From the IMG/VR virus record IMGVR_UViG_3300032333_000153, positions 1 to 56,726 of that record: a DNA stretch of 56,726 nucleotides. The stretch is one strand, 5' to 3'. Source of the DNA: a virus (lineage: Duplodnaviria > Caudoviricetes). Shown in pieces: positions 1 through 56,726 of this stretch. The position numbers and the translations under genes were made by a program. Positions within the stretch are counted from its first letter, which is position 1. Every line of letters starts with the position of its first letter. The notes below the pieces were generated by a model. The model was given only the letters and a program-made list of their open reading frames with translations. It ran no database searches and had not been told where the DNA came from.

Positions 1-2
1 CC

Positions 3-1817
3 CCGATCTCGGCCAACCAGTATTCCATTCAAGCGCGCGACGTTCTGGGCAATCCAGCGTATGCAACCACAACAGATACCCCCGGCGCGGTCCCATCGTT
101 CGAGTTCACCAATGGGTCGGCCGTTGTCAGGATTACGCTTAATAACCACGGTTTGCAGGTGGGCGATACGTTCCCTGTCCTGATTCCTGTCGTTGCTGGC
201 GGCGTAACTGTCGAAGGCAACTATCTGGTTCAGTCGCTGGATAGTGGATCTCCAACCAGCATCTTCACCATTCAGGCCGCCAACTCAGCGACAAGAGCAC
301 CAACTCTAACTGCTTCTGGTACTGGCTCAGTTGCCACCCTGACATTTGCGACATCGCCGTCCTACACAATCCCTGTCGGCAGCACGATTGTCGTGGCCGG
401 CGTGACGCCCGGCGGCTACAACGGCACCTACACGGTAACAGCATCGTCTCCGGGCCGCGTTTCGTATGCCAATGCAACAACCGGCTCAATGAGCGGTGCC
501 GGCACCATCTTCGTGAGCGTTGTTAAAGAGAACAACAACCTCGCCGGGCTCGTCTACTACAATGGCACAGGCCCTCTAGCGGTCAATTCTGGGTACGGCG
601 TCGGCGGCTACGGCACGGGTGGCTACGGCTCCGGCGTTCCGCCTGTTGCCGGCGGCGGCACAGCAATCACCAACACCATGGACTGGTCGCTCGACAACTG
701 GGGCGAGACGCTGATTGCATCTCCTCTGGATGGGCCGATTTACGAGTGGTCCCCGTCTGCCAACAACCCAACTGCAACGATCATCCCCGAAGCCCCTCAG
801 ATCAATGAGGGCGTCTTCGTGGCGATGCCGCAGCAGCAGATCATCGCCTACGGCAGCACGTTCAACGGCGTGAAGGATGCGCTCCTTATTCGCTGGTGCG
901 ATGTAGCCAACTACAATTCGTGGGTCGGACTCGTCACCAATCAGGCGGGCAGCTACCGGATACCCAAGGGCTCCCGCATCATTCAAGGCATTCAGGGGCC
1001 GCAGCAGGGTCTCATCTGGACGGACCTTGCCATCTGGGCGATGCAGTACGTCGGACCGCCCTATGTCTACCAGTTCAACGAACTCGGCACCGGCTGCGGC
1101 CTGATCGGGCGCAAAGCTGCCGCGTCGGTCAACGGCGTGGTCTATTGGATGGGTCAGAGCCAGTTCTTCCGACTCGCTGGCGGCGGCGTTGAGCCCATCC
1201 GCTGCCCGGTTTGGGACGTGATTTTCCAAGACTTGGACACCAACAACCTCGATAAGATCCGCGTTGCGCCCAATTCGCGCTTTGGCGAGATTTCATGGTT
1301 CTACCCGACCCAGTCGAACGGCGGCGAGGTCAGCCACTACGTCAAGTACAACTTCCTCCTTGACCAGTGGGACTTCGGAACGCTCGCCCGGACTGCTTGG
1401 ATCAACGAGAGCGTTCTCGGTCCTCCGATTGGCGCTGCGCCCGACCAGTACATCTATCAGCACGAGACATCGACGGACGCAGACGGTCAGGCCATCAACG
1501 CGAGCTTCCAGACGGGCTACTTTGTCCTGACGGAAGCAAACGTGAAGATGTTCATCGATCAAATCTGGCCGGACATGAAGTGGGGATACTACGATGGAAC
1601 GCAGAACGCGCAGGTCCAACTGACGTTCTTCGTGGCCGACTACGCCGGTCAGACGCCCCTCCAGTACGGGCCGTTCCTCATGACGCAGGCGACCACGTTC
1701 TTGACGCCCCGTTTCCGTGGCCGCCTCGTTTCGATTAAAGTCGAAAGCAACGACATCGGGTCGTTCTGGCGTCTCGGAAATATCAGGTATCGCTTCCAAG
1801 AGGATGGAAAATACTAA
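3..1817 (+). CDS. Tail nozzle / tail tubular protein B-like (gp10-like stabilisation protein), C-terminal part; the N-terminal part is at 56076-56726
   Basis: Frame is open from nt 3 (PISANQYSIQ...). Beta-propeller-like content (WSLDNWGE, IRWCD, VYWMG, EISWFYP) ending FWRLGNIRYRFQEDG is typical of podophage nozzle proteins. Confidence 0.75.
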   Translation, partial: PISANQYSIQARDVLGNPAYATTTDTPGAVPSFEFTNGSAVVRITLNNHGLQVGDTFPVLIPVVAGGVTVEGNYLVQSLDSGSPTSIFTIQAANSATRAPTLTASGTGSVATLTFATSPSYTIPVGSTIVVAGVTPGGYNGTYTVTASSPGRVSYANATTGSMSGAGTIFVSVVKENNNLAGLVYYNGTGPLAVNSGYGVGGYGTGGYGSGVPPVAGGGTAITNTMDWSLDNWGETLIASPLDGPIYEWSPSANNPTATIIPEAPQINEGVFVAMPQQQIIAYGSTFNGVKDALLIRWCDVANYNSWVGLVTNQAGSYRIPKGSRIIQGIQGPQQGLIWTDLAIWAMQYVGPPYVYQFNELGTGCGLIGRKAAASVNGVVYWMGQSQFFRLAGGGVEPIRCPVWDVIFQDLDTNNLDKIRVAPNSRFGEISWFYPTQSNGGEVSHYVKYNFLLDQWDFGTLARTAWINESVLGPPIGAAPDQYIYQHETSTDADGQAINASFQTGYFVLTEANVKMFIDQIWPDMKWGYYDGTQNAQVQLTFFVADYAGQTPLQYGPFLMTQATTFLTPRFRGRLVSIKVESNDIGSFWRLGNIRYRFQEDGKY

Positions 1818-2170
1818 TGGCGTCGCTTGGGGACATCCTCACTACCCAGAAGAATGGCGTCGTCGCCATCAACAACATATTTCAGGCGCTTTCCGCACTG
1901 AACCCGACAACCACCTCGGCAACCGTCACGTCGTCCACCCTCGTCATCACCGGCAGCGGTCGGTTGATTTCGTTCTCGGTCGTCGTTGCCGGCAGTGCGA
2001 ATGGGTTGATTCACAACACAGGCACGCCCTCCGGGGGCACGGCTGCAAACGCTCTCGTCGCGACGCCCACCACTGTCGGCGTTTACGCTGCAAACATGGT
2101 CTTCACCAACGGCTTGGTCATCGCTCCGGGCACGGGGCAGTCAATCAACGTCACATATTCGCAGGGGTAA
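1817..2170 (+). CDS. Small beta-rich virion structural protein
   Basis: 117 aa, T/S/G-rich; TAATG overlap with the nozzle gene. Confidence 0.6.
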   Translation: MASLGDILTTQKNGVVAINNIFQALSALNPTTTSATVTSSTLVITGSGRLISFSVVVAGSANGLIHNTGTPSGGTAANALVATPTTVGVYAANMVFTNGLVIAPGTGQSINVTYSQG

Positions 2171-2173
2171 GAG

Positions 2174-2734
2174 ATGCCGCTCAAGAAGGGTTCATCTCAG
2201 AAGACGGTCAGCTCCAACATTTCAGAGCTGGTTCACTCTGGTCGCCCCCAGAAGCAGGCGATAGCCATCGCCCTAAAAACTGCGCGGGAGGCTCGCGCCA
2301 TGGGCGGCATGCCTCCCCCGAAGCCGCAGACACCAACTGCCTCAAAGCTGCACGTCGGGCCGATTCATTCTCCAGTTGCCGGGCGCACGGACCATCTTCC
2401 CATGCATGTCCCGTCTGGCTCGTATGTGATCCCCGCAGACATCGTTTCCGCGCTGGGCGAAGGAAACACGATGGCGGGGTTTCGGACTGTCAAGACGATG
2501 TTTCAGGGTGCGTCTGCCGGGCAGCGTTCTCTTGGCGGATTTGCGGGAAGCTCTGGGGAGCCAGTTGCTATTGTGGCGGCTGGCGGCGAGTACGTTTTGA
2601 CGCCGGACGAAGTTGCGTGGGCTGGCGGCGGCGACATGGACGCCGGCCACAAGGCGCTGGATCAGTGGGTAAAGCAGACGCGAGCTGAAACCATTAGCAC
2701 GCTCAAGAAGCTACCGGGGCCTCGCCGTGACTGA
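2174..2734 (+). CDS. Putative internal virion protein: basic N-terminus plus two copies of a xxxGG...G(S/E)YV(I/L) module resembling the C-terminal domain of tape measure proteins
   Basis: RAMGG...GPIHSPVAGRTDHLPMHVPSGSYVIPADIVS and RSLGG...VAIVAAGGEYVLTPDEV. Confidence 0.55.
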   Translation: MPLKKGSSQKTVSSNISELVHSGRPQKQAIAIALKTAREARAMGGMPPPKPQTPTASKLHVGPIHSPVAGRTDHLPMHVPSGSYVIPADIVSALGEGNTMAGFRTVKTMFQGASAGQRSLGGFAGSSGEPVAIVAAGGEYVLTPDEVAWAGGGDMDAGHKALDQWVKQTRAETISTLKKLPGPRRD

Positions 2735-2753
2735 GGCAAGTAAGGGGAAAACT

Positions 2754-3245
2754 ATGGCGAACGAACTGAAGGTCTGGGTAGGAACACCAGAAGACGTGTA
2801 CGACATCATGGATCTGGCGCTCGCGGCATGCAACGAAAACGGTTTCGTTCAGCCTAATCCTGAGCGCTTGCTGGGAGAGATCTGGCCGGCCCTCAATCGA
2901 GACAAGGGGATCGTTGGTATCGTCGGCGTTCCGGGGCAGAAGCCACAGGGTGCCATTCTTTTGCGAATTGGCAATATCTGGTATAGTGATGAGGAAATAC
3001 TTGAGGAGCGTGCCGTTTTCATTCACCCCGACTTTCGGGCCGTCAAAGGCGGAAGGGCTAGAAAGCTTTGTGAATTTGGAAAGAAGGTGGCCGATGAATT
3101 GGGGATCCCGCTGACTATTGGCGTTCTCTCCAACCATCGGACAGAGGGAAAGATCCGAATGTATGAGCGGATCTTCGGCAAACCTTCCGGGGCTTATTTT
3201 CTGTATGGCACTCGGACCGGCGAATGGCGCGGGGCGGCTGAGTAA
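2754..3245 (+). CDS. GNAT-fold acetyltransferase-like protein
   Basis: FIHPDFRAVKGGRARKLCEF resembles GNAT motif A. It lies between nozzle and ejection genes, like T7 gp13-type genes. RBS AAGGGG precedes the ATG at 2754. Confidence 0.55.
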   Translation: MANELKVWVGTPEDVYDIMDLALAACNENGFVQPNPERLLGEIWPALNRDKGIVGIVGVPGQKPQGAILLRIGNIWYSDEEILEERAVFIHPDFRAVKGGRARKLCEFGKKVADELGIPLTIGVLSNHRTEGKIRMYERIFGKPSGAYFLYGTRTGEWRGAAE

Positions 3246-3259
3246 GCAGAGGGGCTAAT

Positions 3260-6200
3260 ATGAGCGGCGGCGGAAAAACCCAAACAGCTACCCAGCAGAT
3301 CCAAGTCCCGCCCGAGGTAATGGCGCGTTACACCGCCGTTAACAAACGAGCGGAAGAAGCCGCCGCCCAGCCCTTTCAGGCTTACAGTCAAGACCCGAAC
3401 GCCTTCGTCGCTCCGTTGACGGCGACGCAGCGAGCGGGCATTCAGAACATCAATCAGGCGGCTGGGATGACCCAGCCGTACTTCCAGACCGCCGCCGGGC
3501 TTACGCTTGGTGGCGCTCAGGGTGTCGGGCCGCTGACGCAGCAGCAGATCGGCTATTACCAGAATCCGTTCACGCAGTCGGTCGTCGGCTCCACGCTGGC
3601 GGGCCTTCAGCAGCAGCAGGGGCAGCAGCTCGCCCAGCAGCAGGCAGAGGCGATCAAGGCCGGAGCGTTTGGCGGCGACCGGGCAGGCATCCAGCGCGCC
3701 CAGCTTCAAGGCCAGCAGAACCTTGCCACGGCGCAGGCGATCTCGCCGCTGATGATGCAGGGTTACCAGCAGGGCGTTCAGACGGCGATGGGCCAGCAGA
3801 ACGTCCTTGCGCAGGATCTCCAGCGCCAGTTGGCGGCTGGGCAACAGCTTGGCGGCCTTGGCGCTCAGTCGCAGCAGGCGGCATTGGCTGGCGCGCAGGC
3901 TCAGCTTGGTGCGGGCACTGCTGAGCAGCAGACGGAGCAGGCCGGCAAGCAGGCTCTCTACAACCAGTTCCTTCAGGAGCGTGGGTATCCGTTCCAAGTC
4001 GCGCAGTTCCTTGCGAACATCGCGATGGGTACGGGGGCGCTGTCAGGGTCAACGACAACCACAACACAGCCCGCTCCTTTCATGTCAGACGAGCGCGAAA
4101 AAACCAATATTCAGCCGCTTGGTGGCGGCCTGTACGCCTACGACTACAAGGACGACGTGCGTCGCGCCGAGGAAGAAGGGCGGCCCATGCCGCCCAAGCG
4201 CGTCGGCCCCATGGCTCAGGATATTGAGAAGCAGGATCCTGACCTCGTCAGCGAAGTGAATGGCCACAAAGTGGTTGGTCGCCCCCAGAAGGCGCTTGGA
4301 GGATTCGCTGGCAAGGGTGGCGTTCAGGCTCCGTCCTACGCTCCTCCGCCCAACGCCGTGCAAAACGTGCCGAGGGCATATCAAAACATGCAAGCCACCC
4401 AGAGCAATGCTGGCAAGGGTGGTGTTCAGGCTCCATCCTACGCCCCTCCGCCCGACGCTGCCCAAAACGCGGCGAGGGTGTATCAAAACATGCAGACGCT
4501 TCAGAGCGCCGGAACAGGCGGTCAGTTGCCGCAGGGGGGCCAAAGCACTGGCCAGCAGGCAGTAGACTCCAACGCGCCAACGCAGAGCCAACTGATGGCC
4601 GGTCAGGGCCAAATGTTGCAGAGCCAAGGCGCACTTACTCCTGCTCAGATGGCGGCCATTCCGGGCAATTCCGGTATATTTACGCAGCCTTTTGGTCCGA
4701 TGGGTGGCCCGTCTATTGGTGGCAAGGGGTCCGTTCAGTCGAACTCTTTCCCGTCTCAGTCTGCCTCTTACGGTCAGATGTCTCCATCAATGCCGCCCAT
4801 GGCTCCCAGCTATGGCGGAATGCAGCGTGGCTTTGGAAAGGGTGGAGTGCGGGCTCCCTCTTATGCCTCTGGTGGGGCAGTCGTAGGCTCCGAGGACATG
4901 CGCGCCATTCTGGCCGCCATCGGTCAGCCGCTTGCGTTCTACGGCGGCAAGGGCCTTTACGGCGGATCTGGGACTGGCGGGGCTGGCGCTCCCGGCTACA
5001 TCCCGCAGTCGCAGGTTGCACAGCCGAAGCTGGTCACGGCTGGCGGCTTGCCTGCACAGCGCCCGTCTGGTCTCAGCGAGGCTCTTGATACGGGAACAAA
5101 GATCGCGGGCCTTGCCCAAACGGGCAAGGGCGCACTGGTTGGGTCAGAAGGTTCTGGCGGCAAGAAGGGCAGCACTGGCCTGTTTGGCAGTGAGGGATCC
5201 TTCAATCGGAAGGGGTACATTTCTGGCCTTGGCGGTGCAGAAGCTGGCCCCTCTCGCGCAGCCCCTCCGGCCCCGAAGGGGGCTGACAAGATCGCCGAAA
5301 CGATGCCGCCGGCTGAGTGGGATACAAACAGGCTCTTCGGCTATCGCGGCGGCCTGATGCGAAATGATTACGCCATGGGCGGTGGCTTGCCTTACGCCAC
5401 CGGCGACATGGGCGAAGACCCGTTGCAGAAGATCGGCGAGCCTGACGAGCAGAAGCGCGAGCTGATGACGCCGGGCAAGCTCGGTGCGCCGGCTCCGGGT
5501 GTCGGTAACGAGCTTTTGGACGCCGGATCGAAGATCGCCTCCATCGCCAAGGTGGCGATGATGTTTGCGCCGTCCGACGCCCGCATGAAGGACAACATTG
5601 AGCAAGTCGGCGAGCTTTACGACGGCCAGCCGGTCTATCGCTACAACATGAAGGGCTCGCCCAAGACCCAGATCGGCCTCATGGCGCAGGATCTGGAACG
5701 CAATGGTCATGGCGACGCGGTTGCTGGCCTCGGCGGCATCAAGATGGTCGATTACAAGCGCGCCACTGACGTGGCGGCGGGTCTCGCGCCCCGGCAGGGC
5801 TATCAAGAGGGCGGCACGCCCAGATCTGAAGATGAGGAGCGTATCTTGCGGGCACGGGAGGCGGGAAGATCACCGCCGCCGGGTGTCGCGAGCGGTGAGC
5901 GCCCTGTTGGCGGAGTGGTGCCTCCCGAACAAATTCCTTCTCGCTCGCCTTATGCAACCCTAATCGGTGGCATGTTCGGTCGCGACATGAAGCCTGAAAC
6001 AAAGCAGGCCCTCATGTCCGAAAACCTCTGGGTTCCGGCGCTCGCCGGCATCGGATCAATGCTGGCGTCAAGGTCTCCGTATCTGGCCAGCGCTATTGGC
6101 GAAGGGCTCGTTGGCGGCACGAGCGCGTACACTGGCCTTCAGAAGCAGCAGTCCGAGGCCGATGAGGCCAGCGCCCGGACGGGGCTCACGAACGTGCAGG

Positions 6201-7450
6201 CGGCTGGAGCGTCCATCAAGTACGACGCAAGGGGCTTCCCGCAGGCTGTGCTTGTCTCTGATGGGCGTGGCGGTATGCGCTACGTTCCCTTCTACGAAGT
6301 GCTGGAGAACCCTGACAGGTACAATCTCCTGCCGCAAACCCGGCGCGAAGTCGAACAGGCCGCACGCACGGCGAGCCCGCGCAGTGAAGCGCCTCCTGCC
6401 GCTGTCAGCAGGCAACCTGTGCCCGCGAGAACGACGGCAGACACCCTTCCTCCCGCGCCTCCGCCATCCGGTGTACAGCCGGCGCGGGAGCCTCCCGCAA
6501 CCGCAGGGGCCGCTCCGCAGGCCGCTCCGCCTGCCGCTGCTGCGCCTGCGGCTACTCCGCCTGCCGCCACTGGCCCAGTCACGCGGGTCGGCGCAATCGA
6601 GATCCCGAAGGAGGGCGAGTACCGCATCGACGTGGCCCCGGCTCGCGGCGGCATTGCGGACGAGTACATCCGCAGCGTGTTGCCTCCGGGTGTCAACATT
6701 AACAATCCGCGCGCCATTGAGGCAGCGATCAACACGGTGCCGAACCTGCGTGAGCGGGCGGAAAAAGAAGCGGCTACTGCTCAGTCTATTCGTGACGCGT
6801 CTCGCGCGACGGATCGTAGTATTTCCGATTTGTGGTCTCTGGCCACGTCGGTTAACCGCATCAGCACTAACAACCTTACCGGAGAAGGCGCTGGGCAGGA
6901 GGGTCGTGCGGCTCTGGTGAACATCTACAATACGGCGGCCAAAATTGCGGGGCTCCCCGGCGCGCAGATTGATGTCGGCTCGGACATTCAGGAAACTGAA
7001 ATCATCCGCAAGATCCAAGAGCTTGGGTCTGTGCAAATGGCCGCGCAGGGCGGATTTAATGCTGCGGCTGTTGCTACTTCAATCCGCAACGCGATGCCCA
7101 GCGGCAATCTCACGAAGGAGGCGGCGAACACCATCATCTCCAACATGTTGGTGGAGTTCCAGCGGGATCGCGACTTCGCTCGCTACTACGACGCCTACAC
7201 GCGCCGCTATGGCACTGCACTGAACGTCTACGACAACTTCAACAAAGAGATGGGCGACCGTTACGACCTTGAGCGGCAAAGGCTTAAGGAGTCGATGCAG
7301 GCCTTCCCGATCACTGAGCGCGTCAACGGACAGACTGTGACGCGGCGCGAAAGTGCTGTCGATATTCTTCGCAGAGACCCATCATCGTCGCGTCGATTTG
7401 ATGCGCGATTTGATACACCCGGACTGGCGCGCTACTGGAGGACCAACTGA
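3260..7450 (+). CDS. Large internal virion / DNA-ejection protein with two internal peptidase S74 (intramolecular chaperone autoprocessing) domains
   Basis: Q/A/G-rich pilot-like N-terminus (MSGGGKTQTATQ; AGAFGGDR); SDEREKTNI...GPMAQDIEK at aa 276 and SDARMKDNI...GLMAQDLE...VDY at aa 772. Confidence 0.75.
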   Translation: MSGGGKTQTATQQIQVPPEVMARYTAVNKRAEEAAAQPFQAYSQDPNAFVAPLTATQRAGIQNINQAAGMTQPYFQTAAGLTLGGAQGVGPLTQQQIGYYQNPFTQSVVGSTLAGLQQQQGQQLAQQQAEAIKAGAFGGDRAGIQRAQLQGQQNLATAQAISPLMMQGYQQGVQTAMGQQNVLAQDLQRQLAAGQQLGGLGAQSQQAALAGAQAQLGAGTAEQQTEQAGKQALYNQFLQERGYPFQVAQFLANIAMGTGALSGSTTTTTQPAPFMSDEREKTNIQPLGGGLYAYDYKDDVRRAEEEGRPMPPKRVGPMAQDIEKQDPDLVSEVNGHKVVGRPQKALGGFAGKGGVQAPSYAPPPNAVQNVPRAYQNMQATQSNAGKGGVQAPSYAPPPDAAQNAARVYQNMQTLQSAGTGGQLPQGGQSTGQQAVDSNAPTQSQLMAGQGQMLQSQGALTPAQMAAIPGNSGIFTQPFGPMGGPSIGGKGSVQSNSFPSQSASYGQMSPSMPPMAPSYGGMQRGFGKGGVRAPSYASGGAVVGSEDMRAILAAIGQPLAFYGGKGLYGGSGTGGAGAPGYIPQSQVAQPKLVTAGGLPAQRPSGLSEALDTGTKIAGLAQTGKGALVGSEGSGGKKGSTGLFGSEGSFNRKGYISGLGGAEAGPSRAAPPAPKGADKIAETMPPAEWDTNRLFGYRGGLMRNDYAMGGGLPYATGDMGEDPLQKIGEPDEQKRELMTPGKLGAPAPGVGNELLDAGSKIASIAKVAMMFAPSDARMKDNIEQVGELYDGQPVYRYNMKGSPKTQIGLMAQDLERNGHGDAVAGLGGIKMVDYKRATDVAAGLAPRQGYQEGGTPRSEDEERILRAREAGRSPPPGVASGERPVGGVVPPEQIPSRSPYATLIGGMFGRDMKPETKQALMSENLWVPALAGIGSMLASRSPYLASAIGEGLVGGTSAYTGLQKQQSEADEASARTGLTNVQAAGASIKYDARGFPQAVLVSDGRGGMRYVPFYEVLENPDRYNLLPQTRREVEQAARTASPRSEAPPAAVSRQPVPARTTADTLPPAPPPSGVQPAREPPATAGAAPQAAPPAAAAPAATPPAATGPVTRVGAIEIPKEGEYRIDVAPARGGIADEYIRSVLPPGVNINNPRAIEAAINTVPNLRERAEKEAATAQSIRDASRATDRSISDLWSLATSVNRISTNNLTGEGAGQEGRAALVNIYNTAAKIAGLPGAQIDVGSDIQETEIIRKIQELGSVQMAAQGGFNAAAVATSIRNAMPSGNLTKEAANTIISNMLVEFQRDRDFARYYDAYTRRYGTALNVYDNFNKEMGDRYDLERQRLKESMQAFPITERVNGQTVTRRESAVDILRRDPSSSRRFDARFDTPGLARYWRTN
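4307..4510 (+). repeat. 102-bp (34-aa) tandem duplication inside the ejection protein gene
   Basis: AGKGGVQAPSYAPPP..AQN..R.YQNMQ..QS repeated from 4307 and 4409; a degenerate third copy GKGGVRAPSY lies near 4835. Confidence 0.9.
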
Positions 7451-10116
7451 TGAACGAGCAAGATCCGTTCGGTCACCTCCCTCCGATCAGCGCGCCAGCC
7501 ACGACCACCCGACCCGGCGAAGATCCTTTCGAGCGGCTCCGTCAGGCAGAGTTCGTCGAGCGGAGACGCAGCCAAGAAATGCCGAAGACGCCGCAGACCT
7601 TCGGCGAGCATGCCGCCGACATCCTTGGTGCTGGCGCGGCTGGCGTGGGGCGCGGTATCGTGTCGCTGCCGGGCATCGTCGGCGACATCGGTCAGCTTTA
7701 CGAGCGCTCCCCTGCCTACGCCGCATGGGTTCAAAATCGCGTTCAGGAGCTGCGCGGCAAGGCGCAGCCCGGATCCGCCCGAAAGGCATATGAGGAACGC
7801 CTCGCTCCGATTGAGGAGCGCATGACGCCGGGCGAGCGCGCAGGAACCGAATACAGAATTGCCGGAGTTCCCGTCCCCACCGGGCAGTCCATGGTGAACT
7901 TGGCCGCCGGAGCGGTTCCGAGCATCAAGTACGAAGGCAAGACACCGACATCGCGCGTCGTCGGCACCGTTGGTGAGTTCGTCGGGCAGGTTCCCGCTAC
8001 GTCCGCTGTGTCGATGGGTGTGCGTGGCGCACTGGGTGCGCCCAAGGCCGCTGGAGCGGGTCAGGCAGCGGTGCGTGAGCTTGCGACCACCACGGGGGCT
8101 GGGGTGACCAGCGGGGCCGCCGGCGAGGCTCTGAGGGGCACTGACGATGAGGCCGCTGCGCGCGTGCTCGGCGTGGTGCCGGGCATGCTGGCGGGCCGCG
8201 CCATAGCTGGCCGCACGCCTGCCGCCACGGCGGAGCGCAGCGAGCGCATCGCTGGCGACATCGTTCGCGAGACCGATCCCGACATCACTCGCCGCCAGCC
8301 GATGCTCGACAAGACGCTGGAGGGCGTGGAGCCTACGTCGGCACAGGCTTACGGCTCGCGCATGGAGGCGCTGGAACGCGCCGTGCCGGGCGGCCAACAG
8401 GCTGCACGCACGCAGGCCGACCAGAGCCGCATGATCGTCGAGCGCGCTGCCGCTGCAATCCCGGAGGAGATCCAGCCGGGCGGCGTCAAGGACACGACCG
8501 TCAACCCGATGTCGATGTCATCGGCGGAGGCGCAGAACCTCTACCGAGCCATCCAAGAGCCAGCCCGCGTGGCCTATGAGGCCGCGTGGGATCACCCTGC
8601 TTTTACGCAAGCGCGCTACAATTCCAGCGCCGTGGGCCGGGCGATTGATGATGCGTTCAAGGAAATGGGCACCGCGCGGCTGAGCGTTGGCAACGACGTG
8701 ATGCAACAGATTGAGGCCCTTCGGAACTACTCTGGCGGCCAGATCCCGTTCGCAGACGTTCAGCGGCTCAAGGCGGATGTGAACGCCGTCCTGCGCGATC
8801 CGACGGCCAAACCCTCGGCGGTTACGGCTGCAAAGGCTATTTCGACCAAGCTCGACGACATGATGACCGACACGAAAGCCGTGTCGAACATCTTTATGAA
8901 GGGCGTCACGCCCTCTGAGGTTGGTGCGGCGTTTGACAATGCGCGCACAATGACGCGCGAGTACAAGAGCACGTTTGAGACGCCAGCCACGAAGCCCCTT
9001 TCAGAGGTTCATAGCCGGTATCATTCCGAGGCCGGTCGCCCGGTCATTGAGCCTGAGCTGTTCCTGTCCAAGGTGCTCGGATCGCCCGACGAGGCACTGT
9101 CGCGTTACCGCGAGATCCAGAACATTCCGGGCGTCGATGTGGCTCGCCCTGTCGGTGATTGGGTCGTGTCGAAAATCCTTGGCGGAAAGGCGTTTATCAC
9201 GCCGGAGATGATCGCAAACTTCCGCAAGAACCCCGGCTACGACGGCCTGATCCGCGAGGTTCCCGGCCTTGAGGCGCGCTTGGATCAGATCGCCAACACG
9301 GGGCTCGGCAACCAGATCGTCATGTCCCTGTCGGACGCCATACAGCGTGATCCGGCAAAACTGTCGAGCTGGATCAAAAATAACCGGGCAGACATCAATA
9401 AATTCGTGACCGACCCGGATGGCCGCGCCTTCATCGACCGCGTCAATCAGTCGGCCAACATCCTGAAGAAGTTGCCCGTGAATGAGGAGCTTCCGCAGGG
9501 TGCTCAGCAGCGACTGAAACTGCTGTCGAGCGGTGATATGTTCACGCTACTGCACGGGCGCGCCATCGGTTCATTTGCGGGGGCTGCGGCGGGCTACGGC
9601 GCAGGCAAGGCGCTCGGAATGACTATTCCTGCCCAGATTGCCTTTGAGGCTCTAGGAGCCGCCGCAGGCGCTACCGCATCACAGGTTATGAGCCCCGTGA
9701 CCCGGTTTGCTGCGCGCATGGTGTACGGCACCACGCAGGAGCAAGCTATGGCGGCCCTCCAGCGCGCTGTTACTGATCCTCAGTTCGCACGCTTCTTGGC
9801 GCAGAAGCCTTCCGAGGCAAACACGCTTCGTCTCAACGCCTTCCTGCGCGAGATGAGCGCACGCGCCCCGGCGCTCGGCATGGCGGCGGAGCGTCTTCCT
9901 GACGAGCCCGCGCCGCCGCCCAAGACGACTGAGGAGATGTATCGCGAACTCACCATCCCGCTTCAGCGTCGGGGTCGTGCGACAGGCGGTGCGGTGAACC
10001 TTCGCGAACTCGCCAAGACGGCGAAAAATCATGTAACATCCAGCACTGAGAAGCTCCTTAACGAGCACGACGACACCGTCGCCAAGGCGCTTGAAGTTGC
10101 CAACAAGCACATCTGA
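7450..10116 (+). CDS. Internal virion / ejection protein
   Basis: 888 aa, Ala/Gly-rich hydrophobic helices, C-terminal RATGG and TVAKALEVANK; coupled to the previous gene. Confidence 0.6.
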   Translation: MNEQDPFGHLPPISAPATTTRPGEDPFERLRQAEFVERRRSQEMPKTPQTFGEHAADILGAGAAGVGRGIVSLPGIVGDIGQLYERSPAYAAWVQNRVQELRGKAQPGSARKAYEERLAPIEERMTPGERAGTEYRIAGVPVPTGQSMVNLAAGAVPSIKYEGKTPTSRVVGTVGEFVGQVPATSAVSMGVRGALGAPKAAGAGQAAVRELATTTGAGVTSGAAGEALRGTDDEAAARVLGVVPGMLAGRAIAGRTPAATAERSERIAGDIVRETDPDITRRQPMLDKTLEGVEPTSAQAYGSRMEALERAVPGGQQAARTQADQSRMIVERAAAAIPEEIQPGGVKDTTVNPMSMSSAEAQNLYRAIQEPARVAYEAAWDHPAFTQARYNSSAVGRAIDDAFKEMGTARLSVGNDVMQQIEALRNYSGGQIPFADVQRLKADVNAVLRDPTAKPSAVTAAKAISTKLDDMMTDTKAVSNIFMKGVTPSEVGAAFDNARTMTREYKSTFETPATKPLSEVHSRYHSEAGRPVIEPELFLSKVLGSPDEALSRYREIQNIPGVDVARPVGDWVVSKILGGKAFITPEMIANFRKNPGYDGLIREVPGLEARLDQIANTGLGNQIVMSLSDAIQRDPAKLSSWIKNNRADINKFVTDPDGRAFIDRVNQSANILKKLPVNEELPQGAQQRLKLLSSGDMFTLLHGRAIGSFAGAAAGYGAGKALGMTIPAQIAFEALGAAAGATASQVMSPVTRFAARMVYGTTQEQAMAALQRAVTDPQFARFLAQKPSEANTLRLNAFLREMSARAPALGMAAERLPDEPAPPPKTTEEMYRELTIPLQRRGRATGGAVNLRELAKTAKNHVTSSTEKLLNEHDDTVAKALEVANKHI

Positions 10117-10126
10117 GGGGGCTTAA

Positions 10127-11020
10127 ATGGCCAGTTCTTTCACTACGAACAAGAACATCGAGAAGCCCGGCTACAACGACTACGCCGCCAACCCGACAGG
10201 CTGGTCTGGTCCAATCAACGCCGACTGGGACATCATCGATAGGGGCTTTGGCGGCGTTCTGTCGAAATCCACGACTGGCGGCACGACAAACCTGACTATC
10301 ACCGAGACCCAGAATCTCGTCCTTTTGATTTCTGGAACGCTCGCTTCTAACGCCATCTTTACGCTACCCCTAAACACCGCCTCAACGGGCATTGTCGCTG
10401 GTCAGTGGATCATCAAGAACGCCACTTCTGGCAGCTTTACGGTCACCTTTGCCCCCACGTCAGGCGGAGGTACGTCTATCGCCATCCCGCAGGGTCAGGT
10501 CAAAGTTATCTTTTCTGACGGCACAAATGTCGCAGAAACAGTGTCTATTCCGTCTCAGTTTCCATCTGGCACAGCAATGTTGTTTGCACAAACTTCTGCT
10601 CCAACAGGATGGACAAAATCAACGACGCACGACAACAAGGCTTTGCGTGTCGTGAGCGGGGCGGCCTCAAGCGGCGGCTCTGTTGCTTTTACGACGGCGT
10701 TCGCGTCGCAGTCAGTCACCGGTACGGTTGGCGGGACTTCGCTGAGCATATCTCAGATCCCTGCGCACCGGCATTATGTTTTTCTGAACTCCGGGGCATC
10801 GAACGATCAGATCTCGGGTGAGGCTCGCTCACAGGTAGCGTATACGTCTGGCAACCCTGCGTCCGGGTATTACATACGCGGCAATGACACAGTAAGCGAA
10901 CCTACTTTGGGTCCGAGCGGCGCGGCTGGGTCTGGCGGATCCCACGACCATACGTTCACCGGGACAGCCATCAACCTCGCCGTTGCCTATGTCGATGTCA
11001 TCATCGCGACAAAGGATTAA
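10127..11020 (+). CDS. Tail fiber protein with collar-like C-terminal domain
   Basis: FPSGTAMLFAQTSAPTGW, LSISQIPAHRH, GGSHDHTF, YVDVIIATKD. Confidence 0.75.
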   Translation: MASSFTTNKNIEKPGYNDYAANPTGWSGPINADWDIIDRGFGGVLSKSTTGGTTNLTITETQNLVLLISGTLASNAIFTLPLNTASTGIVAGQWIIKNATSGSFTVTFAPTSGGGTSIAIPQGQVKVIFSDGTNVAETVSIPSQFPSGTAMLFAQTSAPTGWTKSTTHDNKALRVVSGAASSGGSVAFTTAFASQSVTGTVGGTSLSISQIPAHRHYVFLNSGASNDQISGEARSQVAYTSGNPASGYYIRGNDTVSEPTLGPSGAAGSGGSHDHTFTGTAINLAVAYVDVIIATKD

Positions 11021-11022
11021 AC

Positions 11023-11307
11023 ATGGAACTTAAGAACGGATCGTTCTGCCCGCTCATCAAAAAGGACTGCGTGCAGCTCAAGTGCGCTTGGTTCACGATG
11101 CTGCGCGGCACGAACCCCAACACTGGCAAGGAAGTGGATGAGTGGATGTGCGCAGTAACCGCGCTTCCACTCTTGCAGATCGAAGTTGCAAAAGAGGCTC
11201 GCCAAGGTGCGGCTGCGACTGAGAGCTTCCGCAACGAGATGGTAAAGGCCAACCAGCAAAACGGGATTGTCGCCTCGCTGATAAGCACTCGGTCTTTGCT
11301 GGAGTAG
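11023..11307 (+). CDS. Tail-fiber-associated Cys-containing protein
   Basis: CPLIKKDC...CAWF...AATESFRNEMVK; directly follows the fiber gene. Confidence 0.55.
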   Translation: MELKNGSFCPLIKKDCVQLKCAWFTMLRGTNPNTGKEVDEWMCAVTALPLLQIEVAKEARQGAAATESFRNEMVKANQQNGIVASLISTRSLLE

Positions 11308-11310
11308 CGA

Positions 11311-11336
11311 AAAGACCCCCGGTGGTAAGCCGGGGG
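11311..11336 (-). terminator. Rho-independent terminator at the convergence of + and - gene blocks
   Basis: Minus strand: CCCCCGG-cttacca-CCGGGGG-TCTTTT. Confidence 0.8.
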
Positions 11337-11440
11337 CCAAGTCAGGGACACAGACAGGGTTAATCAGAGGAGGCTGATTAGCGCCTGCGAATAAGGCACC
11401 GAGAACATCCCGATGCCCTTCGGCTCGCGCCGAAGATCTG
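11311..11440 (-). ncRNA. Candidate multi-hairpin sRNA with a CCUCCU (anti-SD) loop, cuckoo/alpha-r14-like
   Basis: Hairpins CUUCGGC-GCGA-GCCGAAG, GGCAUCGGGA-ugu-UCUCGGUGCC and UAAUCAG-CCUCCU-CUGAUUA, then UCCCUGACUUGG and the terminator. Confidence 0.5.
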
Positions 11441-11445
11441 CGAGT

Positions 11446-11991
11446 TTACATCCTTCTCGCTGTAATCATAGCCGCATAACGCTGCTTGTACCGCTCGGCG
11501 TTGCGATTGAGTTTCTTGTTCCATCCACCGACGCCCGCCACATGGCACCGAGCCATTTCCTGTGCCGTGCGGACGCCGTGCCTAATGCACATCTCCATAT
11601 GAGAAATCCCGGCGGCCACGCCATACTCGCACTCGTGGAGCCTAGAGGGGTTGTATCCCAGCCCTCTTGCTGATGCCGGCATGACCTGCATCACGCCCTT
11701 TGCACGCCCGTGGCGGGTGGATGGGCCGGTGGCGCGGCAGTTAAACCCGCTCTCCAATTTAGCTATGCGTAGAGCAGTATCCACCCACTGTGGACCCAGC
11801 TTTTGCGCCGCCTGCCGGGCGACGATCTTCTGCACTTCGCCCCGCGCTGCGGGGGCTGATGGTGCGGTCTGGACTTGAGCGTCCCTCCAGTTTCCTGACC
11901 TGTCACGCGCAAAGAACTCGGCAGAGGACATTTCTGCAAATGCTGGCGCTGAAGACGCCAAGAGGGCCACAATCACGATAAGCGCTCGCAT
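11446..11991 (-). CDS. Secreted lytic transglycosylase (SLT domain)
   Basis: Signal peptide MRALIVIVALLASSAPAFA; IAKLESGF (catalytic Glu) and AKGVMQVMPASA motifs. Confidence 0.8.
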   Translation of the reverse strand: MRALIVIVALLASSAPAFAEMSSAEFFARDRSGNWRDAQVQTAPSAPAARGEVQKIVARQAAQKLGPQWVDTALRIAKLESGFNCRATGPSTRHGRAKGVMQVMPASARGLGYNPSRLHECEYGVAAGISHMEMCIRHGVRTAQEMARCHVAGVGGWNKKLNRNAERYKQRYAAMITARRM

Positions 11992-12056
11992 GCTAACTCC
12001 TGTTGCTGGCAGGACCATTCACTCCATAGGCACTGCGGTTGACGAAAAATGCTTTC

Positions 12057-12230
12057 TCACTTGCCGTACTTTTTCTCTATCTCTTCAAGAGTTAGAGACT
12101 TCACTTCAGCCAGCGTCACTGGCTTTAGGTCACTCTGGGTCTTGCTCTTCGCCGCGCCAGCGATGGCCTTCTGGCGTCTCTTCTCCGGGCTGTAGTTGCC
12201 CCGGTGCTGGCGCAGGGAGACTGGCTTCAT
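12057..12230 (-). CDS. Small basic hypothetical protein
   Basis: MKPVSLRQH...KPVTL...; RBS GAAGGAG. Confidence 0.5.
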   Translation of the reverse strand: MKPVSLRQHRGNYSPEKRRQKAIAGAAKSKTQSDLKPVTLAEVKSLTLEEIEKKYGK

Positions 12231-12318
12231 GCTTGCTCCTTCCGGCAATAGCTTGTCCACACCCGATACAGACGTTTGCAGGGTCTAGCCTGCAAACGCC
12301 GATGCACGGTGTCCTCAC
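12130..12318 (-). CDS. DUF1289-like Cys-rich (Fe-S) peptide, probably truncated or degenerate
   Basis: TPCIGVCRLD...CIGCG N-terminus; the remainder overlaps the next gene. Confidence 0.4.
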   Translation of the reverse strand: MRTPCIGVCRLDPANVCIGCGQAIAGRSKHEASLPAPAPGQLQPGEETPEGHRWRGEEQDPE

Positions 12319-12506
12319 TTCTGTTTAGACTCAAACACCCGCAACGCTATAGTCAAAGCAGAGTTGTACGAAACATCAAGCCCCATTGATTCCTTGACGT
12401 TCTTTCGGATCACATCAAGCCTATCGACGTTATCCTTGGATATTGAGATGATTTTTGGCTTGCCAATGTTCTTCTTTGGGCGGCCAAGTTTAGCAATTTT
12501 CGCCAT
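12315..12506 (-). CDS. Small DNA-binding protein (GRPKK plus ribbon-helix-helix-like)
   Basis: LGRPKK...IISISKDNVDRL...VSYNSAL; AT-rich segment. Confidence 0.45.
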   Translation of the reverse strand: MAKIAKLGRPKKNIGKPKIISISKDNVDRLDVIRKNVKESMGLDVSYNSALTIALRVFESKQK

Positions 12507-12951
12507 CTTCAAACCTCGCTGTTTGTGCGCCACGTTGCTGGTTCTGATATTTGCCCCTGTAGGGCAGCTCTGTCGGTTCAGACAGAAGGTGGAAGATCAC
12601 CTGAGCGATGGGCGATCCAGATTCGATCAGGATCTCGCTGTAGCCGTGGTTTGTTAACTCTAATGTTAACCACCCCTGCCATCCGGGCTCGATCACAGTG
12701 TTCTGCACGGCGAGACCTTGGCGCGCCCACGTCGATTTGTCGTGGACGAAGCCGATGACATCGTCGTGCATGGTGAAGCGCTCCACCGTTGACGCCAGCG
12801 CAAACGCCCCCGGCTTCAGCAAGATGTACTCCGCTATCCTTACGTCGTACCCTGCGGGTCCGAGCCCGTATGTCATGCCGTTCGCCACCGCCCTCTCCGA
12901 AAACGGATCAATAATGCCCGCCTCTCTGAGTATTCTTGGAACTAGGATCAT
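12490..12951 (-). CDS. dcd: dCTP deaminase (trimeric dUTPase superfamily)
   Basis: PAGYDVRI, DKSTWARQGL, VIEPGWQGWLTLEL, IAQVIF, YRGKYQNQ. Confidence 0.85.
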   Translation of the reverse strand: MILVPRILREAGIIDPFSERAVANGMTYGLGPAGYDVRIAEYILLKPGAFALASTVERFTMHDDVIGFVHDKSTWARQGLAVQNTVIEPGWQGWLTLELTNHGYSEILIESGSPIAQVIFHLLSEPTELPYRGKYQNQQRGAQTARFEDGENC

Positions 12952-13375
12952 GCCGAACCTTCCCTTGTAGCCTCTTGTTGTTCGTGTACGCCCACGAGTT
13001 GGCCTTGTGGACCGCATACACAGAACTGGAGTGGTCGCACTGCATCAGCTTGCCGATCTTCGGGTGCGACCAGCCCCGCAGGTACAGAACCCAAGTTATC
13101 GCTCTCCTGCACATGCAGATGCGATGTCGGCGCCCCTTCCCTATTACGGCGAACCAAGAAACATTGTACGCCAGCAACATCGAAACGATTGAGGATCTCA
13201 CGTCCGACGCTACGGCTGGCATGCCGTAGGCCAAAAGTGCAATCTTGCGCTGCTCTTTGCTGAGAGAGCTTTCTTCAGTCTTTGGCGGTATCTTGATTGA
13301 GACGACAGACGCACGTCTCGGCGCTATGCGGTTCTTGACTGCCGCATAGTGCGCAATCAGCTCTTGGGCGTTCAT
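12908..13375 (-). CDS. DnaA C-terminal-like HTH DNA-binding protein
   Basis: SHPKIGKLMQCDHSSSVYAVHK resembles DnaA domain IV (S..IG..F.RDHTTV.HA..K). Confidence 0.7.
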   Translation of the reverse strand: MNAQELIAHYAAVKNRIAPRRASVVSIKIPPKTEESSLSKEQRKIALLAYGMPAVASDVRSSIVSMLLAYNVSWFAVIGKGRRHRICMCRRAITWVLYLRGWSHPKIGKLMQCDHSSSVYAVHKANSWAYTNNKRLQGKVRHDPSSKNTQRGGHY

Positions 13376-13602
13376 TCAGATCGCTTCCCTATCACCCGGT
13401 CGCGAATGTACTGGCGGAGCATCGTTTCTGTTGAGATCGCCACATCGTACTCAGACCAGACATCTGTCGGGTTCTCGTGCGGGCGATCCATCACCGAGCA
13501 CCACGCCTCCCACAGCTCGGGATTGGCGACGTGGCACGGCTCGTTACTCGCTCCCTCCATCGGGAGGGACAGTAGAAGATCCATTGCTGTCAGCGGCCCC
13601 AT
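13372..13602 (-). CDS. Hypothetical protein
   Basis: ORF track; coupled to its neighbours. Confidence 0.4.
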   Translation of the reverse strand: MGPLTAMDLLLSLPMEGASNEPCHVANPELWEAWCSVMDRPHENPTDVWSEYDVAISTETMLRQYIRDRVIGKRSE

Positions 13603-13855
13603 ATCTCATCTCCGATGCGAAAGCTAAGTAGTTGATGGCGTCCAGATAGTTGTCGCGCTTGTCCCGGTTGCCGGACATGCGCGCGAGCTTCGTGGCCACA
13701 AGGACCATGGCGACATCATACGCCGTGACCATGCGACCGGTCGCCAGCGAGGCGATGATGGCGATCTTGGTGAAGTTATTCTCAATCCCGCCGTAGTCTT
13801 CTCCGCGCTCACCGATCAGGTCAGCGCACTCCTTAAGCGCTCTGTGCGGATCCAT
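13544..13855 (-). CDS. DUF6378-like phage protein
   Basis: RGEDYG..ENNF..IA...VAM.L...KLAR...DNYLDAINY. Confidence 0.7.
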   Translation of the reverse strand: MDPHRALKECADLIGERGEDYGGIENNFTKIAIIASLATGRMVTAYDVAMVLVATKLARMSGNRDKRDNYLDAINYLAFASEMRYGAADSNGSSTVPPDGGSE

Positions 13856-14110
13856 TCACCTCTCCTCAAGCACGCGGATCTTGCCGATGAAAGAACAGTT
13901 TATGATGCTAGTGCCGCGAAACTTGTACTTCCCAGCAGACTGGAAGCGATCCTCCGCATCGTAGTAGTATTCACTCACCATGATGTAGTCGTGCTTGTGC
14001 AAAAGAAAGTAGAACTCATCGATTGAGTTGATCCCCTTTATTTCGCACGTAATCTGATGGACCGGCTTACCTTGGTTTGATGGCATGTGCATTGTCAGAA
14101 GAAACTTCAT
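13856..14110 (-). CDS. Hypothetical protein
   Basis: 84 aa, RBS AAGGAG, own promoter upstream. Confidence 0.6.
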   Translation of the reverse strand: MKFLLTMHMPSNQGKPVHQITCEIKGINSIDEFYFLLHKHDYIMVSEYYYDAEDRFQSAGKYKFRGTSIINCSFIGKIRVLEER

Positions 14111-14138
14111 CTCATCTCCTTAACTCGAGAACGATCCA

Positions 14139-14215
14139 AACATACGCGCAGGCCGGCGAAGGCGTCAAGGACAAAATGTCTCGCAATTGACCCCGCAGAC
14201 AATTTGTCTTAGTTT
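14139..14215. promoter_or_regulatory. Divergent sigma70 promoters with two GACAAWWTGTC operators
   Basis: (+) TTGACC 14187-92, 17 bp, TAGTTT; (-) TTGACG 14168-63, 18 bp, TATGTT; dyads at 14170-14180 and 14198-14208. Confidence 0.65.
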
Positions 14216-14237
14216 CCCGTCAGATAAGGGGTGACGC

Positions 14238-14435
14238 ATGTCTGTTGTGAACTGGGACTTGATCGAGCAGATCGCTCATGAGCTTGGGGTGACGAAGTAC
14301 GCCACCGCCAAGTGGCGGCAGCGCGGGCAAGTCCCCTACAAGTGGCGTCTGCCGATTGTCCTGAAGTCAGACGGGCGGATCCGCTGGGACCAGTACCACA
14401 AGATGGACAATCAGCGCCGTAGGGACGTTAACTGA
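14238..14435 (+). CDS. Cro/CI-like HTH regulator
   Basis: IAHELGVTKYATAKWRQRGQVP; the only + gene in the - block. Confidence 0.7.
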   Translation: MSVVNWDLIEQIAHELGVTKYATAKWRQRGQVPYKWRLPIVLKSDGRIRWDQYHKMDNQRRRDVN

Positions 14436-14734
14436 GCCTTCGCGCTCTCTTGGCCGTGCGCGACAATCACCGTGTGGCCGATTGAGATCAGGTACTCTCG
14501 CCAGTCCTTTTGCTTTTCGCCCAAGGTTCCGCCCTTGGCGCTCTTCATCTCAACCCAGACGCTCCATGCCGGGATGAACAAGTCGGGCACCCCGGCAGAC
14601 ACGCCCTCGGCCTTGAGGCGCGCCCCTGTGGCGATGCTGCGGGCTCCGCCATTGGGGATGGCGAAGATCCGCACGCCGGGGTGGTTCTTGCGGAACCACG
14701 AGACGAACTCACGCTGCTCAAGGTGTTCGCTCAA
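14411..14734 (-). CDS. VRR-NUC domain nuclease
   Basis: SEHLEQ, FAIPNGG.R, EGVSAGVPDL, WVEMK, QKDW. Confidence 0.85.
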   Translation of the reverse strand: MSEHLEQREFVSWFRKNHPGVRIFAIPNGGARSIATGARLKAEGVSAGVPDLFIPAWSVWVEMKSAKGGTLGEKQKDWREYLISIGHTVIVAHGQESAKAQLTSLRR

Positions 14735-14928
14735 AACGGAAGCTCCTGCACCCACTTCTCGCAAGCGTCTGTCGTTGCAGCAAATTCAGGCGGTGGCGTC
14801 ATGTTAAACACGATGCACTCGCCCTTCAGGCTGTAGTTATCGCACGTATGGCAGCAGCGCGGCGGACCCTTTTGGATCCACTCGCGCCACGCAACGACAA
14901 AGTCGGGCTCAGACGGTTTCTGCGACAT
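14731..14928 (-). CDS. Small Cys-rich protein
   Basis: PRCCHTCDNY...C...C..W. Confidence 0.55.
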   Translation of the reverse strand: MSQKPSEPDFVVAWREWIQKGPPRCCHTCDNYSLKGECIVFNMTPPPEFAATTDACEKWVQELPF

Positions 14929-16522
14929 TCCACTCCCTCTTAATCACGCGAAAATACTTCCCATCGAGGCGATATTCAATCTGCTTTGGTGGCCGGCCAG
15001 CATTCATGTCTGTGACGATGGAGTCAAGAGGTCGCAAATTCAGGGACACTCCAATGGTAAGAACTTTGGCGCTACGAGCCAAAGAGCGCAGTTGCTTCTC
15101 CGCCTTGTCCCCCGCGTACCCATCGTACCCGATGGTGAGGTACTCCGTCACTGGCGGATCCGACAACGCGCCGTAGTACGTCACCGCGAGCATCTCCTTG
15201 CCGCTCGCCCGGCTGATGTGCTTGCGCCAGCGCCACGCTGACACATTCAGGACCGACCCCTCAATCCCCATGATGTCGATGTCGGACAGCTTCCACTTCT
15301 TCGGCGGCGGAGCTGGGAATGGCGTGCCGCACGACGGGCAGACCTTTGCGCTGGGGTGGCACAACTCGCCGCACTCCTCGCAGACCTTCACAGGAGGCTC
15401 GCCAGATGCCTCTCCCTTCTTCTTGGGTGGCCTGACAGCGGTGATGGGGCCGTGCGTCTCCACGACGCCCGCAAAGTCGAGGATGAGGCAGTGGTCCGTG
15501 TGCGACTTTGGTCGCATGCCACGGCCCGCCATCTGCACGTACAGGCTGGGGCTCATGGTGGGGCGCACCATCGCGATCAGGTCGATGTCCGGGTAGTCGA
15601 ACCCTGTCGTCAGGACGTTGGCGTTGGTGAGCGCTTGGATCCTGCCGGCCTTGAAGTCGTTCAGGATCTGCTCGCGCTCCGCCTTGGGCGTCTTGCCGGT
15701 CACGCACTGGGCCTCGACGCCGCAGTCACGAAGTATCTGCGCCATGTTGTTGGCGTGCTTGACGCCAGTGCAGAAGAACAGCCACGCCTTGCGGTCGCCG
15801 GCACGCTCGATGACCTCGCGCACCACGGCTTCGTTGGTGAGCTTTTTGTCCACGGCGGCCTGCAACTCGGATTCAATGAAGTCGCCGCCGCGCTGGTGGA
15901 CCTTGGACACGTCCAGCTTGTTCTCAGTGGTTTTGCTCCGCAGCTTGGCGAGGAAGCCCTTGTAGATCAGCTCCTCGATACTGACTGAATCCAGCAGAGC
16001 GTGGAACAGCGCAGGCTCGTCGGTGATGAGCCCGTGGCCTAGCCGGTACGGCGTGGCGGTGAGCCCCACGACGCGCAGGCGGGGATTGATGGCGGTCAGC
16101 TCCCGGATCAGTTTGCGGTAGCCGCCCTCGTTCTTGTGAGAGACGAGGTGGCACTCGTCGATAATCACCAGATCAATGTGGCCGACCTCTGAGGCCCGAT
16201 CACGAATGGACTGGATGCCCGCGAAGGTGATCGGCTCCTCCAGATCCTTGCGCCGCAGGCTGGCGGAGAACACGCCCAGCGGAGCGCCGGGCCAGTGCTG
16301 AAGCATCTTCTCGGAGTTCTGCTCGATCAGCTCCTTGACGTGCGTCAGCATGAGGATGCGCGTCTCGGGGTAGGTCTGGAGCGCTCCCTTACACAGGGCG
16401 GCGATGATGTGGCTCTTGCCTGCGCCAGTCGGAAGCACGAGGCACGGGTTGCCCCCGTTGCCGGCCTCAAACCAAGCGTAGAGTTCGTCTATGACGCGCT
16501 GCTGATAGCCTCGGAGATTCAT
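14909..16522 (-). CDS. Superfamily II DNA helicase (SSL2/YejH-like) with C-terminal Zn finger
   Basis: LPTGAGKS, IIDECH, GLTATPYR, LTTGFD, QMAGRGMR, CEEC...CPSC. Confidence 0.92.
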   Translation of the reverse strand: MNLRGYQQRVIDELYAWFEAGNGGNPCLVLPTGAGKSHIIAALCKGALQTYPETRILMLTHVKELIEQNSEKMLQHWPGAPLGVFSASLRRKDLEEPITFAGIQSIRDRASEVGHIDLVIIDECHLVSHKNEGGYRKLIRELTAINPRLRVVGLTATPYRLGHGLITDEPALFHALLDSVSIEELIYKGFLAKLRSKTTENKLDVSKVHQRGGDFIESELQAAVDKKLTNEAVVREVIERAGDRKAWLFFCTGVKHANNMAQILRDCGVEAQCVTGKTPKAEREQILNDFKAGRIQALTNANVLTTGFDYPDIDLIAMVRPTMSPSLYVQMAGRGMRPKSHTDHCLILDFAGVVETHGPITAVRPPKKKGEASGEPPVKVCEECGELCHPSAKVCPSCGTPFPAPPPKKWKLSDIDIMGIEGSVLNVSAWRWRKHISRASGKEMLAVTYYGALSDPPVTEYLTIGYDGYAGDKAEKQLRSLARSAKVLTIGVSLNLRPLDSIVTDMNAGRPPKQIEYRLDGKYFRVIKREWNVAETV

Positions 16523-16926
16523 GGCTCACCCTCGACTGATTTCCATGCGTTTAGAATGTAGATCCTAGTGGAGCGAGCATGGCTTCGAGGATCTCTCATG
16601 GGCCTGTATTGAGAAGTCGGGATCAAAACTTTCTTTTTTATCAAGGTGTTTATAAGTGCTCCCCATGCGTTGGGGTGATTGGGCTCAAGGCCCAGCTCAG
16701 TGAGAGTTGCGCGAATGTCTTCCCCTGTGAGAAATTCGCCTTCTCTCCCTTTTAAAACTATGCGCAACCGATTTCGCACCGCTTCCATCCAAGGCAGGTT
16801 GGAAGCAGTGACTTTTTCCATCCCGTCTTTTTTGTTCTGCATCGATTTTTCAGCATCAAACTCAATCATCCGAACCCCCTTTTTTAGGATCTGGGTAGTC
16901 ACCTCACCACCTTTGCATCTGGCCAC
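16519..16926 (-). CDS. Winged-helix-like hypothetical protein (AT-rich insert)
   Basis: FLTGEDIR...PNHPNAWGA; lower GC than flanks; start uncertain. Confidence 0.5.
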   Translation of the reverse strand: MARCKGGEVTTQILKKGVRMIEFDAEKSMQNKKDGMEKVTASNLPWMEAVRNRLRIVLKGREGEFLTGEDIRATLTELGLEPNHPNAWGALINTLIKKKVLIPTSQYRPMRDPRSHARSTRIYILNAWKSVEGEP

Positions 16927-17912
16927 AGCTTCTTGATCTCGCTCACCACGCTACTGGCGCAGCCCTCTGGGTTGGCGACAATTTCAGTGGACGAGAAGCC
17001 GTCCCCACCATTCACGACCAGCTTGCCGTTGATGATATAGGTCAGAGACCACTCGTCAGGCTCGCCCAGCTTGGCGTTCCACGGCACCATGTCCGGATGC
17101 AGGACGTGCGCGTCGCAGCCTTTCAACTGATACTCAAACGGTATTCCTTCAGCGTCGAAGCGCTCGCACTTCCACGTCGAGTCCTCCTTCGGGGTCGAGT
17201 GAGCACAGGTGCGGCAATTGACGTGTTGCGTCGGTTGCTTCTCGTGGCACATCGCATGCGCCGGACAGAAGCGGCATTGATACCACGTCGGATCCGTTGA
17301 GATTGGCGGCGGCATCTCATCTGACAGGGCCAGCCGCTTACCGCGTGCGATCAGCTTCTCGGCGGCCTCCTTGTCGAACTTGACGCGCTCGATGTAGTAG
17401 CGATCATCATCCTTGCAGACCGCCACATACAGGGCGCGCTCGATGAATGTTCCCGCCATGTAAATCTGCATCTGGCCCCAGTGTTCGGGCTTAGCCTTCA
17501 ATACGCCTTCCTTCTCCAGCGCGTCGAAGCTCTTTTTGTTGTGCGTTTTGAACTCGGCGATGTGGCGGGTTTGCGGAGCCTCGGGAACGCCGCCCTCGAT
17601 GATGGCGTCGGCGCTTCCGGAGACATGCGACCCAAAGCTCACGTTCGCTTGTCGCTTGGAGAAGTCGATGCCGGTCATTGCGAGATCTTTCATGATCGTC
17701 GCCTCCTCGGCATGTCCACGCCGGAACAGGCGCAGCATGCGGCCTGAGAACTTCTCACGCGCCGCCCAGCGGAATGACAGCCAGATCCAGCGGTCGCACG
17801 GATGGCCGAGAATAGATGCGCCAAGGTGAGGGCGCGGCTTGTCTTCTTTGGCCTCATGCGCCTTGTCGATCAGCAGCACGATGTCATTCTTGGGTGGCGG
17901 GATGGGGGCCAT
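16899..17912 (-). CDS. PD-(D/E)xK exonuclease (Cas4/YqaJ-like recombination nuclease)
   Basis: HLGASILGHPCDR, SGSADAII, AEFKTH, QMQIYM, CRFC..C, CRTC. Confidence 0.85.
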   Translation of the reverse strand: MAPIPPPKNDIVLLIDKAHEAKEDKPRPHLGASILGHPCDRWIWLSFRWAAREKFSGRMLRLFRRGHAEEATIMKDLAMTGIDFSKRQANVSFGSHVSGSADAIIEGGVPEAPQTRHIAEFKTHNKKSFDALEKEGVLKAKPEHWGQMQIYMAGTFIERALYVAVCKDDDRYYIERVKFDKEAAEKLIARGKRLALSDEMPPPISTDPTWYQCRFCPAHAMCHEKQPTQHVNCRTCAHSTPKEDSTWKCERFDAEGIPFEYQLKGCDAHVLHPDMVPWNAKLGEPDEWSLTYIINGKLVVNGGDGFSSTEIVANPEGCASSVVSEIKKLWPDAKVVR

Positions 17913-18110
17913 TTACTTCGTCTCCTGACTGACTGCTGTCTTCATGTTGCCGCTCACGTACTGCTCGACAGTCGTAAACATGCTTTCGCAGCTCTTGCAC
18001 TTTCGCCGGCGGAACGTCTTTCCGTCATGCGAGCGCGTCATCACCACGCCGCTGCGCGTGTCGTGACAGTGTGGGCAGTGGACGCCTACTTGATTGTATT
18101 TGTCGGGCAT
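17913..18110 (-). CDS. NrdR N-terminal-like zinc ribbon protein
   Basis: CPHC...SR...RRRKCKSC...FTTVE. Confidence 0.7.
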   Translation of the reverse strand: MPDKYNQVGVHCPHCHDTRSGVVMTRSHDGKTFRRRKCKSCESMFTTVEQYVSGNMKTAVSQETK

Positions 18111-18325
18111 GGCGATGCATCCTGTTCAGAAAGGGCCTTGCTCGCGATCTCCTGCGCGTAGGGCAAACTGTTGGCGTTTAGTATGAGCTTAAGAGCTTCG
18201 CACAGGCGTTCAATTTTGTCGGCGGCGTCGCCCCAAGTGAAAAAGTGAAAGCCTTCGGGCAAATCGGAAATGCCGTACAAGCCGACCTCATCCTGTGTGC
18301 GCAGGTTCTCTATAATGTCGCTCAT
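18086..18325 (-). CDS. Hypothetical protein
   Basis: MSDIIENLR...DAADKIERL, a common small phage protein pattern. Confidence 0.55.
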   Translation of the reverse strand: MSDIIENLRTQDEVGLYGISDLPEGFHFFTWGDAADKIERLCEALKLILNANSLPYAQEIASKALSEQDASPCPTNTIK

Positions 18326-18516
18326 CGTTTCCCCTCCTCTTCAAGAGCAACGCGTGCAGATCGCCCGCAGGACGGAACGAACTCGTCAACGTAGCACTCG
18401 CAATCACCGCAGCGGCAAGCGTAGGTTGCCAGAGCTTTGCGCAGGCGTTTGATCTCGTCATGCGCCTCTTCTAGTCGGACGATGTAGTCCTGAAAGCAGA
18501 CGCAATTGTCGCTCAT
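18322..18516 (-). CDS. Small hypothetical protein
   Basis: EAHDEIKRLRKAL...ARVALEEE; ATGA coupling. Confidence 0.5.
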   Translation of the reverse strand: MSDNCVCFQDYIVRLEEAHDEIKRLRKALATYACRCGDCECYVDEFVPSCGRSARVALEEEGKR

Positions 18517-18719
18517 GACTTTTTCTCCTCTCCAAGGGGCGTGTCGCGCATCTCTTTCAAGCCCGACGCATCCATGTGGTCGATGATGCAGAACACGCAG
18601 TACCGTCTCTCCTGCTTGCGCTCTACAGACACCGCTCTGACATGGATGATGGCGGAGTGCCGGCCGTGAACGTCGCACTGCCGCGTTGGCAGTCCTATGG
18701 TGATTTCGTTGTCCATCAT
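18513..18719 (-). CDS. Small Cys/His hypothetical protein
   Basis: CDVHG...YCVFC; ATGA coupling. Confidence 0.45.
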   Translation of the reverse strand: MMDNEITIGLPTRQCDVHGRHSAIIHVRAVSVERKQERRYCVFCIIDHMDASGLKEMRDTPLGEEKKS

Positions 18720-18913
18720 TTCTTCTCCTGTAGTGCTGTCGCGGGGATGAAAATACGCGGCCCTACAAAAACTGATCCACTGCATGTTTTGTCGTCGTTC
18801 TTTTCATCGTGGCGTCGAACGATGCCGCACCGTTTGCAGCACGTTAGATTGCGGTACATTGTCCACTCGTGGTGCAATGGACTGTCTTTCATCTTTATTT
18901 TTTCCTCGTTCAT
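18716..18913 (-). CDS. Small hypothetical protein
   Basis: HHEW...CCKRCG; ATGA coupling. Confidence 0.4.
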   Translation of the reverse strand: MNEEKIKMKDSPLHHEWTMYRNLTCCKRCGIVRRHDEKNDDKTCSGSVFVGPRIFIPATALQEKK

Positions 18914-19068
18914 TTTGGCACACACATTGATTTTTGAAGCGAAAACACACGGCTGTTTTTCTGGACAAACTCCATCGCAGCTTCGCATCTTTGCTGCGAT
19001 GAGAACTCTTGTGTTGTTATGCTTTGGCCGTTGTAAACAGATGATATGACAATCAGAACATACATCAT
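18910..19068 (-). CDS. Small exported/membrane peptide
   Basis: MMYVLIVISS...EFSSQQRCEAA...CVPK. Confidence 0.5.
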   Translation of the reverse strand: MMYVLIVISSVYNGQSITTQEFSSQQRCEAAMEFVQKNSRVFSLQKSMCVPK

Positions 19069-19421
19069 TCCCTCTTCTCCTCTCCAAGGGCGGCGCGGGC
19101 CTTTTCCATAGCAATGCGCCACGACGGCTCATACCTCAATAATGGCGGTCCGTTTTGCATATCGATCAAACCTTCCAACGCCTCCCGCAGTCTCCCGACT
19201 TCCTGCCCCAGCGTCACGATGTCGAGTTGCTGCTCCGCGATGTGTTCGCGCAGACCCTCAGCCGCCGCTTCCAGTTTCACAAGATCGTCTTCGAGACGGC
19301 AGGCGTAGTAGTGCATGTGGCTACGATTTTTCTCAGCCTTCTCCAACGCATCCGCAGCGCGGTGCGCCGCCGTGTAGTGCGCCGGGTACGAGCGAAGCTC
19401 CTGTACTAGTTCATCAATCAT
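19065..19421 (-). CDS. Coiled-coil hypothetical protein
   Basis: AADALE...RLREALE...ARAALGEE. Confidence 0.55.
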   Translation of the reverse strand: MIDELVQELRSYPAHYTAAHRAADALEKAEKNRSHMHYYACRLEDDLVKLEAAAEGLREHIAEQQLDIVTLGQEVGRLREALEGLIDMQNGPPLLRYEPSWRIAMEKARAALGEEKRE

Positions 19422-19563
19422 GCCTCTCCCCTCTTAATCCTCATGCGACGCAGTTCGTAGGTGATGACGTGGGAGTTATGTTGCTTTGGTCGCGTGTATC
19501 GATGACGCCTCATGCGTCGATGCTCCTATGCGTTGCCGGGGCCGAAGCCCCGGCGTTGCTAGA

Positions 19564-20043
19564 TCAGCGAGCCCACGGGGGCGCGGAGGAAGACTTCGCA
19601 GCCGGAGCGGAAGCCGGTGCCGAGGCCATAGGCTTCGGGGGCGACGCACCAGCCGACCCGAAGCCACTCACTTCGTTCTTGTCCCCGTACTGAGGATCAG
19701 ACTTGATCTTCAATTTGACCTTCAGGTTTCCGCCGATGAGCTGATCCGTGTCGGTCAGGCGAGCGATGCCGAGGGCCTCCATGATCGAGCGGAGCTGCTG
19801 GCGACCGATCTCCTCGGCCTTGGGGTTGGCGTTCTCAGTGTTGATGTTGCCGTACACGACGCGGCCCTCATGCGAGGGGCCGGTGATGTCGTAGCGCACC
19901 GCAATGTACTGGCCCGTACCAGCCTTGGTGGTCTTCAGTTCCGCGCTGTGAATGGTCGCGGTGTACCAGCCAGCCGGGAGGCACTCGTAGCTGCCGCCAG
20001 ACGGGAGATCTTCAGCGAGAAAGGACTTTCCGAGGTTTGCCAT
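19564..20043 (-). CDS. DUF669-family single-stranded DNA-binding protein
   Basis: LPAGWYTATI..AELK.TK.GTG; NEV.GF; C-terminal PPWAR. Confidence 0.8.
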   Translation of the reverse strand: MANLGKSFLAEDLPSGGSYECLPAGWYTATIHSAELKTTKAGTGQYIAVRYDITGPSHEGRVVYGNINTENANPKAEEIGRQQLRSIMEALGIARLTDTDQLIGGNLKVKLKIKSDPQYGDKNEVSGFGSAGASPPKPMASAPASAPAAKSSSAPPWAR

Positions 20044-20048
20044 GCTTC

Positions 20049-20426
20049 TTACTCCTTGGTGATGGTGAATGATGGGCGACCGGGGGTCGTGGTAATCGCC
20101 CCCAGCAGCGGTGTCGTGATCGCAGGATCTGTCGCGTCCCACGCCTTGGCGTTGATCTCCGGCTTCCAGCGAAACAGGTTCGTGAGGTGCTCGTACACGC
20201 CGGCCTCGACGGCCAGCTCTTGCAGCTTGTCGGCGTCAATCTTGCGATTGAGACGACCGACGACCTTCAGCTTATAGCCTTCAGCCTTCCAGTTCTCGGT
20301 CCCGTCGAGGGTATCGGGGACGCGGAGCGCCCCGATCAACTGGTCCTCAATGGAGCGGCGAAGCTCGATGGCCTCGCGCTCAGCTTCCTTGGCGGCGAGC
20401 CACTGAGATGAGAGTTCGGCGATCAT
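20049..20426 (-). CDS. Conserved recombination-module protein
   Basis: WLAAKEAE...FRWKPEIN..AW...PGRPSF, between the AAA ATPase and the SSB. Confidence 0.6.
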   Translation of the reverse strand: MIAELSSQWLAAKEAEREAIELRRSIEDQLIGALRVPDTLDGTENWKAEGYKLKVVGRLNRKIDADKLQELAVEAGVYEHLTNLFRWKPEINAKAWDATDPAITTPLLGAITTTPGRPSFTITKE

Positions 20427-20770
20427 AGCCCCTCTCCTTCGGTGAACTCGACGCGGACGCAGGCAGTGCGGTTGATGTTTGCATTTGCATTTGCCTGCTC
20501 ACGCGTAGGGTACGCGCAACCAAAAAAGACTTCTTCTGTGTCATACAAATTGATCCATACCTCATGCTTCTTCGGCACGTTCACGAGGTCGTAGGGGCTC
20601 TCCCTGTCGGATATGACGCGACCATCGGCATGCCTGTACCCGATAGTTTCTTTTCCAGCTATTGTTACGGCGATGACGATGGGGCGATCATCCTTCAGGT
20701 CCGTTGCCACAACACGCACTTGCTCAGGCGCGTAGCGGAACTGGACGGGCTCCTTCGGGTCGAAAGGCAT
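20423..20770 (-). CDS. Hypothetical protein
   Basis: MPFDPKEPVQ...YDLVNVP...WINLY. Confidence 0.55.
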   Translation of the reverse strand: MPFDPKEPVQFRYAPEQVRVVATDLKDDRPIVIAVTIAGKETIGYRHADGRVISDRESPYDLVNVPKKHEVWINLYDTEEVFFGCAYPTREQANANANINRTACVRVEFTEGEGL

Positions 20771-21441
20771 CACCGACCCCCGATCTTTTCGATGACCGCC
20801 CCGAGATCCGGAGCCTCCCACGGCGCGAGCTTGCCGGAGCGATCTTTGGCCGCCCACAGGCCGTCCGTGTCGCACATCAGGGCGCGCTGGGTGTTGCCCT
20901 CAGCGTCCCGCTCGACACGGAGCGCCAGAACCTCGTCGAAGAAGTAGGGCAACGACTGGCCGACCTTGTTGCCGGGCATCGAGGGCGCGTAGAGCATGCG
21001 GCCCATCTCGTCCTGCGACTTCTCCAGCTTCGCGCTCATGTAGACGTGCTTGCCGGGCAGGTCGCGGAACGCGCGGATCAGGTCAGAGACCTGCTCCTGC
21101 ATCGCGCCGTATGCCTGACGCGGATCCTTGGCGATCTTCTTCTCAGCGTTGAGGATCACTTCGGCGATCTCGCTGATGCTGTCGAGCGCGACGCTCTGGT
21201 ACTCCTCGCCGCCCTCGCCGGTGACGTAGACGTAAGCCTGCCGCAGGTCGTCGATGGTGTTGATCTCAATGAATGGCAAATCCGCATCCTGAATGGACAG
21301 GAGGCCGGCCTCAGCCGACAGCACGATGGGTTTCGGCAGCGTGGTGATGAGCGAGGTCTTGCCCGCACCTGCCGCGCCATACACGAGCAGCTTGACGCCG
21401 CTCTTGGTCAGGTCACGAGTTCTTTTGATGGAAATGGCCAT
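20770..21441 (-). CDS. AAA_24 / Sak4-like P-loop ATPase (recombination)
   Basis: LLVYGAAGAGKT, LSAEAGL, VALDSISE, WAAKDRSG. Confidence 0.85.
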   Translation of the reverse strand: MAISIKRTRDLTKSGVKLLVYGAAGAGKTSLITTLPKPIVLSAEAGLLSIQDADLPFIEINTIDDLRQAYVYVTGEGGEEYQSVALDSISEIAEVILNAEKKIAKDPRQAYGAMQEQVSDLIRAFRDLPGKHVYMSAKLEKSQDEMGRMLYAPSMPGNKVGQSLPYFFDEVLALRVERDAEGNTQRALMCDTDGLWAAKDRSGKLAPWEAPDLGAVIEKIGGR

Positions 21442-21442
21442 T

Positions 21443-21544
21443 TCAGTTGCTCCCCTTGAAGCGCGCAATCTCGAAGGCCGCAGCCACGAACAGCGCGAAC
21501 ACGCACACAGGTCCGAAGACCACAAACAGATCTGATGTTGTCAT
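21443..21544 (-). CDS. 33-aa membrane peptide (not in ORF track)
   Basis: MTTSDLFVVFGPVCVFALFVAAAFEIARFKGSN*; RBS AAGGGG. Confidence 0.4.
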   Translation of the reverse strand: MTTSDLFVVFGPVCVFALFVAAAFEIARFKGSN

Positions 21545-21591
21545 TGGTTGACCCCTTGGGTGGGAGCGGGGCCGGAGCCCCGCCGAAGCGA

Positions 21592-21834
21592 TTACTGGAT
21601 CTCGGAAAGGTCGATGTTGCCCAGAGAGTCGATTGCGCTCTCGATGTAGCCCAGCGCATCTTGCAGGGTGCTGAACTCGTCCTGCTCTTGCTGGCCCTTT
21701 TCGCTCTCGGCGTACTTTTCGGAGCGGTTGCTGATCTTCTCGTCCATGGTGGTGACCATGGCCTCAAACTCGGCCTGCATCTCTTGCAGGCGGGAGAGCA
21801 TCTTGCTGATCTTTTTCTGTTCGGTCTTGTTCAT
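21592..21834 (-). CDS. Acidic coiled-coil hypothetical protein
   Basis: N.SE.Y.ESEKG motif; first gene of the leftward operon. Confidence 0.6.
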   Translation of the reverse strand: MNKTEQKKISKMLSRLQEMQAEFEAMVTTMDEKISNRSEKYAESEKGQQEQDEFSTLQDALGYIESAIDSLGNIDLSEIQ

Positions 21835-21944
21835 CGGTTTGTTTCTCCGTCGCCGCGTCGGTCAATCCAGTTCGGCGATGAGTGATCTTTACCCCATCCT
21901 TGTTGTGGTGTAAACAGCTTTCGGAACAAAAATCACAAGAGGCC

Positions 21945-22127
21945 ATGAAAATGGAAATCGAACAGTTTAGGTCAATTCTGAACCTTCTGAATCTCAAGGA
22001 GGTTTCGCGCGAAACAGGCGTACACGCCAACACTCTTTACAGGATCGCAGCCGGGGGCGAGCCTAAGTATTCGACCGTGCTTCGCATCATGGTATACCTT
22101 AAGTCAAAGGGGCTCCTGAATGGCTGA
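21945..22127 (+). CDS. Cro-like HTH protein
   Basis: LKEVSRETGVHANTLYRIAAG.EPKYSTV; divergent from the leftward operon. Confidence 0.75.
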   Translation: MKMEIEQFRSILNLLNLKEVSRETGVHANTLYRIAAGGEPKYSTVLRIMVYLKSKGLLNG

Positions 22128-24159
22128 TCTGGTCAACATATTTGGTGCTCCGATCACGCTCGGGCAGAAGCAAGAGGCCGCGCCCCTCGAACATCAGATC
22201 GCCGACGCAATGCAGGCGGCGGGGCTAACACCACCGCATCCGATCCACATTGATGGCAAGCTGCATCGGTTTCGGACGGGCACGAAGGGGCAGGGCGGCC
22301 ACGGGGACAAGACTGGCTGGTACGTCATTTTTCCAGACGGGATACCTGCCGGAAAATTCGGCTGCTGGCGGGCCGGCCTTGAATCCAATTGGCGCGCGGA
22401 GATCGGGCGGACCCTGACGCCGGTCGAGGAGATGGCGCACGCTCGGCGGTTGGCGGAGGCCAAGGCGGCCCGGGACGCAGAACAGGCCAAGAGCCGGGAG
22501 ACCGCCGCCAACACAGTTGAGCAGATATGGGTAAACGCTGGAGCGGCAAGCCCGGACCATCCGTATTTGGCTCGCAAGGGCGTCCAGCCGCACGGCGCGC
22601 GTGTGACCGGCGATGGCCGGCTGATCGTCCCGCTGTACGGCTCAGACGGAAAAATTTCCAGTCTGCAATACATCGCCCACGACGGTGGAAAACTTTACCA
22701 TCAGAGCGGCGAAACGGGCGGAAAATACTGGCAGGTCGGCGTCTCCGATACGCCCGGCACGATCTACATTGCCGAGGGCTTCGCGACTGCGGCGACTATC
22801 CATGAGGTGACCGGGCGGCCCTGTGTTGTGGCGTACTCGGCCAGCAATCTGGTTCCGGTGACCGGCGAGATCCGGGAGCGGCTCGGCCCCACGCAGGTAA
22901 TCGTGATCGTGGCGGACAATGATAAATCCGGGACTGGCCAGAAATACGCTGACAACGCGAGCGCAAAATATGGGGCTCAGGTGATTATGCCGCCGGAGCC
23001 GGGCGACGCGAACGACTACGTGCAGGCCGGGCATGACCTGAAGGCGCTCCTCTATCAGGCTTCCTCGGAGAACCCGCTGGAGAAGCTCAAGGTCGTCTTT
23101 GGCGACCAGCTTGGGGCGGACTACGAGCCGCCCGACGAACTGATCGAGGGGCTGCTGACGCTGTGCAGCCTGACGGTGCTGTACGGCGATTCAAACAGCG
23201 GAAAGACCTTCTTCGCGCTCTCGCTGGCGACGGCGGTGGCGACCGGCGAGCCTTGCTATGGCCGGCGCGTCGATACCGGCTTGGTTTTGTATCTGGCCTC
23301 CGAGGCTCCCGGATCCATCCGGGCGCGCATGCAGGCGCTGAAGAAGTTCCACGGGTGCGACCTGAAGCGGCTCGCGATGGTGCCGGTCCCGTTGAATTTT
23401 TACTCGGGCGAGAAGGATGTCACGGACGTACTGGCGGCGGTCAAGGACATCGAGGCCCTCAAGGGCGAGCGGGTCCGGCTCATCATCGGGGACACGCTGG
23501 CGCGCATGTCGGCGGGGGCGAACGAAAACAGCGGCGAGGACATGGGGCCGGTCATGGCCCGGTTTGATCGGCTCTCTCAGGCGACCGGCGCGGCGGTCCT
23601 CATCATCCATCACAGCGGCAAGGATCAGGCGCGGGGCGCGCGAGGATGGTCGGGCATCCGGGCGCACATCGACACTGAGATCGAGGTGACGGAGGTGAAT
23701 GACGACCGGACGGCCAGCGTGACCAAGCAGCGCGAGCTGCCGTCCAAGGGCGAGGACATCCCGTTCAAGCTGGAGGTCGTCGAGATGGGGACCACGAAAT
23801 TCGGGGCTCCGGCCACGACCTGCGTGGCGGTCCCGGACGAGAAGGTGCGCGAGAAGAGGCCGAAGCCGGAAAGCAAAATCGAGCAATATAGGAAAATCTT
23901 CCAGAACACATGGTTCGCGACGGGGTGCGAATTGAGGGGCGACAGCGAACCCTACGTCAGCCGGGCGGGCATTCTGAGGTACATGATGGAGGGTCTTGGG
24001 CATACCGAAAAGACGGCGCTGAAGAAGGTAAAGCCGGGCTCTGATGACGAGCTGATCGGGGCTCTGCTGCTTGCCAAGATCATCAGGGAGGAGGAGCACG
24101 GGTGGGTCGTCATCGACAAGGTGCAGGCTTCAGCTATGCTTATCAGCAGGAAAAGCTAA
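22120..24159 (+). CDS. Primase-helicase (Toprim plus AAA_25/RepA-type helicase)
   Basis: HPYLARKG, IAEGFATA, VADND, GDANDY; YGDSNSGKT, IIGDTLAR, IIHHSGKD, RGWS. Confidence 0.9.
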   Translation: MADLVNIFGAPITLGQKQEAAPLEHQIADAMQAAGLTPPHPIHIDGKLHRFRTGTKGQGGHGDKTGWYVIFPDGIPAGKFGCWRAGLESNWRAEIGRTLTPVEEMAHARRLAEAKAARDAEQAKSRETAANTVEQIWVNAGAASPDHPYLARKGVQPHGARVTGDGRLIVPLYGSDGKISSLQYIAHDGGKLYHQSGETGGKYWQVGVSDTPGTIYIAEGFATAATIHEVTGRPCVVAYSASNLVPVTGEIRERLGPTQVIVIVADNDKSGTGQKYADNASAKYGAQVIMPPEPGDANDYVQAGHDLKALLYQASSENPLEKLKVVFGDQLGADYEPPDELIEGLLTLCSLTVLYGDSNSGKTFFALSLATAVATGEPCYGRRVDTGLVLYLASEAPGSIRARMQALKKFHGCDLKRLAMVPVPLNFYSGEKDVTDVLAAVKDIEALKGERVRLIIGDTLARMSAGANENSGEDMGPVMARFDRLSQATGAAVLIIHHSGKDQARGARGWSGIRAHIDTEIEVTEVNDDRTASVTKQRELPSKGEDIPFKLEVVEMGTTKFGAPATTCVAVPDEKVREKRPKPESKIEQYRKIFQNTWFATGCELRGDSEPYVSRAGILRYMMEGLGHTEKTALKKVKPGSDDELIGALLLAKIIREEEHGWVVIDKVQASAMLISRKS

Positions 24160-24164
24160 GGTGA

Positions 24165-24340
24165 AGCGTACTGAGCGTACCGTACCGTACTTTGGCGTAC
24201 TGAGTACGTTCTGGGCAAGGCGTCGTTGTCCGGGCAGTAGCGTACCGGCGGGGGGGAGGGGCACCGGTACGTACCCCCTTTACAGGGGGACGTCCCCCCG
24301 GTACGTTACGTGGCCCGGACACGATGCGGGCGGTACGGTT
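24165..24340. other. Putative replication origin: GTAC-rich iteron cluster with a CCCCC-N6-GGGGG dyad
   Basis: 11 GTAC in about 170 bp immediately after the primase-helicase stop. Confidence 0.6.
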
Positions 24341-24365
24341 CGAGATTTTCATGATGGAGGATGGG

Positions 24366-24698
24366 ATGAGAAAGAGGCGTACCTTTTTTGGAAGTAGGCC
24401 GGTCAATCCGGGCTGGGTCGAGCACCCAGAGGTCTTCGAGAGGGATGATGAGACTTGGAAAATATTCTTTAGCCTAAGCTCAGCGGATAAGGGGTACGTG
24501 AACTTCAAAATATTCGCGGACGGGCCTGTGAAGTCGAAGGCAAACTACTGGATCGGGATGAGCCGGAGGCGGTGCTTTAACACCGACCTCGTTCTGCTTC
24601 GTCACCGGGGGGATCTGTACGATTGGGCCATCGAGGAGATGAAAGGAATATTTTCAGATCACATCGGGCCGATCAATGAGGGGGAGTTTGCGCCGTGA
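24366..24698 (+). CDS. Hypothetical protein
   Basis: RBS GGAGG; KANYW motif. Confidence 0.5.
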   Translation: MRKRRTFFGSRPVNPGWVEHPEVFERDDETWKIFFSLSSADKGYVNFKIFADGPVKSKANYWIGMSRRRCFNTDLVLLRHRGDLYDWAIEEMKGIFSDHIGPINEGEFAP

Positions 24699-24943
24699 TG
24701 AGCGAGAATTTGGATGATGGCGTTTGGTGCGACTTGATGAGCTGTCACGTAATGGACGTGCAGGCCGACCGCAATGGCGTGGTGGTCTTCAGCCTCGCCT
24801 ACAAAAATGTCCCGGACATGACCGGGACAATTAAGAGGGCGAAGCAGTTTGATCCGGACGTGAACGTGATCCTCGCCATGGCTCCGGGAAAGCCTCTCGT
24901 GCGCTACGTGCGCGGGATCAACGATTTCTGGAGTTACTGCTAG
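24695..24943 (+). CDS. Hypothetical protein
   Basis: PDMTGTI motif; coupled to the upstream gene. Confidence 0.5.
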   Translation: MMSENLDDGVWCDLMSCHVMDVQADRNGVVVFSLAYKNVPDMTGTIKRAKQFDPDVNVILAMAPGKPLVRYVRGINDFWSYC

Positions 24944-25149
24944 GCCCGCTCAATGCGCTTGGCCAGCCAGCGCAGGGACAGGGCGCCCTCGTCTAGGGCC
25001 ATGATAATCAGGGCGACGGGGCGGGGGATGTCCTGCCTGCCCCGGAGCCAGTTCTGGATGGTCTTGGTCGTCACGCCGCAGATGTGGGCCAAGTCGATCT
25101 GGAACAGGCCGTGGCGGAGAAGGGCGGTCTGAAGGTCTTGGGGGCTCAT
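24940..25149 (-). CDS. XRE-family HTH protein, candidate repressor of the early promoters
   Basis: QIDLAHICGVTTKTIQNWLRG..IP. Confidence 0.8.
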   Translation of the reverse strand: MSPQDLQTALLRHGLFQIDLAHICGVTTKTIQNWLRGRQDIPRPVALIIMALDEGALSLRWLAKRIERA

Positions 25150-25211
25150 GCGTAGTCTCCTCATGAAATGGCCGCCAGAGGCCCCAGAAAGGTCGCTGGC
25201 GGCCTTGGTGG

Positions 25212-25436
25212 TCAAGTGGGTAGTCGGTTGTATATCCCGTCTATCCAGCAGCACGCGGTCTCCTTGAGCGCCTCCGGCAGGGTGCCGGGGGAGCGGGAGA
25301 TGACCGCAAGCTCGAAGCTGTAGTGCTGGCCATCGTCGGGGTGGTAGACGTCCACGTCGGCGCGCTCGTCGCCCATCGTGTAGCGGACGTGATAGCTGTA
25401 GTCGCGGTGGTAGCCGGAGATATGGAGTTTGGTCAT
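25212..25436 (-). CDS. Early hypothetical protein
   Basis: ORF track, 74 aa. Confidence 0.5.
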   Translation of the reverse strand: MTKLHISGYHRDYSYHVRYTMGDERADVDVYHPDDGQHYSFELAVISRSPGTLPEALKETACCWIDGIYNRLPT

Positions 25437-25439
25437 CGC

Positions 25440-25646
25440 TCAAGCCCTGACGATGTAAGAACCGCCGTCAAGTTCGTAAACTGTGCCGGGATCTAGTTGG
25501 GCCAGAAGATCCTCGACAGCGGCCTCTGGGGTGTTTCCGTAGCCAACAGGATCCGTCCATTCGCCGCCGTACTCCGAGGTGACGGCGACCCAGTCGAGGC
25601 CGGATGTGGCAGCGAAGCCGAGATAGGGGTGGGTTTCAATACGCAT
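25440..25646 (-). CDS. Early hypothetical protein
   Basis: CAATGGAG leader; GYGNTPEAAVEDL. Confidence 0.55.
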   Translation of the reverse strand: MRIETHPYLGFAATSGLDWVAVTSEYGGEWTDPVGYGNTPEAAVEDLLAQLDPGTVYELDGGSYIVRA

Positions 25647-25695
25647 ATCGATCTCCATTGGGTTGAGGGGCGGGGCTGGAACCCCGCCCGATAGA

Positions 25696-25977
25696 TCAGA
25701 CCATGGCCTTGATGTTGACCTTCGGCTTGTCGCGGAGCGTGGTGATGAGCGTCACCTTGGTGCAGGCGGCGACCTGCTCGGCGGTCAGAAGCTCCTTGAC
25801 GGCCTTGGTGTCGAGCGTGGAGCGCTCGGAGAGGCTCACGACGACGGTGGCGTAGTCGCCCTCGATCACCTCAAGGCCGGTGGCCTTGATCTCGGCCTTT
25901 ACGGCCTCGAACTCTTTGGTGAGGGCGTCGATTTCCTGCTTGAGGATGGTGAAGCGGTCGGCGAGGTAAGCGGTCAT
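25696..25977 (-). CDS. Early protein (coiled coil plus beta domain)
   Basis: First gene after promoter 26016-26045; CAATGGAG leader. Confidence 0.65.
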   Translation of the reverse strand: MTAYLADRFTILKQEIDALTKEFEAVKAEIKATGLEVIEGDYATVVVSLSERSTLDTKAVKELLTAEQVAACTKVTLITTLRDKPKVNIKAMV

Positions 25978-26015
25978 ATTGGGCTCCATTGGTTTGTGTC
26001 GGTGTTGACGCTCAG

Positions 26016-26045
26016 ACTATACGCGAAATCTTTTCGTGTGGTCAA
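26016..26045 (-). promoter_or_regulatory. Early sigma70 promoter with CGAAA-N3-TTTCG operator in the spacer
   Basis: TTGACC-18-TATAGT. Confidence 0.8.
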
Positions 26046-26173
26046 GCGTTCTTTTCGGGGATCCTCATGAGATCCTTGTAGTGGGCGAGCAGGCGCGGAG
26101 AGGCGTAGCGGGCGTCATCGCGGCATATGCCTTGGCGGCGCAGCAGGCGGTAGATCTTTTGAACTTTGGTCAT
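26042..26173 (-). CDS. 43-aa basic peptide (not in ORF track)
   Basis: MTKVQKIYRLLRRQG...; its stop TGA is part of the next -35 box. Confidence 0.4.
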   Translation of the reverse strand: MTKVQKIYRLLRRQGICRDDARYASPRLLAHYKDLMRIPEKNA

Positions 26174-26181
26174 GGCGAGCC

Positions 26182-26664
26182 TCAGAAGTTGTAGGGCTTG
26201 ATGTTGCGTGCCTTGCAGACGGCGCGGGCCGCGCGCTTGTTGGCGACGAAGACGCGCTCGCCGTTCTGGTATTCTTCGCCGTTGCAGGGGCGAGCGACGA
26301 TGGTGAGCTTGTAGCCGGTGCTGGTCTTGTGGAGGTAGGCGATCATTGTGTGCTCCATTGGTGTGTGTTCAACGGATTCACTATAGGCGAAATCTTTTCG
26401 CCCTGTCAACAGGGGCTCGCCACAAAGAGTGCTGTTGTATCGCGTGATGCGTTCGGCCTTGTAGTAGATTTGTCGGGTGCGCTCGCGAGACAGGCCGATC
26501 CGTCGCCCAATCTCGGCGAGCGTAGCCCCGGAGCGGCGGGCCGCCAGCACGTATCGATGGCGCAAGCGGGAAACTTCCCCTCTCGCCCAGTGCGGATCGT
26601 GGCCGCGAGCTAATAGGCGGGCATAGTAACGACCAAGCGTGTTTTTAAACTCAAAACGAGACAT
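26182..26664 (-). CDS. Sigma70 region-4-like HTH protein, in frame with a separately initiated 54-aa ORF (26182-26346)
   Basis: GATLAEIGRRIGLSRERTRQI; internal promoter and RBS before MIAYLHK. Confidence 0.6.
   Translation of the reverse strand: MSRFEFKNTLGRYYARLLARGHDPHWARGEVSRLRHRYVLAARRSGATLAEIGRRIGLSRERTRQIYYKAERITRYNSTLCGEPLLTGRKDFAYSESVEHTPMEHTMIAYLHKTSTGYKLTIVARPCNGEEYQNGERVFVANKRAARAVCKARNIKPYNF
26380..26409 (-). promoter_or_regulatory. Early sigma70 promoter with operator
   Basis: TTGACA-gggcgaaaagatttcgcc-TATAGT. Confidence 0.85.
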
Positions 26665-26704
26665 GCCATACTTCTCCGTGTTTATGTGCTTGGATGGTGG
26701 GGGC
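26651..26704 (-). repeat. Degenerate 54-bp copy of 27804-27857 (gene-end plus RBS/start relic)
   Basis: 44/54 identical by manual alignment. Confidence 0.8.
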
Positions 26705-27181
26705 TTACCGCTTGCGCGGCTTGCCCGTCTTCGTGAGGGTCGCCTGATAGTCGAGGGCCTGTTGCATTTGCGCAGCCTTCTGTTCCGCGTTGAATCCCTT
26801 GCGAACGGGGGTGTTGGGAGGGGCGATCAGGCCACCGCGCTCTGTGGTGACTTCGAGATAATCCAGAACCTCCCACGCGCCCGTCGTCTTGTTCATCGAC
26901 TTGACGCTGTGATTGGGCTTGATTTCGGTGACGCGGTAGAACTTCCCCGTGCTGTCATTCAACATAAAGTCTCCAACCTGAAGCTGGTCGAGGCGGACTT
27001 TGCGCAGAGCAGAAAGGAAAGCGGCGGCGGCAGCGCCCCGCTTGGTGTAAGCGATACCCTTGCCGTTGCAGCCATAGCAGCGGTCGCCGTCGATCTGGTT
27101 GTAAGAGTAACGACCAGAGCCGCCGCAGCGGGTGCAGGTCTGGGTCTCAAGGGCGGTCGGGGCGGTGCAGGTGATTGTCAT
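26705..27181 (-). CDS. Early protein with DnaJ-type zinc finger (CxxCxGxG x2)
   Basis: CTRCGGSG...CYGCNGKG. Confidence 0.7.
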   Translation of the reverse strand: MTITCTAPTALETQTCTRCGGSGRYSYNQIDGDRCYGCNGKGIAYTKRGAAAAAFLSALRKVRLDQLQVGDFMLNDSTGKFYRVTEIKPNHSVKSMNKTTGAWEVLDYLEVTTERGGLIAPPNTPVRKGFNAEQKAAQMQQALDYQATLTKTGKPRKR

Positions 27182-27214
27182 GTCTAACTCCATCAGTGTG
27201 TATTCGATGGAGTG

Positions 27215-27244
27215 ACTATAGGCGAAAAGATTTCGCCTTGTCAA
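27215..27244 (-). promoter_or_regulatory. Early sigma70 promoter with operator (dyad centre inverted)
   Basis: TTGACA-aggcgaaatcttttcgcc-TATAGT. Confidence 0.85.
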
Positions 27245-27284
27245 GCGGGGTCACGTTGCTTTTATTCGCCACGGCCTTCTGTGA

Positions 27285-27509
27285 TTAGCTGCGTCGTATG
27301 AGATCAATGACCTCTTGGATCTCGGGTCCGACTGACGTGACATAGTTCATACGTTCGTCGCGTATCGCGAACTCCAAGAAGCCAACAACAATCGCCAGCG
27401 CTTTATCGCGATCCTTGGGCAGTGACACCATGCACGGTACGATGCGCTTTTCGCTGGAGTTGTCCAAGTGACGCTCGTACTGCATCTTCGCCACCTTGCG
27501 TGCGTCCAT
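27285..27509 (-). CDS. Early hypothetical protein
   Basis: RBS AGGAG. Confidence 0.5.
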   Translation of the reverse strand: MDARKVAKMQYERHLDNSSEKRIVPCMVSLPKDRDKALAIVVGFLEFAIRDERMNYVTSVGPEIQEVIDLIRRS

Positions 27510-27565
27510 GCTTGTCTCCTGTAGTTACCAATCGTAGGTAAACGGCTCATCGACGGAATTACCCG

Positions 27566-27817
27566 TCAACGACCGTTGCACCAGAAAGTTTCAGAATATT
27601 CGCGCGGCCAGCGGTGGCTGTTGTCGGCGGAGCAGTGGGGGCAGGTGATGGATCCTCGCCACGTCTCGACGTGCTCAACCAAGTCGCCCCGGTTGTAGTG
27701 CCAGTCAACGAAGCGCCACTTGCATTCAAACGCGATTGGGGAGGCGGCTGGCTTGCCGCACTCCCCGCAGATGTAGCTGACTGTGGTTTTGTCTGTGTAC
27801 CGTTCAAAACGGGACAT
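27566..27817 (-). CDS. Early zinc-ribbon protein
   Basis: CGECG...CPHC; starts MSRFE. Confidence 0.5.
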   Translation of the reverse strand: MSRFERYTDKTTVSYICGECGKPAASPIAFECKWRFVDWHYNRGDLVEHVETWRGSITCPHCSADNSHRWPREYSETFWCNGR

Positions 27818-27953
27818 GCCAGACCTCTCCGCGCTCATGCGCTTGGAGGGCGGAGGCAAGCTCCAGCCGCAAGTGGGCGGCGGGCTCGTCCTGCCACTCG
27901 GCCTCCGCGATACGCTCGCGGAGGGCCTTGATGTGAGCGGTGAGGAGGATCAC
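27804..27953 (-). CDS. Small early protein
   Basis: GTG start coupled to the upstream gene; ends GEVWHVPF. Confidence 0.5.
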   Translation of the reverse strand: MILLTAHIKALRERIAEAEWQDEPAAHLRLELASALQAHERGEVWHVPF

Positions 27954-28240
27954 CACTGCGCGTGCTCGACGCACTCGTCGAGGATCAAGTCGCAGAAGTT
28001 CTTGTCGGCGATCACGACTGTGGTGACGGCCTCGAAGATCGGGTGACCGAGGCGGTAGACCTGCGTCACGTTCTTGGCGTTGGTGGCGGTGACGCTGTGG
28101 ATGTACCAGTCGTTGTCTTCGACTTCGATCTGGAGTTCGCCATTGAACATCACGCCGGCGAGGACGGCGTCGAGGCAAAGCTCCTCAACGGGGTAGACGC
28201 AGGCGGCGAGTTCACGGTCGGCGGTGTCGGGGTTGAACAT
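27950..28240 (-). CDS. Acidic early protein (possible DNA mimic)
   Basis: 96 aa, D/E-rich; first gene after the first early promoter. Confidence 0.55.
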   Translation of the reverse strand: MFNPDTADRELAACVYPVEELCLDAVLAGVMFNGELQIEVEDNDWYIHSVTATNAKNVTQVYRLGHPIFEAVTTVVIADKNFCDLILDECVEHAQW

Positions 28241-28279
28241 CTGTAATCTCCTAAGTTGGTGTGTCGCTGTGACAGGATC

Positions 28280-28331
28280 TTTATAGGCGAAATCTTTTCG
28301 GGTGTCAACAAGACCGAGAGGACAATTTGTC
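28280..28331 (-). promoter_or_regulatory. First early promoter with CGAAA-N3-TTTCG operator plus an adjacent GACAATTTGTC operator
   Basis: TTGACA-17-TATAAA (28308-28280); dyad at 28321-28331. Confidence 0.8.
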
Positions 28332-28385
28332 TTTTTTTTCGGAAGGTGCTAGGCTCTGAGGGTAAGGTTAGATTGGGAGAGGGTT

Positions 28386-28667
28386 ATGGCAGGCGAAAAC
28401 AATCAGTTAGCATCAATCGTGGAGCGTATCGAGAAGCTCGAGGACGAGAAGGCCATGCTGGCCGAGGACATCAAGGAGGTCTACGCCGAGGCCAAGGGCA
28501 ACGGGTTCGACCCCAAGATCCTCCGCAAGATCGTGGCCATGCGCAAGCAGGACGCGGACAAGCGGCGCGCGGAGCAGGCCGTGCTGGCGGTCTACATGAC
28601 GGAGCTGGGCATGCTCGCCGACACTCCGCTCGGGCAGGCGGCAATCGAGCGGGCGAGGGGCAAGTGA
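28386..28667 (+). CDS. gapR: GapR-like (DUF2312/UPF0335) DNA-binding protein
   Basis: IVERIEKLEDEK..LAEDIKEVYAEAKGNGFDPKILRKIV.MRK. Confidence 0.9.
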   Translation: MAGENNQLASIVERIEKLEDEKAMLAEDIKEVYAEAKGNGFDPKILRKIVAMRKQDADKRRAEQAVLAVYMTELGMLADTPLGQAAIERARGK

Positions 28668-28885
28668 TGCTGTTCTGGATTTCTGTGGTCGTGGTGGCCT
28701 ACGTTCTGATCGGGTTTGTGTTCGCGGTCGGCGTCTACATCCAAGAGGATGGCGACCGGAACGACAGCGAGGTCACATTCGACACGTTCATGTGGCCCAT
28801 GGTGCTGGCCGCTGTCGTGGCCCTGCTCATCGCGAGGGGCGCACGCAAGATCGGCAACTGGATCATCAAGAAGAAGGGAGCGTAA
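28667..28885 (+). CDS. Small two-TM membrane protein
   Basis: Two hydrophobic segments, WP motif. Confidence 0.55.
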   Translation: MLFWISVVVVAYVLIGFVFAVGVYIQEDGDRNDSEVTFDTFMWPMVLAAVVALLIARGARKIGNWIIKKKGA

Positions 28886-28887
28886 GC

Positions 28888-29472
28888 GTGGCAAAATCGG
28901 GGCGGCCTTTGACATGCAGTGTCGTGCAAAATGTCGAAATATACGCACTGTGTGAACCGGGCACCGATATCGTTCGGTACATCGGAAAGGCAAAGTGCGC
29001 TCAAAAAAGGTTGATGACGCACATACGGGAAAGCCGACGGAGAAGCCGCCCCGTCAATTTATGGGTAAGGAAAGTTTGCGCATCAGGAAACGTGCCTTCG
29101 GTGGTTATCTTGAGGGTTGTTCCTGTTGAGGTGTGGGAAGATGAAGAAAGAAAAATCATAGCTGAGTATCGGCAAAAATATTCAAACCTGCTTAACGTCG
29201 CGGATGGCGGATCTATGCCTAAGTCAGATCCTAAAAAGTCATCCGTTCGGATAAAGCTCGTTGTTGAGCAGCGTCACAAGAGCATTATGAGGGTCTATCG
29301 CATCATTGAGTACTACGTGAGTATGTCTCGCAGGCTTTTCCCTCACAGAACTGAGCGCTATCTCGCTGTCAAAGAAACGTGGAGGGCTGCGGTAATGGTT
29401 GCTCGAGCGAATGGAAAGATGGATATTCTTGAGCAAAAAGCAGGAGGCTTCCTTGCCGCCCACTCCCGCTAA
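28888..29472 (+). CDS. GIY-YIG homing endonuclease-like protein
   Basis: IYALCEP...RYIGKA...KRL..H; E...I; LLNVADGG; AT-rich. Confidence 0.75.
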   Translation: MAKSGRPLTCSVVQNVEIYALCEPGTDIVRYIGKAKCAQKRLMTHIRESRRRSRPVNLWVRKVCASGNVPSVVILRVVPVEVWEDEERKIIAEYRQKYSNLLNVADGGSMPKSDPKKSSVRIKLVVEQRHKSIMRVYRIIEYYVSMSRRLFPHRTERYLAVKETWRAAVMVARANGKMDILEQKAGGFLAAHSR

Positions 29473-29941
29473 AAAGGGGCGTCCCCCAATTCGCCCTAAC
29501 CCACTTGATCCGGGTATTGTTGATCGGATCTGCGAAGGGCTTGTTGCCGGCGAGACCATCACAAAGGTCTGTGAACCGGAGGACATGCCGCACTTCACCA
29601 TGGTCTATCGGGCCATGGCGAAAGACGAAGATTTCGCTAACGCTATCGCAAAGGCTCGCGCGGCGCAGCAGGAGGCCGAAATCGACAAGATGATCGACAT
29701 CGCTGATTCGGCGACCGCCGAGAACGTGAATGTCGCGAAGCTGCGGATATGGGCTCGCCAATGGCGGGCAATGAAGCTCTCGCCTAAAAAGTACGGCGAG
29801 AAGGTGCATGCGGAAGTCACCGGCGCGAACGGCGGCCCGATCCAAACTCAGGCAACGGTTGTGGACGCGACCCAGTTAGAGCCAGCGCAGCGCGAGGCGC
29901 TGAAGCTGGCCCTGCTGGCGGCAAAGGAGAAAAAGGGATGA
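29399..29941 (+). CDS. terS: Terminase small subunit (start uncertain, possibly TTG 29429)
   Basis: GRP...ICEGL..GE...C....MP; AKLRI.ARQW.A.KL.PKKYGEK; EVTGANGGPI. Confidence 0.85.
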   Translation: MLERMERWIFLSKKQEASLPPTPAKKGRPPIRPNPLDPGIVDRICEGLVAGETITKVCEPEDMPHFTMVYRAMAKDEDFANAIAKARAAQQEAEIDKMIDIADSATAENVNVAKLRIWARQWRAMKLSPKKYGEKVHAEVTGANGGPIQTQATVVDATQLEPAQREALKLALLAAKEKKG

Positions 29942-30192
29942 ACCAGTCAGAATTGAATGATGCCTTTAACGAAGCCATCAATGAAATGAAAGCAGACCCC
30001 AAGGAGTTCGTGATTACGTATGTGGCGGCGATGGTCTCCCTGCTTTACATGCGGGGAGCCATGATGGCGATCATTGATAATCCAAAGCACGCGGGACAGT
30101 TGGCTGAGTACGCGCTGGAGGGCATCGAGGAGTTCTCGCCCGACGAGATCGCCAAGTCGCTCGGGATGGCTGCGGAGGGGGCGCTGAACTGA
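29938..30192 (+). CDS. Hypothetical protein
   Basis: ATGA coupling. Confidence 0.5.
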   Translation: MNQSELNDAFNEAINEMKADPKEFVITYVAAMVSLLYMRGAMMAIIDNPKHAGQLAEYALEGIEEFSPDEIAKSLGMAAEGALN

Positions 30193-30428
30193 TGCTCGAT
30201 GAGCTTGTCTCCACCGGGTGGCACTGGCAGTACGGTTGGCTGCGTCGCCCTGACCGCGACGACGCCCACGGCTATTGCTACGAGGAGCCTGACGGCGATC
30301 TCGTCTATACGCAGACGCTTCGCCACCGAAAGGCCATGCGCCTCGCCTGCTGGCGAGACGCGAAGACTGGCGAGAAGTATCTGGCGATCTGTCACGCGCC
30401 TGCGAAGGCGCACAAGTGGGCGAAGTGA
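30192..30428 (+). CDS. Hypothetical protein
   Basis: GWHWQYGWLRRP; coupled. Confidence 0.5.
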   Translation: MLDELVSTGWHWQYGWLRRPDRDDAHGYCYEEPDGDLVYTQTLRHRKAMRLACWRDAKTGEKYLAICHAPAKAHKWAK

Positions 30429-31436
30429 ATGGCGGCCTATTACAACGAGATCGAACCTTACGCAGCGCAGTGGCTGCGGAACTTAATCACTGCCGGCCTA
30501 CTGCCGCAAGGAGAAGTTGATGAGCGGTCAATTGTCGATGTTTCCCCAGACGACCTGCGAGGATTCACCCAAGCTCACTTCTTCGCCGGTATTGGCGGAT
30601 GGTCTCACGCCCTCCGTCTCGCCGGATGGCCTGACGATCAAGAAGTCTGGACCGGCTCTTGCCCGTGTCAGCCGTTCAGCGTCGCCGGGAAAGGACTTGG
30701 GGCAGCCGATCCAAGGCACCTGTGGCCGCACTTTCACCGGCTCATTGCCGCCCGCAGACCGCCTGTCGTATTTGGCGAACAGGTTAGTGGAGCGGCTGGG
30801 TATGGTTGGCTCGACGGAGTTCAGTCTGATCTGGCGCAAGAAAGCTACACCTGCGAAGGCTTCGATATACCGGCTTGCTCCGTTGACGCGCCGCACATCC
30901 GACAGCGGCTCTATTGGGTCGCAAGCGACGTGGGGAACGCCGACCGTTCAGGCGGCGCGTCATGCAACGCTTTCGCCAGCGGAACAGAAGCGCGCTCCGG
31001 GAAACCTGTGGGTTCAGGTGTATGCCGCGACATGGCCGACGCCAAGAACTTCAGACGAGAAGAATGGGCGCGGCAAGACGGGCAACAGATCGCCGGAAGC
31101 GGCAGCGAAAGCGGGCTGGACGCTGCCGGAAATAACACGGGCGACATGGCTGACGCCGACAGCGCAGCCATCCAACGGAGACGGCGAGAGCTTTCTCAGG
31201 CGGAAGGGGCGAAAGCCGGATGGGGCGATAACGGATCTTGGGGCGCTGGCGCTTTCTGGTCTGACGCAATCTGGCTCACCGGAGCAGACGGCAAGTCGAG
31301 GCGCGCTAAACCCGGAGTTCCCCTGCTGGCTCATGGGGTATCCGCCCGAGTGGGACGCTTGCGCGCCTACGGCAATGCCATCGTCCCGCAACTCGCGGCG
31401 GAAGTCATAGGCGCGTACATGGAGTGTAGGCCGTGA
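30429..31436 (+). CDS. C5 cytosine DNA methyltransferase, large (alpha) chain lacking motif IX
   Basis: HFFAGIGG, GSCPCQPFS, FGEQV, APHIRQRLYWV, C-terminal motif X RAYGNAIVP. Confidence 0.9.
   Translation: MAAYYNEIEPYAAQWLRNLITAGLLPQGEVDERSIVDVSPDDLRGFTQAHFFAGIGGWSHALRLAGWPDDQEVWTGSCPCQPFSVAGKGLGAADPRHLWPHFHRLIAARRPPVVFGEQVSGAAGYGWLDGVQSDLAQESYTCEGFDIPACSVDAPHIRQRLYWVASDVGNADRSGGASCNAFASGTEARSGKPVGSGVCRDMADAKNFRREEWARQDGQQIAGSGSESGLDAAGNNTGDMADADSAAIQRRRRELSQAEGAKAGWGDNGSWGAGAFWSDAIWLTGADGKSRRAKPGVPLLAHGVSARVGRLRAYGNAIVPQLAAEVIGAYMECRP
30517..31410 (+). CDS. Nested alternative-frame ORF: putative beta chain of the C5 MTase (three W-x-T-P repeats plus motif IX)
   Basis: 297 codons open; RBS AAGGAG at ~30508; ends GALNPEFPCWLMGYPPEW. 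Confidence 0.7.
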   Translation: MMSGQLSMFPQTTCEDSPKLTSSPVLADGLTPSVSPDGLTIKKSGPALARVSRSASPGKDLGQPIQGTCGRTFTGSLPPADRLSYLANRLVERLGMVGSTEFSLIWRKKATPAKASIYRLAPLTRRTSDSGSIGSQATWGTPTVQAARHATLSPAEQKRAPGNLWVQVYAATWPTPRTSDEKNGRGKTGNRSPEAAAKAGWTLPEITRATWLTPTAQPSNGDGESFLRRKGRKPDGAITDLGALALSGLTQSGSPEQTASRGALNPEFPCWLMGYPPEWDACAPTAMPSSRNSRRKS

Positions 31437-33073
31437 CCGCGCACGTCCTGCGCTTCAACGGCCAGCTCATCGACATTGAGGGCCAGCTACTCTCAATCTC
31501 CAAAGCGGAGTGCGAAGAGTCGCTGGCCGAGTTCATTCGGCAGGCGTGGCACATCATCGAGCCGGGCGCTGACTACATTCACGGCTGGCACATAGACTTC
31601 ATCTGCGAGCACCTCGAAGCAATCACGGACGGCGTCGAGCTGGACGACGGCTCGCCCTACAACCGCCTGCTCATCAATGTGCCGCCGGGCACCATGAAGT
31701 CGCTCATCACGAACGTCTTCTGGCCCTCGTGGGAGTGGGGGCCACGCAACCAGCCCCACCTGCGCTATGTCTGCGCGGCGCACTCGCAAGACCTGTCCAT
31801 CCGCGACGGCCTGCGCATGCGGCGCCTGATCTCGTCCGAGTGGTATCAGGCGCGCTGGGGCGACCGCGTCATACTGACCGGCGACCAAAACCAAAAGACC
31901 AAGTTCGAGACGACCGCCACCGGCTTCCGGCAGGCAACCGCGTCCGGCTCCATCACCGGCGCTCGTGGCGACCGGGTCATCATCGACGACCCGCATTCGG
32001 TCGAGGGCGCGAACTCGGACGCCATGCGCCGCTCGACGAATGAGTGGTTCCTCGAGGCCGTCCCGACGCGCCTCAACAATCCGAAGCGCTCGGCCATCAT
32101 CGTCATCATGCAGCGCCTGCATGAGGAGGACGTGAGCGGCATCATCACGGAGAAGCAGCTCGGCTACGACCACATCATGCTGCCCATGCGCTACGACGAA
32201 ACGCGCCACTGCGTCACCCTGCTGGGCGTCGAGGATCCGCGCACGGAGGATGGCGAGCTGCTGTTCCCGGCCCGGTTCCCCGAGGACGTGGTGGACCGCG
32301 ACGAGAAGGTCATGGGTCCATACGCGACCGCCGGCCAGTTCCAGCAGCAGCCGACGCCGCGAGGCGGTGGCGTCATCAAGGCGAGCTGGTGGCAACCGTG
32401 GGACGCAGACGCTTACCCGCCCATGGACTTCGTCATCGCCAGCTTGGACACGGCCTACACGACCAAGCAGGAGAACGACTATAGCGCGCTCACCGTCTGG
32501 GGCGTCTTCTCCCGCGACAACACCATCGCGCTGGCCAACAAGGTCGCCAGCCGCGACGGCGAGAGCATCGCCGAGATCCAGCGCTACTACGTCGAGGGCG
32601 CGCCCCGCGTCATGCTCATGGCGGCATGGCAGGAGCGGCTGGAGCTGTCCGAGCTGGTTGAGAAGGTGACTAATAGTTGCCAGCGCATGCGCGTTGACAG
32701 GCTGCTGATCGAGTCCAAGGCCGCCGGCATCTCGGTGGCGCAGGAGATCCGCCGCCTCTACGGCTCTGAGGACTGGGCCGTCCAGCTCATCAATCCGGGC
32801 GCGATAGACAAGCTGGCCCGGCTCTACAGCGTCCAGCACCTGTTCTCGGAGGGGCTGATCTACGCCCCGGATCGACATTGGGCGGATCTGGTTATAAGGC
32901 AGTGCGAAGTCTTCCCGAAGGGCAAGAACGACGACTTGGTGGACACCGTGGCGATGGCGCTGCGCCACCTGCGCGAGCTTGGCATGCTGTCCCGCTCTGC
33001 GGAACGGTCGGCGGAGATTGAGGATCAGCTCATGCAGCGCGCCGGCGGTCCCGCGCCGCTGTATCCGGCTTGA
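31433..33073 (+). CDS. terL: Terminase large subunit
   Basis: LLINVPPGTMKS, GARGDRVIIDDPH, MQRLHE.D, SLDTA...DYSA, KNDDLVD. Confidence 0.93.
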   Translation: MTAHVLRFNGQLIDIEGQLLSISKAECEESLAEFIRQAWHIIEPGADYIHGWHIDFICEHLEAITDGVELDDGSPYNRLLINVPPGTMKSLITNVFWPSWEWGPRNQPHLRYVCAAHSQDLSIRDGLRMRRLISSEWYQARWGDRVILTGDQNQKTKFETTATGFRQATASGSITGARGDRVIIDDPHSVEGANSDAMRRSTNEWFLEAVPTRLNNPKRSAIIVIMQRLHEEDVSGIITEKQLGYDHIMLPMRYDETRHCVTLLGVEDPRTEDGELLFPARFPEDVVDRDEKVMGPYATAGQFQQQPTPRGGGVIKASWWQPWDADAYPPMDFVIASLDTAYTTKQENDYSALTVWGVFSRDNTIALANKVASRDGESIAEIQRYYVEGAPRVMLMAAWQERLELSELVEKVTNSCQRMRVDRLLIESKAAGISVAQEIRRLYGSEDWAVQLINPGAIDKLARLYSVQHLFSEGLIYAPDRHWADLVIRQCEVFPKGKNDDLVDTVAMALRHLRELGMLSRSAERSAEIEDQLMQRAGGPAPLYPA

Positions 33074-33303
33074 TGGAGGTTGAAATCGTGAGCCAGCGAA
33101 TACTTGCCCGCGCCATCGTGGACGTGGAGGAGAGCCCAAGCCCGATCAAGCTCGGGCGCTTCCGTGTCGAGGTTTTCGGAGACGAGCCTCATGATTACGT
33201 CCGCGTCTATACCGTCCGGGCGAAATCTGATACTCTCGCCGCGCAGGAAGGTCTTCGGCTGTTTGTCGAGGAAATCGAGCTTTTACTTTCTGAAAAGGCG
33301 TAA
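33070..33303 (+). CDS. Small conserved protein between terminase and portal
   Basis: YTVRAKSDTLAAQEGL.LFVE. Confidence 0.55.
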   Translation: MMEVEIVSQRILARAIVDVEESPSPIKLGRFRVEVFGDEPHDYVRVYTVRAKSDTLAAQEGLRLFVEEIELLLSEKA

Positions 33304-33305
33304 CA

Positions 33306-35567
33306 ATGGCCGGTCTCGTTAATCCCAACATCCGCCTGCCCGGCCTTCCTGAGCCGGAACTCCCGGAAGTCATTATCGAGGCCGGCACCGACGTGCCCGA
33401 CATCGACACGCAGGGCAACATCCTGAGGATTGACCACGCTGACGGATCCGTCACGGTCAGCCTCGACGGCAAGCCCATCGACGGGCCGGGCTCCCGCAAG
33501 GCCGGCGGCTGGTTCGACAATCTGGTGGACGAGATTGACGACATGGAGCTGGCGCGGATCTCCGATGACCTGCTGCGCGGGATCGGCGACGACATCCAGA
33601 GCCGGCAGGAATGGATCGACGACCGGGCGCAGGGCATCAGCCTGCTCGGCCTCAAGATCGAGATCCCCGGCCTTCAGGGCGCGTCCGACGGTGCCCCCGT
33701 CGAGGGCATGAGCAAGGTCCGGCACCCGCTGCTGCTGGAGGCGGTCCTCCGCTTTCAGGCCAACGCCCGATCCGAGATGCTCCCGACCGACGGCCCGGTG
33801 AAGATCCGGAACGACAACAACAACGCCGATCTGGCGCAGGATCAGCTCGCCCGCGCGCTGGAGCGCGACCTGAACCACTACCTGACGGACACGGCGTCCG
33901 AGTATTACCCCGACACCGACCGCATGCTGCTCATGCTCGGCTTCGGCGGGACGGCGTTCAAGAAGGTCTACTACTGCCCGCTGCGCAACCGCCCGGTCAG
34001 CGAGACTGTCGATGCCGACGACCTGATCGTGAACAACGCCGCCACCGACCTGCGCAACGCCAAGCGCATCACGCACCGGACGTACCTGCGGCCCTCGACG
34101 GTCAAGCGGCTCCAGCTCCTCGGCGTCTATCGCGACATCAATCTGTCTCAGCCCCGCTCGGCCACTCTGGACGCCGTCCAGCGAGCCCAGCGGTCCACGC
34201 AGGGTATCTCGGATGCGTCCATCAACCCGGACGACCGCGACCGCGAGATCTACGAGTGCTACTGCGAGCTGGACCTTCGTGGCTTCGAGCACCGCTTTAA
34301 GGGCAAGGAGACGGGCCTCGAAATCCCCTACCGCGTGACCATCGATGTGTCGTCGCGCGAGATCCTGTCGGTCGTGCGCAACTACGACGAGGATAGTGCC
34401 GAGCTGCCCGAGGCGCGCGTGAACTTCGTCAAGTACACGTTCGTGCCGGGCTTCGGCTTCTACGACATCGGGCTTCTGCACATTTTGGGCAACACCACCA
34501 ACGCGGTGACTGCTGCATGGCGCGAAATGTTGGACGCGGGCATGTTCGCCAACTTCCCCGGCTTCCTGATGGCCGACATGGGCGGGAGGCAAAACACCAA
34601 CATCTTCCGAGTGCCGCCGGGTGGCGGCGCGCTCGTGAAGACTGGCGGGATGCCGATCAATCAGGCGATCATGCCGCTCCCGTACAAGGAGCCCGGCGCG
34701 GCCCTGATGAACCTTGCCAACAGCATGGCGGAGACGGGCCAGCGCGTTGGTGGGACGGCTGAGCTGGCGGTCGGCGAGGGGCGCGCTGACGCCCCTGTCG
34801 GCACGACGCTGGCCCTGATCGATCAGGCCACGAAGGTGCTGAACTCGGTCCACAAGCGCATGCACGCGGCGCAGGCCGACGAGTTCAAGCTGCTGGTGCG
34901 GTGCTTCAAGGAGCACCCGGAGAGCTTCTGGCAGCGGTGTCAGAAGCCCTCGATGCAGTGGGACGAGCAGACGTTCCTCAAGGCCATCAACGACTGCGAT
35001 CTGGTCCCGCAGGCGGACCCGAACACGGCGAGCCAGACGCAGCGCATGATGAAGATCATGGGCCTGAAGCAGCTCCAGCAGGCGAGCCCGTCGCTCTACG
35101 ACCCGATTGCCATCGACAGCGCCGCGTTGCAGGCCATGGGCTGGAGCAACCCGCAGCAGTTCATGGTCCCGCCGGCGTCGCTCCAGCAGAAGGATCCGCC
35201 CGAGGTCGAGTACGCCAAGGCGAAGCTGGCCATTGAGAAGCAGAAGGCCGACGCCGACACCATGCGGGCGCAGGCCGACGTGCAGAAGACCTTGGCGGAT
35301 GTCGGCGGTCAGCCGGGAGGCGAGGTGGATCCGCTCAAGGTCGCGGAGATCGAGACGCGCAATCGCGAAATGGCCATGAAGCAGCAGGACATGCAGCTCG
35401 ACAGCCTAAACCGCGAGCGCGAGCGCGAGAGCCGCGAGCGTCTGGCGGCGGTCCGGCTGGCGCAGGACATTGCGAAGAACCCGATGGGCCTTCCGATAGT
35501 GCAGAACATGCTCGACCCTGCTATGTTGCAGAGATTGCAAAGCAACGAGCCCCCGCTGACGGAGTAG
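33306..35567 (+). CDS. Portal protein
   Basis: 753 aa after terL; HPLLLEAV.RFQA, GTAFKKVYY, PGFGFY.IGL.H, PVGTT.AL. Confidence 0.88.
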   Translation: MAGLVNPNIRLPGLPEPELPEVIIEAGTDVPDIDTQGNILRIDHADGSVTVSLDGKPIDGPGSRKAGGWFDNLVDEIDDMELARISDDLLRGIGDDIQSRQEWIDDRAQGISLLGLKIEIPGLQGASDGAPVEGMSKVRHPLLLEAVLRFQANARSEMLPTDGPVKIRNDNNNADLAQDQLARALERDLNHYLTDTASEYYPDTDRMLLMLGFGGTAFKKVYYCPLRNRPVSETVDADDLIVNNAATDLRNAKRITHRTYLRPSTVKRLQLLGVYRDINLSQPRSATLDAVQRAQRSTQGISDASINPDDRDREIYECYCELDLRGFEHRFKGKETGLEIPYRVTIDVSSREILSVVRNYDEDSAELPEARVNFVKYTFVPGFGFYDIGLLHILGNTTNAVTAAWREMLDAGMFANFPGFLMADMGGRQNTNIFRVPPGGGALVKTGGMPINQAIMPLPYKEPGAALMNLANSMAETGQRVGGTAELAVGEGRADAPVGTTLALIDQATKVLNSVHKRMHAAQADEFKLLVRCFKEHPESFWQRCQKPSMQWDEQTFLKAINDCDLVPQADPNTASQTQRMMKIMGLKQLQQASPSLYDPIAIDSAALQAMGWSNPQQFMVPPASLQQKDPPEVEYAKAKLAIEKQKADADTMRAQADVQKTLADVGGQPGGEVDPLKVAEIETRNREMAMKQQDMQLDSLNRERERESRERLAAVRLAQDIAKNPMGLPIVQNMLDPAMLQRLQSNEPPLTE

Positions 35568-35572
35568 CGTAG

Positions 35573-38500
35573 ATGGCCGGTGAGAAGCTGATCCGCGAGG
35601 CGATTGAGGCGGCCCGTGCGGCTATGGCGAGAGGCGCGCTTCCTCCCGCCGAGAACTCCCGGCTGACCCAGATCGCGACGACCGGGCCGTCCTACGACAA
35701 GGCGCTCCGTCATCTGGAGCGTGCGGGCATTGAGGGCCGGGCCATCGACTACGGTGCGGGGCGAGGCCACGGCCTGCGCAGCATCGGGGCCGACACGTTC
35801 GAGCCCTACCCGCAGGGCTGGACGCCGACGTTCACCAAGCCCGAAGACATCCCCGACGACGTGTATCGTCGCCTCGTGAACTTGAACGTGCTCAACGTGC
35901 TGGACCCGGAGGCGCGCCAGTCGGCGGTGCTGAACATGGGCCGCGTCGTGGAGCCGGGCGGTGGTGGCGTGATCTCGACGCGCGGTCGCGACGTGATGGC
36001 TGCGAGGGGTGAGCCGGGGCCTGAGCCCATGTCGCTCATCATCGGCGAGGGCGACAGCGCCCGCTACCAGAAGGGCTTCACGCCGCGTGAGCTGCGCGAG
36101 TACGTGGGCGACACGCTCGGCCCCCGCTTCGACGTTGAACCCTCCGACGTGGGCGCGGCGTCGATCATGTTCCGGCGCAATCGTGAGGATGGCGGCGCAG
36201 TCGATTTTAACGACACGCCCAACTACGCGCTCGACAACGATGCTGCTTTCTTCGACATGAGCCGCGTGTTCCCTCCGGCTCCGGGTCAAAAGCTTACCAA
36301 TCGCGCGGAGAACATCCCGCTCACCAGATCGTTCGGACCGGCGCAGCCGGAAGCGGTTGACCGGGCGCTTGACGTAGTTCGCTCCGAGCCTCGCCCGATG
36401 GACATCCGGGTGTCGCGCCAAGCGCCTCCGCCCCCGCGCCCTGTCCCGCGTCCTGCGCCTGTGCGTGCCCTGGCTGCGCCCGACACGTCCGAGTCGCGGC
36501 GGCTCTGGGAGATCTACAACGAGACCGGCAACCCGGCAGACTTCGTTCGCGCCAGCAACGCCATGCGCGCGGGGCGTGCGGAAGGCGGTCGCCTCCTCGA
36601 AGACCAGTACCCCACGCAGTACCTGCCAAACGTCGGGCGTCAGGTGATGGCGGATGGTGGCGAGACGGCCCAGTCCCGTCGCCGTGCGACGCTGGAACAG
36701 CTTGGCTCGTTTGAGGATCGCCCGGTCATGGACCCGGCGACCATGGGCGAGAACTGGGCCAACGCCGTGCGCCGGTTCCGTGAGAACCCGGTGCGCCCCG
36801 GCGAGGCCACTGTGCGCCCGCTGGAGCTTGGTGGTCGTGACGTGCTTGGCGGTGCGATTGCCGGGGATGGCGGCATCGTGCGTAGCCGGATCGCGGACAT
36901 CGTGGCTGGATCTCGCGGCCTGCCGGGCAGCGGGACACTGGGCTTTGGTCTCGCTGATTTCACGCCGGCTGGTGTCCCGCTGGCGGTCTCTGACTTCTCG
37001 GACGCCGTTCGCAACGAGGATTATCTGTCCGCCGGCCTGACTGCTGCTCTGCCGGCTGCGTACTTCGCCCGCAAGCCCATCATGGCGGCTGGCCGGGCGG
37101 TGTACGACGCCGGCGCGAGGGCTGTAGACACGGCCCGCGACGTGCTGGGCCGCGTTCCTGCGCCCGTGGCGGCTGGTGGAGCTGGTGCCGCCGTCATGAC
37201 GCCGGAGGAGGCGGAGGCGGGCAAGGCGGACATAGTGCGCCGTGGTCTTGAAGCCGTAACGCGGACTAACCCTCCGCCGCTTCCAAGATCCATGACGCTG
37301 GACGAGGTGCGCCGCACGTTTGATCCGCAGGCCGGCGTTGGCATGAGCCCCAGAGAGATCGACCTGCTAACGGATGCGTATAGCAAGGTTGCGTCTCCCG
37401 CGATGATGGATCCAGAGCTGGCTCAGCGAGGCCAAGAGATTGCGCAGGGGTACATCACCAAGCGCGGATCTGGGTATGGCGGTCGCAGCTTTTTCAATCA
37501 AAAGCCGTCTGTCCCCCTTGAGGAACTCGGTCGCGCCACGACTAGCATCCCGGTCTCTTCAGAGTTGAGGCCAATCGTGGAGAAGTCGTGGCAGGAGGTT
37601 GCTCGAGAGCGTCAGGGTAGCCCGGTCATCACTCTTGGCGGAGATCTTTCGGATTGGAACCGAATTGTGGGTTACGGCCCTCGAGACAACCTCTACGCCC
37701 TGTCGCGGCCTTCGGACATTCACGCTGGGTTCGATTACATGCGCGAGCCCAATCCTTATACAGTCTGGGCCAACAATCTTGAACACGCAGCCGTGCTGGA
37801 CAAAAAAGTCCAGCAGCAAAAAGACATTTTGCGTGCAGTGGATAAAGATTTGCCGATCATGGCGACTGCTGCCCCGATGGGTCCGCAGTCCATCGACAGC
37901 GCAAAAAACATGATGGATATGCTTCTGTCGGCGATTGAGGGGCGCGGGATACACCCTGAATACCTCAAGGATGCGACGGCATATTTGAAATCTGGCGCAT
38001 TTGGAAACACCCCAAAAGCGAAAGAAGCCTACAAAAAGAAAATGGAGGGATTCCCCGGTTTTGAGAAACCCGAGGAGGCCCGTCAGTTTCTTTTGAACAA
38101 CCCTGAAATCGCGGGGACGGTTCGTGGCGATATTGTAAAGGGTCTTGAGCGTAAAGACTGGGTCAAGAAGGGATTTCCTGAGATTGGACAGCTTCGCTAC
38201 GCTGCGTCATCGCCACAGTTTGGGCTTGCTGCGGGCAATTTGATGGGTGGCAGAATGGTCGAAATCGACCCCGCTTTGTTCGGGCGAGCGATGAAAGACA
38301 AGATGTTCAGCCATATGACCTACCCCGGCGACACGTTTGGAAGGTATTACGCCGACGTTCCGCTGGTTCATCGCCAGTACGGCGCTCCGGACGCCATGGA
38401 CGAACTCATGGTGAAGTACAATCAGTGGCGACCGGGCGCGAAGAAAAGCGATCCGCCGAAGCCCCCGATCACGGTGCATCCGTTCTCTCTACAGCAGAGT

Positions 38501-38698
38501 GGACGCGATACGGTTCGCAAGATGTTTGAAGAGCAACGCATGGTTCAGCGGATAAATGAGCGCATGCTTGAAAGCATTGAGCGCGGCGAACAACGCCGTC
38601 CTCTTTATGGTTTCAAGGATGGGGGCAATGTTGCGAACCATGCTATAAATCTCGCCCGTGAAATCAACTCGTCGCCGCGCGAGGAAACTGTCCCTTAA
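35573..38698 (+). CDS. Modular putative internal virion protein with N-terminal class I SAM-dependent methyltransferase domain
   Basis: IDYGAGRG, FEPY, NLNVLNVL, YQKGFT..EL; modules delimited by REDGG, RAEGG, MADGG and FKDGG. Confidence 0.65.
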   Translation: MAGEKLIREAIEAARAAMARGALPPAENSRLTQIATTGPSYDKALRHLERAGIEGRAIDYGAGRGHGLRSIGADTFEPYPQGWTPTFTKPEDIPDDVYRRLVNLNVLNVLDPEARQSAVLNMGRVVEPGGGGVISTRGRDVMAARGEPGPEPMSLIIGEGDSARYQKGFTPRELREYVGDTLGPRFDVEPSDVGAASIMFRRNREDGGAVDFNDTPNYALDNDAAFFDMSRVFPPAPGQKLTNRAENIPLTRSFGPAQPEAVDRALDVVRSEPRPMDIRVSRQAPPPPRPVPRPAPVRALAAPDTSESRRLWEIYNETGNPADFVRASNAMRAGRAEGGRLLEDQYPTQYLPNVGRQVMADGGETAQSRRRATLEQLGSFEDRPVMDPATMGENWANAVRRFRENPVRPGEATVRPLELGGRDVLGGAIAGDGGIVRSRIADIVAGSRGLPGSGTLGFGLADFTPAGVPLAVSDFSDAVRNEDYLSAGLTAALPAAYFARKPIMAAGRAVYDAGARAVDTARDVLGRVPAPVAAGGAGAAVMTPEEAEAGKADIVRRGLEAVTRTNPPPLPRSMTLDEVRRTFDPQAGVGMSPREIDLLTDAYSKVASPAMMDPELAQRGQEIAQGYITKRGSGYGGRSFFNQKPSVPLEELGRATTSIPVSSELRPIVEKSWQEVARERQGSPVITLGGDLSDWNRIVGYGPRDNLYALSRPSDIHAGFDYMREPNPYTVWANNLEHAAVLDKKVQQQKDILRAVDKDLPIMATAAPMGPQSIDSAKNMMDMLLSAIEGRGIHPEYLKDATAYLKSGAFGNTPKAKEAYKKKMEGFPGFEKPEEARQFLLNNPEIAGTVRGDIVKGLERKDWVKKGFPEIGQLRYAASSPQFGLAAGNLMGGRMVEIDPALFGRAMKDKMFSHMTYPGDTFGRYYADVPLVHRQYGAPDAMDELMVKYNQWRPGAKKSDPPKPPITVHPFSLQQSGRDTVRKMFEEQRMVQRINERMLESIERGEQRRPLYGFKDGGNVANHAINLAREINSSPREETVP

Positions 38699-38742
38699 CC
38701 AAGCGGCACGGGGGACGCCCCGTCAACTCCGGAGTGACGTGC

Positions 38743-40107
38743 ATGTCTGACATGGCAAAGAAGGCCCGCGAGGCAATGAAGGGCAAGGCCCGAAAGCTCG
38801 CCGCTGAGAAGGATCAGAAGGTCGATAGCTCTGACTGGTCGCCCGCCGAGCCGCTGAACGCGGAAGTGAAGACGGGCATGCGCCCGATCTCGCGCCGGGC
38901 GTACAAGTCTGGCGGCAAGGTCGAGGGCGCGAGCGCCCCGAAGAACCTTGGTCGCACCCAGCGTAAGGCTGGCGGCAAGGCCGAAGAGAAGTCCGAGGCG
39001 GCAGAGTACGCCAAGGCGAAGATCAACCGCGACGCCAAGGCGGCCAATCAGGAGCGCGAGGGCATCAAGCACATTGGTGGCCTGAAGTCTGGCGGGCGGG
39101 CCAAGAAGCAGAACGGCGGCGAAAACAGCGCCCCGGCCTCCGGCATTCGTGGCCGCATTCGCGACATGCTGAAGAAGGTCCACCCCGGCGATGCGGCGGT
39201 CCAGCGCGAGCAGCTTCGCGATGTTGGCAGCAGCCAGACCAGCAACATCCCCGCCGAGGATCGGGCTCGCATGGAGCGGATGGCCGGCGAGTCCGGCATG
39301 AAGAAGGGCGGTCGCGCCAAGCGCAAGGATGGCGGCAAGATCGCCACGACCCTCGCCGGGCAGGAGAAGATCCAGAAGGAGCAGGCGGCTGCCTCCAAGC
39401 CGACGCGCGGAAAGGCCCAGCACTACAAGAAGGGCGGTCGCGCTGAGAAGATGGTGGGCGGCCCGATGATGGATCCGCGCATGAGCATGGTGAAGCCGAA
39501 AGCCATGGACTTTGCTGGCGCTCAGGGCACGCCCTACAAGAAGGGTGGCCGCACCAAGAAGCTCGGCGGCGGCGCTCTCATGGGCGGCGTCCTCCCTGCC
39601 ATGGCCATGGGCGAGATGGGCGGCAAGGACAAGGACGAGGGCCGCGAGGCTCGCAAGTCCGGCGGCCGCACGAAGGCCAAGGGCAAGACCAACATCAACA
39701 TCGTCATTGGCGCTGCCAAGCCGGCAATGCCTGACGCCATGGGTGCTGGCGCTCCCCCGATGCCTCCTCCGGGCGTGCCGGTTCCGCTTCCGGGTGGCGC
39801 TCCGGGTGGTGCTCCGCCTCCGATGCCCATGCCGATGCCGATGCCGGCCCCCTCGGCCCCTCCGGGCATGCCCAGCCCGATGGGTCGCAAGACCGGCGGT
39901 CGCACTGTCGCCAAGTCCTACAAGGACATGACGGCGGGCGCTGGGTCTGGCGAGGGCCGCCTCCAGAAGACCGAGATTGCCGAAGGCAAGCGCGAGGCGC
40001 GCAAGGCCGGCGGAAAAGTTTACCGCTCCTACAAGGACATGGATGCGGGCGCAGGATCAGGGCTTGGGCGCTTGGAAAAGACGGAAATCGAAGCGCGTAA
40101 GAACTGA
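38743..40107 (+). CDS. Lys/Gly-rich basic protein with about 13 xxxGG repeats (putative internal head protein)
   Basis: YKSGG, RKAGG, LKSGG, MKKGG, RKDGG, YKKGG x2, RKSGG, RKTGG and others; duplicated SYKDM.AGAGSG.GRL.K tail. Confidence 0.7.
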   Translation: MSDMAKKAREAMKGKARKLAAEKDQKVDSSDWSPAEPLNAEVKTGMRPISRRAYKSGGKVEGASAPKNLGRTQRKAGGKAEEKSEAAEYAKAKINRDAKAANQEREGIKHIGGLKSGGRAKKQNGGENSAPASGIRGRIRDMLKKVHPGDAAVQREQLRDVGSSQTSNIPAEDRARMERMAGESGMKKGGRAKRKDGGKIATTLAGQEKIQKEQAAASKPTRGKAQHYKKGGRAEKMVGGPMMDPRMSMVKPKAMDFAGAQGTPYKKGGRTKKLGGGALMGGVLPAMAMGEMGGKDKDEGREARKSGGRTKAKGKTNINIVIGAAKPAMPDAMGAGAPPMPPPGVPVPLPGGAPGGAPPPMPMPMPMPAPSAPPGMPSPMGRKTGGRTVAKSYKDMTAGAGSGEGRLQKTEIAEGKREARKAGGKVYRSYKDMDAGAGSGLGRLEKTEIEARKN

Positions 40108-40111
40108 TGAA

Positions 40112-40152
40112 AAGGGGCGGCTGGTTCGGTACTTAGCCGCCCCTTAACTTTT
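40112..40152 (+). terminator. Intrinsic terminator-like hairpin
   Basis: AAGGGGCGGCT...AGCCGCCCCTT-AACTTTT. Confidence 0.7.
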
Positions 40153-40166
40153 GAAGGGGATCCGCT

Positions 40167-40385
40167 ATGGCGCAGACGTTCAGCGCGTACTTCGCGCATG
40201 AATTGCAAAAAATCATCGAACAAGAGATCAAAGAGAGGACAGAAAGTCTCGGAACGGGCATGGGAGTGGTTGATTTTGTCGATTACAAGCACAAAGTTGG
40301 GGTCATTACTGGCCTCCGTCTAGTAAAGGACGAACTTTTCAGCTTGGCTGAAGAAAGCTGCAACCGAAAAGAGTTCGGTCGGTAG
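40167..40385 (+). CDS. Small conserved head-region protein
   Basis: DF.DYKH.VG.I.GL, upstream of groES. Confidence 0.6.
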   Translation: MAQTFSAYFAHELQKIIEQEIKERTESLGTGMGVVDFVDYKHKVGVITGLRLVKDELFSLAEESCNRKEFGR

Positions 40386-40402
40386 CAATAAAGGGAGACA
40401 AA

Positions 40403-40795
40403 ATGTCTAACATCGCGATGTTGCACGAGAAGGATCCAAAGGAAGTCCTTCTGGAGCAGGTTGGGGACATCTCCAAGATTGAAGTCTTCAACATGCAGGT
40501 GCTTGTGGCGGTCTACATCCGCCCCGAGAAGACCAAGAGCGGCCTCTTTCTGTCCGATAAGGCTCGTGACGAGGACCGTTACCAGTCAAAAGTGGGCCTC
40601 ATCATCAAAAAGGGGCCGACTGCGTTCGTCGATAAGGACGGGGAATGGTTCTCCGGCCTCGACATCAAGGAAGGCGACTGGATTGTGTTCCGCCCGTCTG
40701 ACGGTTGGAACGTCACGGTGAACGGCACGCTCTGCCGGATGCTCGATGACATGTCCGTGCGCGCTCGTATTGAGCACCCCGATCAGGTTTGGTGA
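40403..40795 (+). CDS. groES: GroES/Cpn10-like co-chaperonin
   Basis: VLV...PEKTKSGLFL mobile loop, VGLIIKKGP, KEGDWIVF, RMLDD. Confidence 0.82.
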   Translation: MSNIAMLHEKDPKEVLLEQVGDISKIEVFNMQVLVAVYIRPEKTKSGLFLSDKARDEDRYQSKVGLIIKKGPTAFVDKDGEWFSGLDIKEGDWIVFRPSDGWNVTVNGTLCRMLDDMSVRARIEHPDQVW

Positions 40796-40802
40796 GGAAA
40801 AC

Positions 40803-41690
40803 ATGTCCAACAACGACGAAAAGCTCGAAGTTGAGATTGAAGACAGCGTCCCCGAGGTCGAAAAGACCGAAAAAGAGGTCGAAGTCGAGGCAAAACAGGA
40901 ACTTGAGCCCGATGATGGGATCAAAGACCTCAAAATGCGCCTCGAACAGGAGCGAATGGCCCGTGCGGAGGCCGAAAAGCAGGCTCAGGCGGCCCGTGAG
41001 CAGGCTTATTACGCCAGCAACGAGGTGCATGACACCAATTTGCAGCTCGTAAAGAACGCTATCGAAACTGTGAAGGGCAATAACGAGGTTCTGAAGCGCG
41101 CTTATAGCGAGGCGCTGTCTGTTGGCGACTACAGCAAAACCGCCGAGATCCAAGAGGCGCTTTCGCTCAATGCTGCGCGCCTCATGGAGCTGGAGAGGGG
41201 CCGCTCGGCCATGGAGCAGGCTCCCAAGCCGCAGCGTCCAGAGCCGGTCAACCCCGTCGAGGCGCTGGCAAACCAGCTTTCGCCTCGTTCGGCTGATTGG
41301 ATCCGCAAGAACCCTCAGTGCGTCACCGATCAGCGCATGTACCAGAAGATGGTGGCGGCTCACAATCTGGCCCTCGCGGACGGAATGCAGCCGGACACCG
41401 ACGACTACTTCGGCTTCATCGAAGATACGCTGAAGATCAATCGTCGTGCGCCCGCTGCCAAGCAGGAGGTCGAGGCCGATGACGACGCCTCGTCGTCTGC
41501 CGCCAAGGTGGTTCAGCGCCGCTCGGCTCCGCCGGCTGCGCCCGTCACTCGGGCAGGCAACGCCAGCGGCCAGCGCCCCGGAACGGTGCGCCTGACCCGC
41601 ATGGAGGCGGAGACGGCCCGCGATCTCGGCATGACTGAAGAAGAATACGCCCGCAACAAGATGCTGCTTCAGAAGGAAGGGCGTCTCTAA
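40803..41690 (+). CDS. Capsid scaffolding-like protein
   Basis: Acidic N-terminus, coiled coil, C-terminal VRLT..E...ARDLGMTEEEYAR. Confidence 0.7.
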   Translation: MSNNDEKLEVEIEDSVPEVEKTEKEVEVEAKQELEPDDGIKDLKMRLEQERMARAEAEKQAQAAREQAYYASNEVHDTNLQLVKNAIETVKGNNEVLKRAYSEALSVGDYSKTAEIQEALSLNAARLMELERGRSAMEQAPKPQRPEPVNPVEALANQLSPRSADWIRKNPQCVTDQRMYQKMVAAHNLALADGMQPDTDDYFGFIEDTLKINRRAPAAKQEVEADDDASSSAAKVVQRRSAPPAAPVTRAGNASGQRPGTVRLTRMEAETARDLGMTEEEYARNKMLLQKEGRL

Positions 41691-41705
41691 GGCTTGGAGA
41701 TTACA

Positions 41706-42266
41706 ATGGCTCGCGTTAGCAAGTTTCAGGAAGCGGCGGCCTCCGCCGATGCAGCTCCGGAGCGCCCGCCGCTCCGCACCAGCCCCAAGGCGGAGGATCC
41801 GCGCGAGCGCGCCAGAAAGCGCGCTGAGGAGATCCGCGAGCATCTTGGCGGCCTCGATGAGGGCACGGACGAGTTCTACATCCCGGCCAGCATTGTGCCG
41901 GATGGTTGGACCTATGAGTGGAAGCGCTACACGATCTTCAATCAGGAGGATCCTGCTTACACCGTCCAGTTGAGGCGCGAGGGCTGGGATCCTGTCCCGG
42001 TTGATCGCTGCGCTCGCCACCGGGCAATGATGCCCGAGAATTGGTCCAAGGGCACGATTGAGCGCAAGGGGATGGTGCTGATGGAGCGCCCGTCCGAGAT
42101 CTCGGCGGAAGTTCGCCGCATGGATCTTCTGCGCGCCCGCCAGCAAGTTCGGGTGAAGGAGCAGCAGCTTGCCGCCACTCCGGACGGGACGATGACCCGC
42201 GATGACTCGCGGGTGGCCCCGAAGATCAGCAAGTCCTTCGAGGCGATCCCAATCCCCAAGGACTGA
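41706..42266 (+). CDS. Conserved head-region protein
   Basis: PDGWTYEWKR, EGWDPV, G.VLMERP. Confidence 0.65.
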   Translation: MARVSKFQEAAASADAAPERPPLRTSPKAEDPRERARKRAEEIREHLGGLDEGTDEFYIPASIVPDGWTYEWKRYTIFNQEDPAYTVQLRREGWDPVPVDRCARHRAMMPENWSKGTIERKGMVLMERPSEISAEVRRMDLLRARQQVRVKEQQLAATPDGTMTRDDSRVAPKISKSFEAIPIPKD

Positions 42267-42281
42267 TTGGTGACAGCAAGT

Positions 42282-42310
42282 AGAGCCGCCTCCGGGCGGC
42301 TCTTTACTTT
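42282..42310 (+). terminator. Intrinsic terminator
   Basis: AGAGCCGCC-tccg-GGCGGCTCT-TTACTTT. Confidence 0.8.
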
Positions 42311-42452
42311 CCGGTAACGAAGAGTATTATGCTCAGTCTTATGGGCGCTTTGCGCTCATGTCTCCCCCCGGCGTGGGAGAAAAGCCTGTCCTTGCTTCCC
42401 TAGCCTCCCCGGTGCGAGGTGACGGAGCTTCCCGTAAGAAGGAGGAACCGTC

Positions 42453-43046
42453 ATGGCGAATACCAATGCGCCCTTCGGTTTCCAGCAGTATAGCGGTACT
42501 GGCTCTGCCCCGACCTACGAGCAGGTCGCGGTAGTCATTGCCTATGACTCCCCTGCGATTTACAACGGCGACCCCGTTGAGAACGACGCCAACGGCCTCG
42601 TCATCCGCCCTCTGGACAACACGGTTCCGGCCTCCGGCATCGCTGGCGTGTTCGTGGGTTGCAAATACCTCTCGGTCTCGCAGAAGCGTACCGTGTGGTC
42701 GAACTATTGGCCCGGTCCGGGCGACGTTGCCTCCACCCAGACGGTTGAGGGCTACATCATCAACGACCCGAACGCGAAGTTCGTGGTTCAGACCGGCGCT
42801 ACTGGCGCGACCCAGACCACGGTGAACCTGAACGTCACGTTCGTTCTCGGCGCTGGCAACGCGGCGAATGGCCTCTCCACGGCCACTGTCGATGTCGCTA
42901 CCGCCGCCGTTACGGCGACGTTCCCCTTCCGCGTGATTGGTCTTGTTGAGAATCCGCCGGGCGCTCCGGGCACGGAGGCTGGCGCTTACAATCGCGTGAT
43001 TGTGGCGTTCAACAACGTGGCCACCAAGTCCCTGACGGGCATCTAA
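42453..43046 (+). CDS. Capsid decoration/cement protein
   Basis: MANTNAPFG, IYNGDPV, GVFVGC.Y, DPN..F.VQ; directly upstream of the MCP. Confidence 0.65.
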   Translation: MANTNAPFGFQQYSGTGSAPTYEQVAVVIAYDSPAIYNGDPVENDANGLVIRPLDNTVPASGIAGVFVGCKYLSVSQKRTVWSNYWPGPGDVASTQTVEGYIINDPNAKFVVQTGATGATQTTVNLNVTFVLGAGNAANGLSTATVDVATAAVTATFPFRVIGLVENPPGAPGTEAGAYNRVIVAFNNVATKSLTGI

Positions 43047-43061
43047 GAGGAGTAAGGACCA

Positions 43062-43967
43062 ATGGCTGTCAATCTTTCGGCTATTAAAGACCTTCTCCTC
43101 CCCGGCCTCCGTGGAATTGAAGGCAAGTACGAGCAGATCCCGTCGCAGTACGACAAGATCTTCACGAAGCACAACTCGAAGATGGCTCTGGAGCGCACCG
43201 CTGAGATGCGTTTCCTCGGCTACGCTCAGTTGAAGACGGAAGGCGGTCAGACGGCGTTCGATAACAACGCCGGCGAGCGCTACGTCTACAACCAAGAGCA
43301 CGTCGAGATCGGCCTTGGCTACGCGATCACTCGCAAGGCCATCGACGACAACCTCTACAAGAGCCAGTTTGCTCCGTCGAACCTCGGCCTGATCGAGTCT
43401 TTCGCTCAGACCAAGGAAATCTACGGCGCGAACGTGCTGAACACCGCGACGAGCTATAATGCGTCGGTCGGCGGTGACGGCGTCGCTCTTGTGTCGGGTT
43501 CTCACCCGATTGATGGCGGCACGATTTCCAACTACGCCACCAACGATCTTAACGAAGCCACGCTGCTGAATGGCATGATCGCCATCCGCACGAACTTCAG
43601 AGATCAGGCTGGCCTGAAGGTCTTCGCGCGTGGTCGTCGTCTGATCGTCCCGCCGCAGCTCGAGCCGGTTGCGATCCGTCTGACGAAGACGGAACTGCGT
43701 CCCGGCACTGCCGACAACGATGTGAACGCTATCATGATGACTTCGGGCGGCCTGCCCGAGGGCTACATGGTCAACGATTACCTCACGTCGGCTCGTGCGT
43801 GGTTCCTGCTGACCAACATCGACGGCCTCTCCTACATGGAGCGCGTCGGCTTCGAGACCGATATGCAGGTCGATTTCGTAACAGACAACCTTCTCGTGAA
43901 GGGTTACGAGCGTTACAGCTTCGGTTACTACAACTGGCGTTCGATCTGGGGCTCGCTCCCGACCTGA
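43062..43967 (+). CDS. Major capsid protein (HK97 fold)
   Basis: LLPGL, K.EG....D, LGYAIT, LIVPPQL, YLTS..AWFL, ERYSFG..WR; strong codon bias. Confidence 0.9.
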   Translation: MAVNLSAIKDLLLPGLRGIEGKYEQIPSQYDKIFTKHNSKMALERTAEMRFLGYAQLKTEGGQTAFDNNAGERYVYNQEHVEIGLGYAITRKAIDDNLYKSQFAPSNLGLIESFAQTKEIYGANVLNTATSYNASVGGDGVALVSGSHPIDGGTISNYATNDLNEATLLNGMIAIRTNFRDQAGLKVFARGRRLIVPPQLEPVAIRLTKTELRPGTADNDVNAIMMTSGGLPEGYMVNDYLTSARAWFLLTNIDGLSYMERVGFETDMQVDFVTDNLLVKGYERYSFGYYNWRSIWGSLPT

Positions 43968-43974
43968 TGCTACG

Positions 43975-44001
43975 AGGCGGGGCAAAAGCCCCGCCTTTTT
44001 C
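43975..44001 (+). terminator. Intrinsic terminator after the MCP gene
   Basis: AGGCGGGGC-aaaa-GCCCCGCCT-TTTT. Confidence 0.88.
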
Positions 44002-44076
44002 TAGGCGTTTGATCGCGTTGACCGGCCTAGCGGACGCTGCACAGACAACGCGATTTATCTCGTGCAGGAGGTAAGA

Positions 44077-44529
44077 ATGGGTTCCACTACTTTCACCGGG
44101 CCGATCAAGGCTGGTGACGTTCTTGACACGACCGGCACCACGCCGGGCACCATCCGGAACGTCGGCTTTGTCGCCATGGCGCAGACTGCGCCGATCACGC
44201 AGGCTGGCTCCGCTACGGCGTATGCCACGCCCATCGTCATTCCGGCCTACAGCCACATCCTCAACATCCAGTTTCTGACGACGACTGGCTGGGATGGTGC
44301 TGCTTCCACGATCAGCGTCGGCACAAGCGCCACCTCGAATGAGCTTGTTGTCGGGCAGAGCCTTGCCACCATCGGTCAGGCGTCGGCTGGTCCGGGCACT
44401 AGCGCAACTCGCACGGCGCTGTGGTCCAACGTCGGCGCGACCGATGTCGTCATTTACGTCCTGTCGGCAAACACTGGCGCTGGTGTTGGCGATCTGGTTG
44501 TTCGCTATCTTCAGGCTGAGAACGCCTAA
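44077..44529 (+). CDS. Virion structural protein (head spike/decoration-like)
   Basis: MGSTTFTGPIKAG, beta-rich. Confidence 0.6.
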   Translation: MGSTTFTGPIKAGDVLDTTGTTPGTIRNVGFVAMAQTAPITQAGSATAYATPIVIPAYSHILNIQFLTTTGWDGAASTISVGTSATSNELVVGQSLATIGQASAGPGTSATRTALWSNVGATDVVIYVLSANTGAGVGDLVVRYLQAENA

Positions 44530-44541
44530 TAGGAGGCTTCC

Positions 44542-44778
44542 ATGGGTGCTTACAAAGGCAAGGCTTCCACGATCAAGGAAGCTGAAGAGAAGACCAACGG
44601 CTTCAAGAAGGGCGGCATGGCCGCCAAGAAGATGGCCGGCGGCTACGCGAAGGGCGGCTCGTCCAAGAAGGTCATGTCCTCTGCTGAGAGCTGCGAGCGT
44701 CCCGCCCGCAAGAGTGGTGGCGGCGTGTTCTCCTCGGCGGCGTCCGGCACGCCTCGCGGCAAGGCTTCCCACTACTGA
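44542..44778 (+). CDS. Small basic xxxGG-motif protein
   Basis: FKKGG, KMAGG, YAKGG, RKSGG. Confidence 0.65.
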   Translation: MGAYKGKASTIKEAEEKTNGFKKGGMAAKKMAGGYAKGGSSKKVMSSAESCERPARKSGGGVFSSAASGTPRGKASHY

Positions 44779-44849
44779 GCGTTTTCTCCCTTTCCGTTCA
44801 GTCGTGGGAGCGGGGGCCTTTGAGCCCCCGCACTTGCATGGAGGGTACG

Positions 44850-45095
44850 ATGGCGAAGTCACCGGCATGGACCCGCTCTGAGGGCAAGAGCCCGAGCGGT
44901 GGCCTTAATGAGAAGGGCCGCGCGTCTTTGCGAGCGGCTGGCCACGACATTAAGCGCCCGCAACCTGAAGGTGGTGCGCGCAAAAAGTCATTCTGTGCTA
45001 GAATGACGGGCATGAAGCGCAAGTTGACGGGTGCCGCTGCGGCGGCGGATCCCAACAGCCGGATCAACAAAGCTCTTCGCAAGTGGGATTGCTGA
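44850..45095 (+). CDS. DUF6321-like small basic phage protein
   Basis: AW.R.EGK.P.GGLN.KGR...RKKSFCARM...SRINKALRKW.C. Confidence 0.7.
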   Translation: MAKSPAWTRSEGKSPSGGLNEKGRASLRAAGHDIKRPQPEGGARKKSFCARMTGMKRKLTGAAAAADPNSRINKALRKWDC

Positions 45096-45096
45096 C

Positions 45097-45264
45097 ATGG
45101 CCAAGCCATTCTGGGAAAAAGACGCTCCAGCAGGCGCGAAAAAGCGAAACATGAGCCGTCAGCAGGTTAAGGCGGCGAAGGCAAAAGCTCGCGCAGCGGG
45201 TCGGCCTTATCCTAATTTGATCGACAACGTGGCCGCCAGCCGCGCCAAGACGAAAGGCAAGTAA
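45097..45264 (+). CDS. Small basic phage protein
   Basis: AKAKARAAGRPYPNLIDN. Confidence 0.6.
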   Translation: MAKPFWEKDAPAGAKKRNMSRQQVKAAKAKARAAGRPYPNLIDNVAASRAKTKGK

Positions 45265-45265
45265 G

Positions 45266-45586
45266 ATGTTCATTGGCACCATTACGGCTTCTGGCGCTGG
45301 GCGCAGTTCCGTTGTCGCTCCTGACCACTTCCAGACCCCGTTCAACGTCGGGATCGTGGCCAAAGTCACGGGCACAATCACTTTCAGCATCGAGTATTCG
45401 ATGGCTGATCCGATGGCGTCCGGCTACGTCGCTGGGTCTCAGACGTGGGTGGCTGCGACTGGCTTCTCGGGCATCTCGGCCACGACTGGGGGCTCGTTGA
45501 CTGTGCCTTGCCGTGCTATCAGTGTGAATGTGGCCTCTGGCGACGGCTCCGTTGTCGTTGAGCTTATTCAGGCAGGCCCTGCGTAA
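45266..45586 (+). CDS. Small beta-sandwich virion protein
   Basis: TPFNVG...IEYS..DP...PCRAI...QAG. Confidence 0.6.
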   Translation: MFIGTITASGAGRSSVVAPDHFQTPFNVGIVAKVTGTITFSIEYSMADPMASGYVAGSQTWVAATGFSGISATTGGSLTVPCRAISVNVASGDGSVVVELIQAGPA

Positions 45587-45597
45587 GGAGCGCCCCG

Positions 45598-46275
45598 ATG
45601 GCGACCAGCGGCACATACACATTCAACCCCGGCCTCGGCGAGATCGTTCTTTATGCCTATCAAAATATAGGCGTAAGGCCTGCCGCTGTTCTTCAAGAGC
45701 ACATGGAGTCCGCCCGAATGGCGGCAAACATGATGCTTGCTAGATTCTCAAATATGGGGGTGAACCTCTGGGCCGTGGATCTCATCACCACGCCGCTGGT
45801 TCAGGGCACGGCGACGTATGCTGTCGATGCGAACACGGTGATGATCCTCGACGCTTACATCGTGTCGGACAGCATCGACCGCATCATCCTGCCGATCAGC
45901 CGCACCGAGTATGCGTCTTATCCCAATAAGGCGCAGCAGGGCTTTCCGACCACGTTCTGGTTCGACCGCCTGATCTCGCCGACCGTCACGCTGTGGCCGG
46001 TCCCGGACGGATCCCAGACGAGCCTGAAATACTACCGCGTGCGCCGCTTGCAGGACAGCAACCTTCAGGGCGGCCAGCAGGTTGAGATCCCGTATCTCTG
46101 GCTTGAAGCGTTCGCAGACGGGTTGTCGTATCGTCTGGCCCGGATCTGGTCTCCCCAGATGGCCCCGGCGCTGAAGGCGCAGGCGGATGAGAGCTATGAG
46201 ATCGCGGCAGCTCAGGGCATTGAGCAGGCGCAGCAGTACATCTCGCCCCAGCTATCCGGTTACTGGAGGGCTTGA
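45598..46275 (+). CDS. Head-tail adaptor-like protein
   Basis: MATSGTYTFN, N.GVNLW, ISRTEY..PNK.QG.P, LWPVPD. Confidence 0.7.
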   Translation: MATSGTYTFNPGLGEIVLYAYQNIGVRPAAVLQEHMESARMAANMMLARFSNMGVNLWAVDLITTPLVQGTATYAVDANTVMILDAYIVSDSIDRIILPISRTEYASYPNKAQQGFPTTFWFDRLISPTVTLWPVPDGSQTSLKYYRVRRLQDSNLQGGQQVEIPYLWLEAFADGLSYRLARIWSPQMAPALKAQADESYEIAAAQGIEQAQQYISPQLSGYWRA

Positions 46276-46772
46276 TGGGCTACGCCAGCCAACAGGGTCG
46301 CGCGAGGGTCAGTGCCAAGAGCCCGAGAGCAGCCGGTCAGTGCGACCGCTGCGGGTTTCTCTACACGCACGCGAACCTGCGCTGGCAGTTTGACTGGCGC
46401 GGCGCGTCGCTCCAGAACCTTCGCCTGCTCGTGTGCAGGTCGTGCGAGGACACGGCGCAGAACCAGCTTCGCGCCATTGTGGTGCCGGCTGATCCAATGC
46501 CGATCCAGAACCCGCGTGTTCCCAACTACGCGGAGGCCGCGAGCAACACGCGCGTCACCTCCGGTCAGGACACCGTCAATCAAGCGACCGGCATCCCGGT
46601 TCCCGGTGGCAACACGCGCATCACGCAGAACGACGATACTCGCGTCACGCAGCAGACTGGCGAGCCGCCGGGTGGCCTCAATGAGCAGCCCGGCACGGAC
46701 CCGAATGTTCCCGGTCCCGTCAATCTGCCTCCCAACAACACCTCCGTTCCAGAGACAGGGCCGCTGACATGA
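46275..46772 (+). CDS. Zn-binding neck/head-closure region protein
   Basis: CDRCGF.Y...LLVC..C.D..Q. Confidence 0.6.
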   Translation: MGYASQQGRARVSAKSPRAAGQCDRCGFLYTHANLRWQFDWRGASLQNLRLLVCRSCEDTAQNQLRAIVVPADPMPIQNPRVPNYAEAASNTRVTSGQDTVNQATGIPVPGGNTRITQNDDTRVTQQTGEPPGGLNEQPGTDPNVPGPVNLPPNNTSVPETGPLT

Positions 46773-47320
46773 TTTGCAAAAAGTGTCAGCAGGATAAGGA
46801 TCTGTCGTGCTTTTATGTAAGGCGCGAAAACGGTCGCTACCGTTCGGAATGCAAAGTTTGCCATAGCGAAAGAACCGCTAAATGGCAGTCTAAGAACAGA
46901 GATAAAGTCCGCTCTTATGTCCGAAAGTCTTGCAAAAAGGCATATGACAGAGATCCGGATAAGTATCGATCTAAATCAAAACAAAGACGCGAGGCTTTTC
47001 CTGAAAAGGTGAGACTATCAGTCAACTCCTCTTATAAAAAAGCTTACGCTATCCGGCACCCTCAAGAGAGGGCTCGGCTTAACGCGGCAAGCGCTGCGCG
47101 TAGGCGGGCTTCTCCTCCATGGTTGAGCGCTATTGAGCGTGCGCAGATACAAGAGTTCTATGATATTGCAAAATGCCTGTCAGTTCAGACTGGCATTAAG
47201 CACCACGTAGATCATATCATGCCGATCAAAGGATCAGCTTCGTCGGGACTCCATGTTCCGTGGAATCTTCAAATTCTTACGGCGTCTGAAAACTGCGCCA
47301 AGAAGAACAAGGTGATTTGA
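46769..47320 (+). CDS. HNH homing endonuclease
   Basis: CKKC...CKVC; HHVDHIMP...[16 protein letters not shown]; AT-rich. Confidence 0.88.
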
Positions 47321-47321
47321 C

Positions 47322-49664
<2,343 letters not shown>

Positions 49665-49672
49665 GAACGCTA

Positions 49673-50551
49673 ATGCCTATCGTTTCTTCATTTGGTTCTA
49701 TTTCGTCTCGGGGCTTCGGCGAGTTTTCGCGCAGGGGGAAGTTTCCGGCCACTGTTGAGTATCTCGTAGTTGCTGGCGGCGGCGGCGGCGGGTGGAGCCG
49801 TGGCGGCGGCGGTGGAGCTGGTGGCTTCAGAACGGCAACTGGTTTGGCTGTTACGCCGGGTTCAGCAATAACAGTTACTATCGGCGCTGGAGGTATAGCG
49901 GCAATTGGCGGTGGTAAGGGCGGCGACGGCAGCAACTCAGTATTTAGCACAATTACTTCAGCCGGTGGTGGTGGCGGTGCTTCTTCGAATCTTTCAATTG
50001 GAAACAGTGGTGGTTCTGGTGGCGGCGGTACACTAGGTGGCTCGGCTGGCATTGGTAATACTCCCTCAACTTCTCCTTCTCAGGGCAATAACGGCGGAAC
50101 TGGCGCAACAACACCAGCATTCGGGGCGGGTGGCGGTGGCGGGGCTAGTGCAGCGGGGGCTAATGGGACAACTAGCGCAAGTGGGAAGGGCGGCAACGGC
50201 ACAGCCTCGTCAATATCCGGCACTTCAGTGACTTATGCTGGCGGCGGTGGTGGTGGTATGGATACGGCGGGCTCTGGTTCTCCCGGCGTTGGGGGAACCG
50301 GGGGCGGTGGAAATGGTGGAAAAACCAACGGAAGTAATACTGCCGGTACGGCCAACACAGGTGGCGGTGGCGGTGGCGGTGGGCGAAATCCGGGAGAGTT
50401 TGACGGCGCAGCAGGCGGTTCTGGCATCGTAATCATCCGTTATTCAGATACCTTTGATGCTGCAAGAGCGACCACGGGCTCACCGACGATCACAGTTGCA
50501 GGCGGCTTCAGGGTCTACACATGGACCGGATCAGGCAGCATCACTTTTTAA
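49673..50551 (+). CDS. Glycine-rich virion protein
   Basis: VEYLVVAGGGGGG...GTANTGGGGGG...GGSGIVIIRY. Confidence 0.8.
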   Translation: MPIVSSFGSISSRGFGEFSRRGKFPATVEYLVVAGGGGGGWSRGGGGGAGGFRTATGLAVTPGSAITVTIGAGGIAAIGGGKGGDGSNSVFSTITSAGGGGGASSNLSIGNSGGSGGGGTLGGSAGIGNTPSTSPSQGNNGGTGATTPAFGAGGGGGASAAGANGTTSASGKGGNGTASSISGTSVTYAGGGGGGMDTAGSGSPGVGGTGGGGNGGKTNGSNTAGTANTGGGGGGGGRNPGEFDGAAGGSGIVIIRYSDTFDAARATTGSPTITVAGGFRVYTWTGSGSITF

Positions 50552-50560
50552 GAGGAGACC

Positions 50561-50947
50561 ATGGCACACTTCGCAGAATTGGCTCAGAACAGCACCGTTC
50601 TTCAGGTTATCGTCGTCAACAACAGTGACGTGAACAACCTCCCGTTCCCGGAAAGCGAGCCTGTTGGGATCGCGTTCTGTCAGTCACTGCTCGGCCCGGA
50701 CACGCGCTGGGCGCAGACCTCCTACAACGCCAACTTCCGCTACAACTACGCGGGCATTGGTTACACATTCGACCCGACGCCCGCACCGAATGGCGCGTTC
50801 ATCCCGCCCAAGCCGTACCCGTCTTGGCTTCTGGACACCAACACGTTCCAGTGGAAACCACCCGTCCCGTATCCGACCGATGGCGGCATCTACACTTGGG
50901 ACGAGGAGACGCAGACGTGGGTTCCCGTGCCAGTTGAACCGGCCTGA
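50561..50947 (+). CDS. Fiber-associated (assembly-chaperone-like) protein
   Basis: MAHFAEL, W.QTSYN..FR.NYAGIG, FIPPKPYPSW, Y.WDE..W. Confidence 0.65.
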   Translation: MAHFAELAQNSTVLQVIVVNNSDVNNLPFPESEPVGIAFCQSLLGPDTRWAQTSYNANFRYNYAGIGYTFDPTPAPNGAFIPPKPYPSWLLDTNTFQWKPPVPYPTDGGIYTWDEETQTWVPVPVEPA

Positions 50948-50983
50948 CGCCTTAAATCTAACCGGCATTGAAAGGGAGAAGTC

Positions 50984-53215
50984 ATGCCGATCAGCTCTGA
51001 AAAGGGGAAGCCCTTTATAAAATGGGTGATGTCGAAGGTTCCGCACGCGCGCAAGCTCGACATCGGCTGCGGCTGTGGAACATACGCGAAGATGTTCCCC
51101 GGCGGGGAGTGGACCGGCGTTGAGATCTGGCAACCCTACGTCGAAAGGTACGGGTTAAACGATCTTTACCCAATGCTTTACAACCAAGATGCGCGCGTAT
51201 GGTCGCCAGATGAGGGGCAGGCTTTTGACGTGACGTTCTTGGGCGACGTTTTGGAGCATATGAGCACTGAAGACGCCAGAAACCTTATAGATCGCGCAAG
51301 AGGCTGGTCAGATACCGTCGTCGTTTCAATTCCTATTGGGTATCACCCTCAAGGAGAGTGGGAGGGGAACCCCCACGAGACCCACATTACTGACGACTGG
51401 ACGGTTGAGAAGTTCTTTGATGCCTTTGGTGCTCCAACAACATACCGCGTTGACGGCGAGATAGGCGTTTTCATCTACTCCAAACACGAAGATTTGCTGA
51501 AAGACGCAAATGTGATCCCCAAGAAGATTCATATTGTTTGGATTGGAGATGAAACCAAGCGCCCGGACGAGTGCATTCAGACATGGCGCGACAAGAACCC
51601 GGATTGGGAAGTGCGGGTTTGGGGAAATGCCGAATTTGAACAGCGGGAATGGCTAAACATCGCTCACATGAAAGCTGTGTGGGGCTCTCAGCCCTTCGGC
51701 GTTGCGGACATGATGCGATATGAAATTCTGTATGAAGAGGGAGGCTTTTGCATTGACGCGGACAGCGTCTGCGAAAGGCCCCTTGATGACTATATCTTTG
51801 GCCACCAAGCAGTTCTCTTTTACGAAAACGAGGTTGAGCGGCCGGGGCTGGTCGCCAACGGCTATATGGCGTCTGTTCCGAAGAACCCATTCTTTCTTCG
51901 GATTGCCGAGAGCATCAGAAACGACCTCAATGTTCCAAATTCTCATGCGTGTATGGCCACAGGGCCGTTCAAGCTAACTGAATGTCTGGGGTGGCTTCCG
52001 CACCACGGCATTGAGATACTTCCATCGCACTTGTTTATGCCGGAACACCACACTGGGAGGGCTTATTCCGGCGATGATGTATATGGTCGTCAGTTCTGGG
52101 GGAGTACGAAGAACACTTACGGCAGTAAGTTTGTCAATGATCGACCGCTAAAGATCGTTGTCTACGCCATCAGCAAAAACGAGGAACAGTTTGTTGACCG
52201 CTTTTGTGCGTCAGCGAAGGATGCTGATCTGATCCTCATTGCAGACACGGGGTCAACCGATGGGACAGTGGAAAAGGCACGCGCGAACGGCGCTGTCGTA
52301 CACGACATCCACGTTGCTCCTTGGCGTTTTGATAATGCCCGGAACGCTGCTCTGGCCCTTGTGCCGCGCGATTTCGACGTGTGCGTCTCAATGGATCTAG
52401 ACGAGGTTCTTCAGCCGGGATGGCGGGTGGAAATCGAGCGCCTCTGGAGGCTCGGCGAAACGACGCGCATGCGCTACCTTTTTGACTGGAGCTGCGGCAT
52501 CGTTTTCCACGCCGACAAGATCCACGCGCGAAACGGGTATCTGTGGCACCACCCCTGCCATGAAGTCATAGTCCCAGATGGCCGGACGACGGAAGTCTGG
52601 GCAAACACGAATGCACTGCTCGTCACGCATTACCCGGACCCCAGCAAAAGCAGGGGCCAATATCTTGATCTGCTCGCGATGTCGGTGAAGGAAGACCCGC
52701 ATTGCCCGCGAAATGCGTTCTATTACGCCCGAGAGCTGACCTACTACGGACGCTGGGCGGACGCGGTTGCTTCTCTGACCAAGTACCTTGGCATGCCGGA
52801 AGCAGTTTGGCGGGAGGAGCGCTCCTACGCCATGCGTCTCCTGTCGAAGTCCTATGCCGAGACTGGCGACGCCGAAAACGCGGAGAAGTGGCTGCATCTG
52901 GCATGCGTTGAGGCACCGGGCATGCGCGAGCCATGGTGTGACGCAGCCTTGCACATGTACAAAGCCTCGCGGTGGCCAGAATGCTTTGCATACGCGAGCC
53001 GTGCCCTTCTCATCCAGAACAGGGCCAATCTGTATATGGCCGACCCGGCCGTTTGGGGGCACTGGGCTGATGATCTCGCCGCGATTGCGGCGTGGAACTT
53101 AGGTCTGAAAGATATTGCCTTGATGCATGCGGAGAGGGCATTATCCCTTTCGCCCGACGACCCCCGGCTGGCAGGGAATGTTCGACTTATGCGCAGCAAC
53201 GGGGGCGAGACGTGA
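50984..53215 (+). CDS. Multidomain SAM methyltransferase + GT32-like (DXD) glycosyltransferase + GT2 glycosyltransferase + TPR protein
   Basis: LDIGCGCG/DVLEH; IPKKIHIVW.G, AD.MRYEIL..EGG..IDAD; ISKNEE, DTGSTDGT, SMDLDE; helical TPR tail. Confidence 0.85.
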   Translation: MPISSEKGKPFIKWVMSKVPHARKLDIGCGCGTYAKMFPGGEWTGVEIWQPYVERYGLNDLYPMLYNQDARVWSPDEGQAFDVTFLGDVLEHMSTEDARNLIDRARGWSDTVVVSIPIGYHPQGEWEGNPHETHITDDWTVEKFFDAFGAPTTYRVDGEIGVFIYSKHEDLLKDANVIPKKIHIVWIGDETKRPDECIQTWRDKNPDWEVRVWGNAEFEQREWLNIAHMKAVWGSQPFGVADMMRYEILYEEGGFCIDADSVCERPLDDYIFGHQAVLFYENEVERPGLVANGYMASVPKNPFFLRIAESIRNDLNVPNSHACMATGPFKLTECLGWLPHHGIEILPSHLFMPEHHTGRAYSGDDVYGRQFWGSTKNTYGSKFVNDRPLKIVVYAISKNEEQFVDRFCASAKDADLILIADTGSTDGTVEKARANGAVVHDIHVAPWRFDNARNAALALVPRDFDVCVSMDLDEVLQPGWRVEIERLWRLGETTRMRYLFDWSCGIVFHADKIHARNGYLWHHPCHEVIVPDGRTTEVWANTNALLVTHYPDPSKSRGQYLDLLAMSVKEDPHCPRNAFYYARELTYYGRWADAVASLTKYLGMPEAVWREERSYAMRLLSKSYAETGDAENAEKWLHLACVEAPGMREPWCDAALHMYKASRWPECFAYASRALLIQNRANLYMADPAVWGHWADDLAAIAAWNLGLKDIALMHAERALSLSPDDPRLAGNVRLMRSNGGET

Positions 53216-53223
53216 GGATAGCA

Positions 53224-53469
53224 ATGGACACGCAGTTCCTTTTCAACCTGTTTGCTGGGCTCGCTATCGGCGTTGGGGGATGGCTGGCTCGGCAACTGTG
53301 GGACAGTGTCCAGAGGCTGAAGGAGGAGGTCCATCAGATCGAGGTGGATCTCCCCCGCCACTACATCCGCAAAGACGAGTTCAAGGATGTCCTGAAAGAG
53401 ATTCGGGACATCCAAGCGGAAATCTTCCGCAAGATTGACGACCTCCGAAAAGAGAAGGCTGACAAGTAA
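53224..53469 (+). CDS. Holin-like membrane protein
   Basis: N-terminal TM plus coiled coil (LP..Y.RKD...KADK); near the endolysin. Confidence 0.55.
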   Translation: MDTQFLFNLFAGLAIGVGGWLARQLWDSVQRLKEEVHQIEVDLPRHYIRKDEFKDVLKEIRDIQAEIFRKIDDLRKEKADK

Positions 53470-54320
53470 TGGCCGACGACAAGGTCGCTATATGGGGCTC
53501 CGGCCTCAAGTTTGGTCGCAAGCCGGCCAACGGCGAGCTTTTGATCGGCAACGGCGAAGACATGACGATGGCGACCCTGACGGCAGGGGCCGGAGCGTCT
53601 ATCACGAATGCGGCGGGCGCGATCACTATCTCGGCGACCGGCACGGGCATTGGAACAGTCACGGCATCTTCACCCTTGGCATCGTCTGGTGGCTCAAGCC
53701 CGGACATTTCACTGACAGGGACTGTCGGCGTCGCCAACGGGGGCACCGGTCGCTCATCTCTCACGGCGAACAACGTCATTTTGGGTAATGGCACAAGCGC
53801 TGTTGGGCTGGTCGCTCCGGGCGCATCCGGGAACGTGCTGACAAGCGACGGCACGACGTGGGCGAGCGTGGCTCCTACCAGTCCGCGCGGCTATATACTC
53901 ATCCAGTCGATCTCGTCCGGCGGAACTGGGACAATAACATTCAGCTCAATTCCATCAACTTACGCGCAGCTATGGTTCTTCTTCAAAGGCGTTAGTTTCG
54001 GTAACGCTGCGGCTCCGCAAATGCAGGTCGAGTTTAGCACCAACAATGGGGCAACTTTTTCTGCTGCGACCACAATCACTAACGCCGTTGCAGCGGCAAA
54101 TACCTTTGATGGGTTTGTCCAATGCGTTAACTACGCTGAAACATCAATGCTAAAGACCTGTTTCATGAACCTCTACACGCCAACCGTTAATGCCATTGTC
54201 AATAACGCTCTCACCCTGAATGTGCCAACAACAGTCACGGGCGTCATCAATGCAGTACGTTTTTCCGTAACGGCCAGTGGCACTTTTGACGCTGGGCTAA
54301 TAGATCTGAAGGGGTTGTAA
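53469..54320 (+). CDS. Tail fiber/spike-like protein
   Basis: GVANGGTG, GNVLTSDGTTWAS, ITFSSIPSTY. Confidence 0.65.
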   Translation: MADDKVAIWGSGLKFGRKPANGELLIGNGEDMTMATLTAGAGASITNAAGAITISATGTGIGTVTASSPLASSGGSSPDISLTGTVGVANGGTGRSSLTANNVILGNGTSAVGLVAPGASGNVLTSDGTTWASVAPTSPRGYILIQSISSGGTGTITFSSIPSTYAQLWFFFKGVSFGNAAAPQMQVEFSTNNGATFSAATTITNAVAAANTFDGFVQCVNYAETSMLKTCFMNLYTPTVNAIVNNALTLNVPTTVTGVINAVRFSVTASGTFDAGLIDLKGL

Positions 54321-54973
54321 TGCTCAAGCACGGCAACACACCAGTTACAACGGTCTTCGTCCACTGCTCGGCCACGCAGTCCGACTGGATGGATGACCAG
54401 CCGTTGTCCGCGAAGGTCGCGGAGATTACCCGCTGGCACATCAAGCGGGGATTCAGCACGGGTGGCTATCACTATTACATCGACCGCAATGGTGAGATCG
54501 CCAAAGGGCGCGACGAAAGCACGCCGGGTGCGCATGTCGCGGGTCACAACACTGGCTCTCTTGGCATCTGCCTGATTGGTGGTCATGGGTCGAGCGAGAA
54601 TGACCCGTTCTCAAAGAACTACACCCCAGAACAGGAAATCGCGCTCCTCAATCTCATTGAAGACATCAAGACGCGCGCCAAAATCACCAAGATCCGGGGC
54701 CACAATGAAGTCGCCGCGAAGGCTTGCCCGGGTTTCAACGTCAAGCGCTGGCTGGAAAAAAAGCCAGCTAAGAAGAAGTTGAGTGAAAGCACCACCATGC
54801 AGGCCAGCGCAGTCCAGATCGCCTCCGGGGCGGGCGCGGCGGCCACTGCGATTGGCGCACTGGACGGCTACGCGCAGCTTGCGGTTATCGTTTTGGCGTT
54901 CGTCATCATCGCTGCCGGGGCGTGGATCATGCGTGAGCGCATTCGAAAGTGGGCTCGGGAGACTTCCTCATGA
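54320..54973 (+). CDS. N-acetylmuramoyl-L-alanine amidase endolysin (Amidase_2, T7-lysozyme-like) with C-terminal TM segment
   Basis: VHCSAT, GYHY.I, GAHV.GHN, GICL.GG, GHNE..KACPGF. Confidence 0.9.
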   Translation: MLKHGNTPVTTVFVHCSATQSDWMDDQPLSAKVAEITRWHIKRGFSTGGYHYYIDRNGEIAKGRDESTPGAHVAGHNTGSLGICLIGGHGSSENDPFSKNYTPEQEIALLNLIEDIKTRAKITKIRGHNEVAAKACPGFNVKRWLEKKPAKKKLSESTTMQASAVQIASGAGAAATAIGALDGYAQLAVIVLAFVIIAAGAWIMRERIRKWARETSS

Positions 54974-55212
54974 TCTGGTTGCGCTGGATTTTCTCGCCGG
55001 TGGGGCGCTGGGTCGCAACTGTCGGTGCGGCGTTCTCCATTCTGTTCCTCGCGTACTTCAAGGGGCGGCAGGAGGGCAAAGAGGCTATTGAGCGCGAGCA
55101 GGCTCATGAACGCGAGCGGAGGGCGAGAAATGCGATTGAGGCTGATAGCGCTGTGCGCCGCGACATTGCTGCTGGCGGGTTGCTCAAGAACGACGGGCAC
55201 CGGCGGGATTAA
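54970..55212 (+). CDS. i-spanin (Rz-like)
   Basis: N-terminal TM then charged helix; follows the endolysin. Confidence 0.65.
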   Translation: MIWLRWIFSPVGRWVATVGAAFSILFLAYFKGRQEGKEAIEREQAHERERRARNAIEADSAVRRDIAAGGLLKNDGHRRD

Positions 55213-55318
55213 CGAGTGCGATTTCTGGCAGCCAATCTCATGGAGCCAGAAGGACACGCCTCAGACGATCACCGAAGTGAAGATCAATAACGCCAAACGG
55301 GCGGCGTGGTGCAAGTAG
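55130..55318 (+). CDS. o-spanin (Rz1-like lipoprotein)
   Basis: Lipobox LLAG-C; overlaps the i-spanin in another frame. Confidence 0.7.
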   Translation: MRLRLIALCAATLLLAGCSRTTGTGGINECDFWQPISWSQKDTPQTITEVKINNAKRAAWCK

Positions 55319-55358
55319 CCAAAATCGTGTAAAGTCTAGCAAAATCGGCGGGCTCACC

Positions 55359-56072
55359 ATGACGACAGGCTTAACCTACACAACATACAAGTCGCAGATC
55401 GCGACGATGGCGGTCGTCGAAGAGTCAGATCCCAACTTTCTGACGATCCTGCCCATGATGATTGATTACGCCGAGTTGCGGATGTACCGCGACTTGGACT
55501 TCCTGTTCACCTCCACCACGAACAGCACGCAGACCTGCGTCGTCGGTAGCCGGCAGATCTCCGTTCCGGTGGGCACGTTCGTCGTCACCGACCAGATCAA
55601 CGTGATCTCTCCCGCCGGCACATCTGATCCCAACGCTGGCACCAGAAACCCGCTCCTGCCGACGACGAAGGAGTTTCTTGATGCGGTTTATGGGACACCG
55701 AGCGCGCCCGGACTGCCCAAGTTCTACTGCGCCTTCAACGACAACGTGTTCCTGATTGGACCGTTCCCGGATCAGGCGTACCGCGTCGAGATTACAGGCA
55801 CCTTCAGGCCGGCGTCGCTGTCGATCAGCAACCCGACGACGTTCATCAGCGAGTATCTGCCGGATCTCTTCGTGATGGCGTCGATGGTCTACATCTCGGC
55901 GTACCAGCGCAACTTCGGGCGCGCAAACGATGACCCTCAGATGGCCATCACTTATGAGAGCCAGTATCAGGCACTGCTGAAGGGCGCTGCTGTCGAAGAG
56001 GCGAGGAAGAAGTACGAGGCGTCTGCGTGGTCTTCGCAGTCCCCGTCGCCTGTCGCCACCCCGACGAGGTGA
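55359..56072 (+). CDS. Tail adaptor / tubular protein A-like
   Basis: I.YAE.R.YRDL, G.P.F, GP.PD.AY.VE, T.IS...PDL, YE.QY. Confidence 0.7.
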   Translation: MTTGLTYTTYKSQIATMAVVEESDPNFLTILPMMIDYAELRMYRDLDFLFTSTTNSTQTCVVGSRQISVPVGTFVVTDQINVISPAGTSDPNAGTRNPLLPTTKEFLDAVYGTPSAPGLPKFYCAFNDNVFLIGPFPDQAYRVEITGTFRPASLSISNPTTFISEYLPDLFVMASMVYISAYQRNFGRANDDPQMAITYESQYQALLKGAAVEEARKKYEASAWSSQSPSPVATPTR

Positions 56073-56075
56073 TGC

Positions 56076-56726
56076 ATGCCCCATAATTCGCTCAAGCTCA
56101 TCCCCGGCGTTGACCAGAACAAGACCCCGGCCCTCAACGAGGCCGCGATCTCAACGACCAGCTTTGTCCGGTTCATCTCCGACCGCACGCTCGGCGGGCT
56201 GGTTCAGAAGCTCGGCGGCTGGACGAAGTTTTTTCCGAACCAGATTGGTTCGACCATTCGAGCCCTGTGGGCGTGGCAGGACATCAACTCCAATTCATGG
56301 CTTGCTGTTGGGGCAAATCAGTCCCTGTCGGCCATCGTTGACAATGGCGCTAAGACGATCACGCCTCAAACGACAGATGCCTCCACTTCAATCAGCGTGA
56401 CAGGCGCGTCGTGGTCTGACGGCGTCGCGACGCTGACCTTCTCGACTTCGTTTCCGTTTCAGCCGGGTACGACCGTTGTCGTTAGTGGCGTCGATCCCAG
56501 CCTAACTCCTCCCGCTCAGGGGTATAACGGAACACATGTCCTGACTGCTGGCGGCTCTGGGAGCATATCCTACGCCATAGCGTCAGACCCCGGCACGTAT
56601 GTGAGCGGCGGAACGATTGTCAGCGCGCAGGGCGTCCCTGTGTCGTTCAGTACGACGGCGGGCAGCTCTATTGTACTTGTCGATGACATCGGCAGCGCAC
56701 TGGACGCCTTTGATGTCGTTGATATC
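56076..56726 (+). CDS. Tail nozzle protein, N-terminal part (runs off the window end)
   Basis: MPHNSLKLIPGV...VRF...QKLGGW...RAL.AW; 217 codons open to the last base. Confidence 0.75.
   Translation, partial: MPHNSLKLIPGVDQNKTPALNEAAISTTSFVRFISDRTLGGLVQKLGGWTKFFPNQIGSTIRALWAWQDINSNSWLAVGANQSLSAIVDNGAKTITPQTTDASTSISVTGASWSDGVATLTFSTSFPFQPGTTVVVSGVDPSLTPPAQGYNGTHVLTAGGSGSISYAIASDPGTYVSGGTIVSAQGVPVSFSTTAGSSIVLVDDIGSALDAFDVVDI

Follow-up and report, generated by a model that had tools for sequence, protein, structure and literature searches.

A helix insulated by Gly-Gly hinges at the ends and joints of putative injected proteins of an uncultured short-tailed phage

Genes and motif-bearing proteins

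The DNA analysed here (the window, 56,726 nucleotides or 56.7 kb) is the whole record of an uncultured short-tailed phage, a podophage with an SU10-type portal. The phage collection contains only one relative of it, itself a metagenomic record. The initial annotation proposed that six proteins, named here by their gene starts, share a peptide motif ending in Gly-Gly, and ORFs are present at all six starts (2174, 3260, 7450, 35573, 38743 and 44542). Gene position and family names suggest that the six proteins are head-internal, and they are the phage's most likely candidates for packaging in the head and injection. These genes, their motifs and three context genes are as follows.

2174..2734, + strand: g2174, 186 aa, ejection-gene module (3443 homologues; phrog_2423 matches residues 1-42)
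2249..2308, + strand: g2174 unit 1, helix QKQAIAIALKTAREA then RAMGG (residues 41-45), from homologue alignment
2525..2539, + strand: g2174 unit 2, RSLGG, from homologue alignment
3260..7450, + strand: g3260, 1396 aa, ejection-type protein (phrog_4287, 'DNA ejection protein')
4085-4249 and 5573-5698, + strand: g3260 Peptidase_S74 domains (Pfam, 28.6 and 27.1 bits, cut-off 22)
4289-4303, + strand: g3260 KALGG
4832-4846, + strand: g3260 FGKGG, motif match
4862-4876, + strand: g3260 YASGG, motif match
5369-5383, + strand: g3260 YAMGG, motif match
5801-5815, + strand: g3260 YQEGG
7450..10116, + strand: g7450, 888 aa; by position, the final large protein of the ejection module; body unconserved
9976..10113, + strand: g7450 C-terminal handle, RATGG, AVNLRELAKTAK, TEKLLNEHDDTVAKALEVANKHI, stop, from the relatives' alignment
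33306..35567, + strand: portal protein (context; Pfam SU10_portal and phrog_1216)
35573..38698, + strand: g35573, 1041 aa, directly after the portal gene; polyvalent-protein class via relatives
36182..36196, + strand: g35573 REDGG (residues 204-208), junction past the N-terminal module, at a homology edge
36575..36661, + strand: g35573 double unit, RAEGG, RLLEDQYPTQYLPNVGRQVM, ADGG (residues 335-363), with conserved copies elsewhere
38612..38695, + strand: g35573 C-terminal handle, FKDGG, NVANHAINLAREINSSPREETVP, stop, from a 26-sequence comparison
38743..40107, + strand: g38743, 454 aa, basic and rich in Gly, 15 motif copies
40803..41690, + strand: scaffold-like protein, acidic and helical (context; position, composition, homologues)
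43062..43967, + strand: major capsid protein (context; phrog_371)
44542..44778, + strand: g44542, 78 aa, very small and basic; two genes past the major capsid gene

The g3260 counterpart in a relative is annotated 'internal virion protein D', and g2174 occupies the position of T7 gp14, a likeness of gene order only. The scaffold-like gene lies between a GroES-like gene and the capsid gene and has 29 homologous ORFs in related loci; its product is a putative scaffold.

Abundance and conservation of the motif

Every motif listed in the initial annotation is present, but its pattern, [RKYFML]xxGG, has 38 matches in the six proteins, against about 29 counted initially (g2174 2, g3260 9, g7450 2, g35573 5, g38743 15, g44542 5). 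The predicted enrichment over composition-matched sequence is found: shuffling within each protein, which controls for Gly content, gives 14.7 expected (p<=2e-4; 5000 shuffles, as in all pooled tests), and the stricter [RKYF][AK]xGG occurs 19 times against 2.0 expected. The other 56 proteins hold 26 copies against 27.6 expected (p=0.65), or 3 against 2.5 by the strict pattern. Taken singly, only g38743 (15 vs 3.4) and g44542 (5 vs 0.7) are significant (2000 shuffles per protein), g7450 alone giving 2 vs 1.8. The four weaker proteins pooled (g2174, g3260, g7450, g35573) show 18 vs 10.7 (p=0.022), and 7 vs 1.1 by the strict pattern (p<=2e-4). Because the six were picked for carrying the motif, p-values on them are post hoc; independent support comes from conservation in relatives, and it is this that upholds the four weaker proteins. 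The motif is real, but uneven across the six. Its reported absence elsewhere agrees with the lack of excess in the major capsid protein (2 vs 0.9), the scaffold and the replication proteins in per-protein shuffles, but the portal carries one RKAGG (residues 63-67) and a GG count of 9 against 3.8 expected.

Conservation in homologues was anticipated too, and relatives of g2174, g3260, g7450 and g38743 keep their sites. The layout of g2174 is an N-terminal tag, a GG hinge with a Pro-rich linker, and a duplicated strand-helix-helix domain. The AF2 model places helices at residues 9-21 and 26-42, the second immediately before the GG at 44-45, and has low confidence from residue 44 on, into the linker. 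At site 1, GG is found in 120 of 120 homologues, with R/K at -3 in 111 and A at -2 in 103. Site 2 is xxxGG in 117 of 120, of which 97 have Y/F at -3 and 110 A at -2; its form in relatives, [YF]AxGG-x-V-G-E-P-V-x-I-V-A-A-G-G-E-Y-V, resembles FATGG...EPAGIVHRGEFV of lambda gpH at the motif level only. The first ~40 residues of g2174 also stand at the head of DUF2213 head-maturation proteases of other phages.

In g38743, which has at least 3438 homologues, the motif follows the consensus [RK]-K-x-G-G-[RK]-[AVT] (logo of 30 homologues); its excess recurs in 30 of 30 homologues examined, and each of 120 further homologues (120/120) has 8-21 copies. The small g44542 carries FKKGG, KMAGG, YAKGG and RKSGG, and a homologue occupies the equivalent position in a related locus (L013). 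The composition of g38743, with 15% Gly and Lys+Arg near 20% (range 15-20% across 30 homologues), its 15 regularly built motifs and the lack of any family or fold match in family-profile searches would suit a sticker-and-spacer condensate, in which aromatic or basic stickers separated by Gly-Gly spacers cause the cargo, g38743 and g44542 to co-condense, mutually or with DNA, into an internal body packed and expelled as one unit. Position -3 is R/K or Y/F throughout, as such stickers would be. The reasoning is purely compositional, however, and leaves the conserved Ala at -2, the helices and the terminal positions unexplained; we consider a condensate very improbable.

The conserved unit and module boundaries

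The xxxGG motif is the mere edge of a conserved unit. What selection maintains is a short amphipathic helix with GG hinges that insulate it from its surroundings. The helix has about ten residues, approximately x-[VI]-x-x-A-L-R/x-L/I-A-R/S (about xVxxALRLAR), and the hinge after it is [RKYF]-[A/K/D]-x-G-G. The unit occupies N-terminal caps, C-terminal ends and module joints of post-portal polyvalent and ejection proteins in three arrangements: Met-helix-GG opens many cargo proteins, GG-helix-stop closes them and GG-helix-GG separates their modules. Among 86 post-portal ORFs of related loci, counted with close relatives left out, there are 26 distinct N-terminal caps, in which GG ends at residue 20-30, as well as 32 C-terminal handles, with the last motif 12-45 residues ahead of the stop; GG-helix-GG units occur inside giant relatives. 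Against random windows drawn from these proteins, caps and handles show a raised helical hydrophobic moment and a lower Gly+Pro content (Mann-Whitney p 3e-10 and 2e-5). The consensus for the helix is a loose one, and within the window the strict helix-plus-GG pattern fits g2174 only. Profiles built from the caps and handles of relatives score below 6 bits on window proteins, no better than the best shuffled matches, even though the top ranks fall within the six proteins.

The motif had been placed at the boundaries of freely swapped cargo modules, and homology among the shuffled relatives does break at GG-helix units. The 452-aa C-terminal module of g35573 is joined to other domains in 20 other proteins, its partners being PBECR5, LPD23, ART-PolyVal, InPase, Hydrolase_2, Amidase_2, Phage_lysozyme2 and PcfJ, and the same domain families occur in post-portal proteins of relatives. 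In these 20 proteins homology starts at residues 334-365 in nine, at 200 in one (P0276) and at 567-572 in five; the REDGG near the start at 200 is identical in two relatives (L001 and L021). In six of six longer homologues the common module stops 0-16 residues past the C-terminal GG and a different module follows, the InPase domain of P0279 beginning 4 residues later. Of the two glycines of this motif, G1018 is the same in all of 26 sequences and G1017 in nearly all. A relative of g2174 (L097) has an extra module of more than 100 residues between its GG units, with more GG units at the downstream end of that module.

Motifs just before C-termini are likewise found, namely RATGG at 843-847 of 888 residues in g7450, FKDGG at 1014-1018 of 1041 in g35573 and RKAGG at 420-424 of 454 in g38743. 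So are those after each S74 domain of g3260, where KALGG (344-348) follows residues 276-330 and YQEGG (848-852) follows 772-813; an aromatic-x-x-GG after S74 domains recurs in seven of seven g3260 relatives examined. A motif following an MTase domain was not borne out, since the domain has a sub-threshold NCBIfam match only (E 0.011; 14.5 bits, with the cut-off at 150) and none in Pfam.

These units could be passive linkers, helix stops with flexible hinges that need no partner and no cutting and allow modules to fold, pack and unfold singly at ejection, their sequence likeness reflecting common descent of linkers along with modules. The GG that follows a predicted helix and opens a low-confidence segment in g2174 fits such linkers, as does the loose helix consensus, and in N4 vRNAP, an ejected giant protein, flexible linkers are described as joining the globular units (PMC13434306). 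However, the constraint at -3 and -2 of the two g2174 sites is far tighter than a hinge needs. Moreover, a 24-residue unit of g35573 is kept at 16-23 of 24 identical residues in seven further proteins whose remaining sequence is unrelated or differently assembled, although in the distant copies third positions of conserved codons match only 6/19 to 14/20; the core of the double unit occurs in nine ORFs in nine loci. Judged by these codons, selection acts on the peptide and not on the DNA. In the g7450 position of four distant relatives only residues 839-888, motif included, are shared, with 82, 51, 44 and 44% identity across ~50 residues of high helical hydrophobic moment (0.67) on otherwise unrelated bodies, and a protein end needs no hinge. 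Passive linkage is rather unlikely.

Docking and cutting

We favour an uncut hinge plus docking handle by which cargo would be loaded as beads on a string, at a probability of about 0.45. The helices would anchor modules of injected proteins at sites that recur within the procapsid or on the portal, and the portal and the scaffold-like protein are candidate docking partners. Each module, free to move at its GG hinges, would fold and pack independently and then pass singly through the tail, and the same ends on every module would permit swapping without loss of loading. With their many copies of the hinge half, the basic proteins g38743 and g44542 probably occupy or arrange the internal compartment that holds the cargo. 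A docking handle is supported by the confinement of the enrichment to the six proteins, by the anatomy of caps, handles and internal units, by the homology breaks at these units and by selection at the protein level.

No published description of a GG-hinged helix tag was found in the literature, and precedents come from related arrangements. T4 and P1 DarB provide known cases of N-terminal capsid-targeting signals 10-30 residues long, and the DUF2213 head-maturation proteases that share the g2174 tag must enter proheads. In N4, gp51 has a helical hairpin docked by the portal wing, and vRNAP is depicted as a string of beads (PMC13434306). In crAss001 gp45, cryo-EM resolves two docked pieces, a helix (214-245) that sits on the tail barrel and a domain (425-552) that sits on the portal (PMC10172136). 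The helix is bracketed by SAYGG (205-209) and FAEGG (259-263) and the domain by NAFGG (423-427) and FAYGG (558-562), which is a precedent for docking, yet fits equally fragments freed by cutting.

Such cutting would make [RKYF]xxGG a maturation cleavage code, recognised by a phage or host protease at head maturation or after injection, with modules freed as separate proteins and helices discarded as targeting peptides, as with the T4 capsid-targeting sequence. The sites match module boundaries exactly and also occur 12-45 residues from protein ends; small residues at both P2 and P1 are typical of the sites that viral proteases process, as with adenovirus protease, ASFV pS273R and coronavirus PLpro. 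Another type of proteolysis already exists in g3260, with its two self-cleaving S74 domains, and cleavage would account for the gp45 parts on both sides of the crAss001 portal. The FATGG (732-736) and YATGG (777-781) named in the initial annotation as preceding the C-terminal segment of lambda gpH are indeed there, and gpH is cleaved within its Gly-rich C-terminal region (PMC12617516). That source states that the cleavage site and catalyst are unknown, and therefore it gives no precedent for cutting at the motif.

The uncut reading is supported because the only peptidase family in the genome scans is the self-cleaving S74, HExxH was not found and Pro often follows GG. As noted initially, no canonical prohead protease gene was recognised, and apart from S74 no protease family was matched in the 58 proteins scanned with Pfam and PHROGs or the 11 scanned with NCBIfam. 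The protein g41694 of the head module lacks any invariant Cys or Ser. At g2174 site 1 the residue after GG is Pro in 61 of 120 homologues, which disfavours a GG-specific endopeptidase there, and crAss001 has SAYGG-P as well. Residues after GG are otherwise unconstrained in 30 g38743 homologues, and cutting g38743 at its 15 sites would yield peptides down to 3-10 residues. The main text of the crAss001 paper contains no word beginning with 'cleav' or 'proteoly' (PMC10172136). Cleavage at the motif is rather unlikely.

The terminal caps, at 20-45 residues, closely resemble removable targeting peptides, for which an unrecognised or host protease is possible.

Motif copies and the layout of the genome

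The virus record is complete at 56,726 bases, with a G+C content of ~60% and no tRNA genes, and family scans of 58 ORFs identify it as a short-tailed phage. Its main features are given here, with genes named by their start coordinate.

Main features of the genome
Small and large terminase, by family scans
33306-35567, SU10-type portal, by family scans
Directly after the portal: g35573 (1041 aa), then g38743 (454 aa)
40403-40795, GroES-like co-chaperonin, adjoining the scaffold gene
Scaffold-like protein, acidic and helical
43062-43967, major capsid protein, 301 residues
Two SU10-adaptor-like proteins, a collagen-like fibre, an amidase and a leftward replication module
Ejection block: g1817, g2174 (186 aa), an acetyltransferase-like gene, g3260 (1396 aa; phrog 'DNA ejection protein') and g7450 (888 aa)

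The ejection block lies downstream of a split nozzle-like gene and is ordered like the internal-core genes of T7, a likeness of gene order only. The nozzle-like virion protein (phrog_3287) is divided over the two ends of the record (56076-56726 and 3-1817); when the ends are joined directly, the halves do not share a reading frame and a stop follows after 277 codons. The record has no terminal repeat, and one or two bases may be missing at the junction. The acetyltransferase-like gene (2727-3245, 172 residues), between g2174 and g3260, keeps its position in 7 of 7 relatives examined and is called 'putative acetyltransferase' in the relative MW202675.1; it has no Pfam match in the window. A GapR-like DNA-binding protein is encoded at 28386-28667 (E 1.6e-29), presumably a hint of an alphaproteobacterial host.

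The initial annotation had listed copies of the motif [RKYFML]xxGG in six proteins (g2174, g3260, g7450, g35573, g38743 and g44542), and every one of them was found in the sequence. Compared with shuffles of each protein's own residues, which control for glycine content, the six pooled carry 38 copies where 14.7 are expected, and 19 copies of the stricter [RKYF][AK]xGG where 2.0 are expected; in the remaining 56 proteins the counts are 26 against 27.6 and, for the strict pattern, 3 against 2.5. The enrichment over composition-matched shuffles therefore holds for the pool, but singly only g38743 (15 against 3.4) and g44542 (5 against 0.7) reach significance, with g7450 at 2 against 1.8. An artefact of a Gly-rich, GC-rich genome is ruled out by the lack of excess under within-protein shuffles in the other 56 proteins, which include the collagen-like fibre and one 34%-Gly protein. 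The initial annotation had not seen the motif in the portal, but the portal does carry one RKAGG (residues 63-67, 33492-33506) in its poorly conserved N-terminal region. Its C-terminal tail contains AAVRLAQDIAK, which resembles the helix described below, and both likenesses may be due to chance. Just past the tiny basic g44542, an 85-residue ORF (44838-45095) matches Pfam DUF6321 (E 2.7e-15).

Because the six proteins were picked for carrying the motif, greater weight is given to their relatives. The phage collection holds one related record only, a metagenomic genome; IMG/VR contains at least 598 related portal loci, and homologues of two tagged proteins number at least 3443 and at least 3438. 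The motif is conserved in the relatives of g2174, g38743 and g3260. All 30 g38743 homologues taken from the related loci show a 3- to 6-fold excess and give the logo [RK]-K-x-G-G-[RK]-[AVT], and 120 further homologues carry 8-21 motifs per protein. The first site of g2174 (RAMGG, residues 41-45) keeps its GG in 120 of 120 homologues and takes the form [RK]-A-x-G-G in most, with R/K in 111 and A in 103. Its second site, RSLGG in the window, is present in 117 of 120, mostly as [YF]-A-x-G-G, and the relatives of g3260 retain aromatic-x-x-GG downstream of their S74 domains.

A helix between Gly-Gly hinges

In the giant post-portal proteins of relatives, the five residues turn out to border a larger unit, in which a short amphipathic helix is flanked by Gly-Gly hinges (...ERDGG-AVEGALHIAR-GMYADGG... 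and ...FNKGG-IVRKALEAIR... are examples). The terminal versions were surveyed in 86 post-portal ORFs from related loci, some of them truncated at contig ends and a small number possibly in wrong frames. With close relatives excluded, there are 26 distinct N-caps, each made of Met, 3-8 residues, a helix like A-L-R-L-A-R, 3-10 residues and [RKYF]-[AD]-x-G-G, with the GG ending at residue 20-30. There are 32 C-handles, counted in the same way, in which the last motif stands 12-45 residues before the stop and leads into a helix, for example VHKALEIIHHL, DRALRLT or RALMLTSRK. Relative to random windows of the same proteins, caps and handles have a higher helical hydrophobic moment and less Gly+Pro (p 3e-10 and 2e-5).

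The window counterpart of the N-cap is the N-terminus of g2174, where the AF2 model (mean pLDDT 66.7) has a helix at 26-42, the GG at 44-45 and then a low-confidence linker. A double unit, RAEGG-RLLEDQYPTQYLPNVGRQVM-ADGG, occupies residues 335-363 of g35573, and the C-tails of g35573 and g7450 read FKDGG-NVANHAINLAREI... and RATGG-AVNLRELAKTAK...VAKALEVANKHI. Profiles of the N-cap and C-handle score at best 4.8 and 5.4 bits on the window proteome against 5.9 and 7.5 for the best shuffled sequences, too weak to be of use, and it is their ranking alone that points to the six proteins; a strict helix-plus-GG pattern matches only g2174 in the window, and a 52-residue unit has no tblastn match in the phage collection. 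A 24-residue unit is found on unrelated bodies with 16-23 of 24 residues identical and third codon positions drifted; among conserved codons, third positions match at 6/19, 7/16 and 11/20 in the three most diverged copies and at 13/19 and 14/20 in two others. These mismatches rule out linkers spread by DNA-level recombination, and the retention of the residues while third positions drift implies that the peptide is under selection. The helix, rather than the five-residue motif, is the conserved core; this is new here, as is the N-cap and C-handle anatomy. No published description of such a junction unit was found in the literature searched, a body that excludes most subscription journals.

The first ~40 residues of g2174 have 60-70% identity to the N-termini of annotated head-maturation proteases of Acinetobacter phages, with further matches in Burkholderia phage BcepB1A (gp26) and in Pseudomonas phage O4 (a 48-residue ORF). 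In both tag-bearing phage proteins that were scanned (n=2), DUF2213 lies downstream of the tag. Residues 1-40 (2174-2293, MPLKKGSSQKT...QAIAIAL) matched 117 phage records, most of them N-termini of DUF2213 head-maturation proteases from Acinetobacter phages, and BcepB1A gp26 runs from the tag through a NUDIX domain and DUF2213 to a nested scaffold. The tag helix is also matched by the family helix RKQAVAIALSEA of DUF6496 (PF20106), a family of small basic proteins, although the g2174 tag itself scores 14.1 bits (E 0.063) against PF20106, under the cut-off of 24. A precomputed PF20106 match falls between GG motifs in 2 of 120 g38743 homologues. In the g38743 homologues P0373 (residues 285-333) and P0402 (residues 318-366), two [RK]xGG motifs enclose a complete inserted DUF6496-like unit (VMHEFKEGxLHSGSK...SRKQAVAIALSEAGK). 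No paper naming DUF6496 was found in the literature searched. Also new here are the connection with protease N-termini and with DUF6496, and the arguments from codon drift and from proline after the GG.

The earlier placing of the motifs at module boundaries is borne out by the relatives of g35573 and g7450, whose homology breaks coincide with the units. Twenty other proteins contain the C-terminal 452-residue module of g35573, before or behind eight different Pfam domains; the partners, present in 13 of the 20 (precomputed Pfam, six rescanned), are PBECR5, LPD23, ART-PolyVal, InPase, Hydrolase_2, Amidase_2, Phage_lysozyme2 and PcfJ. Homology to g35573 starts within the double unit (residues 334-365) in nine of the 20, at residue 200 (REDGG) in one, at 567-572 in five and elsewhere in five. 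In all six proteins that extend beyond the g35573 module, similarity ends 0-16 residues past ...YGF[AK]xGG, and in the homologous protein P0279 an InPase domain begins 4 residues further on. The proteins at the g7450 position of four distant relatives have only the last ~50 residues in common, and one g2174 relative holds an extra module of >100 residues between GG units, with more GG units at the downstream end of that module.

Among the relatives, post-portal proteins contain LPD23, ART-PolyVal, PBECR5, InPase, Hydrolase_2 and M15 domains, and 8 of 10 relatives scanned have domains of this kind there. These domain sets identify them as polyvalent proteins in the sense of Iyer, Burroughs, Anand, de Souza and Aravind (2017, PMC5512222), described from phages and conjugative elements. 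As set out in the available text, polyvalent proteins are large, portal-adjacent, predicted to be packed and injected, and built of shuffled ART-PolyVal, PBECR, InPase, LPD and cell-wall hydrolase domains, as are the proteins here (PMC5512222). Several unrelated effector-type domains in variable order are found through the relatives of g35573, which itself has no Pfam match, and its location is that of a virion gene beside the portal, 6 bases past the portal end, the same in relatives. The words 'linker', 'glycine' and 'low-complexity' are absent from the main text of that paper in its available form, so that no junction unit appears to be described there (PMC5512222).

Docking or cutting at the Gly-Gly sites

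If the GG sites were cut, a protease would be expected to act on them, and the initial annotation had recognised no canonical prohead protease gene. None was found by Pfam or PHROGs among 58 proteins scanned, or by NCBIfam among 11, unlike in T4, where the prohead protease removes the capsid-targeting signal; the only peptidase-type family that these searches returned in window proteins is the S74 of g3260. The g2174 model (pLDDT 66.7) is predicted to consist of helices and a duplicated strand-helix-helix unit with no protease-like features. Of the candidate hidden proteases, g41694 lacks any invariant Cys or Ser and gave only unnamed viral clusters in Atlas, and g42453 gave only weak leads to cement/decoration proteins (scores 0.82-0.84). 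No Peptidase C39 family member of a double-glycine leader system is among the Pfam matches of the 58 proteins, and, unlike double-glycine leaders, which are N-terminal, the motifs here are also internal and C-terminal. The first site of g2174 has Pro directly after GG in 61 of 120 homologues, a context that disfavours endopeptidases cutting behind Gly-Gly. For polyvalent proteins, zincin-like peptidase domains have been proposed to do the processing, according to the available text (PMC5512222); by contrast, the window's proteins have no zincin-like (HExxH) motif, and Pfam gave no zincin-type peptidase domain in the proteins of 10 relatives.

The two Peptidase_S74 (PF13884) matches of g3260 score 28.6 and 27.1 bits, above the cut-off of 22, and place the protein in that family.

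S74 domains of g3260
4085-4249, residues 276-330
5573-5698, residues 772-813

Both begin at model position 1, on S276 (SDEREK) and S772 (SDARMK), and we take this serine and the Lys five residues on to be catalytic. S74 is the self-cleaving C-terminal intramolecular chaperone of tail spikes; here the domains lie within a presumed internal, ejection-type protein, which self-cleavage would split into three pieces.

A precedent for docking comes from crAss001, whose cargo protein C1 (gp45) has aromatic-x-x-GG at 10 places. By cryo-EM, two of its pieces are docked, one a helix (214-245) lying in the tail barrel, the other a domain (425-552) on the portal, and the motif goes unmentioned in the available text of that paper (Bayfield et al. 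2023, PMC10172136). The docked helix is bracketed by SAYGG and FAEGG and the domain by NAFGG and FAYGG, which shows that GG-bounded pieces can be docking elements; the same bracketing would also fit released fragments and is to that extent compatible with cleavage. The window's proteins have no sequence relationship to gp45, the six have no Pfam match to the crAss cargo family even at E up to 1-10, and the phage differs from the crAss001 lineage in its SU10-type portal and adaptor, 60% G+C and GapR-like gene. In N4, as depicted in the available text, a helical hairpin of gp51 is docked beside the portal wing and the vRNAP is drawn as flexibly linked beads (PMC13434306).

The failure to find a protease, the proline after GG and the docking precedents of crAss001 and N4 together favour the reading that the units are uncut hinges bearing docking helices, to which we assign a probability of roughly 0.45. 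That the units are passive linkers is unlikely, cleavage at the GG sites about equally so, and a grammar for condensates is highly improbable.

Parallels in other phages and a possible loading code

The FATGG and YATGG that the initial annotation named for lambda gpH were found at 732-736 and 777-781. What follows them, EPAGIVHRGEFVF, resembles by eye the second site of the g2174 family, [YF]AxGG-x-V-G-E-P-V-x-I-V-A-A-G-G-E-Y-V; gpH leaves the virion ahead of the DNA, and we infer that g2174 does so too. In BLAST against the single 163-residue sequence of gpH 691-853, g2174 gave E 0.089, a likeness at the level of the motif. Searches for tape-measure Pfam families gave none for the proteins at E up to 10, and the g2174-family profile found nothing below E 0.1 among solved structures. 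In lambda, gpH is cut in a Gly-rich region, and the available text of a 2025 paper leaves the site and the catalyst unknown; residues 818-849 alone are resolved there, bound to gpI, and the motif region at ~690-817 is unresolved (PMC12617516). Were the units cutting sites, they would point to an unrecognised protease activity and would bear on the unsolved gpH cleavage.

Internal proteins of T4 and DarB of P1 have a short terminal capsid-targeting peptide that, in the available text, is common to diverse injected proteins and sufficient to load foreign ones (PMC3012670, PMC9024508). The P1 signal lies inside the first 30 residues (PMC9024508), comparable to the 20-30 residues of the N-caps. 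Unlike these signals, the tag here is also C-terminal, internal and repeated, and residues 1-50 of DarB contain no GG. The internal proteins gp13-gp16 of T7 have no comparable motif load, so the tag is not a general podophage trait. The [RK]KGG after a short helix also resembles the KGG stress-protein repeat, which we take to be PF10685, but neither g38743 nor g44542 has a match to it in Pfam at E up to 10.

To our knowledge, how head proteins are chosen and how giant multi-domain effectors pass through a narrow tail are known for few model phages. It is possible, although we hold it only tentatively, that GG-hinged, DUF6496-related helices serve injected proteins as a portable code for loading and ordering, common to unrelated short-tailed lineages (the SU10-portal group and crAss-like phages), with an echo in the C-terminal [FY]AxGG region of tape measures. 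Under such a code, any module flanked by units would enter the head, stay bound at sites repeated in its interior and leave by threading in a set order, which would explain why injected proteins are shuffled so freely. With a short transferable unit marking every injected module, cargo loading would follow a rule open to test, and the extreme shuffling of domains in polyvalent proteins would be accounted for. The unit could also be used to pack proteins of choice into phage particles in laboratory strains.

Two further genes stand out. The protein of 743 residues at 50984-53215 consists of a methyltransferase-like N-terminus, a DXD sugar-binding glycosyltransferase region, a family-2 glycosyltransferase and a TPR-like end; it matches phrog_13126 'beta-1,4-glycosyltransferase' (E 1e-106), and its match to the TcdA/TcdB-type glycosyltransferase family is below cut-off. 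The HNH/endonuclease VII-like gene (phrog_1035) at 46769-47320 has a third-position G+C of 0.47, far below that of its neighbours; with its placement between tail genes, this makes a homing endonuclease of recent acquisition probable.

Follow-up and report, generated by a model that had tools for sequence, protein, structure and literature searches.

We identified, in the near-complete phage genome analysed here (56,726 nucleotides, hereafter the window), a gene with two overlapping reading frames that are probably those of the two subunits of one DNA (cytosine-5) methyltransferase, built like M.EcoHK31I and split differently. The beta ORF (30517-31410) is fully nested, in frame +1, in the alpha ORF; the two overlap by ~890 nt, with beta covering ~90% of the gene, which has a GC content of 62% (Table 1). 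The nested ORF with its AAGGAG ribosome-binding site, three W-x-T-P modules and C-terminal LNPEFPCWLMGYPPEW, all reported in a first-pass annotation of this DNA, was confirmed, and the main ORF indeed has the catalytic motifs and motif X attributed to it, with FAGIGG, PCQPFS, FGEQV, APHIRQR and YGNAIVPQ all found.

In the mechanism that we propose, one mRNA would give rise to alpha, initiated in frame 0 at ATG 30429, which would be the large, catalytic domain and bear motifs I, IV, VI, VIII and X; its middle 105 residues would be a mere spacer needing to stay open. Beta would initiate at its own Shine-Dalgarno site and ATG 30520 and supply the small target-recognising domain. Two parts of beta are predicted to dock on alpha, namely the motif IX-like element, packed on alpha motifs VIII and X and the alpha N-terminal helix, and the helix-hairpin. 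Methylation of the phage DNA by this enzyme would probably result in protection from host restriction, a role suggested because phage orphan methyltransferases act so. Beta translation, heterodimer assembly, the dependence of activity on both chains and a role against restriction are steps that we infer.

Table 1. Features of the overlapping alpha and beta genes in the window.
Feature	Position	Strand	Remark
alpha CDS	30429..31436	+	335 aa; C5-methyltransferase ORF
beta CDS	30520..31410	+	frame +1; 296 aa from ATG 30520, 297 aa from TTG 30517
AAGGAG, Shine-Dalgarno-like site for beta	30508..30513	+	inside alpha Q-G-E codons
alpha motif I, FAGIGG, aa 51-56	30579..30596	+	from translation; columns nearly invariant in alignment A2
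alpha motif IV, PCQPFS, aa 79-84	30663..30680	+	aligns to M.HhaI PCQ
alpha motif VI variant, FGEQV, aa 115-119	30771..30785	+	aligns to M.HhaI FMENV
alpha motif VIII, APHIRQR, aa 154-160	30888..30908	+	aligns to M.HhaI
alpha linker, aa 166-270	30924..31238	+	unconserved, stop-free, read across the beta modules
alpha C-terminal segment, aa 271-313, and motif X, YGNAIVPQ, aa 314-321	31239..31391	+	doubly constrained with the beta C-terminus
beta leader, ~aa 2-81	30520..30759	+	S/P/T/G-rich, predicted unstructured, stays open
beta helix and hairpin, aa 82-122, including GSTEFSLIWRKKATP	30760..30882	+	G98, S99 and T111 invariant
beta W-x-T-P module 1, ATWGTP	30925..31026	+	+1-frame translation of GCGACRTGG head
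beta W-x-T-P module 2, ATWPTPRTSDEKNG, ATWPTP	31027..31140	+	aligns to LLPTP module of single-chain relative
beta W-x-T-P module 3, ATWLTPTAQPSNG, ATWLTP	31141..31260	+	aligns to LLPTP module of single-chain relative
beta motif IX-like element, LNPEFPCWLMGYPPEW, aa 264-279	31306..31353	+	L264, P266, W271, L272, M273 and G274 invariant in alignment A1

Conserved parts of the alpha and beta chains

In alpha, motifs I-VIII are followed by a linker without conservation, and this by a conserved C-terminal segment and motif X. It matched PF00145 with an E-value of 4.5e-14 and 53.1 bits against a cut-off of 22, the match being confined to aa 69-169, and phrog_363 over aa 1-333 with an E-value of 9e-81; the NCBIfam model TIGR00675 gave 32 bits on alpha, under its cut-off of 100.65. 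Residues 71-170 of M.HhaI matched alpha at an E-value of 1.4e-6, with motifs IV-VIII aligned. The names and consensus of the C5-methyltransferase motifs were assigned to alpha from general knowledge, and we take FAGIGG to be the AdoMet-binding motif I and Cys80 in PCQPFS to be the catalytic residue. Motif VI is ENV in classical C5 methyltransferases, and alpha has a variant of it. Motifs I, IV, VI, VIII and X were invariant or nearly so in 62 homologues (alignment A2), with P79, C80, Q81, P82 and S84 of motif IV and G116, E117, Q118 and V119 of motif VI invariant there; P155, R158 and R160 of motif VIII were also invariant. The majority-residue frequency in 68 homologues was 0.17-0.31 over the middle of alpha (aa 166-270) and 0.62-0.87 over its N-terminal part, which bears out the earlier description of the middle of the main ORF as low in information, and aa 166-270 had no Pfam family match. 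Motif IX and a target-recognition region were not found within the alpha polypeptide, and the motif IX-like element sits in the +1 frame. Over the linker stretch, GC peaks at the first codon position of alpha, the third one in the beta frame.

Beta matched phrog_1008 over aa 8-287 (profile positions 6-286 of 329) with an E-value of 2.3e-23. The putative function given for phrog_1008 in PHROGs is 'DNA methyltransferase'. Searches of Pfam and NCBIfam with beta gave no family match, and those of PDB sequences, with beta as a protein or a profile, gave only a response regulator at an E-value of 0.7 and an aminotransferase at 0.023. Modelled alone by AlphaFold2, beta had a poor fold with a mean pLDDT of 53; residues 1-3, 10-35 and 48-74 were below 50 and secondary structure was absent before residue 82, from which a helix (82-96) and two strands (104-110 and 116-122) were modelled, with a pLDDT of 81-85 over residues 101-120. 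All modules, of which the window beta has three of ~36 residues each, share one consensus, (L)AGWPTPTAxDxKGG, and have conserved heads and variable interiors. At the DNA level, each module begins with a GCGACRTGG head, of which the whole window has 7 matches versus 2.1 expected by chance. Among 71 dual-frame loci, genes with 0, 1, 2, 3, 4 and 5 modules numbered 3, 3, 21, 29, 12 and 3, respectively, and the three without a module, as judged by the search pattern, still keep both frames.

The motif IX-like element of beta has the consensus LNPxFxxWLMGxPxEW. The label 'motif IX' for LNPEFPCWLMGYPPEW rests on its position and pattern, outside any scored profile match: no profile of classical motif IX scores it, and the Pfam C5-methylase model misses the motif IX/X region of the Tadhana beta, the C-terminus of the window beta and that of a single-chain relative.

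As for the start of beta, TTG is at 30517 and ATG at 30520, the latter 6 nt past AAGGAG, and ATG 30520 is the likelier start. A beta-frame ATG with a Shine-Dalgarno-like core was present in the start zone of 83 of 122 loci, compared with 77 of 1310 control windows (6%). The start of beta overlaps the conserved G-E-V-D-E codons of alpha, and the alpha Arg-Ser is coded by AGGAGC or AGGAGT in 37 of the 122 loci.

Single-chain relatives and the assignment of beta

Mycobacterium phage ShiLan gp70 has, in one frame, motifs I-VIII, three LLPTP modules, LAPAFSEWMMGWPAGW and the motif X IIGNGVVPQ. Residues 72-170 of the alpha profile matched gp70 residues 64-161 with a probability of 99.5% and an E-value of 2e-22, and residues 171-285 of the beta profile matched gp70 residues 237-356 with a probability of 94% and an E-value of 1.2e-7; beta's LNPEFPCWLMGYPPEW was aligned to LAPAFSEWMMGWPAGW, directly before motif X. 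Because gp70 has the parts of both chains in one frame, beta, as judged from these alignments, matches the small domain, which comprises the target-recognition region and motif IX, and alpha matches the large domain, with its linker in the former place of the small domain. The single-chain C5 methyltransferases of actinobacteriophages (ShiLan gp70 and IMG/VR relatives, alignment A3) likewise have the same parts in the same order, including 1 to 5 or more xPTPxAxD modules, an LxPxFxEWMMGxPxGW element and GNGVVPQ. Unlike the window pair, they have all parts in one frame, with 6-14 stops in the +1 frame, and are without the N-terminal YYNEIxPYAAxWLRNLI helix and the C-terminal segment (aa 271-313) of alpha. 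A single-chain relative modelled by AlphaFold2 matched the fold of M.HhaI by Foldseek at an E-value of 1.1e-13, a match to the general C5-methyltransferase fold only, and its repeat region was modelled at a pLDDT of <50. The most likely origin of the pair would be a single-chain ancestor, of which the small-domain segment moved to the +1 frame; both frames would then have been held open over ~90% of the gene.

It may also be considered that beta is a real protein of another kind, namely an independent regulator or counter-defence factor that shares DNA with alpha for compactness. This would agree with beta having no Pfam, NCBIfam or convincing PDB sequence match and with the presence of beta-like modules fused to unrelated methyltransferase domains in P0123 (with Dam, PF05869) and P0124 (with PF01555). 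We regard it as improbable, since the beta profile aligns between motifs VIII and X of a single-chain C5 methyltransferase, which is the small-domain site, and the most conserved beta element packs on alpha motifs X and VIII in the complex model described below. Furthermore, alpha and beta co-occur in 79 of the 80 alpha-selected loci (the best 80 of 562), and in the viral relatives of the Dam fusion P0123 (19 loci), all 13 of the beta ORFs detected have the alpha frame open beneath. The search for relatives of the fusion P0124 gave almost solely its N6/N4-methylase half.

Maintenance of both reading frames across relatives

The alpha-selected loci were the best 80 of 562 confirmed genome loci, picked by alpha similarity alone. 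Stops in close homologues, which the first-pass annotation had named as the finding that would speak against a second chain, were looked for in this set, and both frames were open in 79 of the 80 loci. The motif IV pattern caught 71 of the 80, and in all 71 of these the +1 ORF was 247-389 codons long (median 306), compared with a median of 70 codons for the +2 frame of the same loci; the other 9, inspected by eye, had the pair in 8 and an interrupted alpha in 1 (L114). The first motif patterns had missed 13, and later ones 9, of the 80; they also missed 7 of 84 beta-selected loci, and those 7 were left out.

Pooled stop counts were compared with the expectation from synonymous shuffles. From about alpha codon 30 to motif VIII, 64 loci had 0 stops in the +1 frame versus 115.5 expected (100 shuffles, minimum 90), and 52 beta-selected loci had 0 stops in the alpha frame across the unconserved middle versus 174 expected (shuffle minimum 151). 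The stop-free +1 run of 307 codons in the window main ORF was reached by 0 of 200 shuffles (null mean 137, maximum 298). When the same test was applied to each of 68 genes, the observed run was beyond all 200 shuffles in only 31, and in three genes it was attained by 44, 48 and 88 of the 200; as the per-gene test is weak in GC-rich genes, it was replaced by the pooled stop counts and a single-chain control. As this negative control, 21 single-chain relatives with a GC content of 62-68% had 6-14 stops each in the +1 frame, and their longest +1 run had a median of 33% of the gene. The pair is also open at lower GC, in Vibrio phage Marilyn (gene of 52% GC) and E. coli phage ESSI2_ev129 (55% GC), and in Paenibacillus phage Tadhana and E. 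coli phage CarlMeissner (Vequintavirus). The +1 run in the genes of 52-55% GC was 262-315 codons, compared with a shuffle null mean of 91-166. By tblastn with beta, 240 phage records were matched, with a coverage of 80% of beta or more in 179, and the beta match lay inside the alpha match in every record common to the beta and alpha listings.

The shared DNA showed double constraint where the conserved parts of alpha and beta overlap. The entropy at the third position of alpha fell from 1.38 in its alpha-only part to 1.10 across the beta helix-hairpin and 0.99 in the C-terminal overlap. In that overlap, positions 1, 2 and 3 had entropies of 0.82, 0.67 and 0.99, respectively, and conservation was 0.55-0.80 in alpha and 0.54-0.78 in beta. 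At the first two W-x-T-P sites, beta was more conserved than alpha (0.47-0.50 versus 0.23-0.31). Over the beta leader, the third-position entropy of alpha was 1.27-1.61, near the alpha-only value, and the leader, the first ~80 residues of beta, is under little constraint on its own sequence.

These results bear on the idea that the nested ORF is open by chance, as can happen in a GC-rich gene, and that its conservation is a shadow of that of alpha. Long +1 runs are indeed common among synonymous shuffles, the null mean being 137 codons for the window gene and as high as 247 for the loci richest in GC, and the first ~80 residues of beta resemble shadow conservation. The idea is nevertheless rejected, and we hold it to be extremely improbable, because both frames are open in nearly all of the alpha-selected loci, single-chain relatives of the same GC content carry +1 stops, the frame is open at 52-55% GC and also in Paenibacillus and Vequintavirus phages, and the overlap is doubly constrained. 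It is further contradicted by the pooled stop counts, by the conservation of beta exceeding that of alpha in the middle of the gene and by the homology of the beta segment to an in-frame segment of a single-chain enzyme.

The same stop counts weigh on a reading in which one polypeptide is made by programmed ribosomal frameshifting: ribosomes would pass from frame 0 into +1 downstream of motif VIII and return upstream of motif X, and the overlaps would be by-products. Frame joins at those two points would recreate the order of parts in the single-chain relative. We know, however, of no precedent for two programmed shifts in one gene, and frameshifting gives no reason for an open beta frame in the ~100 codons upstream of motif VIII (0 versus 115.5 stops), for an open alpha frame through the unconserved middle (0 versus 174 stops) or for the conserved Shine-Dalgarno site and ATG that head the beta frame (83 of 122 loci versus 6% of controls), which makes it very improbable.

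Predicted complex, known systems and distribution

The pairing expected for a two-subunit enzyme was examined by complex prediction. Alpha with beta residues 85-297 scored 0.90 (0.89, 0.91 and 0.90 in separate runs), compared with 0.00 for the best of 3 controls. Among solved complexes 58 of 80 attain this level, and among mismatched pairs 2 of 110, counts that hold only roughly here because our own alignments were used. The partners had a pLDDT of 57-60 and contacts agreed by at least 59% between runs. In the model, beta residues 269-275 contact alpha motif X and alpha residues 154-156 contact beta residues 272-273; the interface also includes the beta helix-hairpin, beta residues 169-181 and much of alpha 274-333, and it takes in module 2 together with the beginning of module 3. 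The pass may reflect a memory, in the prediction model, of the domain packing of single-chain enzymes such as M.HhaI. Of the earlier proposal of a heterodimeric, possibly tri-specific methyltransferase, the encoded second chain with its motif IX-like element and repeats is retained on purely computational grounds, together with a predicted pairing, and the tri-specificity and cassette swapping were left unsupported.

In that part of the proposal, each W-x-T-P module is an independent target-recognition domain of a tri-specific enzyme, and the repeat heads are sites of recombination through which modules are swapped. The variation in module number, both in dual-frame genes (0 to 5 in 71 loci) and in single-chain relatives (1 to 5 or more), and the variable interiors between conserved heads are in line with it. 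A single consensus across modules fits a structural repeat equally well, however; the loci without a module by pattern keep the pair, the modules in the interface are not each free-standing, and the DNA repeat heads, at only 9 nt, are short for homologous recombination. We therefore judge this reading unlikely, and tri-specificity and cassette swapping doubtful. There is only a small chance that the W-x-T-P units are portable target-recognition cassettes, the number and identity of which set the count of methylated DNA motifs. If so, with the cassettes lying opposite the alpha spacer, they could be gained, lost or swapped as in-frame indels of ~36 codons with the catalytic chain untouched, and the family would be one of rapidly re-targetable anti-restriction enzymes across thousands of phages. 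The multispecific C5 methyltransferases of Bacillus phages (SPR and phi3T type) are single polypeptides in which each tandem module recognises a different target. As these enzymes are generally described, they resemble the window family in being phage-borne and in having tandem modules between motifs VIII and IX, and differ from it in that the window modules share one consensus.

Returning to the two-subunit enzyme, its nearest counterpart is M.EcoHK31I, a C5 methyltransferase made of two polypeptides that belongs to a type II restriction-modification system of E. coli and in which, as far as the cited descriptions go, both chains are needed for activity and the beta chain, encoded wholly in another frame of the alpha gene, carries motif IX (PMC2836561, PMC3404938). 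The window beta ORF is, by comparison with this published description, likewise entirely within the alpha gene in another frame. The two differ in that the target-recognition domain of M.EcoHK31I is described in alpha, whereas in the window family the whole small domain would be in beta and the middle of alpha would be a spacer. The beta of M.EcoHK31I is also small, and a construct with a 67-residue N-terminal deletion is described as still having served targeted methylation (PMC2836561). Unlike M.EcoHK31I with its restriction-modification system, the window family looks phage-borne and orphan. M.AquI is described as a natural two-polypeptide C5 methyltransferase in which a simple cut near the variable region separates the chains and leaves motif X to the second (PMC3404938), whereas the window pair is nested and has motif X on the first chain. 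The Rz/Rz1 spanin genes of lambda are, in the published accounts, also embedded entirely one in the other in a different frame (PMC11445585, PMC9409062); they encode short proteins of unrelated function, whereas the window pair has ~890 nt of overlap and its products are apparently two domains of one enzyme.

As judged from genome sequences, the same two-frame arrangement is conserved in many phages and prophages. The beta profile found 29,990 cluster representatives, 7,895 of them at an E-value of 1e-30 or less. The earlier expectation that gene callers would miss the second chain was correct in part: pipelines that forbid nested genes report one chain, but beta is often called, the window beta itself being already present as a called 296-aa protein (P0001) in the protein collection; some pipelines report beta alone, and both frames are annotated in two GenBank phage records. 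A Paenibacillus phage paper lists, with no further remark, two cytosine-methyltransferase genes. Our full-text literature searches turned up the M.EcoHK31I and M.AquI precedents and no description of a nested pair of this family. If both chains are made and needed, nested gene pairs of this kind, long, complete and on the same strand, would form a very large family in double-stranded DNA phages, and M.EcoHK31I, a single textbook curiosity, would become a widespread design. The family would also show clearly how a change of frame can make two subunits out of one enzyme, with their genes from then on locked in overlap, and would give a name to many viral 'hypothetical proteins' now without a Pfam family. 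Annotation of one chain would lead to mis-assignment of the activity and specificity of phage methyltransferases. The BASEL collection of laboratory E. coli phages includes carriers of family members, such as Bas48 CarlMeissner.

A second open frame within the methyltransferase gene

The main C5-methyltransferase ORF of the window (alpha) encloses a second ORF in another frame (beta), and this nested observation is real. The IMG/VR virus record has 56,726 bp with an estimated completeness of 98%, and alpha sits between the small-terminase gene and a 546-aa ORF, for which a Pfam scan gave zero matches and which we take to be the large terminase, judged by position only. With TGAATG ahead of alpha and GTGA at its end, the stretch from the small terminase through the methyltransferase into the presumed large terminase is laid out like a translationally coupled operon.

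Features of the methyltransferase locus in the window
Feature	Position	Strand	Description
Small-terminase gene	29399-29941		PF20901 match
TGAATG	30426-30431		TGA of the upstream 78-aa ORF abuts the alpha ATG
Alpha	30429-31436	+	335-codon ORF
AAGGAG	30508-30513		Precedes beta
Beta	30517-31410	+	297-codon ORF, +1 frame, nested inside alpha
Beta start candidates	30517; 30520		TTG; ATG
GCGACRTGG heads	30925; 31027; 31141		ATWGTP; ATWPTP; ATWLTP in beta
C-terminal end of beta	31306-31353		LNPEFPCWLMGYPPEW
GTGA	31433-31436		GTG start of the 546-aa ORF, 4-nt overlap with the alpha stop
546-aa ORF	31433-33073	+	Presumed large terminase
548-codon ORF	31493-33139	-	Mirrors the 546-aa ORF nearly end to end; probably a GC-rich antisense open frame

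Alpha contains FAGIGG, PCQPFS, FGEQV, APHIRQR, and YGNAIVPQ and is matched over its full length by phrog_363; its PF00145 match is limited to aa 69-169, and it matches M.HhaI residues 71-170. Beta is matched by phrog_1008 over aa 8-287 (E 2.3e-23), and the spacing from AAGGAG is better for its ATG than for its TTG. The sequence observation of the first-pass annotation was borne out in each element, that is, both ORFs, the motifs, AAGGAG, the three repeat heads, and the C-terminal LNPEFPCWLMGYPPEW; its statement that gene callers miss beta is true in part only, since the window's own beta was called (P0001 in the protein collection). In addition, phrog_31772 (145 positions) matches beta 244-296 only and phrog_32758 (154 positions) alpha 292-326 only, which may point to phages in which alpha and beta are shorter or split further.

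Conservation of both frames and constraint along the gene

Beta matched 240 phage records by tblastn, with at least 80% of its length covered in 179, and wherever a record was listed for both queries the beta match was nested within the alpha match. Examples of phages with the two frames open are Vibrio phage Marilyn (alpha 308 aa, beta 261 aa; gene 52% GC), E. coli phage ESSI2_ev129 (336 and 307 aa; 55% GC), Cyanophage Cy-LDV1 (410 and 334 aa), Paenibacillus phage Tadhana (357 and 234 aa; L165:946-2019 and 1151-1855), and the E. coli Vequintavirus CarlMeissner (Bas48; 294 and 196 aa; L346:1471-2355 and 1688-2278). The records of Xanthomonas phage PhiXhv-28 and Tadhana carry CDS annotation on both frames. 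Tadhana is a Firmicute phage with beta modules WGTP, WATP, and WPTP; its nested pair, TADHANA_54 and TADHANA_55, is annotated as cytosine methyltransferases, and the available part of the Paenibacillus phage paper lists the two genes without comment. CarlMeissner, which belongs to the BASEL collection and is a convenient test system, has a short beta with one WLTP module and a start at about alpha codon 73, and its record has alpha annotated and beta unannotated.

When loci were selected by alpha only (the best 80 of 562 confirmed genome loci), the motif IV pattern was located in 71, and all 71 had a +1 ORF of 247-389 codons (median 306), the median +2-frame ORF being 70 codons. The remaining nine were inspected by eye, and the pair was present in eight; in the exception (L114; 759-1850, 1279-2265), alpha is broken off shortly after motif VIII and the beta frame is open for 329 codons, which could be due to a frameshift or an error of assembly, or could represent yet another variant. 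As for stops in close homologues, which the first-pass annotation had named as speaking against the nested pair, both frames were open in 79 of these best 80 loci.

A chance ORF in a GC-rich gene was assessed by pooled stop counts, which are independent of ORF length. From about alpha codon 30 to motif VIII, the +1-frame stops in 64 loci numbered 0 versus 115.5 expected from synonymous shuffles of alpha (100 shuffles, minimum 90), and the alpha-frame stops in alpha's unconserved middle, in 52 loci selected by beta only, numbered 0 versus 174 expected from synonymous shuffles of beta (minimum 151). As a negative control, 21 single-chain relatives (62-68% GC), in which alpha-like and beta-like parts share one frame, each had 6-14 +1-frame stops, and the longest +1 run spanned 33% of the gene in the median case. 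The per-gene longest-run shuffle is a weaker test with less power: the observed run was reached in 0/200 shuffles for the window gene, in 0/200 for just 31 of 68 genes, and in 44, 48, and 88/200 for three GC-rich genes.

Around the alpha V-D-x-R-S motif, ATGs in the beta frame fall into clusters at three offsets, and one with a Shine-Dalgarno (SD)-like core 4-10 nt upstream was present in 83 of 122 loci versus 77 of 1310 control windows of the same size further downstream. The alpha Arg-Ser is coded AGGAGC or AGGAGT in 37 of the 122 loci, which supplies an SD to an ATG located 8 nt downstream; in the window, alpha Q-G-E contains the SD and D-E the ATG. This combination forms a conserved internal start signal, the predicted start of beta.

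Conservation (majority-residue frequency in 68 non-identical genes) was 0.62-0.87 for alpha and 0.29-0.62 for beta over alpha codons 1-165, 0.17-0.31 for alpha over codons 166-270, where the first two W-x-T-P sites of beta had 0.47-0.50, and 0.55-0.80 and 0.54-0.78, respectively, over codons 271-330. The entropy at the alpha third position, which is the beta second position, stood at 1.38 in the head of the gene, where alpha is alone, and at 1.27-1.61 across the first ~100 codons of beta, dropped to 1.10 over the beta GSTxFxLxWK helix-hairpin, and was 0.99 in the C-terminal overlap, with low values at positions 1 and 2 as well (0.82 and 0.67). In the alpha middle, GC peaked at alpha position 1, equivalent to beta position 3 (0.75 versus 0.60; 117 loci). 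Therefore, four constraint regimes follow one another along the gene: the beta leader is alpha-driven, with beta just kept open; double constraint applies where the beta helix-hairpin overlies alpha motifs VI-VIII; the W-x-T-P modules over the poorly conserved alpha linker are beta-driven, with alpha just kept open; and the beta motif IX-like element over the alpha C-terminal segment, ahead of motif X, is again under double constraint.

Beta as the predicted small domain

In the gp70 ORF of Mycobacterium phage ShiLan, a single-chain relative, a single frame encodes motifs I-VIII, then three LLPTPxAxDGxGG modules, then LAPAFSEWMMGWPAGW, and lastly IIGNGVVPQ. By profile comparison, alpha residues 72-170 aligned onto gp70 residues 64-161 (probability 99.5%, E 2e-22) and beta residues 171-285 onto residues 237-356 (probability 94%, E 1.2e-7). 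The single-chain plan was found in twenty IMG/VR relatives, whose modules number from 1 to 5 or more, and the model of one of them has a C5 methyltransferase fold (Foldseek, M.HhaI E 1.1e-13). Because of the position of its segment in the single-chain order, beta would correspond to the small domain; alpha would be the large domain, in which a spacer takes the small domain's place.

Complex prediction with user-built alignments gave a score of 0.90 for alpha and beta 85-297 (runs 0.89, 0.91, and 0.90), and the best of three controls gave 0.00; solved complexes attained this mark in 58 of 80 cases and mismatched pairs in 2 of 110. In the model (partner pLDDT 57-60; at least 59% of contacts common to the runs), beta 269-275 contacts motif X (314-321) and motif VIII (154-156) of alpha, whose N-terminal helix (residues 15-24) is contacted by beta 279-283. 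The prediction supports alpha-beta binding, short of demonstration, and its pass may stem from domain packing that the model remembers from single-chain enzymes. An alpha-beta heterodimer is well supported as a prediction from comparative and structural computation.

M.EcoHK31I is the precedent: according to two papers (PMC2836561, PMC3404938), its beta comes entirely from a different frame within the alpha gene and bears motif IX, and its alpha retains motifs I-VIII plus motif X, together with the target-recognition domain. The nested logic is common to both, but the window's phage family has the whole small domain in beta and is phage-borne and very large, with an overlap of ~90% of the gene. 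M.AquI is split in another way, according to PMC3404938. In the beta profile search, cluster representatives numbered 29,990 at E <= 1e-3, falling to 16,896 at E <= 1e-10 and to 7,895 at E <= 1e-30; the weaker matches may include single-chain enzymes. Beta relatives are without a Pfam family and named 'hypothetical protein', and the literature searched, without REBASE and most subscription journals, gave no description of this family's nested pair.

The W-x-T-P modules

The beta modules were represented by 370 W-x-[TSN]-P heads in 139 loci; the heads lay a median of 36 residues apart, and their consensus was (L)AGWPTPTAxDxKGG. Among 71 alpha-selected loci, the number per gene was 0 in 3, 1 in 3, 2 in 21, 3 in 29, 4 in 12, and 5 in 3. 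Modelling of beta alone or of the single-chain relative gave no confident model of the module region, and module 2 falls within the predicted alpha interface in the complex model. Because of the shared consensus, the repeats in single-chain enzymes, and this location of module 2, we lean towards the modules being repeats of a structural unit within a single DNA-binding domain; the tri-specific, cassette-swapping enzyme to which the first-pass annotation had extended its reading is speculative.

Beta-like modules also occur within longer called proteins, namely P0123, with a beta-like part followed by a Dam domain (PF05869), P0124, in which an N6/N4 methylase (PF01555) comes after two beta-like units in tandem, and P0128, with an inserted HNH_3 domain. 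At a further locus (L260:2-952), the beta ORF extends 228 residues beyond WLMG, and the alpha frame retains GNA. These four may be beta chains fused with a neighbouring methylase gene.
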